From: Alphaproteobacteria bacterium
GTDB taxonomy: Bacteria; Pseudomonadota; Alphaproteobacteria; Futianiales; Futianiaceae
NCBI GenBank assembly: GCA_033844555.1
Contig: JAJLJT010000095.1
Coordinates: 1-47,999, forward strand
Direction: 5' to 3'
Length of the DNA: 47,999 nt
Of the stretch, positions 1 through 47,999 are shown one piece after another; the first letter of the stretch is position 1; every line of letters begins with the position of its first letter. Below the pieces are notes generated by a model. That model saw only the letters and a list, made by a program, of their open reading frames with translations. It was not told where the DNA came from and did not search any database. Position numbers and translations under genes: made by a program.

Positions 1-43
1 TAGCGTGCCTGCCCTGTTATCCGCCATACCGGTAGCCCTGCCC

Positions 44-745
44 ATGTCCACGCCCGACACGCCCTGTCCCGACACGCCCGAAGCCCGCCTCGCCGGCATT
101 CGCGACCGGATTGCCGCCGCTGCGCGGGACGCAGGCCGTGACCCGGCAGAGGTGACGCTCGTCGCCGTGTCGAAGACCCACGGGCCCGATCGCATCGCTC
201 CGCTGATCGCGGCGGGCCAACGGACGTTCGGCGAGAACCGCGTGCAGGAAGCCGCGGCAAAGTGGCCGGACCTCAAGGCGGCAAACCCCGATGTCGAATT
301 GCACCTGATCGGACCGCTTCAGACCAACAAGGTCAAGGACGCGCTGGCGCTTTTCGACGTGATCGAAACGCTGGACCGCCCGAAACTGGCCTTCGCGCTG
401 GCCGACGGAATCGCGAAGGCCGGGGTGAAGGCTCCGCGCCTGTTCGTGCAGGTGAATACCGGCGAGGAGCCGCAGAAGGCCGGTGTCGCTCCCAGCGATC
501 TCGGCGGCTTTCTGCGCACAGTGCGCGAGGAGGCGGGCCTCGCGGTGGACGGGCTGATGTGTATTCCGCCGGTCGACGAGGAGCCCGCGCTGCACTTCGG
601 GCTGCTGACCAACCTCGCCCGCGACCACGGGCTGAAGGTGCTCAGCATGGGCATGAGCGCCGACTACGAGGTCGCTGTCCGGCTCGGCGCGACGCACGTG
701 CGCGTCGGAACCGCCCTGTTCGGGGCGCGCGAGGCCTACCGGTAG
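44..745 (+). CDS. yggS: YggS/PLPBP family pyridoxal phosphate homeostasis protein
   Basis: LVAVSKT (PLP lysine), FGENRVQE, HLIGPLQTNK, LSMGMSAD and VRVGTALFG motifs. ATG at 44 preferred over GTG at 5. Confidence 0.95.
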   Translation: MSTPDTPCPDTPEARLAGIRDRIAAAARDAGRDPAEVTLVAVSKTHGPDRIAPLIAAGQRTFGENRVQEAAAKWPDLKAANPDVELHLIGPLQTNKVKDALALFDVIETLDRPKLAFALADGIAKAGVKAPRLFVQVNTGEEPQKAGVAPSDLGGFLRTVREEAGLAVDGLMCIPPVDEEPALHFGLLTNLARDHGLKVLSMGMSADYEVAVRLGATHVRVGTALFGAREAYR

Positions 746-761
746 GCCTTGTCGGCGGATA

Positions 762-2009
762 TCAGCCCGCGAGGCTGTCGCCGCGCAGCAGTTTCGGCAG
801 ATCGCCCACGTCTCCGCCTGCATGACGCATGAAGAAGCGGCGCAGGGGCGCGACCTGGCCCGCCGCCCACAGGCCAGTATCGCGCACCAGCCGCACCGGC
901 CCGATGTCGTTGGAAAAGAGCCGGTTGAGCACGTCCGTCACGGCCGCGAGGCTGACCGTGTCGAAGCGCCGCCACTGGGCATACCGCTCCAGCGTGTCGA
1001 AGGCGCCCGGATCGAGGCCGAGACCGCGCGCTTGCGCCATCACCTCCGCCAGCGCCGCGACGTCGCGCAGCCCGAGGTTGAGGCCCTGACCGGCGATCGG
1101 GTGGATGCCGTGCGCCGCGTCCCCGACGAGGGCCACCCGCTCGGCGATCATGTCGGTCGCGATCTGCAGCGACAGCGGGTAGGACCAACGCGGTCCGACC
1201 GGTTCTACCGCCCCCAGATAGTCGCCGAAACGCGCCCGCAGCTCGGCCGCGAAGTCCTCCGCATCGAGCGCCAGCAGCGCGTCTGCAAGCTCCGTCCGCT
1301 CGGTCCAGACGAGCGAAGCGCGGTTGCCGGTCATGGGCAGGATGGCGAAGGGGCCGGACGGCAGGAAGAACTCCTGCGCGATGCCGTGATGCGGCTTCTC
1401 ATGCGCGACGGTCGTCACGATACCGGTCTGGCGGTAGGACCAGCCGATGGTGCGAATCCCCGCCATGGCGCGCAAGGGCGATTGACGCCCCTCGCACACC
1501 GCAAGCAGGCGGGCATGCACCTGGCGGCCGTCCGCCAGCGTGCCCGTCACGCCATCGGGCGTCGCGCTGTAGCCTGTCACCCGGCCGGGCGCGATCAGGG
1601 TGATCGCGGACACATCCCGCGCCGCGGCGAACAGGGCAAGGCGGATATGCCGGTTCTCGACCAGGTGGCCGAGCGGTTCCTTCCCGATCTCGCGATGGTC
1701 GAAGTGGAGGAAAAGGGGGGAAGCCCCGCCCCGCACCGTCCCGTCCGTCACCACGATATCGTTGATCGGCTGGGCATGCGGCGCCATGTGCTGCCAGACG
1801 CCGAGCGCCCGGTACATGCGGCAGACGGCATAGGCGAGCGCCGAGACCCGCCCGTCGAAACCGGCGTCGGTCACCGTCTCCGGCGACAGGGCATCGACGA
1901 CCGTGCAGCTGAGGCCCCCTTGCGCCAGAGCCAGGGCAAGGGAAAGACCGGCCATACCGCCGCCCGCGATGAGCACGTCCGTTTCGGTGGATGCAGGCTT
2001 GCGCGGCAT
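762..2009 (-). CDS. UbiH/UbiL/COQ6 family FAD-dependent ubiquinone biosynthesis hydroxylase
   Basis: N-terminal GGGMAG Rossmann motif and GDAAHGIHPIAGQGLNLGLRD motif. Start trimmed to MPRKP. Confidence 0.9.
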   Translation of the reverse strand: MPRKPASTETDVLIAGGGMAGLSLALALAQGGLSCTVVDALSPETVTDAGFDGRVSALAYAVCRMYRALGVWQHMAPHAQPINDIVVTDGTVRGGASPLFLHFDHREIGKEPLGHLVENRHIRLALFAAARDVSAITLIAPGRVTGYSATPDGVTGTLADGRQVHARLLAVCEGRQSPLRAMAGIRTIGWSYRQTGIVTTVAHEKPHHGIAQEFFLPSGPFAILPMTGNRASLVWTERTELADALLALDAEDFAAELRARFGDYLGAVEPVGPRWSYPLSLQIATDMIAERVALVGDAAHGIHPIAGQGLNLGLRDVAALAEVMAQARGLGLDPGAFDTLERYAQWRRFDTVSLAAVTDVLNRLFSNDIGPVRLVRDTGLWAAGQVAPLRRFFMRHAGGDVGDLPKLLRGDSLAG

Positions 2010-2088
2010 CGGGCGCCCGTTCGATTGCCTTGACTGTTCCTGCTGGCATAGCGTGAGACGAACACGGGAACAAGCGACGGAGCGACGC

Positions 2089-3450
2089 ATGGAGGGGGTG
2101 GTGAGGGAGAGGTCGGCGCGCGAACTGGGCGCGGCGATTGCCGCAGGCCGGGTCGATGCCCGGGAACTGACCGCGGCGTTGCTCGACCATATCGCGGCGG
2201 TTGACGGCGACCGCGCCGTCTATCTCGTGCGGACCGAGGAACGCGCGATGCGCGAGGCCGCCGCCGCCCACGACCGGGCCCGGCGGGGCATGACCGCCTC
2301 GCCACTGGACGGCGTACCGGTGTCCTGGAAGGACCTCTACGACACGGCAGGCATCACCACGTCGCACGGGTCCGCGCTGCTGCGCGACCGGGTGCCCGAG
2401 CACGACTGCCCGCTGGTCGCGCGCGGCGTGCGCGCCGGGTGGGTCATGCCCGGCAAGACCAACCAGTCCGAGTTTGCCTTCTCCGGCCTCGGCCTCAACC
2501 CGACCTTCGGTACGCCCGCGAACCCGTACTCGGGCGCCGAGCCCCTGGCGCCGGGGGGGTCGTCGTCCGGTGCCGCCGTCTCCGTGGCGGCGGGACTCGC
2601 GGCGATCGCCATGGGGTCGGACACCGGTGGTTCGGTGCGCGTGCCGGCCGCGTGGTGTGGCGTGACCGGCCTCAAGACCACCTGGAACACGCTGCCGATG
2701 GACGGGGTGTTGCCGCTCGCGCCGTCGCTGGACACGGCGGGCCCGCTTGCCCGCGACGTGGCCGACGCCGCGCTCGCCTGGGCAACGCTCGCGCGAAGGC
2801 CTGCCCCCGATCTGGCGGGCGCCTCCATGAAGGGCGTGCGCCTGCTCGTCCCCCGCACCCTCGTCTGGGACGATTGCGAATTGGGCATCGACCGGGTCGT
2901 GCGCGAGGCGCTGGACCGGCTCGCGAAGGCCGGGGCGACGCTGGTGGAGGCCGACGTCCCGGAGTTTGCCGAGTCCGACCGTATCATCGCACGCGGGCCC
3001 TACCTGCCGAGCGCGGAGGGGTATGCCGTCTGGGGCGACCTTGTGGAATCCGCGCCCGAGCGGGTGTTCTCCCAGATCGTGGAGCGTTTCCGCCTCGGTG
3101 CGAAGGCCTCGCCCATCGACCTGGCGAAGCTGATCCTGGAGGGCCGCCGCCTGCAGGCGTCCTATGTGGCGCGTACGGCAGGGTTCGACGCGGCGGTGAT
3201 GCCGACGGTTCCGATTTCTGCGCCGCCGGTCGCGCGGCTTCTGGCAGACGAGCCCTACTATATCGAACGGAACCTGAAGGCGCTGTCGAACACGCGCTAT
3301 GGGAACTACCTCGGACTCTCCGGTCTGACGGTGCCATGTGGAACCGATGACACGGGGGTTCCCGTGGGCCTGATGCTGCTTGGCGCGCCGCATGCCGAGG
3401 CGCGGCTGCTGCGCCTGGGCGCCGGGGTGGAGCGCGCTCTGGGCGCGTGA
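2089..3450 (+). CDS. Amidase signature family protein
   Basis: SPLDGVPVSWKDL, GGSSSG and GSDTGGSVRVPA give the Lys-cisSer-Ser triad. Substrate unknown. Confidence 0.9.
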   Translation: MEGVVRERSARELGAAIAAGRVDARELTAALLDHIAAVDGDRAVYLVRTEERAMREAAAAHDRARRGMTASPLDGVPVSWKDLYDTAGITTSHGSALLRDRVPEHDCPLVARGVRAGWVMPGKTNQSEFAFSGLGLNPTFGTPANPYSGAEPLAPGGSSSGAAVSVAAGLAAIAMGSDTGGSVRVPAAWCGVTGLKTTWNTLPMDGVLPLAPSLDTAGPLARDVADAALAWATLARRPAPDLAGASMKGVRLLVPRTLVWDDCELGIDRVVREALDRLAKAGATLVEADVPEFAESDRIIARGPYLPSAEGYAVWGDLVESAPERVFSQIVERFRLGAKASPIDLAKLILEGRRLQASYVARTAGFDAAVMPTVPISAPPVARLLADEPYYIERNLKALSNTRYGNYLGLSGLTVPCGTDDTGVPVGLMLLGAPHAEARLLRLGAGVERALGA

Positions 3451-3459
3451 TATCCGGAT

Positions 3460-3516
3460 TGCATAAAAAATAGACAGTATGGGGGCGGGCCGAGGGGCCT
3501 GCCCTTTTTTTATGCG
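3460..3516. promoter_or_regulatory. Two NtrC-like binding sites upstream of glnK
   Basis: TGCATAAAAAATAGACA (3460-3476) and TGCCCTTTTTTTATGCG (3500-3516) resemble the 17-bp TGC-N11-GCA box with an A/T-rich core, ~85-140 bp upstream of a sigma54-like motif. Confidence 0.65.
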
Positions 3517-3570
3517 GAAATTGTCCGAGATTCCGTGCGCATCGATTCGTGGTCTCTAATTATGATTTAA

Positions 3571-4068
<498 letters not shown>

Positions 4069-4088
4069 CGTTCTCAGGAGATCATCTC

Positions 4089-5420
4089 ATGAAAAAGACC
4101 ATTCAACTCGCCGGCCTGACTGCTGCCGCGCTCCTGGTGCCGGCGGCGGCGCATGCCCAGGATGCGGGCGTGTCGCAGGAAACCGTCTACATCTTCAACA
4201 CGCTCCTGTTCCTCATCGGCGGCTTTCTCGTCATGTGGATGGCGGCAGGCTTCGCCATGCTCGAGGCGGGCCTTGTGCGGTCCAAGAACGTGGCCATGCA
4301 GTGCACGAAGAACATCGCGCTCTTCTCCTTCGCCGGCCTGATGTATTTCCTCATCGGCTACAACCTCATGTATCCGGGCGATGGATGGAGCGTGGCGGGC
4401 TGGCTCGGCGCGTTCGGCCTCACCTCGCTGCCGCAGCCGGCGCCGGACGCCACGATGGAGGACATCACCTACGCCTCGGTCGGCTCGGACTTCTTCTTCC
4501 AGCTGATGTTCTGCGCGACGACGGCGTCGATCGTGTCGGGCACGCTGGCCGAGCGCATCAAGCTGTGGCCCTTCCTCGTGTTCACCATCGTGCTGACCGG
4601 CCTCATCTATCCGATCCAGGGTTCCTGGAAGTGGGGCGGCGGCTGGCTCGACGAACTGGGCTTCAACGACTTCGCCGGCTCGACCATCGTCCACTCGGTG
4701 GGCGGCTGGGCGGCGCTCGCCGGTGCGCTTCTGCTCGGCGCGCGTCACGGCAAGTATGACAAGGAGGGCCGCGTGAACCCGATGCCGGGCTCCTCGCTGC
4801 CGCTCGCGACGCTGGGTACGTTCATCCTGTGGCTGGGGTGGTTCGGCTTCAACGGCGCGTCGCAGCTCGCGATGGGCTCCCTCGCCGACGCTTCCGACGT
4901 GAGCCGCATCTTCGCCAATACCAACATCGCCGCTGCGGCGGGTGCGGTCGCGGCGCTCATCATGACGCAGATCATGTTCGGCAAGATCGATCTGACCATG
5001 GTGCTGAACGGCGCGCTGGCGGGTCTCGTCTCGATCACGGCAGAGCCGCTGACGCCCTCGCTCTTCATGTCGGTGGTGATCGGCGCAATCGGCGGCATCA
5101 TCGTCGTGGTTGCCGTCCCGATGCTCGACAAGCTCAAGATCGACGACGTGGTCGGTGCCATTCCGGTCCACCTGATCTGCGGCATCTGGGGTACGCTGGC
5201 GGTTCCGCTGACGAACTCCGACGCGAGCTTCGGCGCGCAGATCACCGGCATCGTCGCCATCGGCGCGTTTGTCCTGGTCGTGAGCTTCGTGCTCTGGGCG
5301 ATCCTGAAGGCAACCATGGGCATCCGCGCTTCGGAGGAGGCCGAGCGGATCGGCCTCGACCGCGCGGAGCTTGGCATGGAAGCCTATCCGGAGTTCGGCA
5401 AGGGCTCCCAGATCGCCTGA
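4089..5420 (+). CDS. amtB: Ammonium transporter AmtB
   Basis: Signal peptide, GFAMLEAG, DFAGSTIVH, WLGWFGFN and DDVVGAIPVH (twin His). Confidence 0.97.
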   Translation: MKKTIQLAGLTAAALLVPAAAHAQDAGVSQETVYIFNTLLFLIGGFLVMWMAAGFAMLEAGLVRSKNVAMQCTKNIALFSFAGLMYFLIGYNLMYPGDGWSVAGWLGAFGLTSLPQPAPDATMEDITYASVGSDFFFQLMFCATTASIVSGTLAERIKLWPFLVFTIVLTGLIYPIQGSWKWGGGWLDELGFNDFAGSTIVHSVGGWAALAGALLLGARHGKYDKEGRVNPMPGSSLPLATLGTFILWLGWFGFNGASQLAMGSLADASDVSRIFANTNIAAAAGAVAALIMTQIMFGKIDLTMVLNGALAGLVSITAEPLTPSLFMSVVIGAIGGIIVVVAVPMLDKLKIDDVVGAIPVHLICGIWGTLAVPLTNSDASFGAQITGIVAIGAFVLVVSFVLWAILKATMGIRASEEAERIGLDRAELGMEAYPEFGKGSQIA

Positions 5421-5483
5421 TCGTTCCCGGCCGGTCCCGTCCGCCTCCACCGCGTTCCGGAGGCGGGCGGGCCCCGCGCACCT

Positions 5484-5517
5484 GGCCCGGGCGGCTCGCT
5501 GCCCGGGCCTTTTCTTT
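5484..5517 (+). terminator. Rho-independent terminator after amtB
   Basis: Hairpin GGCCCGGGCGG-CTCG-CTGCCCGGGCC followed by TTTTCTTT. A second GC hairpin lies at about 5436-5471. Confidence 0.8.
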
Positions 5518-5627
5518 GACCGGACTTATCCCCGTGCACCGGCGCGGGGTTATATGTTTTGGAACCTCGCGCCGGGCGCGGGTACCATCGCATCCACCGA
5601 ATCGGTTGCAGAGAGCTTGGACGGAGC

Positions 5628-8096
5628 ATGGCTCGGACACGGCGCATGAGCGACAGCGGGCGGCGGGGCGCGCGCACGGACGAAGGAATGCGCGCCTTCC
5701 TGCGCCGCCGGGCAGGGGAGGGGGCCGGCCTCCTGCTCATCCTGCTCGCGGTTTTCGTGGCCCTTGCGCTTGCGAGCTACGATCCTGCCGATCCGTCTCC
5801 CACCCATGCCGGCCCCGGACCCGTCTCGAACCTGGCGGGAACGACCGGTGCCTATGCCGCCGACCTGCTGCTTCAGACCCTCGGTCTTGCCGCGCTCGCG
5901 GTCGCGCTCAGCCTTGTGGTGTGGGGCGTGCGCCTGTTGACGCACGTCCGGACGCGGTTCGAGGCGCTGCGCGTCGCGGCCTGGCCGCTGGGTGTCCTCG
6001 GCCTTGCGGCGGCGTTTGCCTTTCTGCCCGCCCCTGACGCCTGGCCGATCCGGACCGGCCTCGGCGGGCACATCGGGGCGCTTCTGGCGCACGGTCTCGA
6101 CACGGTCCTGTCCGGCTGGGTGCCGGCCCTGCCGCTGGCGCTGGTCCGCCTTGCCCTGGCACTGGCTGCCGTCGCGGTGCTGCTGCTGACACTCGGCCTG
6201 CAGCCGGTGGCGATCGCACGCAGCATGTGGAGCGCGGGCCGCGGCGGCTGGCGGTCGCTACGCACGGCGGGCGATCTTGCGGCCGATGCCTCGGCGCGCC
6301 TCGGGGATGCTGCGCGGGCCGCAGGTCGCCTGCTGCCGCGGCGGCGCGGCCTGGACGGCGACGAAGAGATCGTGCGGCCAGCCCGCGCACCGGTTCTCGG
6401 TCCGGCGCGGCTGCCCGACGATCTCGACGAGGACGACGGGGAGGACTTCGGTCCTGCGCCAGTCAGCCGGGCGGAACGCAAGCCCGCACGGGACAAGGAA
6501 AAGCCGGCCCGAAAGGCGGCGCGGAAGGGTAGTGCGTCCGCCGAACAGCGGCTGCTGGCCCTCGATGGCGGATCGCCCTATGCGCTGCCCTCGCTCAATT
6601 TCCTCGCCGCGCCCGGGGCGGTGGAGAACGACCCCGCGCTGTCGCCCGCTTCGCTGCAGGAAAACGCCCGCCTGCTCGAGGGCGTACTCGACGATTTCGG
6701 CGTGAAGGGCGACATCATCGGCGCCAAGCCCGGCCCGGTCGTCACCCTGTACGAGCTTGAGCCCGCGCCGGGGCTGAAATCCTCGCGCGTGATCAATCTG
6801 GCCGACGATATTGCCCGCTCGATGAGCGCGATCTCTGCCCGCGTCGCTGTCATTCCTGGGCGCAACGCCATCGGCGTGGAACTGCCGAACCGGCGGCGCC
6901 AGACCGTCTACCTGCGCGAGTTGCTGGCCTCGCGCGAGTACGAGCAGGCCTCCTTCAAGCTTGCGCTGGCGCTGGGAAAGACCATCGGCGGCGAATCGGT
7001 CATCGCCGACCTCGCGCGCATGCCGCACCTTCTGGTCGCGGGCACGACCGGCTCGGGCAAGTCTGTCGCGATCAACACCATGGTGCTGTCGCTGCTCTAC
7101 CGGCTGCCGCCAGACCAGGTGAAGCTGATCATGATCGACCCGAAGATGCTGGAACTGTCCGTCTACGACGGCATCCCGCACCTGCTTGCGCCGGTCGTGA
7201 CGGATCCGAAGAAGGCGGTGGTCGCGCTGAAGTGGGTGGTCCGCGAGATGGAGGACCGCTACCGCAAGATGTCCAAGCTCGGCGTCCGCAATATTGCCGG
7301 GTACAACCAGCGCATGGGGGAGCTGGAGGCGCGCGGCGAGACGCTGACCCGCGAGATCCAGACCGGCTTCGACCCCGATACGGGCCGTCCGACCTACGAG
7401 GAGGAGGAGATCGCGCCTGAGAAGATGCCGTTCATCGTCGTCATCGTCGACGAGATGGCCGACCTCATGATGGTCGCGGGCAAGGATGTCGAAGGTTCGA
7501 TCCAGCGGCTCGCGCAGATGGCGCGCGCGGCCGGCATTCACCTCGTCATGGCGACGCAACGGCCGTCTGTGGATGTCATCACCGGCACGATCAAGGCGAA
7601 CTTCCCGACCCGTATCTCCTTCCAGGTCACCTCGAAGATCGACAGCCGCACCATCCTCGGCGAGCAGGGGGCCGAGCAATTGCTGGGCCAGGGCGACATG
7701 CTCTACATGGAGGGCGGCGGCCGCATCCGCCGCGTGCACGGTCCCTTCGTGTCCGATGCCGAGGTGGAGGAGGTCGTCGCCTGGCTGAAGTCCCAGGGCT
7801 CGCCCGACTATCTCGATGCGGTGACCGAGGACGACGAGGATGGAGGCGGCGCGTCCGCGGGCGGGTTCGACGATGGCGACGGGGGCGGCAGCGGCAACGA
7901 CCCGCTGTTCGACCAGGCTGTCGCGATCGTCGCCGCCGACCGCAAGGCCTCGACCAGCTATCTCCAGCGCCGCCTTCAGATCGGCTACAACCGCGCTGCC
8001 CGGATCGTCGAGGAGATGGAGGAGCAGGGCATCATCGGCCGCCCGAATCATGTAGGCCGGCGCGAGATCCTTGTCCGCAATCCCAACGAGGACTGA
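5628..8096 (+). CDS. ftsK: DNA translocase FtsK
   Basis: N-terminal TM domain, [44 protein letters not shown] and a C-terminal gamma domain ([15 protein letters not shown]). Confidence 0.97.
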
Positions 8097-8123
8097 TCCG
8101 GCACCGACGGAGCCGATTGGCGT

Positions 8124-8149
8124 GGAACGTTTCAACGGGGGCGGGCATT
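8124..8149 (+). promoter_or_regulatory. Possible EcfG/sigmaT-type promoter upstream of lolA
   Basis: GGAAC-N17-CATT about 40 nt upstream of the ATG. Confidence 0.4.
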
Positions 8150-8189
8150 GTCCCGATGCCGCCGCATTCAGTGTCTAGGGATCTGCGTC

Positions 8190-8828
8190 ATGAGCATTCG
8201 AAACGCCCTCGCTGCAACGTTCGCCGCCGCCGCCGCCATGCTCGCCCTGCTCGTGGCGGGGCCGCCGGCCCATTCGGCCAATCTCGATGCGGGCGATGTC
8301 CGCGCCCTCGACCGGATCAGCGCATGGCTGAACGACAACGACCGGCTGCAGGCAGCCTTCGTCCAGATCAATCCCGACGGCACCATTGTCGACGGCACCG
8401 TCTATATGTGGCGGCCGGGACGGATGCGGTTCGAGTATCGTCCGCCGACCCCGATCCGGGTCATCTCCGACGGCACCTGGGTCGTGCTGGAGGACATGGA
8501 GCTCGACACGAAGGATCGGTATCCGCTGTCGGCGACGCCGCTTTCGCTCTTGCTGGCGGAGGAGGTCGACCTCAAGGAGACCGCGTTGATCGAGGATGTG
8601 ACGCGCGCCGACGGCACGATCCGCGTGTCCGCACGCGATCGGGACAATCCCGACCAGGGCAGCATCGTGCTCGTCTTCAACGAGGAACCTCTCGCCCTGC
8701 GGCAGTGGATCATCACAGACACGCAAGGCCAGCGCACGACGGTGGCGCTCAAGGATGTGCGCACCGGCGTGCGCCTCGATCCCCGCCTGTTCGTGGCCAA
8801 CGACCCGCTTCCGCAGGGGCCGCGCTGA
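8190..8828 (+). CDS. lolA: Outer-membrane lipoprotein carrier LolA family protein
   Basis: Signal peptide, FVQ, RPGRMRFEY and YPLSATPL. Follows ftsK. Confidence 0.9.
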   Translation: MSIRNALAATFAAAAAMLALLVAGPPAHSANLDAGDVRALDRISAWLNDNDRLQAAFVQINPDGTIVDGTVYMWRPGRMRFEYRPPTPIRVISDGTWVVLEDMELDTKDRYPLSATPLSLLLAEEVDLKETALIEDVTRADGTIRVSARDRDNPDQGSIVLVFNEEPLALRQWIITDTQGQRTTVALKDVRTGVRLDPRLFVANDPLPQGPR

Positions 8829-8966
8829 GCGGACGCCCACCTGCGCTCCGCTCTCCGCTTGTGAGGCCCGTGCCGGCGTGCTAGCGATCTCGTCAGGCGC
8901 TCAACAGGGAGCAGGAACGGGTCGCGTGCACGGTTGTCTGCGCACGGGCGCCCGGCTGACCGGAAC

Positions 8967-10343
8967 ATGACAGATGCGGCCCCCAGCCCGCAGGATACCC
9001 GCGACCGCCTGGCGGCCTGGCTTGCCGAGCGGCAGGTCAGCGAGGTGGAGTGCATCGTCGCCGACATGAACGGCCTTGCGCGCGGCAAGATCCTGCCGAC
9101 CAAGAAGTTTCTCGATACCTTCGACGAGCGTTCGCTGCGGCTGCCGGAATCGATCTTCCTGCAGACGGTCACGGGCGACATGATCGATTCGGAGGTGCTG
9201 TCGGAAACGGAACCGGATGTGGTTCTGCTGCCCGATGCCGATACGATCCGGCTCGTGCCCTGGTACGACGAGCCGACGGCGCAGATCATCTGCGACGCTG
9301 TCTACAAGGACGGCGGACCCGTCACCGTGGCGCCGCGACAGGTCCTGAAGCGGATCCTGGCGCTCTACGCACAACGGGGCTGGCAACCCATCGTGGCGCC
9401 GGAGGTCGAGTTCTACCTCTGTCAGAAGAACGTCGATCCCGACTACCCGCTGGTTCCGCCGATCGGCAAGTCCGGGCGGCAGGAGAACGCGCGCCAGCCC
9501 TACGGCATCGACGCCGTCAACGAGTTCGATCCCCTGTTCGAGGACGTCTACGACTATTGCGAGGAGCAGGCGATCGACATCGATACGCTGATCCACGAGG
9601 CGGGCGCCGCCCAATGCGAGATCAACTTCAACCACGGCGAGCCGCTGAGCCTCGCGGACCAGACCTTCCTGTTCAAGCGGACCGTGCGTCAGGCTGCCCT
9701 GCGCCATGACGTCTACGCGACCTTCATGGCCAAGCCCTACCAGGGCGAACCCGGTAGCGCCATGCACATCCACCAGTCGATTCTCGATGTTGAGACGGGC
9801 CGTAACCTGTTCTCGACGCCGGCTGGGAAGGACACCGCGCTGTTCAAGAACTATGTCGGCGGCCTGCAGAAGTATCTGCCCGGGGCGATGCCGCTGATCG
9901 CGCCGAACGTGAACTCCTATCGGCGGCTGATCCGTGACCTTTCTGCGCCCGTGAATACGCATTGGGGGCGGGAGAACCGCACTGTCGGCCTGCGCGTGCC
10001 CGATTCGCGGCCTGCGAACCGCCGCGTCGAGAACCGTGTGCCCGGGGCCGACGCCAATCCCTACCTTGCCATCGCGGCGACGCTCGCCTGCGGCTATCTC
10101 GGGATGCGCAAGCGGCTGAAGCCCACGCCCGAGATGACGAAGAGCGCCTATCTTTCGCAGCGTTATGCGCTGCCCCGCCACATCCTGGACGCGCTTCAGA
10201 AGCTGAAGTCCGCCACCGAACTGCGCGAGGTGCTGGGGCCCGACTTCGTGCAGGTCTATCTCGAGGTGAAGCTCGAGGAGCATCATGCCTATCAGCAGGT
10301 CATCTCCGCCTGGGAGCGGGAGCACCTGTTGCTCAACGTCTAG
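8967..10343 (+). CDS. Glutamine synthetase-like gamma-glutamyl-amine ligase (PuuA/SpuB-like)
   Basis: DMNGLARGK, APEVEFY, HEAGAAQCEINF, FMAKP, GSAMHIHQS, NRT and ENRVPGADANPY motifs. Confidence 0.88.
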   Translation: MTDAAPSPQDTRDRLAAWLAERQVSEVECIVADMNGLARGKILPTKKFLDTFDERSLRLPESIFLQTVTGDMIDSEVLSETEPDVVLLPDADTIRLVPWYDEPTAQIICDAVYKDGGPVTVAPRQVLKRILALYAQRGWQPIVAPEVEFYLCQKNVDPDYPLVPPIGKSGRQENARQPYGIDAVNEFDPLFEDVYDYCEEQAIDIDTLIHEAGAAQCEINFNHGEPLSLADQTFLFKRTVRQAALRHDVYATFMAKPYQGEPGSAMHIHQSILDVETGRNLFSTPAGKDTALFKNYVGGLQKYLPGAMPLIAPNVNSYRRLIRDLSAPVNTHWGRENRTVGLRVPDSRPANRRVENRVPGADANPYLAIAATLACGYLGMRKRLKPTPEMTKSAYLSQRYALPRHILDALQKLKSATELREVLGPDFVQVYLEVKLEEHHAYQQVISAWEREHLLLNV

Positions 10344-10397
10344 GCATGGGCGCCTGCGCCGGTCCGATGGTCCTTCCGCAAGGGTAATCCCGCGGCC

Positions 10398-11165
10398 CTA
10401 CCGGCCCTGGAACACGGGCTTGCGCTTCTCGGCCTGCGCCGCAAGGCCTTCCCTGAGGTCCGCGCTCGCCCAACAGGTGGCGACGCGTTCATCTGCCGCC
10501 GCGCGGTCCAGTGTGCCCGCTCCGATCTCGTTCAGCGTCCGCTTCATGCCCGCGACCGCAAGCGGGGCGAGTGCGGCGATCTCCCGCGCCATCTCGTCTG
10601 CCCTATCGAGCAGCGTGTCGGCGGGATCGGCCACCGCGTCGAGAAAGCCCACCCCGCACAAGGCCGCCGCGCCCTTCAACGTCTCGGCCCGCAGGAACAG
10701 GCGCTTGGCCGTCTGCAGGCCGAGGCGCGACGCGACCCGACCCAGGCCCTCCGGCGCATAATGGATGCCGAGCGCCGCTGGCGGCACGCGCAAGGCCATC
10801 TCCGGCACACCGATGCGGAAGTCGCAGGCGAGGGCAATTTCCACGGCCCCGCCATAGACCCCGCCGTTGAGCGCGGCCACGACCGGCTGGGGAATTTGCT
10901 CGATCGTGTCGCACAATGCGGTCAGCGGGTTCTCGGTCCAGTCCGATCCCGCAACGTCGCCCAGCGATACCCCCGCCGAGAAGACCGTGCCCGTGCCGGT
11001 CAGCACGACGGCGCGCGTCTGGCCGTCCTTGGCGATCCCGGTCAGTGCCGCGCTCAGGGCGGCGATGTCCGTTCGCGTGAGCGCGTTCCGCCGGTCCGGT
11101 GCGGCAAGCGTGATCCGTGCGACGGGTCCGCCTGCGTCCACCTCGATGGCTGCCGATCGGTTCAT
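10398..11165 (-). CDS. Enoyl-CoA hydratase/isomerase (crotonase) family protein
   Basis: FSAGVSL, VAALNGGVYGGAVEIALACD and the C-terminal EKRKPVFQGR. Confidence 0.88.
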   Translation of the reverse strand: MNRSAAIEVDAGGPVARITLAAPDRRNALTRTDIAALSAALTGIAKDGQTRAVVLTGTGTVFSAGVSLGDVAGSDWTENPLTALCDTIEQIPQPVVAALNGGVYGGAVEIALACDFRIGVPEMALRVPPAALGIHYAPEGLGRVASRLGLQTAKRLFLRAETLKGAAALCGVGFLDAVADPADTLLDRADEMAREIAALAPLAVAGMKRTLNEIGAGTLDRAAADERVATCWASADLREGLAAQAEKRKPVFQGR

Positions 11166-11301
11166 GGGTCGTTGCCCCTTCCTGTGTCCGTGCCGTCCTG
11201 TCGGCCGCGTTGCATCCCTGCGGCCGTGAATGGGCAAGAGTTGCGGGAGCGCGCCGGTTCCTTTCTTATGCCTCATGCTCACCGCCCGTACGAGGCCGCA
11301 C

Positions 11302-12144
11302 ATGCCCTTTTCCCGCCGCGTCCGCCGCCTCGCCTTCGGTCTCGCCACGCTGGCCGGACGGCCACGCGGCTTCTTCATCCCCTACCGTTACGCAGCCGGC
11401 GCCGATGCGCCCGGCCGCGACGCCTATCCGGAGATCGGGGCCCTGTTCGAGGCCGCGCGCCCGCGCCTTGCGGCATGTCTCGCTGCTTTGGAAGCCCACG
11501 CCGAAGCCTTCGCGCGGATCGGTTCCGCGCCTCCGCCCGCGCCCCGCTGGACCCAGGACTGGTTTCCGACGCTCGACGCCGCCGTCCTCTATCACATGGT
11601 GGCGACGCTTTGCCCCCCGCGCCTTGTCGAGGTCGGTTCCGGGCATTCGACCCGGTTCGCCGTGGCGGCCGTGACGGATGGGGCGCTCGCCACCCGGGTG
11701 ACCGCGATCGACCCCGCACCGCGTGCCGACATCGCGGCCCTGCCGCTCACCCTGCACCGCCTGACCGTTCAGCAGGTTGCGGATGCGCCCTTCGCGGCCT
11801 TGCGGGCGGGCGACATCCTCAGCATCGATTCCAGCCATATACTGATGCCGGGAACGGACGTGGACCGGCTGTTCTCCCGGGTGCTACCGGCCCTACCGGC
11901 CGGTGTGACGGTCCACATCCACGACATCTTCCTGCCAGACGGGTATCCCGAGGACTGGGCGTGGCGTGGTTACAACGAGCAGAATGCGGTGGCCGCCCTG
12001 CTTGCCGGGGGGGGATGGGACGTCCTGTGGGCCAGTCATTACGCCGCCACGCGCATGGCTGCAGAGGTCGCCGAAAGCATCGTCGGGCGGCTTCCCCGGG
12101 CGGCCGGGGCGCGGCCGGCCAGCCTTTGGCTCCGGAAGCGCTGA
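11302..12144 (+). CDS. Class I SAM-dependent methyltransferase (Methyltransf_24-like)
   Basis: LVEVGSGHST, AIDPAP, LSIDSSH, HIHDIFLP and YNEQ motifs. Start approximate. Confidence 0.8.
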   Translation: MPFSRRVRRLAFGLATLAGRPRGFFIPYRYAAGADAPGRDAYPEIGALFEAARPRLAACLAALEAHAEAFARIGSAPPPAPRWTQDWFPTLDAAVLYHMVATLCPPRLVEVGSGHSTRFAVAAVTDGALATRVTAIDPAPRADIAALPLTLHRLTVQQVADAPFAALRAGDILSIDSSHILMPGTDVDRLFSRVLPALPAGVTVHIHDIFLPDGYPEDWAWRGYNEQNAVAALLAGGGWDVLWASHYAATRMAAEVAESIVGRLPRAAGARPASLWLRKR

Positions 12145-12274
12145 GGCCCCGGCTTCACCTTTTCGCGCGCGGTAACGTTTCCGGGCCAGCAAGCGGGCGC
12201 GCACGTCCTATATTTGCTGGAACGACGACACCGGACGGCCGCCGCCGGCGGGACTCCAGCGCGAAGGATACGGG

Positions 12275-13615
12275 ATGCGCAGGTTTCTCCACTTCCTGAT
12301 CGGCGCCCCGCCGGAGGGCGAGCTTCCAGCCCGCGTGCGCGAAGACGTGGCGCGGCAGCAGAACGACAGCGAGATCCTGATCGGTTGGGTGCTGCTGTTC
12401 CTCGTATCGGTGCTGGGCGTGCTTTATGGGGTCGCTCCCAAGGCGTTCGACGAGTCCGCTCCCTTCGAGCCGGTTCCCGTGGTGATCGCGACCCTCGGCG
12501 CGCTGGCTGCCGTGCGGCTTTTGCTCGCCTACCTCGGTGCGCTGCCGCGCCTTCTTCTGGCGCTGAGCGTCATCGCGGAGGTGGGTTTGCTGATCGGTCT
12601 GATCTGGAGCTTTCACATCCAGTATGGCCAGCCGCCCGGATTCTATCTCAAGGCGCCGACCATGCTTTATCTCTTCGGCATCCTCGCCCTGCGCGCGCTC
12701 CGCTTCGAGGCCGCCTATGTGCTGCTTGCCGGGGTGATCGCTGCGGCCGGGTGGGCGTGGCTCGTCTGGTACGCTGTATCCGGCATGGCGATCGGCGACC
12801 CGATCACGCGCGATTTCGTGGAGTACATGACGTCCTACCGTGTCCTGCTGGGCGCGGAGTTCGACAAGATCCTCGCGATCCTGATGGTCACGGGCGTGCT
12901 CGCCCTCGCCATCGTGCGTGCCAATCGCCTGCTTGTCCGTGCCGCTGCACAGGGGCATGCAGCACGCGATCTCTCCCGGTTCTTCGCGCCCGAGGTGGTA
13001 ACGCGGATCACCGGGGCGGAAGACCGGATCGCCGCGGGCGAGGGCGAGATGCGCGAAGCGGCGATCCTGCTTGTCGATATCCGCGGGTTCTCGACGCTGG
13101 CCGCCGAATGGCCGCCCGCTCGCACCATGCGCGTGCTCGCCGAATACGAAGCGCGCATGGTGCCGCTGATCCGCGGCCATGGCGGCGTGGTGGACAAGTT
13201 CATGGGGGACGGCATCCTCGCCACATTCGGTGCCGCGAGGATCAGCGAAACCCCAGCAGCCGACGCGGTTTCCGCAGCGGTCGCCGTGGCGGACGCGGCC
13301 GCCTTCTGGGGGCGGGAGCGGCGCGAGGCCGGAGAGCCCGTGCTGGAAATCGGCGTCGGTGTCGCTTCGGGCCCCGTCGTGTTCGGGGCGGTCGGGCATG
13401 ACGAGCGTCTCGAGTACACGGTGATCGGCGCCGCGGTGAATCTCGCGGCGAAGCTGGAAAAGCACAACAAGGTGCTGCACACCCGTGCGCTCACGGATGC
13501 CGCGACGCTGGCGCTTGCCCGCGCGCAGGGCTGGACCGGGCAGCCCCTGCGAACGGTTGCGGGCGCGCGCGTCGACGGGCTCGACCGCGCCGCGGATCTC
13601 GCGGTGCTGGCCTGA
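12275..13615 (+). CDS. Membrane-anchored class III adenylate/guanylate cyclase
   Basis: About 6 hydrophobic segments, then LLVDIRGFST, DKFMGDGILATFG, GVGVASG and EYTVIGAAVNLAAKLE. Confidence 0.92.
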   Translation: MRRFLHFLIGAPPEGELPARVREDVARQQNDSEILIGWVLLFLVSVLGVLYGVAPKAFDESAPFEPVPVVIATLGALAAVRLLLAYLGALPRLLLALSVIAEVGLLIGLIWSFHIQYGQPPGFYLKAPTMLYLFGILALRALRFEAAYVLLAGVIAAAGWAWLVWYAVSGMAIGDPITRDFVEYMTSYRVLLGAEFDKILAILMVTGVLALAIVRANRLLVRAAAQGHAARDLSRFFAPEVVTRITGAEDRIAAGEGEMREAAILLVDIRGFSTLAAEWPPARTMRVLAEYEARMVPLIRGHGGVVDKFMGDGILATFGAARISETPAADAVSAAVAVADAAAFWGRERREAGEPVLEIGVGVASGPVVFGAVGHDERLEYTVIGAAVNLAAKLEKHNKVLHTRALTDAATLALARAQGWTGQPLRTVAGARVDGLDRAADLAVLA

Positions 13616-13677
13616 CGAGAGCGGGCGGACGCCGCAGCCCTGCCGGGTGCAGGCCCTACCGGGTACGGCGAGCGGCG

Positions 13678-14835
13678 TCAGGCATAGGGATCCGCCGCAT
13701 CCCGCAGTCCGTCGCCCAGGAAGTTGAACGCCAGCACCACGATGATGACCGGGATCATCGGCGCCATCAGCCAGGGATAGACCGTGACGACCGTCAGGTT
13801 CTGCGCCTCGTTCAGCAGCACGCCCCAGGAGACGGCGGGCCGTTTCAGGCCGAGGTTCAGGAAGGACAGCGCCGTCTCGCCCAGGATCATGGTCGGGATC
13901 GACAAAGTTGCCGACGCGATGAGGTGGCTCGTGAAGCCCGGCAGCAGGTGGCGCGCAATGACGCGGCGCGGCTTCGCCCCCATCAGCACCGCGGCGGTCG
14001 CGTAATCCTCCTCGCGCAGCGACAGCAGCTTCGAACGCACCGCGCGCGCCAGCCCCGGCCAGTCGAGCAGGCCCAGGATGACCGTGATGCCTATGTAGAT
14101 CAGCACCGGACTCCAGGTCACGGGCAGTGCCGCCGACAGCGCCATCCACATCGGCAGTTCCGGCAGCGAACGCAGGATCTCGATCACCCTCTGTATGGCT
14201 GCATCGACCAGCCCGCCGAAATACCCGGCCATACCGCCCAGCACGATGCCGAGCGTCAGGCTGATCGCGACGCCGATCAGGCCGACGGTCAGCGAAATTC
14301 GCGCCCCGTAGACGATTCCCGAAAAGAGGTCGCGGCCCAGCCGGTCGGTGCCGAGCAGGAACAGCGTGCCCCCCTGCGGCGCGCAGACAAGCCGGAAGCG
14401 CGCCTCGAACAGCCCCCAGAATTGGTAGGGCCCGCCCTGGCAAAAGAAACGCAGGGGCTGCGGCGAGGTTCGGTCCGTCCGGTATTCCCAGCGGAAGTTC
14501 TCCAGATCCGGTTCGGCGATCATCGGGTAGGTGAAGGGTCCGATGAACCGGCCCTCGTGAAACAGGTGAACGCCCTGCGGCGGTGCGTAGAGATGCGCGT
14601 TGTCGCGCGCATTGGGCGTGTAGGGCGCGATCGCCTCCGCGAACGGCACGGTCAGGTAGATCAGCAGGAGCAGGACGCCCGACCACAGCGCGACCCGGTG
14701 GCGCTTGAACCGCCACCACATCAGCGTCCATTGCGAGGCGCGGTAATACCGCTCCTGTTCCGGTGTCAGGACGTCGTCCCGCCCCGGCTCGAAGGGGGCC
14801 GGGTCGACGTAGTGCGTCAGCTTTTCCCCGCTCAT
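13678..14835 (-). CDS. ABC importer permease (OppC/DppC type)
   Basis: LLGTDRLGRD, GARISL, EAA-like loop, HLLP and ETALSFL. Confidence 0.93.
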   Translation of the reverse strand: MSGEKLTHYVDPAPFEPGRDDVLTPEQERYYRASQWTLMWWRFKRHRVALWSGVLLLLIYLTVPFAEAIAPYTPNARDNAHLYAPPQGVHLFHEGRFIGPFTYPMIAEPDLENFRWEYRTDRTSPQPLRFFCQGGPYQFWGLFEARFRLVCAPQGGTLFLLGTDRLGRDLFSGIVYGARISLTVGLIGVAISLTLGIVLGGMAGYFGGLVDAAIQRVIEILRSLPELPMWMALSAALPVTWSPVLIYIGITVILGLLDWPGLARAVRSKLLSLREEDYATAAVLMGAKPRRVIARHLLPGFTSHLIASATLSIPTMILGETALSFLNLGLKRPAVSWGVLLNEAQNLTVVTVYPWLMAPMIPVIIVVLAFNFLGDGLRDAADPYA

Positions 14836-15857
14836 CGCGTGCGCCCCCCGTCCAGCCGGATGCGCGGATCGAGAACCGCGAGCAGAAGGTCGGAGATCAG
14901 CATTCCGACCAGCGTCAGGACCGCCACGAACAGCAGGATGAAGCCTGCTAGGTACTGGTCCTGCGACTGCAGCGCGCCCAGCAGGATCGGCCCTACCGTC
15001 GGCAGGTTCAGTACGACCGACACGATGACCGAACCGGAAACGAGTTGCGGCAGCAGGTTTCCGATGTCCGCGATGAACGGGTTGAGCGCCATGCGCAGCG
15101 GGTACTTCATCAGCAGCTTGCGCTCACCGAGGCCCTTGGCACGTGCCGTCGTGACATAGGGCTTGCGCAACTCGTCGAGCAGGTTGGCCCTCAGCCGCCG
15201 GATCATTGCGGCGGTACCGGCGGTGCCGATCACGACGGTCGGCACGATCAGATGCGCGAGCACCGACCCCAGCTTGGCGAGGCTCCACGGCTCCCCGATG
15301 TACTCGGGCGCCATCAGCCCGCCGACGGACAGGCCGAACCAGGCGTTTGCGTAGTAAAGCAGGATCAGCCCAAGGAGGAAGTTGGGCGTCGCGAGGCCCA
15401 GGTAGCCGATCAGCGTGATGCCGTAGTCGCCCCAGGAATATTGCCGCGTCGCCGAGTAGATCCCGATGGGGAAAGACACGATATAGACGAACAGGACGGT
15501 CGCGAGGTTCAGCACGATGGTCAGCAGGACGGTCTGTCCGACCACGTCGGTCACGGGCCGGTCATACTCGAACGACCAGCCGAAATTGCCCTGCAGGATT
15601 CCACTGAAACCGTTGGGACCGGGCAGCGCGCCCACCCAGATCAGGTAGCGTTCCAGAAAAGGGCGGTCGAGCGCAAACTCGTTGCGCAGGAACTCCAGTT
15701 TCGCGACCGACGCGCTCTCGCCCTGCGCCTGCAATTCCGCAATCTGGTTGGACAGATAGTCGCCGGGCGGAAGCTCGATGACCAGGAACATCAGCAGCGA
15801 AACGACGATGAGCGTCGGGATCATCGTCAGCAAGCGGCGCACGACATAGGCCCCCAT
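14832..15857 (-). CDS. ABC importer permease (OppB/DppB type)
   Basis: YVVRRLL, LPPGD and PYVTTARAKGL. ATGA overlap with the next gene. Confidence 0.93.
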   Translation of the reverse strand: MGAYVVRRLLTMIPTLIVVSLLMFLVIELPPGDYLSNQIAELQAQGESASVAKLEFLRNEFALDRPFLERYLIWVGALPGPNGFSGILQGNFGWSFEYDRPVTDVVGQTVLLTIVLNLATVLFVYIVSFPIGIYSATRQYSWGDYGITLIGYLGLATPNFLLGLILLYYANAWFGLSVGGLMAPEYIGEPWSLAKLGSVLAHLIVPTVVIGTAGTAAMIRRLRANLLDELRKPYVTTARAKGLGERKLLMKYPLRMALNPFIADIGNLLPQLVSGSVIVSVVLNLPTVGPILLGALQSQDQYLAGFILLFVAVLTLVGMLISDLLLAVLDPRIRLDGGRTR

Positions 15858-15909
15858 CAGCGGGCCCTCCGGTGTGCAGGGCCGATCCTGCGTGCCTTCG
15901 CGGTGTGGG

Positions 15910-17876
15910 TCATTGGGTTGCCGGCGCCTCCCCGCTCTCGGGGCCGCTCCTGGGGGCGTCGGTGCGCCAGAAGGTATCCATGCGGAACAGGCCGAAGTGC
16001 GCGCCGGGGTCCCAACCGTAGAAGGCAGTCTCGGGCACGTTGCGCAGGATGTTCGACACCGCCACGGGCTGGGGTATGCCCTGAACCGTGCCGATGGTCA
16101 GCGTCTCCTCGGCATGAATTTCCAGCATCGCGTCCCACGCCGCGGCCTGCGCTTGCCGGGTCGTCGCCGCGTTCCAGTCCTCGTAGAGTGCGAGCAGGCG
16201 CCGGGCCCAATCGGTGTCCGGTTCCTCGCCGCTGGTGCCGCGCGTCTCGTGATACTGGCCCCATTCCGGCCAGGCGAGCATCGCCTGGCTGACCGGGGCA
16301 AGCTCGTCGGGCACCATTTCCGGCGTTGGAATGCCGTTGTCGAAGCCGTCCCACACGGACATGACCAGCTGTCCGGCGAAGGCGCGGTTGCGCATCACGT
16401 CCCGCTGCGAGGACTTCACGAACAGCGCCACCCCGATCTCGCGCCACGTCTCCTCGATCAGCGCCAGCATGTCGACCTGCTCCTGGCTTTCGCCCGCGGT
16501 CTCGACGATGATCTGCAGCGGCCGGCCGTCAGGCATCAGGCGGATCCCGTCGCCGCGCCGCCCGGTGAGGCCGATCTCGTCGAGAAGGCGGTTCGCCTCC
16601 GCCGTGTCGTATCGGCACCAGTCGGACCGGTAGGGCTCCCGCGACAGCGGGCTGCGCGGCAGCGCCGTGTTGTTCGCGGGTGTGCCGAGACCGAAATACA
16701 TCACCCGGTTCAGCATCTCCCGGTCGATGCCCAGCGATAGCGCGTGCCGGAAACGCCGGTCGCGCACCAGCGCCCGCCAGACCGGGTCGGTGACGGTCAT
16801 GTTCGGGTAGAGCGCCATGGCCGATCCCTTGGAGATCGGCCAAAGGTACGTCCGGTAGTTCCCGCCGCGTTCGCCGCGCTTCAGCGTCGTGATGTTGGAG
16901 AAGCCGATGCCGCGGGCCTGCAGGTCGCTTTCGCCTGCGGCAGTCTTGGCCGCGATCAGCCGGCCGTCGGCCACCATCAGCACCAGCCGGTCGATGTAGG
17001 GAAGTTGCCGGCCCTGCGCATCGATCCGGTGGAAATAGGGATTGCGCACGAGAACATAACGCTGCGCCGGCGACTCGGTCGTATTCATCCAGGGTTGCAG
17101 CGTGGGCATCTCCACATTGGAGAAGTCGTACATCTCGTCGGCGCGGTTGTGCAGTGCGGCCCAGTTGCGTACCCGCGCTTCCGCGATCATCCGCTCCAGG
17201 TCCGCCGGATCGCCATAGCGCTCGTGAAACCGCTTCAGATAATGCGCGGGCCGATAGATGAAGGGTGGCCGCGCCTTCGCCAGTTCGGGCAGGAAGGCGG
17301 GGTTGGGAGTGTCCCAGCTGTAGCGGACCGCGGTCTCGGATATCACCTCGAAGCCGGGCAGCTTGCCGTCGGACATGAAGAAAGCCGGCGGGCCGGAGGG
17401 CATCAGGTGCGGGTTGTTCGCCACGTCCTCCCAGTAGTACCGGAAGTCTTCCGACGTGAAGGGTTGTCCGTCCGACCAGCGGTGACCCTCGCGCAGGATA
17501 AGGGTGATGGCCCTGCCGTCGGGACTGACCTCGACAGCCTTCAGGATATCCGGCTTGAGTTCGAGGTCCTCGGTCCAGCCGACCAGCCGCGCATATCCCC
17601 AGACGACGGCGAGGCGCACGTCCTTGGTCCGGCCGATCAGCGTCGTCAGGTCGCCGCCATGGCGTCCGGGCGTCCGGCCCATCGCCGCCATGTCCGTCAC
17701 CAGCGGTTCCGCCGGAACCCGCTCTGCCACCGGGGGCAGGATCGTCGTCGGGTGAGAGCGATTGAGCGTCGGGGTCTCGACGAGGGTGGGTGGGCTTCCG
17801 GTCTCTGCATGTGCGGTCGCACATACCGTGCCGAACGCCAGCAGAAGAATCGCGGTCATACCGGTCAAACCACGCC

Positions 17877-17880
<4 letters not shown>
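15910..17880 (-). CDS. Family 5 ABC substrate-binding protein
   Basis: Signal peptide, LPPVAERVP, LREGHRWSDGQPFTSED and RNPYF..D..G.QLPYID. ATG overlaps the stop of the ATPase gene. Confidence 0.92.
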
Positions 17881-19766
<1,886 letters not shown>

Positions 19767-19808
19767 GGCTAACACACCCCTCGGCGCGTTCACGCGCGCT
19801 TCATGGTG

Positions 19809-20303
19809 TCATGGTGACCGATCTGGGGCCGAATCCAAAGCCTGAAGATTGACGCGCGTGCGTTCAGACAGCGGCACGGCCGCTCTGCGCGCCATGGCGC
19901 GTGCTTGCGCAACCAGGATGGAGAAGTCCCCGGTCTCGCTGTCGATGCTGAGCCGCTCCCGCCGGCTGCCGAGGCGCAGGACGAACAGCCCCCGGCGACG
20001 ATCGAGCATGCCGGGATAATAGTCCAGCCGGAACGAGGCGATGTCTGCGAGATCGAGCCGCCGCCGGCCCAACATGTCCTCCACCGTCAGGATGCCGTCC
20101 GCGAGGGTTATCCGTCGGCCCTTGCGGACCAGCGCCCGGACGCACAGGAAGGCGAAGAGCGCCAGAACCGTGCCCATCAGGACCGCGACCAGCGGTGCCG
20201 GCCGTATCCCCGCAAGCAGCGCGCCCATTGCAATGGTTCCTGCCGCACCGATCGCCACGTCGCGCCAGACCGCGAAGGGCTGGACTCGCGCCTGCACCTT
20301 CAT
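19809..20303 (-). CDS. Hypothetical membrane protein (2 TM helices plus beta-rich soluble domain)
   Basis: ATGA overlap with the upstream gene, two hydrophobic segments, fills the gap in the operon. Confidence 0.7.
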   Translation of the reverse strand: MKVQARVQPFAVWRDVAIGAAGTIAMGALLAGIRPAPLVAVLMGTVLALFAFLCVRALVRKGRRITLADGILTVEDMLGRRRLDLADIASFRLDYYPGMLDRRRGLFVLRLGSRRERLSIDSETGDFSILVAQARAMARRAAVPLSERTRVNLQALDSAPDRSP

Positions 20304-21058
20304 GCCGCCAGCCGCCCGAACAGCGCATCCGGGGCGGGCCAGGACACGGCTTTCGCCGCCGCCAGGTCTGCCAGCAGGCGGGAGAGCGTGTGCCAGGCCG
20401 TCGCGTCATGCTGCAGGTGATGCGTCAGCAAACCGACCGGGCCGCGGCGGCGCCCGCTTGCCCGCGCCGCGATGGCCCCTGCAAGATCGGCCGCGACGTC
20501 CGGGTAGGGCCGGCCCTCCCGCCGCCGCCAGTCGATCAGGTCCACCTCCGGGTTCAGCTGGAAGAGGCCGGTTCCCGCCGCCTCCGACCGTCCGGCGAAG
20601 GTCGAGAGCGCGGCGAACCCCGCACGGGAGAGTTCCCGCACGACGATGGCGTCGATCCGGTTCCAGGGCGGGACGAGCACCGGCAGCGTGCGCCCGGGAA
20701 AGCGCGTTTCCAGCGACCGGCGTGCCGTTTCGAGTGCCGCGACAAGCTTCAGGGCCTCCCCGGTGTCGGCGGCGGTCAGCTCCTGTTTGCGGTCATCGGG
20801 CTGCGCACGGTTCTCGTGGGCGAGACCGTGCACCGCGACGGCCACACGGTCCGCGTCCGCAAGCGCGGCCTGGAGCGTCGCGTCTGCCCGCGCCGGTATG
20901 ACCGCGAGCACGACCGGCAGGTCATAGCGTGCGGCCAGCGTCAGGAGACGGTCGAGCGCGGGGTTGGCGCGCGTTGCATCGTCGTCTCGCCACCAGAGTG
21001 CGATGCCACCCGTCCCGGCGGCGTCGCTGAGCGCGGCGGCGAGACGCGGGTCGGTCAT
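20300..21058 (-). CDS. Polysaccharide deacetylase-fold (CE4-like) protein
   Basis: WWRDDDA, LAVIP, HGLAH, VPPWNRI and LLTHH. GAGGAG RBS upstream. Confidence 0.8.
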   Translation of the reverse strand: MTDPRLAAALSDAAGTGGIALWWRDDDATRANPALDRLLTLAARYDLPVVLAVIPARADATLQAALADADRVAVAVHGLAHENRAQPDDRKQELTAADTGEALKLVAALETARRSLETRFPGRTLPVLVPPWNRIDAIVVRELSRAGFAALSTFAGRSEAAGTGLFQLNPEVDLIDWRRREGRPYPDVAADLAGAIAARASGRRRGPVGLLTHHLQHDATAWHTLSRLLADLAAAKAVSWPAPDALFGRLAA

Positions 21059-21071
21059 GGCGTGTCTCTCC

Positions 21072-22229
21072 TCAGTCCGCGGCCGGCGTGCCAATCCGGG
21101 CGCGTACCCACTCGGCGGTGACCTCCGCACCGTCGAGGCGGGCGTCGACCTTCGGCGGCGGCGGTCCGGCGAGTGTCGCATCGATCGCGCGCGCCAGCCC
21201 TGCCGCCTCGATTCCCTTTTCGTGCACCACCGTGACGAGCCGTGCCCGTTCGAAGATCTCGGCGCGTGCTGCCTGCTCGCTTTCCTTGCCGCCCGCGAAG
21301 GGCACGATGACGGCCCGCACGCCGGTCGCCAGCAGGTCCATCATCGTGTTGTAGCCGGCCTGGCTGACCGAAAGCGCGGCATTTGCCAGCAGGCCGCGAT
21401 AGTCGGGCCGGGCCGTCTCCACGATCGTGCCCGGCTGCCGCGCCGCACGCGCGACGAAATCCGCCTGCCAGCGGGGGTCGGCGTTGGATCCCGTCAGGAA
21501 CCGCCAGACGCGGCCGCTCCCGGCGCCAAGTGCATGGGCCGCAAGGGCCGCCTCGAACAGTGCCTGGCCCATTGCTCCGCCCCCGGCGGCGACCACGATC
21601 TCGTCCGCGCCATCCTGCGTTTCGGGCATGCCCTCGCGCGCGACATATCCCGTGTAGACGAGCAGATCGCGAACCTCGGCCGCGGCCGGGTAGCTTGCCT
21701 CCAGCGGGCTGATGCTCTCCACCCCATGCACCAGAACGGCGTCGAAGGCGGCGCGCGCGGTCTCGATGCTCTGCTCGATCCTGAGGGCCTTTGGCGATGG
21801 AATGAGGATATCCCGGACCGAGGAGACAAGCAGCGGCCGCGGCTGCATCGCGTGGATCCGTTCCACGAAAGGTTCCAGTTCGAAGCGCATCTTGTGCCGC
21901 CCGAAGGGAAACAGCTCCGTGATCACCATGTCGGGCCGGGTTTCTTCCAGCGTATCGAGCAGGGCCGCAGTGCGCTTCTGCTTCCAAGCCTCGGTGATGT
22001 CGCGGCCTTCCGCGTCGGCCAGCCCCTTGAAGTCGGCGCCGGTCGCACGCGCCGCGGGAAGCTGGACGAATTGTGCGCACCGTACGTCATGTCCGACCAC
22101 CGGCAGTCCGCCAGCGACGAAGGTCACCGTCAGTCCCACGTCGGTCATGGCCTCGGCGAGGGCGGCGGCGCGGACATAGTGACCGGTGCCGAGAAGATGC
22201 TGCACATAGATGAGGACGCGTCCGGTCAT
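21072..22229 (-). CDS. GT-B glycosyltransferase with GT28-like C-terminal domain
   Basis: VLIYVQHLLGTGH, ELFPFGR, SSVRDIL, SQAGYNT and EQAARA. Confidence 0.88.
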   Translation of the reverse strand: MTGRVLIYVQHLLGTGHYVRAAALAEAMTDVGLTVTFVAGGLPVVGHDVRCAQFVQLPAARATGADFKGLADAEGRDITEAWKQKRTAALLDTLEETRPDMVITELFPFGRHKMRFELEPFVERIHAMQPRPLLVSSVRDILIPSPKALRIEQSIETARAAFDAVLVHGVESISPLEASYPAAAEVRDLLVYTGYVAREGMPETQDGADEIVVAAGGGAMGQALFEAALAAHALGAGSGRVWRFLTGSNADPRWQADFVARAARQPGTIVETARPDYRGLLANAALSVSQAGYNTMMDLLATGVRAVIVPFAGGKESEQAARAEIFERARLVTVVHEKGIEAAGLARAIDATLAGPPPPKVDARLDGAEVTAEWVRARIGTPAAD

Positions 22230-22837
22230 GTGGTCTGCCTGGGCTCCAGCGGAATATTGGCCTCGACCAGCGCGATGGAGCCTTGCGCGTCGAGGCTGAA
22301 GAGGTGGAGGGCCGCACTGTCGAGGCGGATGGGAGGTTTGTGCGTCATGTCCCAGCCGGTCGCAAGGGCCAGCGCCGCACGCAGCACGCCCTTGTGCGTG
22401 ACGACGAAGGCGCTCGTGCGTGCAGCGCCCAGCTCGGCCAGAAGGTCCGAAAGACGCGCCATGACCTCCCGGGGGCGTTCGCCGCCTGGCGGCGCGAGTT
22501 CGAGCCCGCGCGCTTCCGCTGCCGCCATGCCCTCGGGGTCGGCCGCGCGCAGATCCGACAGCCGCTTGCCTTCCCACGCGCCCCAATCGGTCTCGATCAG
22601 CCGGGGATCGGTTTCGATGTGGCCGGACCAAAGCTGGCTTGCCGTTTCGACAGCGCGGGCGAGCGGACTGGACAGGCAGCGTTCCGCGGCTGCGATCCGG
22701 GTTGGAAGCCTCAGCCTGCCGAGCGCGGCCTTGGACTCGCGCAGCAGTGGAACGTTCTGGCGCCCCTGGATCAGGCCGGACGCGTTCCACGCGGTCGGGT
22801 AGTGCCGCATCAGCGCGATCCAGCCTGCCTCGGTCAT
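22226..22837 (-). CDS. Histidine phosphatase (phosphoglycerate mutase-like) family protein
   Basis: RH..T.WN, SSPLARAVETA, E.DWGAWEG, PPGGE and VTHKG. Confidence 0.9.
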   Translation of the reverse strand: MTEAGWIALMRHYPTAWNASGLIQGRQNVPLLRESKAALGRLRLPTRIAAAERCLSSPLARAVETASQLWSGHIETDPRLIETDWGAWEGKRLSDLRAADPEGMAAAEARGLELAPPGGERPREVMARLSDLLAELGAARTSAFVVTHKGVLRAALALATGWDMTHKPPIRLDSAALHLFSLDAQGSIALVEANIPLEPRQTT

Positions 22838-23943
22838 GCCGCTCTCCTGTTCGCGCGGACTGCTGCCAGGCAGCGGTCGAGGCGTTCGGCGGCCCGGTCG
22901 AGATCCCGCGTGTCGCGGATCTCGGCTGTTGCCGCCTTCGCCATGGCGATGCGTTGGTCCGTATGCATCATGAGCCGGGCGAGCGCCGCCGCATAGGCCT
23001 CTCCGGACTGGGCGGTCAGACAGCCGGTATGGCCATGCCGGATGACCGAGGACGGGCCCGGGCCGTCGAGCGCGACGGGCACGGCGCCCGCGGCTTGCGC
23101 CTCCAGATAGACCATGCCGTAGGCTTCGCCGACCCCGGGCCACGCGAGGAGGTCTGCCTCCCGGTAGTGCCGGGCGAGCGCCTCCGTCCCTGCCGCGCCG
23201 GCGAAGCGCACACGCGGCCCGAACGGTGCGAACAGCGCCTCGACCCGGGCGCGCGCCGGGCCGTTCCCGACGATCGTGAGACGCCAGTCGGATTCTGCAA
23301 GGCGGCCGAGCGCGCTGGCCAGCAGCCGATAGCTTTCGAGCTTCGCGCCCTCTCGCATCATGCCCACGGCGAGCAGCCGTGCCGGTCCGTCCTCTTGCGC
23401 CCTCCGCCTCCCGCCGATGAAGGGCGACGCGTCGAGAAAGGGCGGGAAGTCATGAATCCTTTCATCGTCCATGACGCGGCCGAGGCAGGCGCGGTCGAGC
23501 GGCGTCATCGCCAGCACTGCCGAAGCCTGGCGCAGTGCTGCGACGACCGCGCGCTCCGACGGGGCCCAATGGTCCTTGAGCCGCTTCGGAGCGTGGCTCG
23601 CCTCGGCCACCACATAGGGGATGGACAACGCCCGCGCGACAGCGGGCCCGACCAGGTCGGGTGCACGGTAGTAGAGGTGATAGGTCAGCCATACCGAGGG
23701 GCGCGGCATACTCCGTCCCGCAATGTCTCCCAGGACCCGGGCGGCCTCCGCTGCACCCGCCGCGGCCATGGCCGCCTGATCGCGCGGGTTCCCATGCCGC
23801 AGCCAGGTGCGCAGGCGGCTTGCGACCGTCCCGGTATGGCCGGCGCGCGTGAGCGCCGCCAACAGCAGGCGCGCCATCGTGCGGTCGCCCGAGGGGACCG
23901 GGTGGTCCGGATCCTTCATCGGGGCATGGAAGGCGACGTGCAT
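22834..23943 (-). CDS. Family 4 glycosyltransferase
   Basis: PMKDPDHPVPSGDR, TYHLYYRAPD and the EX7E motif EAYGMVYLE. Confidence 0.9.
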   Translation of the reverse strand: MHVAFHAPMKDPDHPVPSGDRTMARLLLAALTRAGHTGTVASRLRTWLRHGNPRDQAAMAAAGAAEAARVLGDIAGRSMPRPSVWLTYHLYYRAPDLVGPAVARALSIPYVVAEASHAPKRLKDHWAPSERAVVAALRQASAVLAMTPLDRACLGRVMDDERIHDFPPFLDASPFIGGRRRAQEDGPARLLAVGMMREGAKLESYRLLASALGRLAESDWRLTIVGNGPARARVEALFAPFGPRVRFAGAAGTEALARHYREADLLAWPGVGEAYGMVYLEAQAAGAVPVALDGPGPSSVIRHGHTGCLTAQSGEAYAAALARLMMHTDQRIAMAKAATAEIRDTRDLDRAAERLDRCLAAVRANRRAA

Positions 23944-25265
23944 CAGTGTCCTTCCGCTGTCCGCGCGGGCAGCGTTTCCGCGAACCGCCGGGCCAGGCGT
24001 GCGATCCCTCCCTCCATCGAGAACTGGCTGCGCACCCGCGCCTCCCCGGCCTCGCCGAGCCTGCGCGCCAGGTCCGCATCGCCAAGTACGCGGGCGACCG
24101 CACCGGCCAGCGCGCGCGGGTCGTCGGGCGGAACCAGGAGGCCTGTCTCGCCGTCGCGCACCAGTTCCGGGATGGCCGCCACGGCCGTCGCGATGACGGG
24201 CACGCCCTGACTTTGCGCCTCCATCAGCACATTGGGCAGGCCGTCGCGGTCGCCGTCCCGGGCGACGCGGCTTGCCAGCACGAACACGGCCGCGTTGCGC
24301 AGCGTCTCCAGAACTTCTGCCTGGGGCTGGGCGCCCCGCCAATCGCACCGTGCAGCGATGCCGAGGCGGTCCGCCTGCCGCTTGAGCGCCGGGAGCAGCG
24401 GCCCTCCGCCGATGTGGACGAATCGCCAGTCGAGGCCGACGGGCAGACGCGCCAGCGCGTCGAGGATCGTATCGAGCCCCTTCTTCGCAACGGCGCGGCC
24501 GACGCAGACGATGGCTGCTGGTCCGGGCAGGCGATGGCGGCGGTGCGGACCGAACCGGGCGAGGTCGAGTCCGTGATAGACCAGATCCACGGAGTCCGGT
24601 TCGGGGGCCAGCATGCGCAGCCGCTGCGCGCCATAGGCCGTGCAGGTCGTGCCCCAGGACGCGTCGGCCAGCTTTTCCGCGATCTCCCAGTCGGGCGTCG
24701 TCCAGATATCCTTGGCATGGGCCGAGTAGGACCAGGTCAGACCGCGCAGTATGGCCGTGTAGCGCGCCACGGACGCAGGTGTGTGCAGGAAGTGGACGTG
24801 CAGATGCCGGACGTTCCCGGGCAATTCCGCGGCGAGCACGCAAGCCTGGCCGAAGCGGCGGATGCGGTTGCGCGTGACGTCGCGCGCGAGGTCGCGCCGC
24901 CACGCCGAGCGCGCTTCGCGCCACCCGGGCAGGCGGCGGGCCGCCGCGACGCTCCGCAGCACGCGCAGCGGTTCCTCGTGCAGGTATTCCGGCAGGTAGA
25001 GGACCGGGGCGTCGATCGCGGCATGCACGGGGTGTGTGGCGGGATCCGTGGGGTGGCGCAGCGAGACGATGCGCTGGTCGAGGCCAAGGCGTTGCAGCGC
25101 CAGGATTTCCTGCGCGATGAAGGTCTCGGACAGGCGGGGGTAGCCCTTCAGAACGACGGCCACCGCGCCGCGGTCCTCCAGCCGGACCCCGGCAGGGGCG
25201 CCAGCTTGCGGGGCGGCGGTCACCGCTGGCGGTGCGGTGGGCCGGGCGGCAGCCCTACTCGCCAT
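23943..25265 (-). CDS. Family 4 glycosyltransferase (WcaL-like)
   Basis: YPRLSETFIAQE, HVHFLH, SAHAKDIW, VGRAVAKKG and DGLPNVLMEA. Confidence 0.9.
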   Translation of the reverse strand: MASRAAARPTAPPAVTAAPQAGAPAGVRLEDRGAVAVVLKGYPRLSETFIAQEILALQRLGLDQRIVSLRHPTDPATHPVHAAIDAPVLYLPEYLHEEPLRVLRSVAAARRLPGWREARSAWRRDLARDVTRNRIRRFGQACVLAAELPGNVRHLHVHFLHTPASVARYTAILRGLTWSYSAHAKDIWTTPDWEIAEKLADASWGTTCTAYGAQRLRMLAPEPDSVDLVYHGLDLARFGPHRRHRLPGPAAIVCVGRAVAKKGLDTILDALARLPVGLDWRFVHIGGGPLLPALKRQADRLGIAARCDWRGAQPQAEVLETLRNAAVFVLASRVARDGDRDGLPNVLMEAQSQGVPVIATAVAAIPELVRDGETGLLVPPDDPRALAGAVARVLGDADLARRLGEAGEARVRSQFSMEGGIARLARRFAETLPARTAEGH

Positions 25266-26517
25266 GGCTGGCGACGGCGCGCAGCCGCGCGGGCTGCATG
25301 CGGCGGCAGCCGAGCCACGGCTCGATCAGCCTGTTCACGCTGTCGAAGCCGTCGAGCAGGCCCGGCACGACCGTCTCCGACGGGCGGGGCTGGGACGGCA
25401 GGCGGGCCAGCGCGTCCGCCATCTGCTGCGGATCGCGGCGTGGACCGCCCTGCGTGTGCATCCGTCCCTCCAGGGGATCGACCAGCATCTCGACGAGGCC
25501 GAGCTGGCGTGCCCGGTCGGCGCGGATGAACTGCTCCAGCCTCGGCGTCGTGCGCGGCACGATCAGCGCCCTCTTGTCGAGCGTCAGGATCTCGCAGAAC
25601 GTGTTGTAGCCGCCCATGGCCACGATGCCCACGGCATCGGCGAGCAGGTACTCGATCCGGCTGTCGAAGGTGATCGCCTCGACGTTTTCCAGCGCCTCGG
25701 CGCGGGCGAAAAACTCCTCCTGCCTCTCGGCGGCCATGAAGGGCCCCAGCACGAGCAGCGCAGGATGCGGGATGGCCGCACCCGATTCATAGGCTGACAA
25801 TACCCAGTCGATCAGGCCCTCGCCGTCGCCACCGCCTCCCGTTGTCACCAGCAGAAAGGGCTCGTTCGTGATCGCCGGACGCGCAGCGACCGAGGTGTGT
25901 TCCGGCAGCGGGCGCGGCAGATAGCCCGTGTAGACGATCCGTTGGCGCATCGCGGCAGAGAGGTTCAGACCCTTGAGAGGCTCGTGGATCTGCGGCAGGC
26001 CATAAACCCAGATCTCGTCGTAGAAGGCTTCCAGCGCCGGTAGCGACCTCTTGCGCTCCCACTCCGGGGCCAGCACCGCGGGCTCGTCGAGAACGTCCCG
26101 CACGCCAAGGACGATCCGTGTCCCGCGCGCCTTCAGCAGCTTCAGCGTCGGCTCGACCTCGCCGCGCAGGCCCAGCGGTTCCTTGTCGACGATGAACACG
26201 TCGGGGTCGAAAACGTCGGCCGTGTGCTCGATGATCGACTGGCGCAAGGCGACCGTCTCGTCGATGTCGAGGTGCAGAGACAGCGACGTGTACTCGCCGT
26301 TCCTGAGCTTGATGACCCCTGGAATGCGCACGAAATCCACGCGCGCCCGGAAATCGAAGCTGCCGATGATCGGCGAGCCGGAAAGGATCAGGACGGACAG
26401 GTTCTTGTGACGTGCCACAAGGTCGTGCGCGATCGCCCGGCACCGGCGCAGATGGCCAAGGCCGAACGTGTCATGGCTGTAGATCAGTACACGCGACCCG
26501 CTCTCGGCCGAGGGCAT
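25255..26517 (-). CDS. GT-B glycosyltransferase with GT28-like C-terminal domain
   Basis: VLIYSHDTFGLGHLRR, VDKEP, GVRDVLD, TTGGGGDG, MGGYNTFCEIL and EQFIRA. Confidence 0.88.
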   Translation of the reverse strand: MPSAESGSRVLIYSHDTFGLGHLRRCRAIAHDLVARHKNLSVLILSGSPIIGSFDFRARVDFVRIPGVIKLRNGEYTSLSLHLDIDETVALRQSIIEHTADVFDPDVFIVDKEPLGLRGEVEPTLKLLKARGTRIVLGVRDVLDEPAVLAPEWERKRSLPALEAFYDEIWVYGLPQIHEPLKGLNLSAAMRQRIVYTGYLPRPLPEHTSVAARPAITNEPFLLVTTGGGGDGEGLIDWVLSAYESGAAIPHPALLVLGPFMAAERQEEFFARAEALENVEAITFDSRIEYLLADAVGIVAMGGYNTFCEILTLDKRALIVPRTTPRLEQFIRADRARQLGLVEMLVDPLEGRMHTQGGPRRDPQQMADALARLPSQPRPSETVVPGLLDGFDSVNRLIEPWLGCRRMQPARLRAVASHGE

Positions 26518-26662
26518 CCCACTCTCCCAAGGTTTGCCTTGGCTATCTTTGCTCGTACTATGGCACGCTTGGCGGGGCAGATTCCACAAGTTCGCATTGG
26601 TATCTGCATAGCGCACGTGAAATCGTGCCATTCTGATCCAGGCAACGGGCAGAACAGATCAT

Positions 26663-29440
26663 ATGGACGCCAACCTTTTCAGATACATATGGCGTCATTC
26701 GCGTCTCGAGCAGCTCGCTGTTCTGGTGCTCGTTCTCGTGTCTCTGCCGTTTTATTTCATTTCCCTCGACCTGCCCCGCAACATCGTCAACGAAGCGATT
26801 CAGGGCCGCGGGTTCGGGCCGAGCGACCCCACGCAACCGTTTCTCGCGCTCTCGCTGCCGCTCCCCGATGCGCTTGGCGGCAGTCTCCTGCTGTTCGAGG
26901 GCATCCCCCTGGAGCGTGTGCCCTACCTCTTCGCGCTGAGCGGGATGTTCCTGCTGATGGTGTGCGTCAACGGCTGGTTCAAATACCGAATCAACACGCA
27001 CAAGGGCCGGATGGGCGAGCGGATGCTGCGCCGCCTGCGATTCGACCTGTTCGACCGGATCCTGCGCTTCCCGGCGCCGCACTTCCGAAAGGTCAAGCAG
27101 GCCGAGCTCGCCACGATGATCAAGGACGAGGTGGAACCGCTGGGCGGTTTCATCGGAGAAGCGTTCGCCCAGCCCATCTTCCAGGGCGGCATGGCGCTGA
27201 CCGCCATGACCTTCATTCTGGTTCAGAGCTTCTGGTTGGGCATCGTCGCGGCGGGGGTCGTGGGGATACAAGCCTTCATCATCCCGCGCCTGCGCGTACC
27301 GATTCGCATGTTGGGCCGCCAGCGCCAGCTGGAGACGCGCCATCTCGCGGGGCGCATCGCCGAGATCGTGGACGGCGTCACGGAGGTACACACGAACGAT
27401 ACCTCGACCTGGGAGAGGGCGGAGATCACCCACCGGCTCGGGCGCATCTTCTGGATCCGGTACGAAATCTACCAGCGCAAGTTTTTCGTGAAGTTCCTCA
27501 ACAACTTCCTCGCGCAGGTCACGCCCTTCCTCTTCTATGCAATCGGCGGTTATTTCGCGATCCGCGGCCAGCTGGACGTGGGCCAGCTCGTCGCGGTCCT
27601 CGTCGCCTACAAGGATCTGCCGCCGCCGATCAAGGAACTCATCGACTGGGACCAGCAGCGCCTCGACAGCCAGGTAAAGTACGAGCAGGTGGTCGAGCAG
27701 TTCGACGCGGCTCTGGCCGACGCTGAGTTGCAGGACCCGACGCGCCATCGCGCCGCGCCGCTGGAAGGACCTATCGTCTTCCAGCGCGTCACGGCCGCCG
27801 ACGACGCCCTGGACAAGGTTCTGGACGGGGTCAGCGTGGAACTGCCGATGGATGCCTCCGTCGCCGTCGTGGGAACCGGAACCGGTCCGCATGCCTTTGC
27901 CCAGGCGCTCGTCCGCCTGCAGCCGCTCCTGTCAGGCCATATCGACATCGGCGGGGAACCGCTCTCCCGAATGCCGGAAGCGGTGCTGGGGCGCCGCGCA
28001 GCCTATGTCGCGCAGGACGCCTTCCTTTTCCCCGGTACGCTCCGGGACAATCTGCTCTACGCCCTGCGGCATCGCTTCATCGGGAACGAGCCGACGTCGG
28101 CAGACTGGAAGGCGGAACGCGCCGAGGCGCGCCGGTCCGGAAATGCGCCCTTCCCGGTCGCCGGAAACTGGATCGACCTCGCGGAGGCCGGTGTCGACAG
28201 CGAGGAGGCGCTGACCGACCGGCTCATCGAGGTGCTGGAAACCGTGCAGCTCGAAACGGAGGTGTATCACCTCGGGCTGCGCGGCCGGATCGATGGAAGA
28301 ATGCAAGGGGAAGCCGCAGAGGCAATCCTGCGCACCCGCGCAGCCGTTCGCGAAGCGCTGGACGCCGACGAGAGGCTGCGTGGGCTCGTGGAGCCGTTCG
28401 ACCCAGCGCACTACACCGGAAATGCGACGATCGCAGAGAATCTCCTGTTCGGTGTGACGCGCGATGCGACCTTCGCGCGCGGCGAGGATATCGATGTGCC
28501 CGAGGCCGCGGCGTTGCCGGGCAACCGGTATCTCGTGTCCGTCTTGCGCGAGCAGGGCCTCGAGGACGATCTGGTCCGCGTCGGCGAACGGATCGCCGAG
28601 ACGATGGTCGAGATCTTCGCGGGCCTGCCTGCGGGAGACCCATTCTTCGAACAGTTCAGCTTCATCGCCGCCGAGGATCTTCCGGTGTTCGAGCAGATCC
28701 TTGTCCGGGTGCGCCGCGACGGCATGACGGGACTGCCCGAGGAGTCGAGGTTACGGCTGCTGTTCCTGTCCTTCGACTATATCGAGGCGCGCCACCGCCT
28801 TGGTCTTCTGGACGACGATCTTCGCCGGCGCATCGTGCGCGCCCGCCAGGCCTTTCACGACGGCCTCCCGGACGACCTGCGCGGCGCCATCGAGGTCTAC
28901 GATCCCGATCGGTACACCCAGGCCGCGAGCCTCATGGACAACATCCTTTTCGGCCGCGTCGCCTATGGCCAGAGCGAGGCGCGCCCCCGCATCGACGCCC
29001 TCGTCTCCGACATTCTCGAGCGCGAGGGGGTGCGCCGCATCGTGCTGGAGGCCGGTCTGGAAACCGAGGCCGGATACGGAGGGCGCAGACTTCCTGCCCA
29101 CCAGCGACAACGCCTGGCGCTCGCGCGGGCGCTTCTGCGCCGGCCGGATCTCCTGATCATCGATGATGCCCTGGCGGTGGTCGACGCGCGGCTCGAGCGG
29201 GATATCCTCGAAACAGTGCTGGAGAGCCGCCGCGGCAAGGGGACGCTGGTGGTTCTGGGCCGGGTCGAACGTGTCAGGCTGTTCGACCGGGCAGTGGTGT
29301 TCGACGGGACCGACCTGGTGGCCAGCGGCCGGGTGGAGGCGTTGGCGGCAGAGGGCCCGCTTGCGGATCTGCTGTCCGGCCGCGAGTCCGAGGGGGGCGG
29401 TCCCCCAGAAAGTGAGGAGACAGCCGATGAGCCTCAATGA
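26663..29440 (+). CDS. ABC exporter-like protein (TMD plus degenerate, internally repeated NBD)
   Basis: N-terminal exporter-type TMD and Q-loop AYVAQD. Walker A, signature and Walker B are altered and the NBD carries a ~300-aa insertion. Confidence 0.88.
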   Translation: MDANLFRYIWRHSRLEQLAVLVLVLVSLPFYFISLDLPRNIVNEAIQGRGFGPSDPTQPFLALSLPLPDALGGSLLLFEGIPLERVPYLFALSGMFLLMVCVNGWFKYRINTHKGRMGERMLRRLRFDLFDRILRFPAPHFRKVKQAELATMIKDEVEPLGGFIGEAFAQPIFQGGMALTAMTFILVQSFWLGIVAAGVVGIQAFIIPRLRVPIRMLGRQRQLETRHLAGRIAEIVDGVTEVHTNDTSTWERAEITHRLGRIFWIRYEIYQRKFFVKFLNNFLAQVTPFLFYAIGGYFAIRGQLDVGQLVAVLVAYKDLPPPIKELIDWDQQRLDSQVKYEQVVEQFDAALADAELQDPTRHRAAPLEGPIVFQRVTAADDALDKVLDGVSVELPMDASVAVVGTGTGPHAFAQALVRLQPLLSGHIDIGGEPLSRMPEAVLGRRAAYVAQDAFLFPGTLRDNLLYALRHRFIGNEPTSADWKAERAEARRSGNAPFPVAGNWIDLAEAGVDSEEALTDRLIEVLETVQLETEVYHLGLRGRIDGRMQGEAAEAILRTRAAVREALDADERLRGLVEPFDPAHYTGNATIAENLLFGVTRDATFARGEDIDVPEAAALPGNRYLVSVLREQGLEDDLVRVGERIAETMVEIFAGLPAGDPFFEQFSFIAAEDLPVFEQILVRVRRDGMTGLPEESRLRLLFLSFDYIEARHRLGLLDDDLRRRIVRARQAFHDGLPDDLRGAIEVYDPDRYTQAASLMDNILFGRVAYGQSEARPRIDALVSDILEREGVRRIVLEAGLETEAGYGGRRLPAHQRQRLALARALLRRPDLLIIDDALAVVDARLERDILETVLESRRGKGTLVVLGRVERVRLFDRAVVFDGTDLVASGRVEALAAEGPLADLLSGRESEGGGPPESEETADEPQ

Positions 29441-29894
29441 AGAGGTCGAAATCCTCAAGAAGATCCCGCTGTTCCAGAATTTCGAGCCAGCCAAGCTCAA
29501 GCTTCTGGCATTCGCGAGCGAGCGGATCCGCTTCGACGCGGGCCAAACCGTGTGCCGCCAGGGCGACCCGGGAGACGCCGCCTATGTCATCATTTCCGGC
29601 GAAGCGGACATCCTCGTCGATGGACCCGACGGGCCGATCCAGGTCGCCACCGTCCGCGATCACGGATTCATCGGAGAGATCGCCATCCTGATCGACGTGC
29701 CCCGGACTGCGACAATCCGCGCGCATACGGAGTTGGTGGCGCTGCAGATCAAGAAGGATCTTTTCTTTAGGATGGTGCGCGAATATCCCGGCGTCGCGGT
29801 CGAGGTCATGCGCGAACTGGCCCAGCGGCTGGAGCGCACGACCTCGGAGTTGACCCGCGTGCGTGCAGAGTTGAACCGGCTGACGGCGAAGTGA
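29427..29894 (+). CDS. Stand-alone cyclic nucleotide-binding domain protein
   Basis: LKKIPLF, QGDPGDAAYVI and the phosphate-binding cassette GEIAIL..VPRTAT. No HTH. GAGGAG RBS and 14-nt overlap with the exporter gene. Confidence 0.92.
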   Translation: MSLNEEVEILKKIPLFQNFEPAKLKLLAFASERIRFDAGQTVCRQGDPGDAAYVIISGEADILVDGPDGPIQVATVRDHGFIGEIAILIDVPRTATIRAHTELVALQIKKDLFFRMVREYPGVAVEVMRELAQRLERTTSELTRVRAELNRLTAK

Positions 29895-29933
29895 GAGTGC
29901 CACGTAGCCCTGTATTGTAGAGGAGTTGAACGT

Positions 29934-30491
29934 ATGCGCCGACTTTCAGGCAAACTGATTCCCGCCGCCGCAATGATCGCGGCTCTTGCTGCGGTTCCCG
30001 CGGCGATGCCGCTGCCCGCCGTCGCCCACGACCACACCGTGGGAGCCCTGACGATCGACCATCCCTGGGCCCGGCCGGCCATCCCGAACAGGCCCGGTGT
30101 CGTGTTCCTGACCGTCAAGAACACCGGCGACGCGCCCGACCGTCTGGTCGCGGCCAGCACGCCCGTCGCGGGCACGGTGGAGATCCACACGCACATCAAG
30201 GACGGCGACGTGATGCGGATGGTGCGGATCGAGGCAATCGACGTCCCCGCCGGCGGGATGGCGATGCTGCAACCCGGCGGCGACCATCTCATGCTGTTCG
30301 ACATTCCCAAGCCCTATGTCGTCGGCGACAGCTTTCCGATGACCCTGACATTCGAGAAGGCCGGCGATGTCATGGTCGAGGTGCAGGTCGAGATGGGGCA
30401 GGGCGGCGGCCATTCGATGCACAACATGCCGGCGCACGGTGGCCATGGTCAGGGCCACGGCGCGGCGAAGATGCCGATGAAGACGAACTGA
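29934..30491 (+). CDS. Periplasmic copper chaperone PCu(A)C
   Basis: Signal peptide, PWAR, EIH...MRM, PGGDHLML and a His/Met-rich tail. AGGAG RBS. Confidence 0.92.
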   Translation: MRRLSGKLIPAAAMIAALAAVPAAMPLPAVAHDHTVGALTIDHPWARPAIPNRPGVVFLTVKNTGDAPDRLVAASTPVAGTVEIHTHIKDGDVMRMVRIEAIDVPAGGMAMLQPGGDHLMLFDIPKPYVVGDSFPMTLTFEKAGDVMVEVQVEMGQGGGHSMHNMPAHGGHGQGHGAAKMPMKTN

Positions 30492-30503
30492 GGCTTCGGG
30501 CAG

Positions 30504-31301
30504 TCAGAGGGAGAGGGTCGTCAGGACCGGGACATGGTCCGACGGCCGCTCCCATCCCCGCACTTCGCGGAGGATCTCGAAGCTCCTGAGCGCCGGTTCG
30601 AGGGACCGCGTCGTCCAGATGTGATCGAGACGGCGGCCGCGGTCGCTTTCCGCCCAGTCGCGCGCCCGGTAGGACCACCAGGTATAGAGCTTCTCGGGGT
30701 CGGGCCGGTAGTGCCGCGCCACGTCGATCCAGTCGAGTGTCGTCCTCAGGCTTTCGAGCTTGTCCGTCTCCACGGGGGTATGGCTGACGACGTCCAGCAG
30801 CGCCTTGTGCGACCAGACGTCATGCTCGCCCGGGGCGACGTTGAGATCGCCCACAAGGATCATGTCGCCGTGGGCCTCCCCCGACGCCGGGTCGTACCAG
30901 CCGGTCATACCGTCGAGGTATCCCAGCTTGTGGGCGAACTTGTCGTTGACCGCCGGATCCGGAACGTCGCCACCCGCCGGGACATAGTAATTGTGCAGGG
31001 TCACGCCGTCGATCCGGGCCGCAACGTGGCGCGGGCCGTCGTGGTCGTGGAACAGCCGGCGGCCCGCATCCTCGAGCGGGATCCGGGAGCAGATCGCGAC
31101 GCCGTGGTGCCCCTTCGCACCGTGGATGACCTGGTGCCGGAGACCCAGCGCGGCGAGTTCGGCGCGCGGAAACTTCTCGTCGGACACCTTGGTTTCCTGA
31201 AGGCATAGCACGTCGATCGGCCGTTCCTGGAGCAGGCGCGCGATTTGCGGCAGCCGGAGCCGGACGGAATTGATGTTCCAGGTAGCGAGTGTCAGCGGCA
31301 T
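30504..31301 (-). CDS. xth: Exodeoxyribonuclease III / AP endonuclease
   Basis: ATWNINSVR, LCLQETK, GDLNVAP, YTWWSYR, RLDHIW and PSDHVP. Confidence 0.95.
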   Translation of the reverse strand: MPLTLATWNINSVRLRLPQIARLLQERPIDVLCLQETKVSDEKFPRAELAALGLRHQVIHGAKGHHGVAICSRIPLEDAGRRLFHDHDGPRHVAARIDGVTLHNYYVPAGGDVPDPAVNDKFAHKLGYLDGMTGWYDPASGEAHGDMILVGDLNVAPGEHDVWSHKALLDVVSHTPVETDKLESLRTTLDWIDVARHYRPDPEKLYTWWSYRARDWAESDRGRRLDHIWTTRSLEPALRSFEILREVRGWERPSDHVPVLTTLSL

Positions 31302-31340
31302 GGGGCTTCTCCTGCCACGCGCCGGCCGCGTTCGCCAAGT

Positions 31341-31372
31341 CAAAAAAACGCCCGGAGAGATATCCGGGCGTT
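31341..31372 (-). terminator. Rho-independent terminator on the minus strand
   Basis: 10-bp stem AACGCCCGGA/TCCGGGCGTT with a 6-nt loop, running into a T7 tract on the minus strand. Confidence 0.85.
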
Positions 31373-31525
31373 GAGGGTGGTCCGGTGCGCGGACGGCGTC
31401 AGGGGGACATCGGCCGCCGCTGGCTTTGGGGACAGTCGCGACCTGTCGGGCAGGTCCGTCCGGCAGGGGGAAAGGGACGGAATCGCGAAATCCCCAAAGC
31501 GGCCCGGTGCACCGGTCACCGGACA
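31341..31525 (-). ncRNA. Candidate structured small RNA or leader RNA
   Basis: Nested inverted repeats, C/U-rich loops and an intrinsic terminator within a 290-bp intergenic region. Family not recognised. Confidence 0.55.
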
Positions 31526-31592
31526 TGCACGCCACCCTGCGCCTGTGTCCGGCCCGGACAAAGCCCGTATGACTACTCAGGGAGGGCTGGCC

Positions 31593-33017
31593 CTACCGCG
31601 GCAATCCCTGGATTCGCCCGCCTGCGTAATCGTCGGCGCCGGCCAGGATGGCCGTCCGCGCAAGCGCGATCAGCTCGTCGACCTCGGCATGGCTGATGAC
31701 GAAGGGGGGCGACAGGATCAGCGTATCGCCGACCGCGCGCATGATCAGCCCGTTGGCGGTCGCGTGGTTCCGCACGGCAAGTCCCATGCGGCCCAGCGGG
31801 TCGAAGAACCGCCGCGGCTCCGTCTCCCGCACGAGTTCGATCGCGCCGAGCAGGCCGACCCCCCGGATCTCGCCGACGTGCGGCAGGCCGGACAGCGTTC
31901 GCAGCTTCTCCTGGAAATAGGGGCCGATGTCGTCGCGGACCCGTTCGACGAGGCCCTCGCGCTCGATCACCTCCAGATTGGCGAGTGCGACCGCCGCGGT
32001 CACGGGATGGCCGGAGTAGGTGTAGCCGTGCGCGACCTCCGTCCCCGCGTTGCGGATCGCGTCGGCGATCTTCGGACCCATCACGGTGGCCGACATGGGC
32101 ACGTAACCCGACGTCAGCCCCTTGGCCATGGTCATGATGTCGGGCTGAATTCCAAAGAGCTGCGCGCCGAACCAGTGACCCGTCCGCCCGAAGCCGGAGA
32201 CGACCTCGTCCGCGATCAGCAGGATGTCATGCTCGGCGCACAGCCGCTGCACCTCGGGCCAATAGGTGTCCGGCGGGATCAAAAGGCCGCCCGCGCCCTG
32301 GATCGGCTCGGCGATCATGGTGCCGATCTTGCCCGGCCCCGCAGCCTCGATGGCCTTCTCGATCTGGCGTGCGGCCTCCAGTCCGAATTCCTCCGGCGAC
32401 ATGCCGCTCTCGATGCCGGGGCCATACCAGTAGGGCGCCATCATCCGCAGGGTCGGTATGACCGGATTTCCGAACTGCGCGTACATCGGCTCCAGCCCGG
32501 AGACGCTGGCGGCGGCAAGCGTCACGCCATGGTAGGCCCGCGCCCGCGCAACCACCCAGGTCCGGTTCGGCTCGCCCCGCGACGCCCAGTAGAACCGCGC
32601 CATCTTCAGGGCGGTGTCATTGGCCTCCGACCCCGATCCGGCGAACATGACATAGTCGAGCCCCTCGGGCGTCTTCTCGGCGATCCGGGCCGCAAGTTCC
32701 GTCGCGTAGGGGTGGCTGCACTGGAAGAAGGTATTGTAGTAGCTGAGGTCGCGCATGACCCTGGCCGCCGCCTCGACCAGTTCCTCCCGGCCATACCCGA
32801 CCTGCACGCACCACAGCCCGGCCATACCGTCGAGGTAGCGCCGTCCCTCGGAATCCCAGAGGTAGCAGCCCCTGGCGCGGGTGAATATCCGTGCGCCCTG
32901 CGCCGCCAGCGCGGCCTGATCGCTGAACGGATGCATATGGTGGCGCGCGTCGAGTGCGCGCAGGCGCGCGGTTTCCTGGGGCGTCAGGACAGTGTCGTTG
33001 GGAGGCGTGACGGGCAT
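31593..33017 (-). CDS. Class III (omega-amine) aminotransferase, SpuC-like
   Basis: HPFS, DGMAGLWC, SGSEAND, AYHG, EPIQGAGG, DEVVSGFGRTG, AKGLTSGY and HGYTYSGHP. Confidence 0.92.
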   Translation of the reverse strand: MPVTPPNDTVLTPQETARLRALDARHHMHPFSDQAALAAQGARIFTRARGCYLWDSEGRRYLDGMAGLWCVQVGYGREELVEAAARVMRDLSYYNTFFQCSHPYATELAARIAEKTPEGLDYVMFAGSGSEANDTALKMARFYWASRGEPNRTWVVARARAYHGVTLAAASVSGLEPMYAQFGNPVIPTLRMMAPYWYGPGIESGMSPEEFGLEAARQIEKAIEAAGPGKIGTMIAEPIQGAGGLLIPPDTYWPEVQRLCAEHDILLIADEVVSGFGRTGHWFGAQLFGIQPDIMTMAKGLTSGYVPMSATVMGPKIADAIRNAGTEVAHGYTYSGHPVTAAVALANLEVIEREGLVERVRDDIGPYFQEKLRTLSGLPHVGEIRGVGLLGAIELVRETEPRRFFDPLGRMGLAVRNHATANGLIMRAVGDTLILSPPFVISHAEVDELIALARTAILAGADDYAGGRIQGLPR

Positions 33018-33246
33018 CGGGCTACTCCGGGCCGGACAGACGAAGACATGCGCCAAGGCGCGCGCGGTACGCGACGGGAAGCGGCCCTCAGGGATTGTAG
33101 CCGATGCGCGCGCACAGGATCATCAGCACGCGTTTGCCGCGTACACGCGTCAGGCGAACGTTGAAGGGTCCGTGCGACATGCGCGAAAGCATAGCGCAGG
33201 CTTTCGCCGCCGCGCCAGACCCAGTCGCGGCCGCGCGCGAGGCACG

Positions 33247-33930
33247 TCAGGGATTGAGGCGGTAGCCGCCTTCCTCGGTAATCAGCAGCCGTGCGTTCGA
33301 CGGGTCTGTCTCGATCTTCTGACGCAGCCGGTAGATATGGGTTTCCAGGGTGTGCGTCGTGACGGCGGCATTGTAGCCCCAGACCTCGGCCAGCAGGATG
33401 TCGCGGCTGACGGGCCTGCCGGCGCGGTAGAGAAACCGCAGGATGGACGTTTCCTTGTCCGTCAGGCGGACCTTGCCCTTGCCATCCTCGGTCACGAGAA
33501 GCTTTTGGGCCGGCTTGAAGGTGTAGGGCCCGATAGGGAAGACCGCGTCCTCCGACGTCTCGTGCTGGCGGAGCTGTGCGCGGATCCGCGCCAGCAGGAC
33601 GCCGAAGCGGAAGGGCTTGGTCACATAATCGTTCGCTCCGGATTCGAGGCCGAGAATCGTGTCCGCGTCGGAGTCCGCGCCGGTCAGCATGATGATCGGA
33701 GCCCGCACCCCGGCCCGGCGCATGAGTTTGCAGACCTCGCGGCCGTCCATGTCGGGCAGTCCGACGTCGAGCAGGATGAGGTCGACATGATTGGCCTTCG
33801 CCCATGCCAATGCCTCGTGTCCACTGCCGGCCTGGCTCGTCGAGAACTCGTCATGCAGGTCGAGTTGCTCGGCCAGTTGCTCCCGCAGGTTCGCCTCGTC
33901 GTCGACAAGCAACAGCTTGCGTGCGGTCAT
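33247..33930 (-). CDS. OmpR-family response regulator (no adjacent kinase)
   Basis: LLVDDE, LDVGLPDMDG, GANDYVTKPF and the winged helix THTLETHIYRLRQKIE. Confidence 0.95.
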   Translation of the reverse strand: MTARKLLLVDDEANLREQLAEQLDLHDEFSTSQAGSGHEALAWAKANHVDLILLDVGLPDMDGREVCKLMRRAGVRAPIIMLTGADSDADTILGLESGANDYVTKPFRFGVLLARIRAQLRQHETSEDAVFPIGPYTFKPAQKLLVTEDGKGKVRLTDKETSILRFLYRAGRPVSRDILLAEVWGYNAAVTTHTLETHIYRLRQKIETDPSNARLLITEEGGYRLNP

Positions 33931-34056
33931 TCCGTTTGGCCCCCGCCCGTTGACAGCCATTCGCGCGATTCATGCGCCGCGTCCAAAGATGATCTATTAT
34001 AACAAACCTGCTTTCGCCACGCGCAGCGGCAATTCAAGGCCAAGGATGTTCCGTGC

Positions 34057-35160
34057 ATGAGTGACCGTTTCAAGCCCACCGCGATTGCCCGTGCCGAGCG
34101 GGCGGGCGCCGATCTGCGCCGCGGACTGCCTGTCATTCTGAATGAGGCGGGCGGGGATTTCCTGGTGCTCGCGGCCGAGAAAGCCGACGCGGACACGCTG
34201 TCACTTCTGCGTGAGCGTCCCGGCAGGGTGCACCTTGCGCTGACGCCCGAGCGTGCCGACACCCTCAAGATCCGCCGCTACAGCGAAGGCGCGATCCTCG
34301 TGCCCGTTACGCCGTCCATGGGGCTGGAAGACGTGATCGCCGCGGTCGACCCTGCCGACGACCTCGATCATCCGCTGAAGGGTCCCTATCTCGCCGAACG
34401 CGAGCCGGGTGCCGCCCGCGATGCAGCCGTCTCGGGTTTTGCCCTGGCGAAACGCGCGCGTCTCTTGCCTGCCCTGCTGCTGCAGCCCATCGCGACGGAC
34501 GATCCGCTGCGGGCGGACCTTCTCACGGTGAGCGCGGCTGACATCGCGGGGGCGGCGCGCGAGGATTGGGAGGGGCTGGAGCGCGTCGTTTCGGCACGCC
34601 TGCCGCTCGATGCGGCGGAAAGCGCCCGTATCGTGGCCTTCCGGCCCCGCGGCAGCGCGGCGCAGGAGCATTTCGCCATCGTCGTGGGCGAGATCGACGC
34701 CAGCAAGCCTGTCCTTGTTCGCCTGCATTCGGAATGCTTCACCGGAGATCTTCTTGGCTCGCTGAAGTGCGATTGCGGTCCCCAGTTGCGCGGTGCGCTG
34801 GCGCGGATCGGGCGCGAGGGGGCGGGCATCGTCCTCTACCTTGCCCAGGAGGGACGCGGCATCGGTCTTCTCAACAAGCTGCGCGCCTATCATCTGCAGG
34901 ATCAGGGCTTCGATACGGTGGAGGCGAATGTCCGCCTTGGCTTCGGCATTGACGAGCGGCACTTCGCGCTGGCCGCGCGGATGCTGCGCGATCTCGGCGT
35001 ATCCCGGGTGCGACTGCTGACCAACAATCCCGACAAGGTCGCGGGGCTGGAGGCAGAGGACATCGCGGTCGAGGGTCGTGTGCCGCTCGTCTTCACGCCC
35101 AATCCGCACAATGAGGACTATCTGCGTACCAAGGCGCTGAAGACGGGGCATCTCTTCTGA
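34057..35160 (+). CDS. ribA: GTP cyclohydrolase II with N-terminal extension
   Basis: RLHSECFTGDLLGSLKCDCG (Zn ligands), QEGRGIGLLNK and LTNNPDK. Confidence 0.93.
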   Translation: MSDRFKPTAIARAERAGADLRRGLPVILNEAGGDFLVLAAEKADADTLSLLRERPGRVHLALTPERADTLKIRRYSEGAILVPVTPSMGLEDVIAAVDPADDLDHPLKGPYLAEREPGAARDAAVSGFALAKRARLLPALLLQPIATDDPLRADLLTVSAADIAGAAREDWEGLERVVSARLPLDAAESARIVAFRPRGSAAQEHFAIVVGEIDASKPVLVRLHSECFTGDLLGSLKCDCGPQLRGALARIGREGAGIVLYLAQEGRGIGLLNKLRAYHLQDQGFDTVEANVRLGFGIDERHFALAARMLRDLGVSRVRLLTNNPDKVAGLEAEDIAVEGRVPLVFTPNPHNEDYLRTKALKTGHLF

Positions 35161-35660
35161 TGCGGCTGGTGGTCACGCCGGACGGCCATGCGCGCTTCGG
35201 ATCGTGGCAGATGTGCTGTGCGCTGGGCCGTGGAGGGGTCGTGCGGGACAAGCGCGAGGGCGACGGGGCGACGCCTGCGGGCATCGTGCATCCGGTGGCC
35301 CTCCTCTACCGGTCGGGCCGGGTCTTGCCGCCGGCGACGGCGCTCCCGCTGACCCCGATCCGTCCGGGCGACGGCTGGTGCGACGCGCCCGGAGATCCGG
35401 CCTACAACGGACCTGTGCGCCATCCCTACCGGGCGAGCGCCGAACACCTCTGGCGCGCCGATCATCTGTACGATCTCGTTGTGGTGACCGACCATAATCG
35501 CGACCCGGCCATACCGGGCGCGGGCAGCGCGGTGTTCCTGCATCTTGCCCGGTCCGGCTACGCGCCGACCGAGGGATGCATCGCGTTTGCACGCGCGGAT
35601 TTCAGGCGGCTCGTGTCACGGCTCACGCCGGCTACCGAAATCGAGGTTCTTCCGGAGTAG
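35160..35660 (+). CDS. L,D-transpeptidase (YkuD-like) family protein
   Basis: KREGDGATP, WCDAP, GSAVFLH and TEGCIA. TGATG overlap with ribA. Confidence 0.88.
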   Translation: MRLVVTPDGHARFGSWQMCCALGRGGVVRDKREGDGATPAGIVHPVALLYRSGRVLPPATALPLTPIRPGDGWCDAPGDPAYNGPVRHPYRASAEHLWRADHLYDLVVVTDHNRDPAIPGAGSAVFLHLARSGYAPTEGCIAFARADFRRLVSRLTPATEIEVLPE

Positions 35661-35673
35661 GGCGGGCGGGGGC

Positions 35674-36045
35674 CTACCGGCCCTCCCGGGTCAGGCCGCG
35701 CTCGGCGATCTTCTCGAGATAGGTGGACCAGAGCCGGTCGCGCTCCCGGTCGAGTTCCAGCAGGTAATCCCAACTGAAGATGCCCGTGTCGTGCCCGTCG
35801 TCGAACAGGATGCGGATGGCATAGTTGCCAACGGGCTCGATACCGGTGATGCCCACGTCCTTCTTGCCGCCGATCCACTGTCGCTGGCTGGCGCTGTGGC
35901 CCTTCACCTCCGCGCTTGGGCTTTCCACGCGCAGGTATTCGGCGGTGTATTCGCGCTCGACCGTATCGCTGAACAGGACGACCAGGGTCCGGGATGCCCG
36001 GTCATACCGGATTTCCTCCGGGTAGATCTCGTCCTCGCCGGTCAT
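35674..36045 (-). CDS. DUF971 / GBBH-like N-terminal domain protein
   Basis: [19 protein letters not shown] and [12 protein letters not shown]. Confidence 0.88.
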
Positions 36046-36245
36046 CGCGGAACCCCCGCATCGTCCAGCGTCTCCGCCTCGTCGGGCAGGAGAATCGGAA
36101 TGCCGTCGCGGATCGGGAAGGCGAGGCCCGCCCGCCGGCTGATCAGGCGCTGGCCCTCCCGGTCATACTCGAGCGGCCCCTTGGTCAGCGGGCAGACGAG
36201 AATCTCCAGCAGCTTCGGGTCCACCTGGTGCGTACGTTCGGTCAT
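36042..36245 (-). CDS. Trm112/YcaR family protein
   Basis: [11 protein letters not shown] and [11 protein letters not shown]. Confidence 0.92.
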
Positions 36246-36260
36246 CGGGCGTCGCCTGTC

Positions 36261-36938
36261 CTAGTTCATGCCGCCGGCCTGTCCTGCGGCCGCCAGTTCG
36301 AGCAGGGCCAACAACGCGTCGGCGCGCTCGGTCAGACCGGGCGCCTGGAGCAGCGCCTGTTTCTCCTGTGGCTCGAAAGGCAGCAGCATGGCAAGCGTGT
36401 TCACGAGAGACTCCGCCGGCGCGCCTTCGATCGATCCCCAGTCGGCGTCCAGCTTGTTGGCGACGAGGTAGGCATTCAGCGCTTTCAGAAAGCGCGGCCG
36501 GTCAAGAATATCGCCGCTGTCTTCGGCGAGGTCCCGCACGAAATCGCCATACTCCGGTATGACCTGCCGGTAGGGCGTGGCCGCTTCCGGCTCGTCCCCG
36601 ATCCGGAAGCGGCAGATGCCGGTCAGGGTGATCAGGTAGCGCCCGTCGCCCGTCTCGGAGAACTGGGTGATCCGGCCGAGGCAGCCGACGCGGTAGAGAT
36701 CCGGTGCCGGGCCGCCGGTGGCGGGGCAGGGCGAGGGCTGGACCATCGCAATGGTGCGCTCGCCCGCCAGCGCATCATTGACCATCGCGAGATAGCGCGG
36801 CTCGAATATGTTGAGCGGCAGCCGTCCGCGCGGCAGCAGGAGCGCCCCCGCCAGCGGGAAAATGGGCACCAGACCCGGCAGGTCCGCGACCGTGCGGTAG
36901 GTCTCGGCCCGCCTCTGTCCCTGCCGCGCCCCGCTCAT
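36261..36938 (-). CDS. LON peptidase substrate-binding domain protein
   Basis: PIFPL, LPLNIFEPRYLAM, DGRYLITLTG and EKQALL. Confidence 0.92.
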   Translation of the reverse strand: MSGARQGQRRAETYRTVADLPGLVPIFPLAGALLLPRGRLPLNIFEPRYLAMVNDALAGERTIAMVQPSPCPATGGPAPDLYRVGCLGRITQFSETGDGRYLITLTGICRFRIGDEPEAATPYRQVIPEYGDFVRDLAEDSGDILDRPRFLKALNAYLVANKLDADWGSIEGAPAESLVNTLAMLLPFEPQEKQALLQAPGLTERADALLALLELAAAGQAGGMN

Positions 36939-37876
36939 CACGCAAACAGAATCGAGGAGAGCCGCATCCGGCCCTTGTGGGTGAGGGGGTCTTTCGGACC
37001 GAACGCCTCGAACAGCTCCAGCAGCCTGGCCCGTGCCGCGCCCTCGTTCCATTCGCGGTCGCGGCGCACGATCTCGAGCAGGTGATTGATCGCGTCCTCC
37101 CGGTCTCCGAGCGCCAGCAGCGCGGTCGCAAGATCGAAGCGGGCGCCGTGGTCGTTCGGATCGGCTTCGACGCGGGCCGCAAGTTCGCGCGGGTCCCCCG
37201 CCTTCCCCGCCTGCTCGGCGAGGTCGAGGGCCGTCTTGGCGCTCTGGATCGCCGGATCGGTCGCGGCTTCCGCCGGTGCCATGTCGAGTATCTCGCGGGC
37301 GCGATCCGGCTGGTCGAGTTTCAGGTAGCACTTCGCCAGGCCGCCGATGGCGCGGATGTTCTGCGGGTCGTGTTGCAGCACGCGTGCGAACAATTGAGCC
37401 GCTTGCTCCGGCTGGGCGGGCGCGGCGGCCTCCGCGGCATCGAGCGCCTGCTCCACCGGGTCGGGACCTGCGGGACCGACGAGGCTGTCGATGAACGCCT
37501 TCACCTGGCTTTCCGGCAGCGCCCCCATGAAGCCATCGACCGGTTGGCCGTTCTGGAAGGCATAGACGGCCGGGATCGACTGGATGCGCATCTGCTGCGC
37601 CAGCATCTGGTTCTCGTCGATGTTGACCTTCACGAGCCGGACCTTGCCGCCGGCCTGTTTGACCACCTTTTCCAATACGGGGGTCAACTGCTTGCAGGGC
37701 CCGCACCAGGGGGCCCAGAAATCGACCAGCACGACAGCCTCCTTCGAGGCTTCGAGCACGTCGCGCGCAAACGTCTCGACGGTCGCGTCCGTAATCAGAG
37801 CGGCGGCGCCCGCCGCCTCGCTGCCTTGCCCGCCGTCGCGTTGTCCGCTGAAGCCGCCGCCGAATGAGAGTGCCAT
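36938..37876 (-). CDS. cnoX: Thioredoxin-TPR chaperedoxin CnoX/YbbN
   Basis: VDFWAPWCGPCK thioredoxin domain followed by TPR-like helices and a C-terminal LSSILF. Confidence 0.88.
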   Translation of the reverse strand: MALSFGGGFSGQRDGGQGSEAAGAAALITDATVETFARDVLEASKEAVVLVDFWAPWCGPCKQLTPVLEKVVKQAGGKVRLVKVNIDENQMLAQQMRIQSIPAVYAFQNGQPVDGFMGALPESQVKAFIDSLVGPAGPDPVEQALDAAEAAAPAQPEQAAQLFARVLQHDPQNIRAIGGLAKCYLKLDQPDRAREILDMAPAEAATDPAIQSAKTALDLAEQAGKAGDPRELAARVEADPNDHGARFDLATALLALGDREDAINHLLEIVRRDREWNEGAARARLLELFEAFGPKDPLTHKGRMRLSSILFA

Positions 37877-37907
37877 TCCCGTCTCTCCGTAGTCCGTTCG
37901 TTGTGAA

Positions 37908-37936
37908 AGATGGGGCGCGGTGCTTGGCCTGCCAAG
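37908..37936 (-). promoter_or_regulatory. sigma32 (RpoH)-type promoter of the cnoX operon
   Basis: Minus strand reads CTTG-N17-CCCCATCT about 30 nt upstream of the ATG. Confidence 0.7.
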
Positions 37937-37950
37937 GCGCCCGTGGCCGA

Positions 37951-38475
37951 TCAGTCCGTCTCCGCGTCCTTCAGGCTCATGATCCGCGGCGGGTGGCCGG
38001 TCGCCTCCACGAAGCGGACGAGGTCGCCCGCCGCCATGGTCAGCGTGGCTTCGTTGTGAAGCGGGTGCACATTGACCGTTCCCTGCGCCAGCAGATCGGC
38101 ATCGAGCACGAGGTCCACAAGACCGCTCGTGTCGTTGACCACTGCCAGCGGCGTGACCGAGCCCGGCCTCACGCCCAGCACCTCTTCCAGCAGTTCCGGC
38201 TTGCCGAACGAGAGGCGCGCCGATCCGATCAGCCGTTCAAGCGCCTTCATGCGGATCGGCCGGTCTTCCAGGGTCGTCACGAGGTAGATGCGGTCCTTCT
38301 TGTCCTTGAGGAACAGGTTCTTGGTATGGCCCCCGGGTATATCGCCGCGCAGGGCACGGCTGTCCTCCACGGTGAACAGCGGCGGATGAGCGTGCCGGGC
38401 GAAGTTGATGTCCATCGCCTCCAGCCGCGCCAGAAGCGCTTGCTCGTCCAGAGGGGCGGTCCGTTCCGTATCCAT
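37951..38475 (-). CDS. YbaK/ProX-type aminoacyl-tRNA editing protein
   Basis: HPPLFTVE, HTKNLFLKDKK, RLSFG, LGVRPGSVTP and HPLHN. Confidence 0.9.
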   Translation of the reverse strand: MDTERTAPLDEQALLARLEAMDINFARHAHPPLFTVEDSRALRGDIPGGHTKNLFLKDKKDRIYLVTTLEDRPIRMKALERLIGSARLSFGKPELLEEVLGVRPGSVTPLAVVNDTSGLVDLVLDADLLAQGTVNVHPLHNEATLTMAAGDLVRFVEATGHPPRIMSLKDAETD

Positions 38476-38637
38476 GCGCCTGCTCCCGCGCGATCGGTTC
38501 CTCATCGCCGCCGGCAGGGCCTCAGTCCGGCGCGCGGGCGCGACCCTAGTGCGCATCGCGAGGGGAGGAAAGGGGCGACACGCCCTGCGGCGGGGACGGT
38601 GCATGCGCCGCGCGTCGATTTTCCTGCGACAAGGGGC

Positions 38638-38666
38638 TTGCAAGTGCCCTCGGTTTTCGGCATAAC
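38638..38666 (+). promoter_or_regulatory. sigma70-type promoter of tRNA-Gly
   Basis: TTGCAA-N17-CATAAC about 50 nt upstream of the tRNA. Confidence 0.65.
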
Positions 38667-38717
38667 CCCGCCTCGCGCCGGGATACTCCACCGGGGCCGG
38701 CCGGACGACGGTCATGA

Positions 38718-38792
38718 GCGGGCGTAGCTCAGGGGTAGAGCACAACCTTGCCAAGGTTGGGGTCGTGAGTTCGAATCTCATCGCCCGCTCCA
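38718..38792 (+). tRNA. tRNA-Gly (GCC)
   Basis: Acceptor stem GCGGGCG/CGCCCGC, anticodon arm CAACC-TTGCCAA-GGTTG, T-loop TTCGAAT and encoded CCA. Confidence 0.98.
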
Positions 38793-38813
38793 TTCTTTCT
38801 TCCGAAGTTTTCC

Positions 38814-38843
38814 GGGCCGCATCGTTGCGGCCCTTCGCGTTTT
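38814..38843 (+). terminator. Probable terminator after tRNA-Gly
   Basis: Hairpin GGGCCGCA-TCGT-TGCGGCCC followed by an interrupted T tract. Confidence 0.55.
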
Positions 38844-38955
38844 GGGGCAGGTGTTTGCCTTTACGTAACGGCATTTCTGTCTAGATATCATCGAATCATG
38901 AGACACTTCCGGATGAGCGCGCAGGGCGCGCGAATTCGGAACTGCAGGAGCGGCG

Positions 38956-39522
38956 ATGATCTTTCCGCGCAAACGGGTGCATCAGGTAGCGGCGCTTCCC
39001 TTCGTCTGCTTCGGCGACGAGGTCGAGGTGCTGCTCGTCACCTCGCGCAGGCGCGGCCGTTGGGTGCTTCCGAAGGGATGGACGTCCGCGCGTCTGGGTG
39101 CGCCCGCCTCTGCGGCGCGGGAGGCGCGGCAGGAAGCGGGTGCGATCGGTCTGGTCGCCGAAACCCCGATCGGCAGCTATGCCTATGAAAAGGCGATGCG
39201 GCAGGGCTATGCAGTGCCGGCCAACGTCGGGGTCTACCCCCTGCTCGTGACGGAGCAGCGCCTGAAATGGCGGGAGCGGGACCAGCGAAAGATGCGCTGG
39301 GTGCCGCTTGCGGACGCGGCCCGCATGGTCGATGACGCGGAACTGCGGGAACTGTTGTCGCGGCTGGTTCCCGATGCGGCCCGGCGCCTGCGGGCGCACA
39401 TGACTGTCACGGCTCCAACAGCACCGGCACCGGTTCGAGGCCGGGGCGCCATCGCCTCCGTACTTGACTTTCTGGGCCTGGACGTGACCCCTTCCGCTGG
39501 AACGACGACCGGCAGGAAGTAA
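38956..39522 (+). CDS. Nudix hydrolase (DIPP/Ddp1-like)
   Basis: QVAALP, VLLVTSR, WVLPKGW and AAREARQEAG. AGGAG RBS. Confidence 0.85.
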   Translation: MIFPRKRVHQVAALPFVCFGDEVEVLLVTSRRRGRWVLPKGWTSARLGAPASAAREARQEAGAIGLVAETPIGSYAYEKAMRQGYAVPANVGVYPLLVTEQRLKWRERDQRKMRWVPLADAARMVDDAELRELLSRLVPDAARRLRAHMTVTAPTAPAPVRGRGAIASVLDFLGLDVTPSAGTTTGRK

Positions 39523-39534
39523 TCGGGGCCTGTC

Positions 39535-41067
39535 TTGAGCACCACGCATCATGAACCGCGGCGCGACGGCGCCCGCGATCCCGGGGACGCATTGAAGAAG
39601 CCGTCGCTCGACAAGGACCTCGAGAAGCTGGTTCATGTCGAAGCCGCGACGCGCACGCTTGCGGGCACCTTCGCCGCGCCTGCCCTGGCACTCCTCTTCC
39701 TTGGCTGTTCGGGCGTGCTCGCGGGCGTCTACTCCGGCGTCAGCACCGATGCCGCGCTCGTCATCTTCGCCGCCATTCTCGGCGGCTACATGGCGCTCAA
39801 CATCGGCGCGAACGACGTTGCCAACAATGTCGGCCCCGCCGTCGGTGCCCGTGCGCTGACCATGACCGGCGCGCTGCTGATCGCGGCCGTATTCGAGAGC
39901 GCGGGCGCGCTTCTTGCCGGGGGCGACGTGGTTTCGACCATCTCCAAGGGGATCATCGACCCGGCGCGGGTCGCGGACGGCCAGACCTTCATCTGGGCCA
40001 TGATGGCGGCGCTCGTTTCCTCGGCGCTCTGGGTCAATCTCGCCACCTGGATCGGCGCGCCCGTGTCGACGACGCATGCGGTTGTGGGCGGTGTCGCGGG
40101 CGCCGGAATCGCGGCTGCCGGCTGGGGCCTGGTCAACTGGCCCACCATGGGCGCGATCGCGGCAAGCTGGGTCGTCTCGCCGGTTCTGGGTGGCGTGATC
40201 GCGGCGCTGTTTCTTGCCTTCATCAAGGTCAACCTGATCTATCGCGAGGACAAGATCGCGGCGGCGCGCAAGTGGATCCCGCTGCTCGTGGCGATCATGG
40301 CGGGGGCGTTCGCCTGGTACCTGTCGATCAAGGGGTTCAAGAAGATCTGGCGGCCGGACGCTGCGACGATCACGCTGGTGACGCTCGGCACCTTCGCGGG
40401 GGTCTGGGCGCTGATGCGGCCGCTGATCCGGCGGCAGTCGGAGGGGATGGAGAACCGCAACCAGTCGCTCCGCCGGCTGTTCCGGATTCCCCTGATCTTT
40501 TCGGCAGCGCTCCTGTCCTTCGCGCACGGGGCGAACGATGTGGCGAACGCGGTCGCCCCGCTGGCCGCGATCCTGCACAGCGTCCAGTTCGGCGACGTGG
40601 CGGCCAAGGTCGCAATCCCGATGTGGGTGATGCTGATCGGTGCATTCGGCATCAGCCTCGGCCTGTTCCTCTACGGTCCGAAGCTGATCCGCATGGTCGG
40701 GGGGCAAATCACCAAGATGAACCCGATGCGGGCCTATTGCGTTGCGCTGTCCGCGGCGGTCACGGTGATCCTCGCCTCCTGGCTTGGCCTGCCGGTCAGT
40801 TCCACGCATATCGCTGTCGGCGCGGTTTTCGGCGTGGGCTTCTTCCGCGAATACTATACCCGCCGCAGCAAGCGCCGGCGGGACCTTGTCCGCCGAAATT
40901 CAGACCCGCTGCCGGACATGCCCGACGACGAGATGATGAGCCGCAAGCTCGTGCGCCGTGCGCACTTCCTGACGGTCGTCGCGGCATGGGTGGTCACGGT
41001 GCCCGCCTCTGCGCTTCTGGCCGCGGCGGTGTTCTGGGCGCTGAGCGCCCTCGTTCCGGCGTTCTAG
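39535..41067 (+). CDS. pit: Inorganic phosphate transporter, PiT family
   Basis: Two GANDVAN signatures, PVSTTH and PVSSTH. TTG start. Confidence 0.93.
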   Translation: MSTTHHEPRRDGARDPGDALKKPSLDKDLEKLVHVEAATRTLAGTFAAPALALLFLGCSGVLAGVYSGVSTDAALVIFAAILGGYMALNIGANDVANNVGPAVGARALTMTGALLIAAVFESAGALLAGGDVVSTISKGIIDPARVADGQTFIWAMMAALVSSALWVNLATWIGAPVSTTHAVVGGVAGAGIAAAGWGLVNWPTMGAIAASWVVSPVLGGVIAALFLAFIKVNLIYREDKIAAARKWIPLLVAIMAGAFAWYLSIKGFKKIWRPDAATITLVTLGTFAGVWALMRPLIRRQSEGMENRNQSLRRLFRIPLIFSAALLSFAHGANDVANAVAPLAAILHSVQFGDVAAKVAIPMWVMLIGAFGISLGLFLYGPKLIRMVGGQITKMNPMRAYCVALSAAVTVILASWLGLPVSSTHIAVGAVFGVGFFREYYTRRSKRRRDLVRRNSDPLPDMPDDEMMSRKLVRRAHFLTVVAAWVVTVPASALLAAAVFWALSALVPAF

Positions 41068-42167
41068 GTTCCGCGTCCCTCGCGCCCGCTCATGAACTGG
41101 CCAAATGGCTTCAGCGCCTCGACATGGTCGCATACCACCTTTACCGCAACGAGGATCGGCACCGCCAGGAGAGCCCCCGCGACGCCCCAGATGTAGCCCC
41201 AGAACGTCACGCTGAGGAACAGCACGACGGGGTTCATGGTCAGCCGCCGGCTGAGTGCCATGGGCGTTATGAACTGCGATTCCATCGCGTTCGCGGCCAG
41301 GTAGATCGCTGGCCCCAGCATCGCCTGGCCAAGGGTCGGGAATGCGAGGATCGATGCAAGCCCGACCAGCAGGATGCCGAGCAGCGCCCCGAAATAGGGG
41401 ATGAAGTTGAGCACGGCCGCCGCAGCGCCCCACAGGACCGCGTTTTCCAGGCCGAGCAGATAGAGACCGGTGCCGATCACGAAGCCGAGGCATATATTGA
41501 TGATCGTGACGGTCAGCAGGTAGCGGGAGACATCCTTCTCCACCTGCCTGACCACAGAGAACGCCTTTCGCTTGTCAGCGAAACTGGGCATGACGCGCAC
41601 AAGCTTCTCGGTGAACATCTCGCCGACGGCGAGCAGGAAATAGAGCAGTACGAGCGTGGCCACGAGATGCAGGCCGACCGTCTGGACGGTCTGGGTCGCC
41701 CGCTCCAGCAAGCCGGGCGTCTTGATCACCACCTCTTCCGGCTGGTCGCCCCCGCCGCTGGCGGCCTGCTCCACCTCTTCGGAGGCCTTGCGCACCTTGT
41801 CGACGGGCTCGCGCAGCGCGTGCAGCTTGTACTGCAACTCGGCCGAGATCTGGGGCATCCGCTCCATCCACTCTGCGACGGGCTGCGACAGGCCGACGAA
41901 CCCCGCGGCGAGTCCACCGCTCAGCGCCAGGATGACGAGGGCGGCGCCGATGGGCGGAGGAATGAACCACCGCATCATCGCGCGGGTGACGGGTGTCAGC
42001 AGCAGGTTCAGGACGATCGCCGCGGTGACCGGAATGAAGAAGTCCGAGGCAACGTAAAGCGTGTACAGAACGGCGATGGCGAGGAGACCGTAGAGAGCAA
42101 GCGCGATGCTGGCCGCAGACGCCTGCCTGTGCCGCACGTCAGCGGACGGATCCTGCGATTGGCTCAT
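41064..42167 (-). CDS. AI-2E (PerM/TqsA) family transporter
   Basis: Multi-TM protein with LNFIPYFG and WGYIWGVAGALLAVP. Confidence 0.9.
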   Translation of the reverse strand: MSQSQDPSADVRHRQASAASIALALYGLLAIAVLYTLYVASDFFIPVTAAIVLNLLLTPVTRAMMRWFIPPPIGAALVILALSGGLAAGFVGLSQPVAEWMERMPQISAELQYKLHALREPVDKVRKASEEVEQAASGGGDQPEEVVIKTPGLLERATQTVQTVGLHLVATLVLLYFLLAVGEMFTEKLVRVMPSFADKRKAFSVVRQVEKDVSRYLLTVTIINICLGFVIGTGLYLLGLENAVLWGAAAAVLNFIPYFGALLGILLVGLASILAFPTLGQAMLGPAIYLAANAMESQFITPMALSRRLTMNPVVLFLSVTFWGYIWGVAGALLAVPILVAVKVVCDHVEALKPFGQFMSGREGRGT

Positions 42168-42244
42168 CTGTCAGGTACTCTCTGTCGAACCGCTGCCGCC
42201 GCGGGACTGCTGCGGCAGGGCGCATTTCTGCGATCGGAGAGAAG

Positions 42245-42270
42245 AACGCCGCCACCTGCTGCCGCGTTCC
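42245..42270 (-). promoter_or_regulatory. EcfG/sigmaT general stress promoter of the AI-2E gene
   Basis: Minus strand reads GGAAC-N17-CGTT, an exact consensus match about 80 nt upstream of the ATG. Confidence 0.7.
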
Positions 42271-42313
42271 GGGGGCAGAGGGGCAGCCCGCGCGGCCTGG
42301 CGGCCGGCGCCGT

Positions 42314-43063
42314 TCAGGCAAGCAGGCCCGTAACGCCGCTCCACAGCAAGCGTGCGGCCAGCGCCGTGAGCAGCAGATTGAGGACCAGGTGGAAGCGCGC
42401 GTCCGCCGTGCGCGCCAGGACCGCGCGGCCTGCCAGCGTGCCGAGGAAGCCCGCGGCAACCATTCCGGCCATCAGCGGGACCCACGGCGCGAAGGCAAAG
42501 CCCAGCACGCCGAACGCTGCGACCTTCACCCCGTGCTGCAGGACCATGCAGGCGGAAAACGTGCCCACATGCGTCATCCGGTCGAGCCGCAGCGTCTTGA
42601 CGACGCCTGCCACGAACGGTCCCGTCGCGCCGAAGAACATGGTGAGGAAGCTGGAGATCGCGCCGCCTGTAAGCAGGCCCGCCCGTCCGAGGCCGGGCTT
42701 CGGGCCCCAGGCGGAGTAGAGCACGAAGGCGGCGAGTCCGATCTGCACGAGTGCTGGCGGGAGGTCGACCGCGACGAGCCCTCCCGCCGCTGCCCCGGCG
42801 ACGCTTCCCGCGCCGAACGCGCCCAGCACCTCCCAGCGGACGTGGCGCAGCATCAGGAAGAAGCGGCCGACGTTCGAACCGAACTGGACGACGCCATGAA
42901 CCGGGATCAGGGCTGCCGGGGGCATGAGCACGGCCATGACCGCGATGAGGACCACCCCTCCGCCGATGCCGAAGGCCGCCGTGATGAAGGACGTTACCGC
43001 CGCGAGGCCGACGAGGGCGCCGGCGGCGAGCGTTCCAAGCTCCGGCGGGACAAGTTCGGGCAT
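42314..43063 (-). CDS. TauE/SafE family membrane exporter
   Basis: TAAFGIGGG, IPVHGVVQ and FFGATGP in a hydrophobic ~250-aa protein. Confidence 0.85.
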   Translation of the reverse strand: MPELVPPELGTLAAGALVGLAAVTSFITAAFGIGGGVVLIAVMAVLMPPAALIPVHGVVQFGSNVGRFFLMLRHVRWEVLGAFGAGSVAGAAAGGLVAVDLPPALVQIGLAAFVLYSAWGPKPGLGRAGLLTGGAISSFLTMFFGATGPFVAGVVKTLRLDRMTHVGTFSACMVLQHGVKVAAFGVLGFAFAPWVPLMAGMVAAGFLGTLAGRAVLARTADARFHLVLNLLLTALAARLLWSGVTGLLA

Positions 43064-43266
43064 CGTTGGGAACCTTTGCGGCTGTCGGGACCGGAGCGCC
43101 AGACTATCTCCCTCCGTCGGAACGGCGTCCATCGGCGGTAGCGGCCGTTCGGGTATTGCTGTCATGCGCGGTTGGGCTGGCCGCTGGCGACGCACCCCGG
43201 CATTGTGGACGTCGGCAGCGTCACGCGGGCCAGCCGCGGAGACAAGAGGCAAGGGATGCGGAACAC

Positions 43267-44334
43267 ATGAGCGAAGGCAGGAAGGCGGTCGTCGTCGGCG
43301 CGCTGGGCGTCATCGGGCGCTACATCGTGGAGCGGCTCGAGGCGGAGGGAGGATGGGAGATCGTCGGCCTGTCGCGCCGGCCGGCGCCCGACCGTCCGGG
43401 TGTGCGCCACGTTTCGGTGGACCTGCTGAACGAGGACGACGTCGCCGCCAAGATGGGCGCATGCGAAGGCGCGACGCACGTCTTCTACGCCGCTTTCCAG
43501 GGCGTCGAGGGGCATGCTTCGGGCTATGCGGCCAATGTCGCGCCCAACCTCGGCATGCTGGTCAATGCCGTCAGCGCGATCGAGCCCCTGTCGCCAAAGC
43601 TGCAGCGGGTCGTTCTGGTTACAGGGACCAAGACCTATGGCGTGCACCTCGGCCCCTACAAGACACCGGCGCGCGAGGACGACCCCCGCCACATGCCGCC
43701 CAACTATTATTTCGACCAGGTCGACTGGCTGACCGGCCGGCAGAGGGGCAAGGCATGGGACTGGGTCGAGCTTCGGCCCCAGACGCTGTGCGGCTTCGCG
43801 CCCGGCACCCCGATGAGCGTGGTGCCCGTGATCGGCGTCTATGCCGCGTTCTGCCGCGAGCTTGGGCTGCCATTCCGCTTCCCCGGCAAGGCAGGGGCCT
43901 ATACCACGATCTACCAGGCGACGGACTCGGGCCATTTCGCCGACGCCTGCCTGTGGGCGGCGACCGAGCCGCGCTGTTCCAACCAGGCCTACAACATCAC
44001 CAATGGCGACTATTTCCGCTGGTGCCACCTGTGGCCGAAATTCGCCGATTTCTTCGGCCTCGACCATGCGCCGCCGCAGACCATCTCGCTGACCCAGATG
44101 ATGGCGGACAAGGGTCCGCTCTGGGACCGCATCGTCGAGAAGCACGGACTTCAGCCCTACCGGCTCGACGAGATCGCGGCGTGGCCCTTCGCCGACTATG
44201 TGTTCGGCAGCGACTGGGACGTCATGTCGAACGTCACGAAGTCACGCCAGCATGGCTTCCACGCGGTCGTCGACAGCGAGGAGATGTTCCTGCGGCTGTT
44301 CGCGAAATTCCGCGACGAGAAGATCGTCCCCTGA
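43267..44334 (+). CDS. PRISE-like (progesterone 5-beta-reductase/iridoid synthase-like) SDR
   Basis: GALGVIG, GLSRR, TGTKTYG, PNYYFDQ, FRFPG, NQAYNITNGD and a C-terminal KIVP. Confidence 0.8.
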   Translation: MSEGRKAVVVGALGVIGRYIVERLEAEGGWEIVGLSRRPAPDRPGVRHVSVDLLNEDDVAAKMGACEGATHVFYAAFQGVEGHASGYAANVAPNLGMLVNAVSAIEPLSPKLQRVVLVTGTKTYGVHLGPYKTPAREDDPRHMPPNYYFDQVDWLTGRQRGKAWDWVELRPQTLCGFAPGTPMSVVPVIGVYAAFCRELGLPFRFPGKAGAYTTIYQATDSGHFADACLWAATEPRCSNQAYNITNGDYFRWCHLWPKFADFFGLDHAPPQTISLTQMMADKGPLWDRIVEKHGLQPYRLDEIAAWPFADYVFGSDWDVMSNVTKSRQHGFHAVVDSEEMFLRLFAKFRDEKIVP

Positions 44335-44437
44335 GCGAGACTGCGGCCGCGGGACTTGAACGGGGCGGCGGGAGCCCCATGCTAGGGACACCCCGGCAGG
44401 CGTGCCGAGGGGCGGCAGGCAAGGAGCAGGCACAGGC

Positions 44438-46033
44438 GTGGACAGGACGGCACACGAGGCACCTCTGACGGTCGCGGGCGATCTGGCGCGGGAAACCCAG
44501 CGGGCGAACCTCGAGCTTCGCAATGCGACCGAGGCCGACATCCCGGGCATCGTTGCGCTCGCCCGGCGCGTCTATCCGAAGGAACCGCCCTATTCGCGCG
44601 CGCAGATCCGCGGCCAGATCAACGCCTTCCCGCAAGGCCAGTTCGTCGTCACCTATGACGGCGAGGTGGTGGGTTATGCCGCGACCTTCATCGTGGCGGA
44701 GAAACTCGCGCTGTCCGACCATACATGGGAAGCGATCACCGGCGGCGGCTTTGCAGCGCGGCACGATCCGGAAGGCGATTGGCTCTACGGTATGGAGGTC
44801 TGCGTCGACCGCAGCCGGCGCCGGCTGCGTATCGGCCAGCGCCTCTACGACGCGCGCAAGCGGCTGGCGCGCGATCTCGATCTGAAGGGAATCGCGTTCG
44901 GCGGGCGGCTGCCCTCCTATGCCCGGCGGCGCAAGGCCTATCCCGATCCGCAGGATTATCTGGATGCGGTCGTGGCGAAGGAGATCCGCGATCCTGTCGC
45001 GTCCTTCCACATCCGTTCGGGGTTCGAGGCGCTGCGCGTGCTGCGCAACTACAACCCGGCCGACGTCGATTCCGGGGGCCATGCGAGCCTGATGGTCTGG
45101 CGGAACCCCTATTACGATCCGGAGCTTCAGCGGCAGTTCCGTCACCGGCGCGAGCCGGGCGTGGCGCGCATCACGACCGTGCAGTTCCAGGCCCGCGCCG
45201 TGAAGACGCCGGACGAGTTCTACGGGAATGTCGAGTATTTCGTGGATGTCGCGTCCGACTATGGGTCGGACTTCGTGGTGTTCCCTGAGTTGTTCACCTT
45301 GCAGTTGCTCGCGTGCGAGCAGGAGCGGCTGACGCCCGAGCAGGCGATCGAGCGGCTGAGCGATTACACGTCCAGCTTCGTCGAGCGGCTGAACGCCATG
45401 GCCATCGCCTACAACATCAACATCATCGGCGGATCGCACCCGACGCGCACCGAGGACGGCGAGATCCAGAACGTCGCCTATGTGTTCCTGCGCGACGGCT
45501 CCGTACACGCGCAGGAAAAGTTGCACCCTACGCCGGACGAACGGCACTGGTGGAACATCCAGGGCGGCGACCGTATCGACGCGATCCAGACCGACTGCGG
45601 TCCGATCGGCGTGCTGATCTGCTACGACAGCGAGTTTCCGGAACTTGCCCGCCGCCTCGTCGACCAGGGCGCGCGCATCCTGTTCGTGCCATTCTGCACG
45701 GATACGCGGCAGGGCTATCTGCGCGTGCGCTATTGCTGCCAGGCGCGCGCGGTGGAAAACCAGTGCTATGTCGTGACCTCCGGCAATGTCGGAAACCTGC
45801 CGCACGTGGAGAACATGGACATCCAGTACGCGCAGTCGGGAATCTTCACGCCCTGCGACTTTCCCTTCGCGCGCGACGGAATCGCGGCGGAGACGAGCGA
45901 GAATGTCGAGATGGTCTCGGTCGCCGACGTCGATCTCGCCAAGCTCTCCTGGGCGCGCACCCACGGCACGGTCCGCAATCTGGGCGACCGCCGCTTCGAC
46001 CTCTACAGGACCGTCTGGAAGGAAAAGGAATGA
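44438..46033 (+). CDS. GNAT acetyltransferase / carbon-nitrogen hydrolase fusion (YhcX-like)
   Basis: GNAT motif A (VCVD..RR..RIGQRLY) plus the nitrilase triad FPE, QEKLH, ICYD. GTG start after AAGGAG. Confidence 0.88.
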   Translation: MDRTAHEAPLTVAGDLARETQRANLELRNATEADIPGIVALARRVYPKEPPYSRAQIRGQINAFPQGQFVVTYDGEVVGYAATFIVAEKLALSDHTWEAITGGGFAARHDPEGDWLYGMEVCVDRSRRRLRIGQRLYDARKRLARDLDLKGIAFGGRLPSYARRRKAYPDPQDYLDAVVAKEIRDPVASFHIRSGFEALRVLRNYNPADVDSGGHASLMVWRNPYYDPELQRQFRHRREPGVARITTVQFQARAVKTPDEFYGNVEYFVDVASDYGSDFVVFPELFTLQLLACEQERLTPEQAIERLSDYTSSFVERLNAMAIAYNINIIGGSHPTRTEDGEIQNVAYVFLRDGSVHAQEKLHPTPDERHWWNIQGGDRIDAIQTDCGPIGVLICYDSEFPELARRLVDQGARILFVPFCTDTRQGYLRVRYCCQARAVENQCYVVTSGNVGNLPHVENMDIQYAQSGIFTPCDFPFARDGIAAETSENVEMVSVADVDLAKLSWARTHGTVRNLGDRRFDLYRTVWKEKE

Positions 46034-46734
46034 CCGGCCCTACCGATATCCGCACCGACGAAACGGTCCCGCCGGGGGCTGCCAGCCTCGCGGCCACCCG
46101 CTTCGTCGACGCTGACAACCCGAAGGTTCAGGCTTTCGCAGCGGAACACGCAGGAGAGGGGACAGACCTCGAACGCGCGGTCCGGCTCTACTATGCCGTG
46201 CGCGACGGGATCCGCTACGACCCCTACCGCATCACGCTGACGGCGGAGGGCTTGCGCGGGTCGTCTTGCCTGGAGAACGGGTACGGCTTCTGCATCACCA
46301 AGGCGGCGTTTCTCGCGGCCGTCGCACGCGCCGCCGGGATCCCCGCGCGGCTCGGCTTTGCCGATGTGCGCAACCACCTGGCGACGCCGCGGCTGCTCGA
46401 GCTGATGAAGACCGAGACCTTCTACTACCACGGCTATGTGAGCCTCTGGCTCGAGGGCCGCTGGGTGAAGGCGACGCCTGCCTTCAACATCGAGCTGTGC
46501 GAGCGGTTCGGCGTCGTGCCGCTGGAATTCGACGGGCGCAACGACTCCATCATGCATCCCTTCGACACCGCCGGGCGGCGCCACATGGAGTACCTGGACG
46601 AGCACGGCCTCTTCGAGGATCTGCCTTACGAGACAATCGTCGAGACGTTCCGCACGCACTACCCGGTGCTGGTCGCAGGCCACGTCCCGCAGGGCGACTT
46701 CCATGCCGAGGCAGCCGCAGCGCGCCAGGGCTGA
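46030..46734 (+). CDS. Transglutaminase-like domain protein
   Basis: YYAVRDGIRY, GFCITKA, RAAGIPARL, HGY and W.KATPAF. ATGA overlap and AAGGA RBS. Confidence 0.88.
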   Translation: MTGPTDIRTDETVPPGAASLAATRFVDADNPKVQAFAAEHAGEGTDLERAVRLYYAVRDGIRYDPYRITLTAEGLRGSSCLENGYGFCITKAAFLAAVARAAGIPARLGFADVRNHLATPRLLELMKTETFYYHGYVSLWLEGRWVKATPAFNIELCERFGVVPLEFDGRNDSIMHPFDTAGRRHMEYLDEHGLFEDLPYETIVETFRTHYPVLVAGHVPQGDFHAEAAAARQG

Positions 46735-46756
46735 CGCGCCAGGGCTGACGCGTCAG
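46721..46756 (+). repeat. 14-bp tandem duplication across the stop codon
   Basis: CGCGCCAGGGCTGA occurs twice (46721-46748), followed by a partial third copy. Confidence 0.85.
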
Positions 46757-46768
46757 GCCGGCAGCACG

Positions 46769-46807
46769 GAAAAAGGGCGCCGGGCCGCACGGTCCGGCGC
46801 CTTTCTC
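46769..46807. terminator. Bidirectional terminator between convergent genes
   Basis: A-tract, GGCGCCGGGCC-GCAC-GGTCCGGCGCC hairpin, then TTTCT. Confidence 0.75.
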
Positions 46808-46834
46808 ATGTCCGGCGGGTAGGGCTGGTCAGCC

Positions 46835-47999
46835 CTACTTTCCGCGCGGCTCGCTCATCAGGCCCTTGACGATCGCATAGCATGCGAGCAGCAGAAGCGC
46901 CGTGAAGGGCAGGCCGGTCGACACGGCTGCCGCCTGCAACGAACCCAGGCCGCCGCCCAGCAGCAGCGCGATGGCGACAAGCCCCTCGAACACCGCCCAG
47001 AACACGCGCTGCGGGACAGGCGCGTCGATCTTGCCGCCGGCCGTGATCGTGTCGATCACCAGCGAGCCCGAGTCCGACGAGGTCACGAAGAACACGATCA
47101 CCAGCACAATGCCGATCAGCGAGGTGATCGTCGCCAGCGGCAGGGCGTCCAGCATCATGAAGAGCTTGAGTTCCAGGTCGGCTTCGGCCACCGCCTGGTA
47201 GCCGTCGTTGACGATCTGGCTGATCGCCGTGCCGCCGAAGGCCGTCATCCAGAACACCGAGACGAGCGACGGGATCAGCAGCACGCAGACGATGAATTCC
47301 CGCACCGTGCGTCCGCGGCTGACGCGCGCGATGAACATGCCGACGAACGGCGACCAGGAGATCCACCACGCCCAGTAGAAGGAGGTCCAGCCTTGCGAGA
47401 AGTTCGCGTCCTCACGCCCGAACGGCATCGAGAGCGCTGGCAGATACTCGGCATAAGCTCCCAGGTTGGCGACGAACCCCGTGAGGATCGCGACCGTCGG
47501 GCCGACCAGCACGACGAAGATCAGCAGCAGCGCCGCCAGCACCATGTTGATCTCCGACAGCCGCTTCACGCCGGCGTCGAGGCCCGCGATCACCGACAGC
47601 AGGGCGACGCCGGTGATGGCGGTGATGAGGACGACCTTCGAGGCGTCCGATACGGGCACGCCGAACAGGAAATTCAGGCCGGAGTTTGCCTGCTCCGCAC
47701 CGAAGCCGAGCGAGGTCGCAAGGCCGAACAGCGTTGCGAACACCGCGATCGTGTCGATGACGTGGCCGGTCCAGCCCCACACCCGCTCGCCGAAGATGGG
47801 ATAGAAGATCGACCGGACCGACAGAGGCAGGCCCTTGTTGTAGGCGAAGATGGCGAGCGCGAGCGCCACGATCGCGTAGATCGCCCAGGGGTGCAGCCCC
47901 CAGTGGAAGATCGTCGCCGCCATGCCGAGACGGCGGGCCTCAAGCTCGTTGCCGGCGGCGCCCGCCAGCGGCGCCCAGCTATCGGGCGAGCCGGCGCCC
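46835..47999 (-). CDS. BCCT family (betaine/choline/carnitine) transporter, 5' end outside window
   Basis: FHWGLHPWAIY, WTSFYWAWWISWSPFVGMFIARVSRGRT and FFVTSSDSG. The frame is open to the window edge. Confidence 0.95.
   Translation of the reverse strand, partial: GAGSPDSWAPLAGAAGNELEARRLGMAATIFHWGLHPWAIYAIVALALAIFAYNKGLPLSVRSIFYPIFGERVWGWTGHVIDTIAVFATLFGLATSLGFGAEQANSGLNFLFGVPVSDASKVVLITAITGVALLSVIAGLDAGVKRLSEINMVLAALLLIFVVLVGPTVAILTGFVANLGAYAEYLPALSMPFGREDANFSQGWTSFYWAWWISWSPFVGMFIARVSRGRTVREFIVCVLLIPSLVSVFWMTAFGGTAISQIVNDGYQAVAEADLELKLFMMLDALPLATITSLIGIVLVIVFFVTSSDSGSLVIDTITAGGKIDAPVPQRVFWAVFEGLVAIALLLGGGLGSLQAAAVSTGLPFTALLLLACYAIVKGLMSEPRGK

What the first reader, a model, noticed from the sequence alone, without database searches (positions are those of the whole stretch)
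11302..29894. Candidate cyclic-nucleotide-linked glycoside synthesis, export and re-import system
Seen: a tightly coupled minus-strand operon (GT, GT4, GT4, His-phosphatase, GT, deacetylase-fold protein, membrane protein, ABC ATPase, SBP, two permeases) with many 1-11 nt overlaps. Divergent from it are an exporter-like ABC protein and a cNMP-binding protein. Convergent at the far end are a methyltransferase and a membrane cyclase. There is no Wzx/Wzy/Wzc, priming glycosyltransferase or nucleotide-sugar gene, so it is not a standard EPS/LPS locus. A biosynthetic operon encoding its own importer is unusual. Inference: the cell makes a small modified glycoside, exports it, recaptures or senses it, and couples this to a local cNMP signal, either as a signalling loop or as a periplasmic osmolyte cycle. 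I recall similar uncharacterised clusters in rhizobia but cannot verify this here. This is the best candidate for an undescribed system.
Basis: partly seen in the sequence, partly recalled or inferred. Interest (0 to 1): 0.85.

Follow-up and report, generated by a model that had tools for sequence, protein, structure and literature searches.

The report
cAMP-sensor-docked envelope glycan export locus
This widespread gene cluster is a variant of the Sinorhizobium 'PPP' locus that shields cells from an antibiotic: it likely builds an unidentified cell-envelope sugar chain, likely moves it out through a pump that has lost its usual ATP-splitting motifs and is predicted to carry a docked cyclic-nucleotide sensor, and probably takes the product back in.

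Summary
The 15 genes are real, at the stated coordinates, with 7 of 10 operon junctions overlapping. The cluster is conserved: the exporter occurs in 98 of 301 alphaproteobacterial genomes and 93 of the 94 genomes with this SBP have it. It is not undescribed: 12 genes are orthologs of S. meliloti smb21252-smb21271, the 'PPP' cluster (Travin 2023), whose glycosyltransferases, deacetylase and exporter protect against phazolicin while the importer does not. The product is unknown. Three PPP-required genes are missing here, so this is a variant. New here: the exporter's ATPase motifs are degenerate in 99 of 99 homologs, and its 300-residue insertion is predicted to dock the cNMP protein (score 0.63, controls 0.00; fused in 6 of 88 loci). 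Published Tn-seq rows fit cAMP control that bypasses Clr. The window's cyclase is a detachable satellite (linked in 25 of 50 genomes), so the signalling-loop reading is weak. This scan noted the cluster before in 8 other genomes.

The parts
11302..12144 (+). SAM-dependent methyltransferase (Methyltransf_24), accessory; no predicted TM segment
   Evidence: in 20 of 88 exporter loci; other methyltransferase families stand in elsewhere (Methyltransf_17 in 46 of 88, FkbM in S. meliloti)
12275..13615 (+). Membrane class III nucleotide cyclase, 5-6 TM; D268, K308, D312, T382, N389 invariant, transition-state Arg replaced by invariant K393; satellite, not the ortholog of the rhizobial cluster cyclase
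   Evidence: about 30% to rhizobial cyclase over the catalytic domain only; 56 of 301 genomes, 50 with exporter, 25 within 30 kb
13678..14835 (-). Importer permease (OppC-like); ortholog of SMb21263
   Evidence: 61%
14832..15857 (-). Importer permease (OppB-like); ortholog of SMb21262
   Evidence: 54%
15910..17880 (-). Family-5 solute-binding protein with signal peptide; nearest solved relatives 5IPW and pectin-binding SPH1118; ortholog of SMb21261
   Evidence: (49%)
17877..19766 (-). Importer ATPase, two NBDs (alternative GTG start 19793); ortholog of SMb21260
   Evidence: 56%
19809..20303 (-). Small membrane protein with a likely bacterial PH-like domain; function unexplained
   Evidence: 51 of 88 loci; bPH_6 hit in one homolog and an Atlas lead; no PDB hit
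20300..21058 (-). CE4-like carbohydrate deacetylase, motifs intact; ortholog of SMb21253
   Evidence: (40%)
21072..22229 (-). COG4671/GT28-like GT-B glycosyltransferase; ortholog of SMb21266
   Evidence: (39%)
22226..22837 (-). Histidine phosphatase (R11, H12, R61, E82, H148 invariant); not in the S. meliloti cluster
   Evidence: 62 of 88 loci; no match in L019
22834..23943 (-). GT4 glycosyltransferase; ortholog of SMb21252
   Evidence: 44%
23943..25265 (-). GT4 glycosyltransferase; ortholog of SMb21265 (redB)
   Evidence: 54%
25255..26517 (-). COG4671 GT-B glycosyltransferase, GT1/MurG-like fold with invariant H22; ortholog of SMb21264 (redA)
   Evidence: (50%)
26518..26662 (.). Divergent intergenic region with short conserved words that look like back-to-back sigma-70-type promoter elements
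   Evidence: dyad counts up to 23 of 69 against about 2 expected; the consensus scan found no promoter
26663..29440 (+). Type IV ABC half-transporter, 925 aa, degenerate NBD split by an insertion of about 300 residues that is the predicted dock for the cNMP protein; ortholog of SMb21269
   Evidence: (47-50%)
29427..29894 (+). Stand-alone cyclic-nucleotide-binding protein, 155 aa, intact phosphate-binding cassette, no HTH; ortholog of SMb21270
   Evidence: (52%); adjacent or fused to the exporter in 85 of 88 loci

Best explanation
[quoted passage not shown] Steps: (1) four cytoplasmic GT-B enzymes, a deacetylase, a phosphatase and a methyltransferase assemble a short modified sugar chain on a small or lipid acceptor (genes shown; chemistry inferred). 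(2) The type IV ABC protein carries it across the inner membrane (needed for protection in S. meliloti: published; direction and cargo inferred). Its NBD lacks the canonical catalytic set (shown), so transport is inferred to be weakly ATP-driven or facilitated. (3) The cNMP protein docks on the NBD insertion (predicted; fusions shown) and is inferred to restrain the transporter until cAMP binds. (4) Any nearby or chromosomal cyclase supplies the cNMP (inferred). (5) The family-5 importer retrieves the product or its fragments; it is dispensable for protection (published) but co-inherited (shown). My odds by step: PPP orthology 0.97; envelope-protective glycan 0.7; sensor binds exporter 0.8; ATPase dead or crippled 0.7; importer recycles the product 0.6; cAMP relieves inhibition 0.4.
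For: Orthology: tblastn positions in pSymB match the published coordinates of SMb21252, 21264, 21265, 21266, 21269. Tn-seq with phazolicin: GTs, deacetylase, dehydrogenase, lyase and exporter log2FC -3.5 to -5.4 at all three doses, FkbM -4.1 and -4.0 at the two higher doses; importer genes -0.41 to +0.53, not significant. NBD: 0 of 99 homologs keep Walker A Lys+Ser/Thr, Walker B Asp+Glu and switch His together, 0 of 99 have the exact signature; same picture in 120 others. Complex: score 0.63, best of 3 controls 0.00; that mark was reached by 116 of 157 solved and 2 of 215 mismatched pairs; runs agree in at least 95% of contacts, partner pLDDT at least 80; interface at exporter 647-665, 711-714, 768-771 and sensor 1-6, 22-42. 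Six of 88 loci and Azospirillum oryzae fuse the two. cyaA is the most depleted gene at the top dose (-2.6/-3.9/-5.05), clr is flat (0.33/0.18/0) and smb21270 trends positive (+1.1/+1.5/+3.1). SBP co-occurrence 93 of 94 and 93 of 98; stacking Trp kept in 52 of 53, two Arg in 53 and 49 of 53.
Against: No product has been isolated anywhere I could read; 'polysaccharide' is the authors' speculation. Three of nine genes required in S. meliloti (dehydrogenase, lyase, FkbM) have no ortholog in this locus; the dehydrogenase was not found at E<=1e-130 in G000, G001 or G002 and none of the three matched as orthologs in G000, which is 81% complete, so the product may differ. The smb21270 trend is not significant (adjusted p 0.26, 5 TA sites), and the isolated cyaA mutant was only 2-fold more sensitive. 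The type IV fold also includes importers (IrtAB, YbtPQ), so direction is not shown. Most SPH1118 ligand residues (Arg57, Arg438, Arg496 and others) are not kept. The importer is annotated as a peptide transporter (optAD). With bleomycin, GT mutants are depleted but exporter, lyase and FkbM mutants are not, which export alone does not explain.
Confidence: 0.6

Rival explanations
1. The product is a small periplasmic osmolyte-like glycoside (GT plus phosphatase, as in glucosylglycerate or mannosylfructose pathways) cycled out and back like an osmoregulated periplasmic glucan.
For: Intact His phosphatase in 62 of 88 loci, with glucosyl-3-phosphoglycerate phosphatase among its solved relatives; COG4671 fold nearest to small-acceptor GT1 enzymes, CalG1 Z 25.4, rmsd 3.9, 342 aligned; an MscS-family gene flanks the S. 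meliloti cluster; lower osmotolerance of R. etli opt mutants is recalled, not read.
Against: A polysaccharide lyase is required in S. meliloti; the phosphatase is absent there; MurG is nearly tied in the fold search (Z 23.0) and first by sequence profile; distant COG4671 loci carry an alginate-export porin or alginate lyase.
Confidence: 0.2
2. The enzymes glycosylate a membrane lipid or LPS precursor, and the ABC protein acts as an ATP-poor flippase for that glycolipid.
For: MsbA-type fold; MurG is the best profile hit of the COG4671 pair; 21 conserved basic against 11 acidic positions in the membrane domain; no priming transferase or polymerase; flipping needs no strong ATP drive (inference).
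Against: A dedicated periplasmic SBP and a periplasmic-type lyase imply a soluble product or fragment. Conserved basic residues were not mapped to the cavity.
Confidence: 0.2
3. The degenerate ABC protein is not the carrier but a regulator or scaffold (SUR-like), or the dead half of a heterodimer whose active half is encoded elsewhere.
For: All catalytic motifs are degenerate; best structural matches include heterodimers (TmrAB, TM287/288); exporter mutants lack the bleomycin phenotype of GT mutants.
Against: No second half-transporter recurs among neighbours of 88 loci; the membrane domain is the more conserved part (0.69 against 0.58 for the NBD core).
Confidence: 0.2
4. One reading: a secreted glycoside is sensed through the SBP or the membrane cyclase and feeds back through cNMP as a signal.
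For: A cyclase of some kind lies within the fetched stretch in 21 of 71 and 15 of 47 full-length loci, against about 5% expected from the 6 cyclases in G000; at least three cyclase architectures occur.
Against: Importer insertions are neutral under phazolicin; the cyclase with its MBL neighbour detaches and occurs in 6 genomes without the exporter; it has no large periplasmic domain; no transcription factor is in the operons; kin share synteny, so the enrichment is overstated.
Confidence: 0.1
5. The importer is an ordinary oligopeptide transporter that merely sits in the operon.
For: Named optAD / PepT in R. leguminosarum; 5IPW, annotated OppA, is the top PDB hit; peptide-uptake defects of R. 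etli opt mutants are recalled from Vos 2007, which I could not read.
Against: 93 of 94 genomes with this SBP have the exporter even when the genes lie far apart; classical peptide SBPs score E>=1e-10 against 1e-78 for SPH1118; the stacking Trp reported as poorly conserved in 5IPW is kept; opt mutants in that operon could be polar on redA/redB (inference).
Confidence: 0.1

Closest known systems
S. meliloti 1021 PPP cluster smb21252-smb21271 (Travin et al. 2023, PMC10128002)
   Same: 12 orthologs at 39-61%: four GTs, deacetylase, four importer genes, exporter, cNMP protein make 11 by tblastn, and a cyclase gene occupies the cluster as a functional twelfth (not an ortholog); no Wzx/Wzy.
   Different: No SMb21256 dehydrogenase, SMb21259 lyase, SMb21271 FkbM, MBL or DUF3095 in this locus; adds a His phosphatase, a PH-like membrane protein, a Methyltransf_24 and a different, membrane-bound cyclase; gene order differs (divergent exporter).
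Rhizobium red/opt locus (R. leguminosarum 3841 pRL110046-056; R. etli opt operon, Vos 2007, title and one citing sentence seen)
   Same: Same importer, redA/redB-type GTs, exporter and cNMP gene; exporter pRL110047 and dehydrogenase pRL110056 needed in nodules, optAD loss advantageous in the rhizosphere (tag-to-gene mapping inferred from gene order).
   Different: Described as a peptide importer; no glycan product or exporter-sensor link in the passages read.
Cyclic beta-1,2-glucan export (Cgs/NdvB with NdvA/ChvA/Cgt)
   Same: Type IV ABC half-transporter moving a periplasmic glycan without Wzx/Wzy; Cgt 7ZNU matches at Z 24.4, rmsd 3.3, 399 aligned. Works-like analogy.
   Different: No large membrane synthase; four soluble GT-B enzymes; NBD degenerate with an insertion; cNMP partner; linked importer.
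Cyclic enterobacterial common antigen and LpqY-SugABC trehalose recycling (both recalled, not tested)
   Same: An amino-sugar envelope glycan that supports the permeability barrier; an importer that salvages the cell's own envelope sugar.
   Different: ECA uses Wzx/Wzy and a priming transferase; no sequence relationship was tested.
SPH1118 pectin-binding SBP of Sphingomonas A1 (PMC9314435)
   Same: Same cluster-C subgroup (E 2e-78); Trp594, Phe592, Arg294, Arg466 have equivalents.
   Different: Arg57, Arg438, Arg496, Glu505 have none; ligand not pectin by inference.

Membership tests
S. meliloti PPP cluster | Four GTs (SMb21252, 21264, 21265, 21266), deacetylase SMb21253, exporter SMb21269 | tested here: met
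S. meliloti PPP cluster | Nucleotide-sugar dehydrogenase SMb21256 | tested here: not met
   absent from the locus; best G000 hits 35%; no match at E<=1e-130 in G000, G001, G002; WecC/TviB-like paralogs lie on other contigs (named by eye)
S. meliloti PPP cluster | Lyase SMb21259 and FkbM methyltransferase SMb21271 | tested here: not met
   no tblastn hit in G000 (81% complete) or in 88 loci; present in a few rhizobial loci only
S. meliloti PPP cluster | Protects against phazolicin | not testable with these tools
   needs mutants
Canonical type IV ABC exporter (MsbA, NdvA, PglK) | Six-helix exporter membrane domain fused to an NBD | tested here: met
   model pLDDT 89; Z 28.4, and NBD core rmsd 2.2 over 244 residues to TAP1
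Canonical type IV ABC exporter (MsbA, NdvA, PglK) | Walker A Lys-Ser/Thr, signature, Walker B Asp-Glu, switch His (textbook motifs, recalled) | tested here: not met
   window protein has none by pattern; 0 of 99 homologs have the full set; Ser/Thr 1 of 99, Asp 10 of 99
Canonical type IV ABC exporter (MsbA, NdvA, PglK) | ATP hydrolysis drives export | not testable with these tools
   needs an ATPase assay
Wzx/Wzy or Wzm/Wzt polysaccharide pathway | Priming phosphoglycosyltransferase, flippase or Wzm/Wzt, polymerase, co-polymerase in the locus | tested here: not met
   no such Pfam or NCBIfam hit; none recurs among neighbours
Cyclic beta-glucan (OPG) system | Large membrane glucan synthase Cgs/NdvB | tested here: not met
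   all four GTs are 369-440 aa with no predicted TM segment
cNMP-binding receptor | Phosphate-binding cassette Gly-Glu...Arg-Thr-Ala | tested here: met
   G83 76, E84 74, R93 76, T94 74, A95 76 of 76 homologs
CRP/Clr transcription factor | C-terminal HTH domain | tested here: not met
   155 aa, only cNMP_binding hit
Class IIIb adenylate cyclase | Two metal Asp, Lys and Thr specificity pair, Asn | tested here: met
   invariant in 15 of 15
Class IIIb adenylate cyclase | Transition-state Arg | tested here: inconclusive
   Lys in 15 of 15; activity unknown
Oligosaccharide-binding family-5 SBP (SPH1118 type) | Stacking aromatic and basic cleft residues | tested here: inconclusive
   4 equivalents conserved, the other listed ligand residues not
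HetC / peptidase-containing ABC exporter with CNB domain | C39 peptidase domain | tested here: not met
   no such Pfam hit

The most novel reading that the evidence does not exclude
A family of ATPase-dead type IV ABC proteins acts as a cAMP-gated glycan exporter: a family-specific insertion in the NBD docks a stand-alone cNMP receptor that holds the carrier shut until cAMP binds, giving about a third of sampled Alphaproteobacteria a post-translational, CRP-independent cAMP switch on an unidentified protective envelope glycan that is then recycled by its own importer.
Probability: 0.35. Interest if true: 0.82.

Novelty: new variant of a known kind. Interest (0 to 1): 0.6.

Why it matters
The cluster is carried by about a third of the sampled Alphaproteobacteria and its rhizobial counterpart affects antibiotic tolerance and nodule life, yet the molecule is unknown. 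Alphaproteobacteria often have many cyclases and few known receptors (recalled). A stand-alone cNMP receptor docked on a transporter would be a direct cAMP output and would explain why cyaA but not clr matters under phazolicin. An ABC exporter that has traded its ATPase motifs for a second-messenger dock would be a new way of running this fold. All of it can be tested in S. meliloti 1021, where mutants and a simple read-out exist.

Tried and rejected
Window cyclase as the ortholog of the rhizobial cluster cyclase: rejected, about 30% over the catalytic domain only; the true ortholog is on G000 C298. Universal uronate donor: not supported, SMb21256-type dehydrogenase in 40 of 301 genomes, mostly not tied to the cluster. 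MBL neighbour as a cNMP phosphodiesterase: not shown, only RNase Z/ELAC1 hits; it is in 138 of 301 genomes and its S. meliloti ortholog has no phenotype. Exporter insertion: Atlas gave only hypothetical clusters; self-BLAST found no internal repeat; I did not fold it alone, so its fold is untested. Small membrane protein: no solved relative. COG4671 single sequence: no PDB hit; deacetylase profile: none. No meaningful repeats, promoters or terminators by the scans; no CRP-like palindrome among top dyads. Synechocystis sll1722-26 (EPS-linked GT cluster, passage read) is a recalled look-alike with no sequence test. Literature searches found no paper giving the product's structure or an exporter-sensor interaction; the library lacks most subscription papers. 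Perry and Newman 2019 and Vos 2007 were not held. A word search of earlier scan notes for the docking idea returned nothing. No sequencing-run search was made, so expression is untested.

Full report
Observation. The window is 66-71% GC and is contig C95 of G000, an 81% complete genome. The closest labelled relative of the exporter is from Futiania mangrovi at 87%. The minus-strand run from 26517 to 13678 has 7 overlaps (11, 1, 4, 4, 4, 4, 4 nt) and 3 gaps (13, 42, 52 nt). The exporter and cNMP genes overlap by 14 nt. Only the SBP has a signal-like segment; the four GTs, deacetylase, phosphatase, methyltransferase and cNMP protein have no hydrophobic segment by a simple hydropathy scan.

Conservation. 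The first GT matched 15 of 41 relatives. I fetched the 10 best other genomes and all 10 have the same order from cNMP gene to second permease. In 301 genomes drawn evenly from the class, the exporter was found in 98, the SBP in 94, both in 93, the window-type cyclase in 56. For the 88 further exporter loci (20 kb or to the contig end), a cNMP domain was adjacent or fused in 85, both GT4 genes present in 63, the SBP in 48, the phosphatase in 62, the cyclase ortholog in 16, this methyltransferase in 20; among the 71 full-length loci, 42 of the 51 with the GTs also had the SBP. All six long exporters are fusions to a cNMP domain, as is the Azospirillum oryzae protein. A scan of named genomes gave 806 stretches, of which 80 were kept; they include rhizobia, Rhodobacterales and Betaproteobacteria, in several gene orders, with the cNMP gene in 47 of 47 full-length loci. 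Genomes are related, so these counts are not independent.

What is known. Plasmid searches led to Rhizobium and Sinorhizobium. On pSymB of strain 1021 the window's proteins match at 39-61%, at coordinates equal to those printed for SMb21252, 21264 (redA), 21265 (redB), 21266 and 21269 in Data Set S1 of Travin et al. 2023, PMC10128002 (I read passages, section 12 part 1 and supplement rows). The authors call smb21252-smb21271 the PPP cluster and speculate that it makes an uncharacterised surface polysaccharide that shields against phazolicin. Insertion mutants of two GTs were 8-fold more sensitive. Nine genes were depleted: four GTs, deacetylase, nucleotide-sugar dehydrogenase, lyase, exporter, FkbM. 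The four importer genes, MscS, MBL and DUF3095 were neutral. Seven of the nine rise under Myxococcus attack (PMC10315480, passages). Eight cluster genes, including two importer genes, and cyaA are in a symbiosis gene list (PMC7268258, supplement rows only, files 13 and 14 not searched, possible row offset). In R. leguminosarum the exporter and dehydrogenase are needed in nodules and optAD loss helps in the rhizosphere (bioRxiv 2020.05.07.082560, passages, supplements closed). The Clr-controlled polysaccharide cluster ends at smb21248, next door (PMC5498481, passages). Vos 2007 on the R. etli opt operon was seen only as a title and one citing sentence; Perry and Newman 2019 only through Travin's sentence. 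Six of the nine required genes have orthologs in the window. The dehydrogenase, lyase and FkbM do not, so I call this a variant, not a member.

The exporter. The model is confident (pLDDT 89) and has the type IV ABC fold; NBD-only structures align over about 220-245 residues, leaving roughly 300 residues inserted in the NBD. In 120 database homologs Walker A Lys is followed by Glu or Asp in 107, Walker B Asp is Asn in 101, the switch His is kept in 24. In 99 homologs from my loci none keeps the full catalytic set and none has the exact signature. As a control, 4 of the 7 other G000 proteins that it hit had all three patterns and the other 3 lacked one each; the window protein lacked all three. 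I folded residues 350-912 with the cNMP protein using 77-row alignments from the same genomes. Score 0.63, best control 0.00; the mark was reached by 116 of 157 solved complexes and 2 of 215 mismatched pairs, counts that hold only roughly for my alignments; runs agreed in at least 95% of contacts; partner pLDDT at least 80. The interface is on the insertion (647-665, 711-714, 768-771) and on the sensor's N-terminal helices. Those exporter positions are more conserved than the rest of the insertion (0.82 against 0.57), which is partly circular because the model saw the alignment. No solved structure with this insertion appeared in the fold searches, so a pass from memory is less likely, though not excluded. 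The sensor's nucleotide pocket is intact.

The cAMP link. In Travin's table cyaA is depleted -2.6, -3.9, -5.05 with phazolicin and flat with bleomycin, the same pattern as the exporter; clr and cyaD1 are flat. The sensor gene smb21270 moves the other way, +1.1, +1.5, +3.1, not significant with 5 TA sites. This fits a sensor that inhibits the exporter until cAMP binds; it is my reading of their rows, not their claim, and the isolated cyaA mutant shifted the MIC only 2-fold. The window's cyclase keeps the metal, specificity and Asn residues, with Lys for the catalytic Arg. It is not the ortholog of the rhizobial cluster cyclase. Fifty of its 56 genomes have the exporter; 25 have it within 30 kb, 3 far on the same contig, 22 on another contig. 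Some cyclase lies in 21 of 71 and 15 of 47 full-length loci against about 5% from G000's density (cyclase-rich genomes would give a higher baseline). So a cyclase is a frequent, replaceable satellite, while the sensor is a fixed part.

The importer. The SBP's nearest solved relatives are 5IPW (E 1e-79) and the pectin binder SPH1118 (E 2e-78), then the galactoside binder 6EPY (E 5e-20); classical peptide binders score far lower. Of the SPH1118 ligand residues (PMC9314435, passages) the stacking Trp, the adjacent aromatic and two Arg have conserved equivalents; the rest do not. With 93 of 94 co-occurrence and no role in protection, salvage of the cluster's own product is the simplest reading. 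The peptide-importer label in Rhizobium stands against it.

The product. The COG4671 enzyme folds like inverting GT1 enzymes, with MurG close behind; two GT4 enzymes, an intact deacetylase and phosphatase complete the line. SMb21256 scores nearer to UDP-HexNAc than UDP-glucose dehydrogenases, and a lyase is required, which suggests an amino-uronate chain in rhizobia; neither gene is general. Chain length and acceptor are therefore open: short soluble glycan, osmolyte-size glycoside or glycolipid.

Verdict. Real, widespread, already named and phenotyped in rhizobia, chemically unknown, and noted by this scan in 8 other genomes (I had reached the PPP paper before that look-up; the red/opt lead and the prompt to examine the odd exporter came from it). 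Searches found no paper stating these points; subscription papers and closed supplements could hold them. Interest 0.6; new variant of a known kind.

Noticed in passing
window 33247-33960 (-): An OmpR-type response regulator is the commonest other neighbour of the cluster (19 loci), usually next to the MBL gene. It may be CenR, the envelope regulator (recalled, not tested); SMc03820 had no phazolicin phenotype.
   Followed up: partly
G011, G041, G079, G218, G068, G163, G279: The window-type cyclase and an MBL-fold hydrolase stay adjacent when far from the exporter or in genomes without it: a separate cyclase/putative phosphodiesterase module.
   Followed up: partly
L040:8998-19005: An E. coli plasmid carries a distant version: GT28, two GT4, ABC protein, two phosphotransferases, an alginate-export porin and a nucleotide-sugar dehydrogenase; 10 Escherichia records matched.
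   Followed up: no
L041:12016-25047: Manganitrophus plasmid version with alginate lyase, kinases, radical SAM protein and His phosphatase.
   Followed up: no
L019 (pSymB 828467-829812): The cluster cyclase of S. meliloti 1021 is in two pieces and is annotated as truncated, so cAMP there must come from another cyclase.
   Followed up: partly
L174:16197-17375; L017:4325-5527: DUF3095 recurs beside rhizobial versions (9 of 80 loci); by eye it resembles a cyclase-type fold (not tested).
   Followed up: no
PMC7268258 supplement files 4 and 5: The length column is shifted by one gene against file 3, so gene-level symbiosis scores there may be offset.
   Followed up: no
window 44402-46033 (+): Acetyltransferase-like N-terminus fused to a carbon-nitrogen hydrolase domain (for the hydrolase; the first domain by eye).
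   Followed up: no
G053 (L127, L130): Two exporter paralogs: one with the GT and importer operon, one standing with a cNMP gene only.
   Followed up: no
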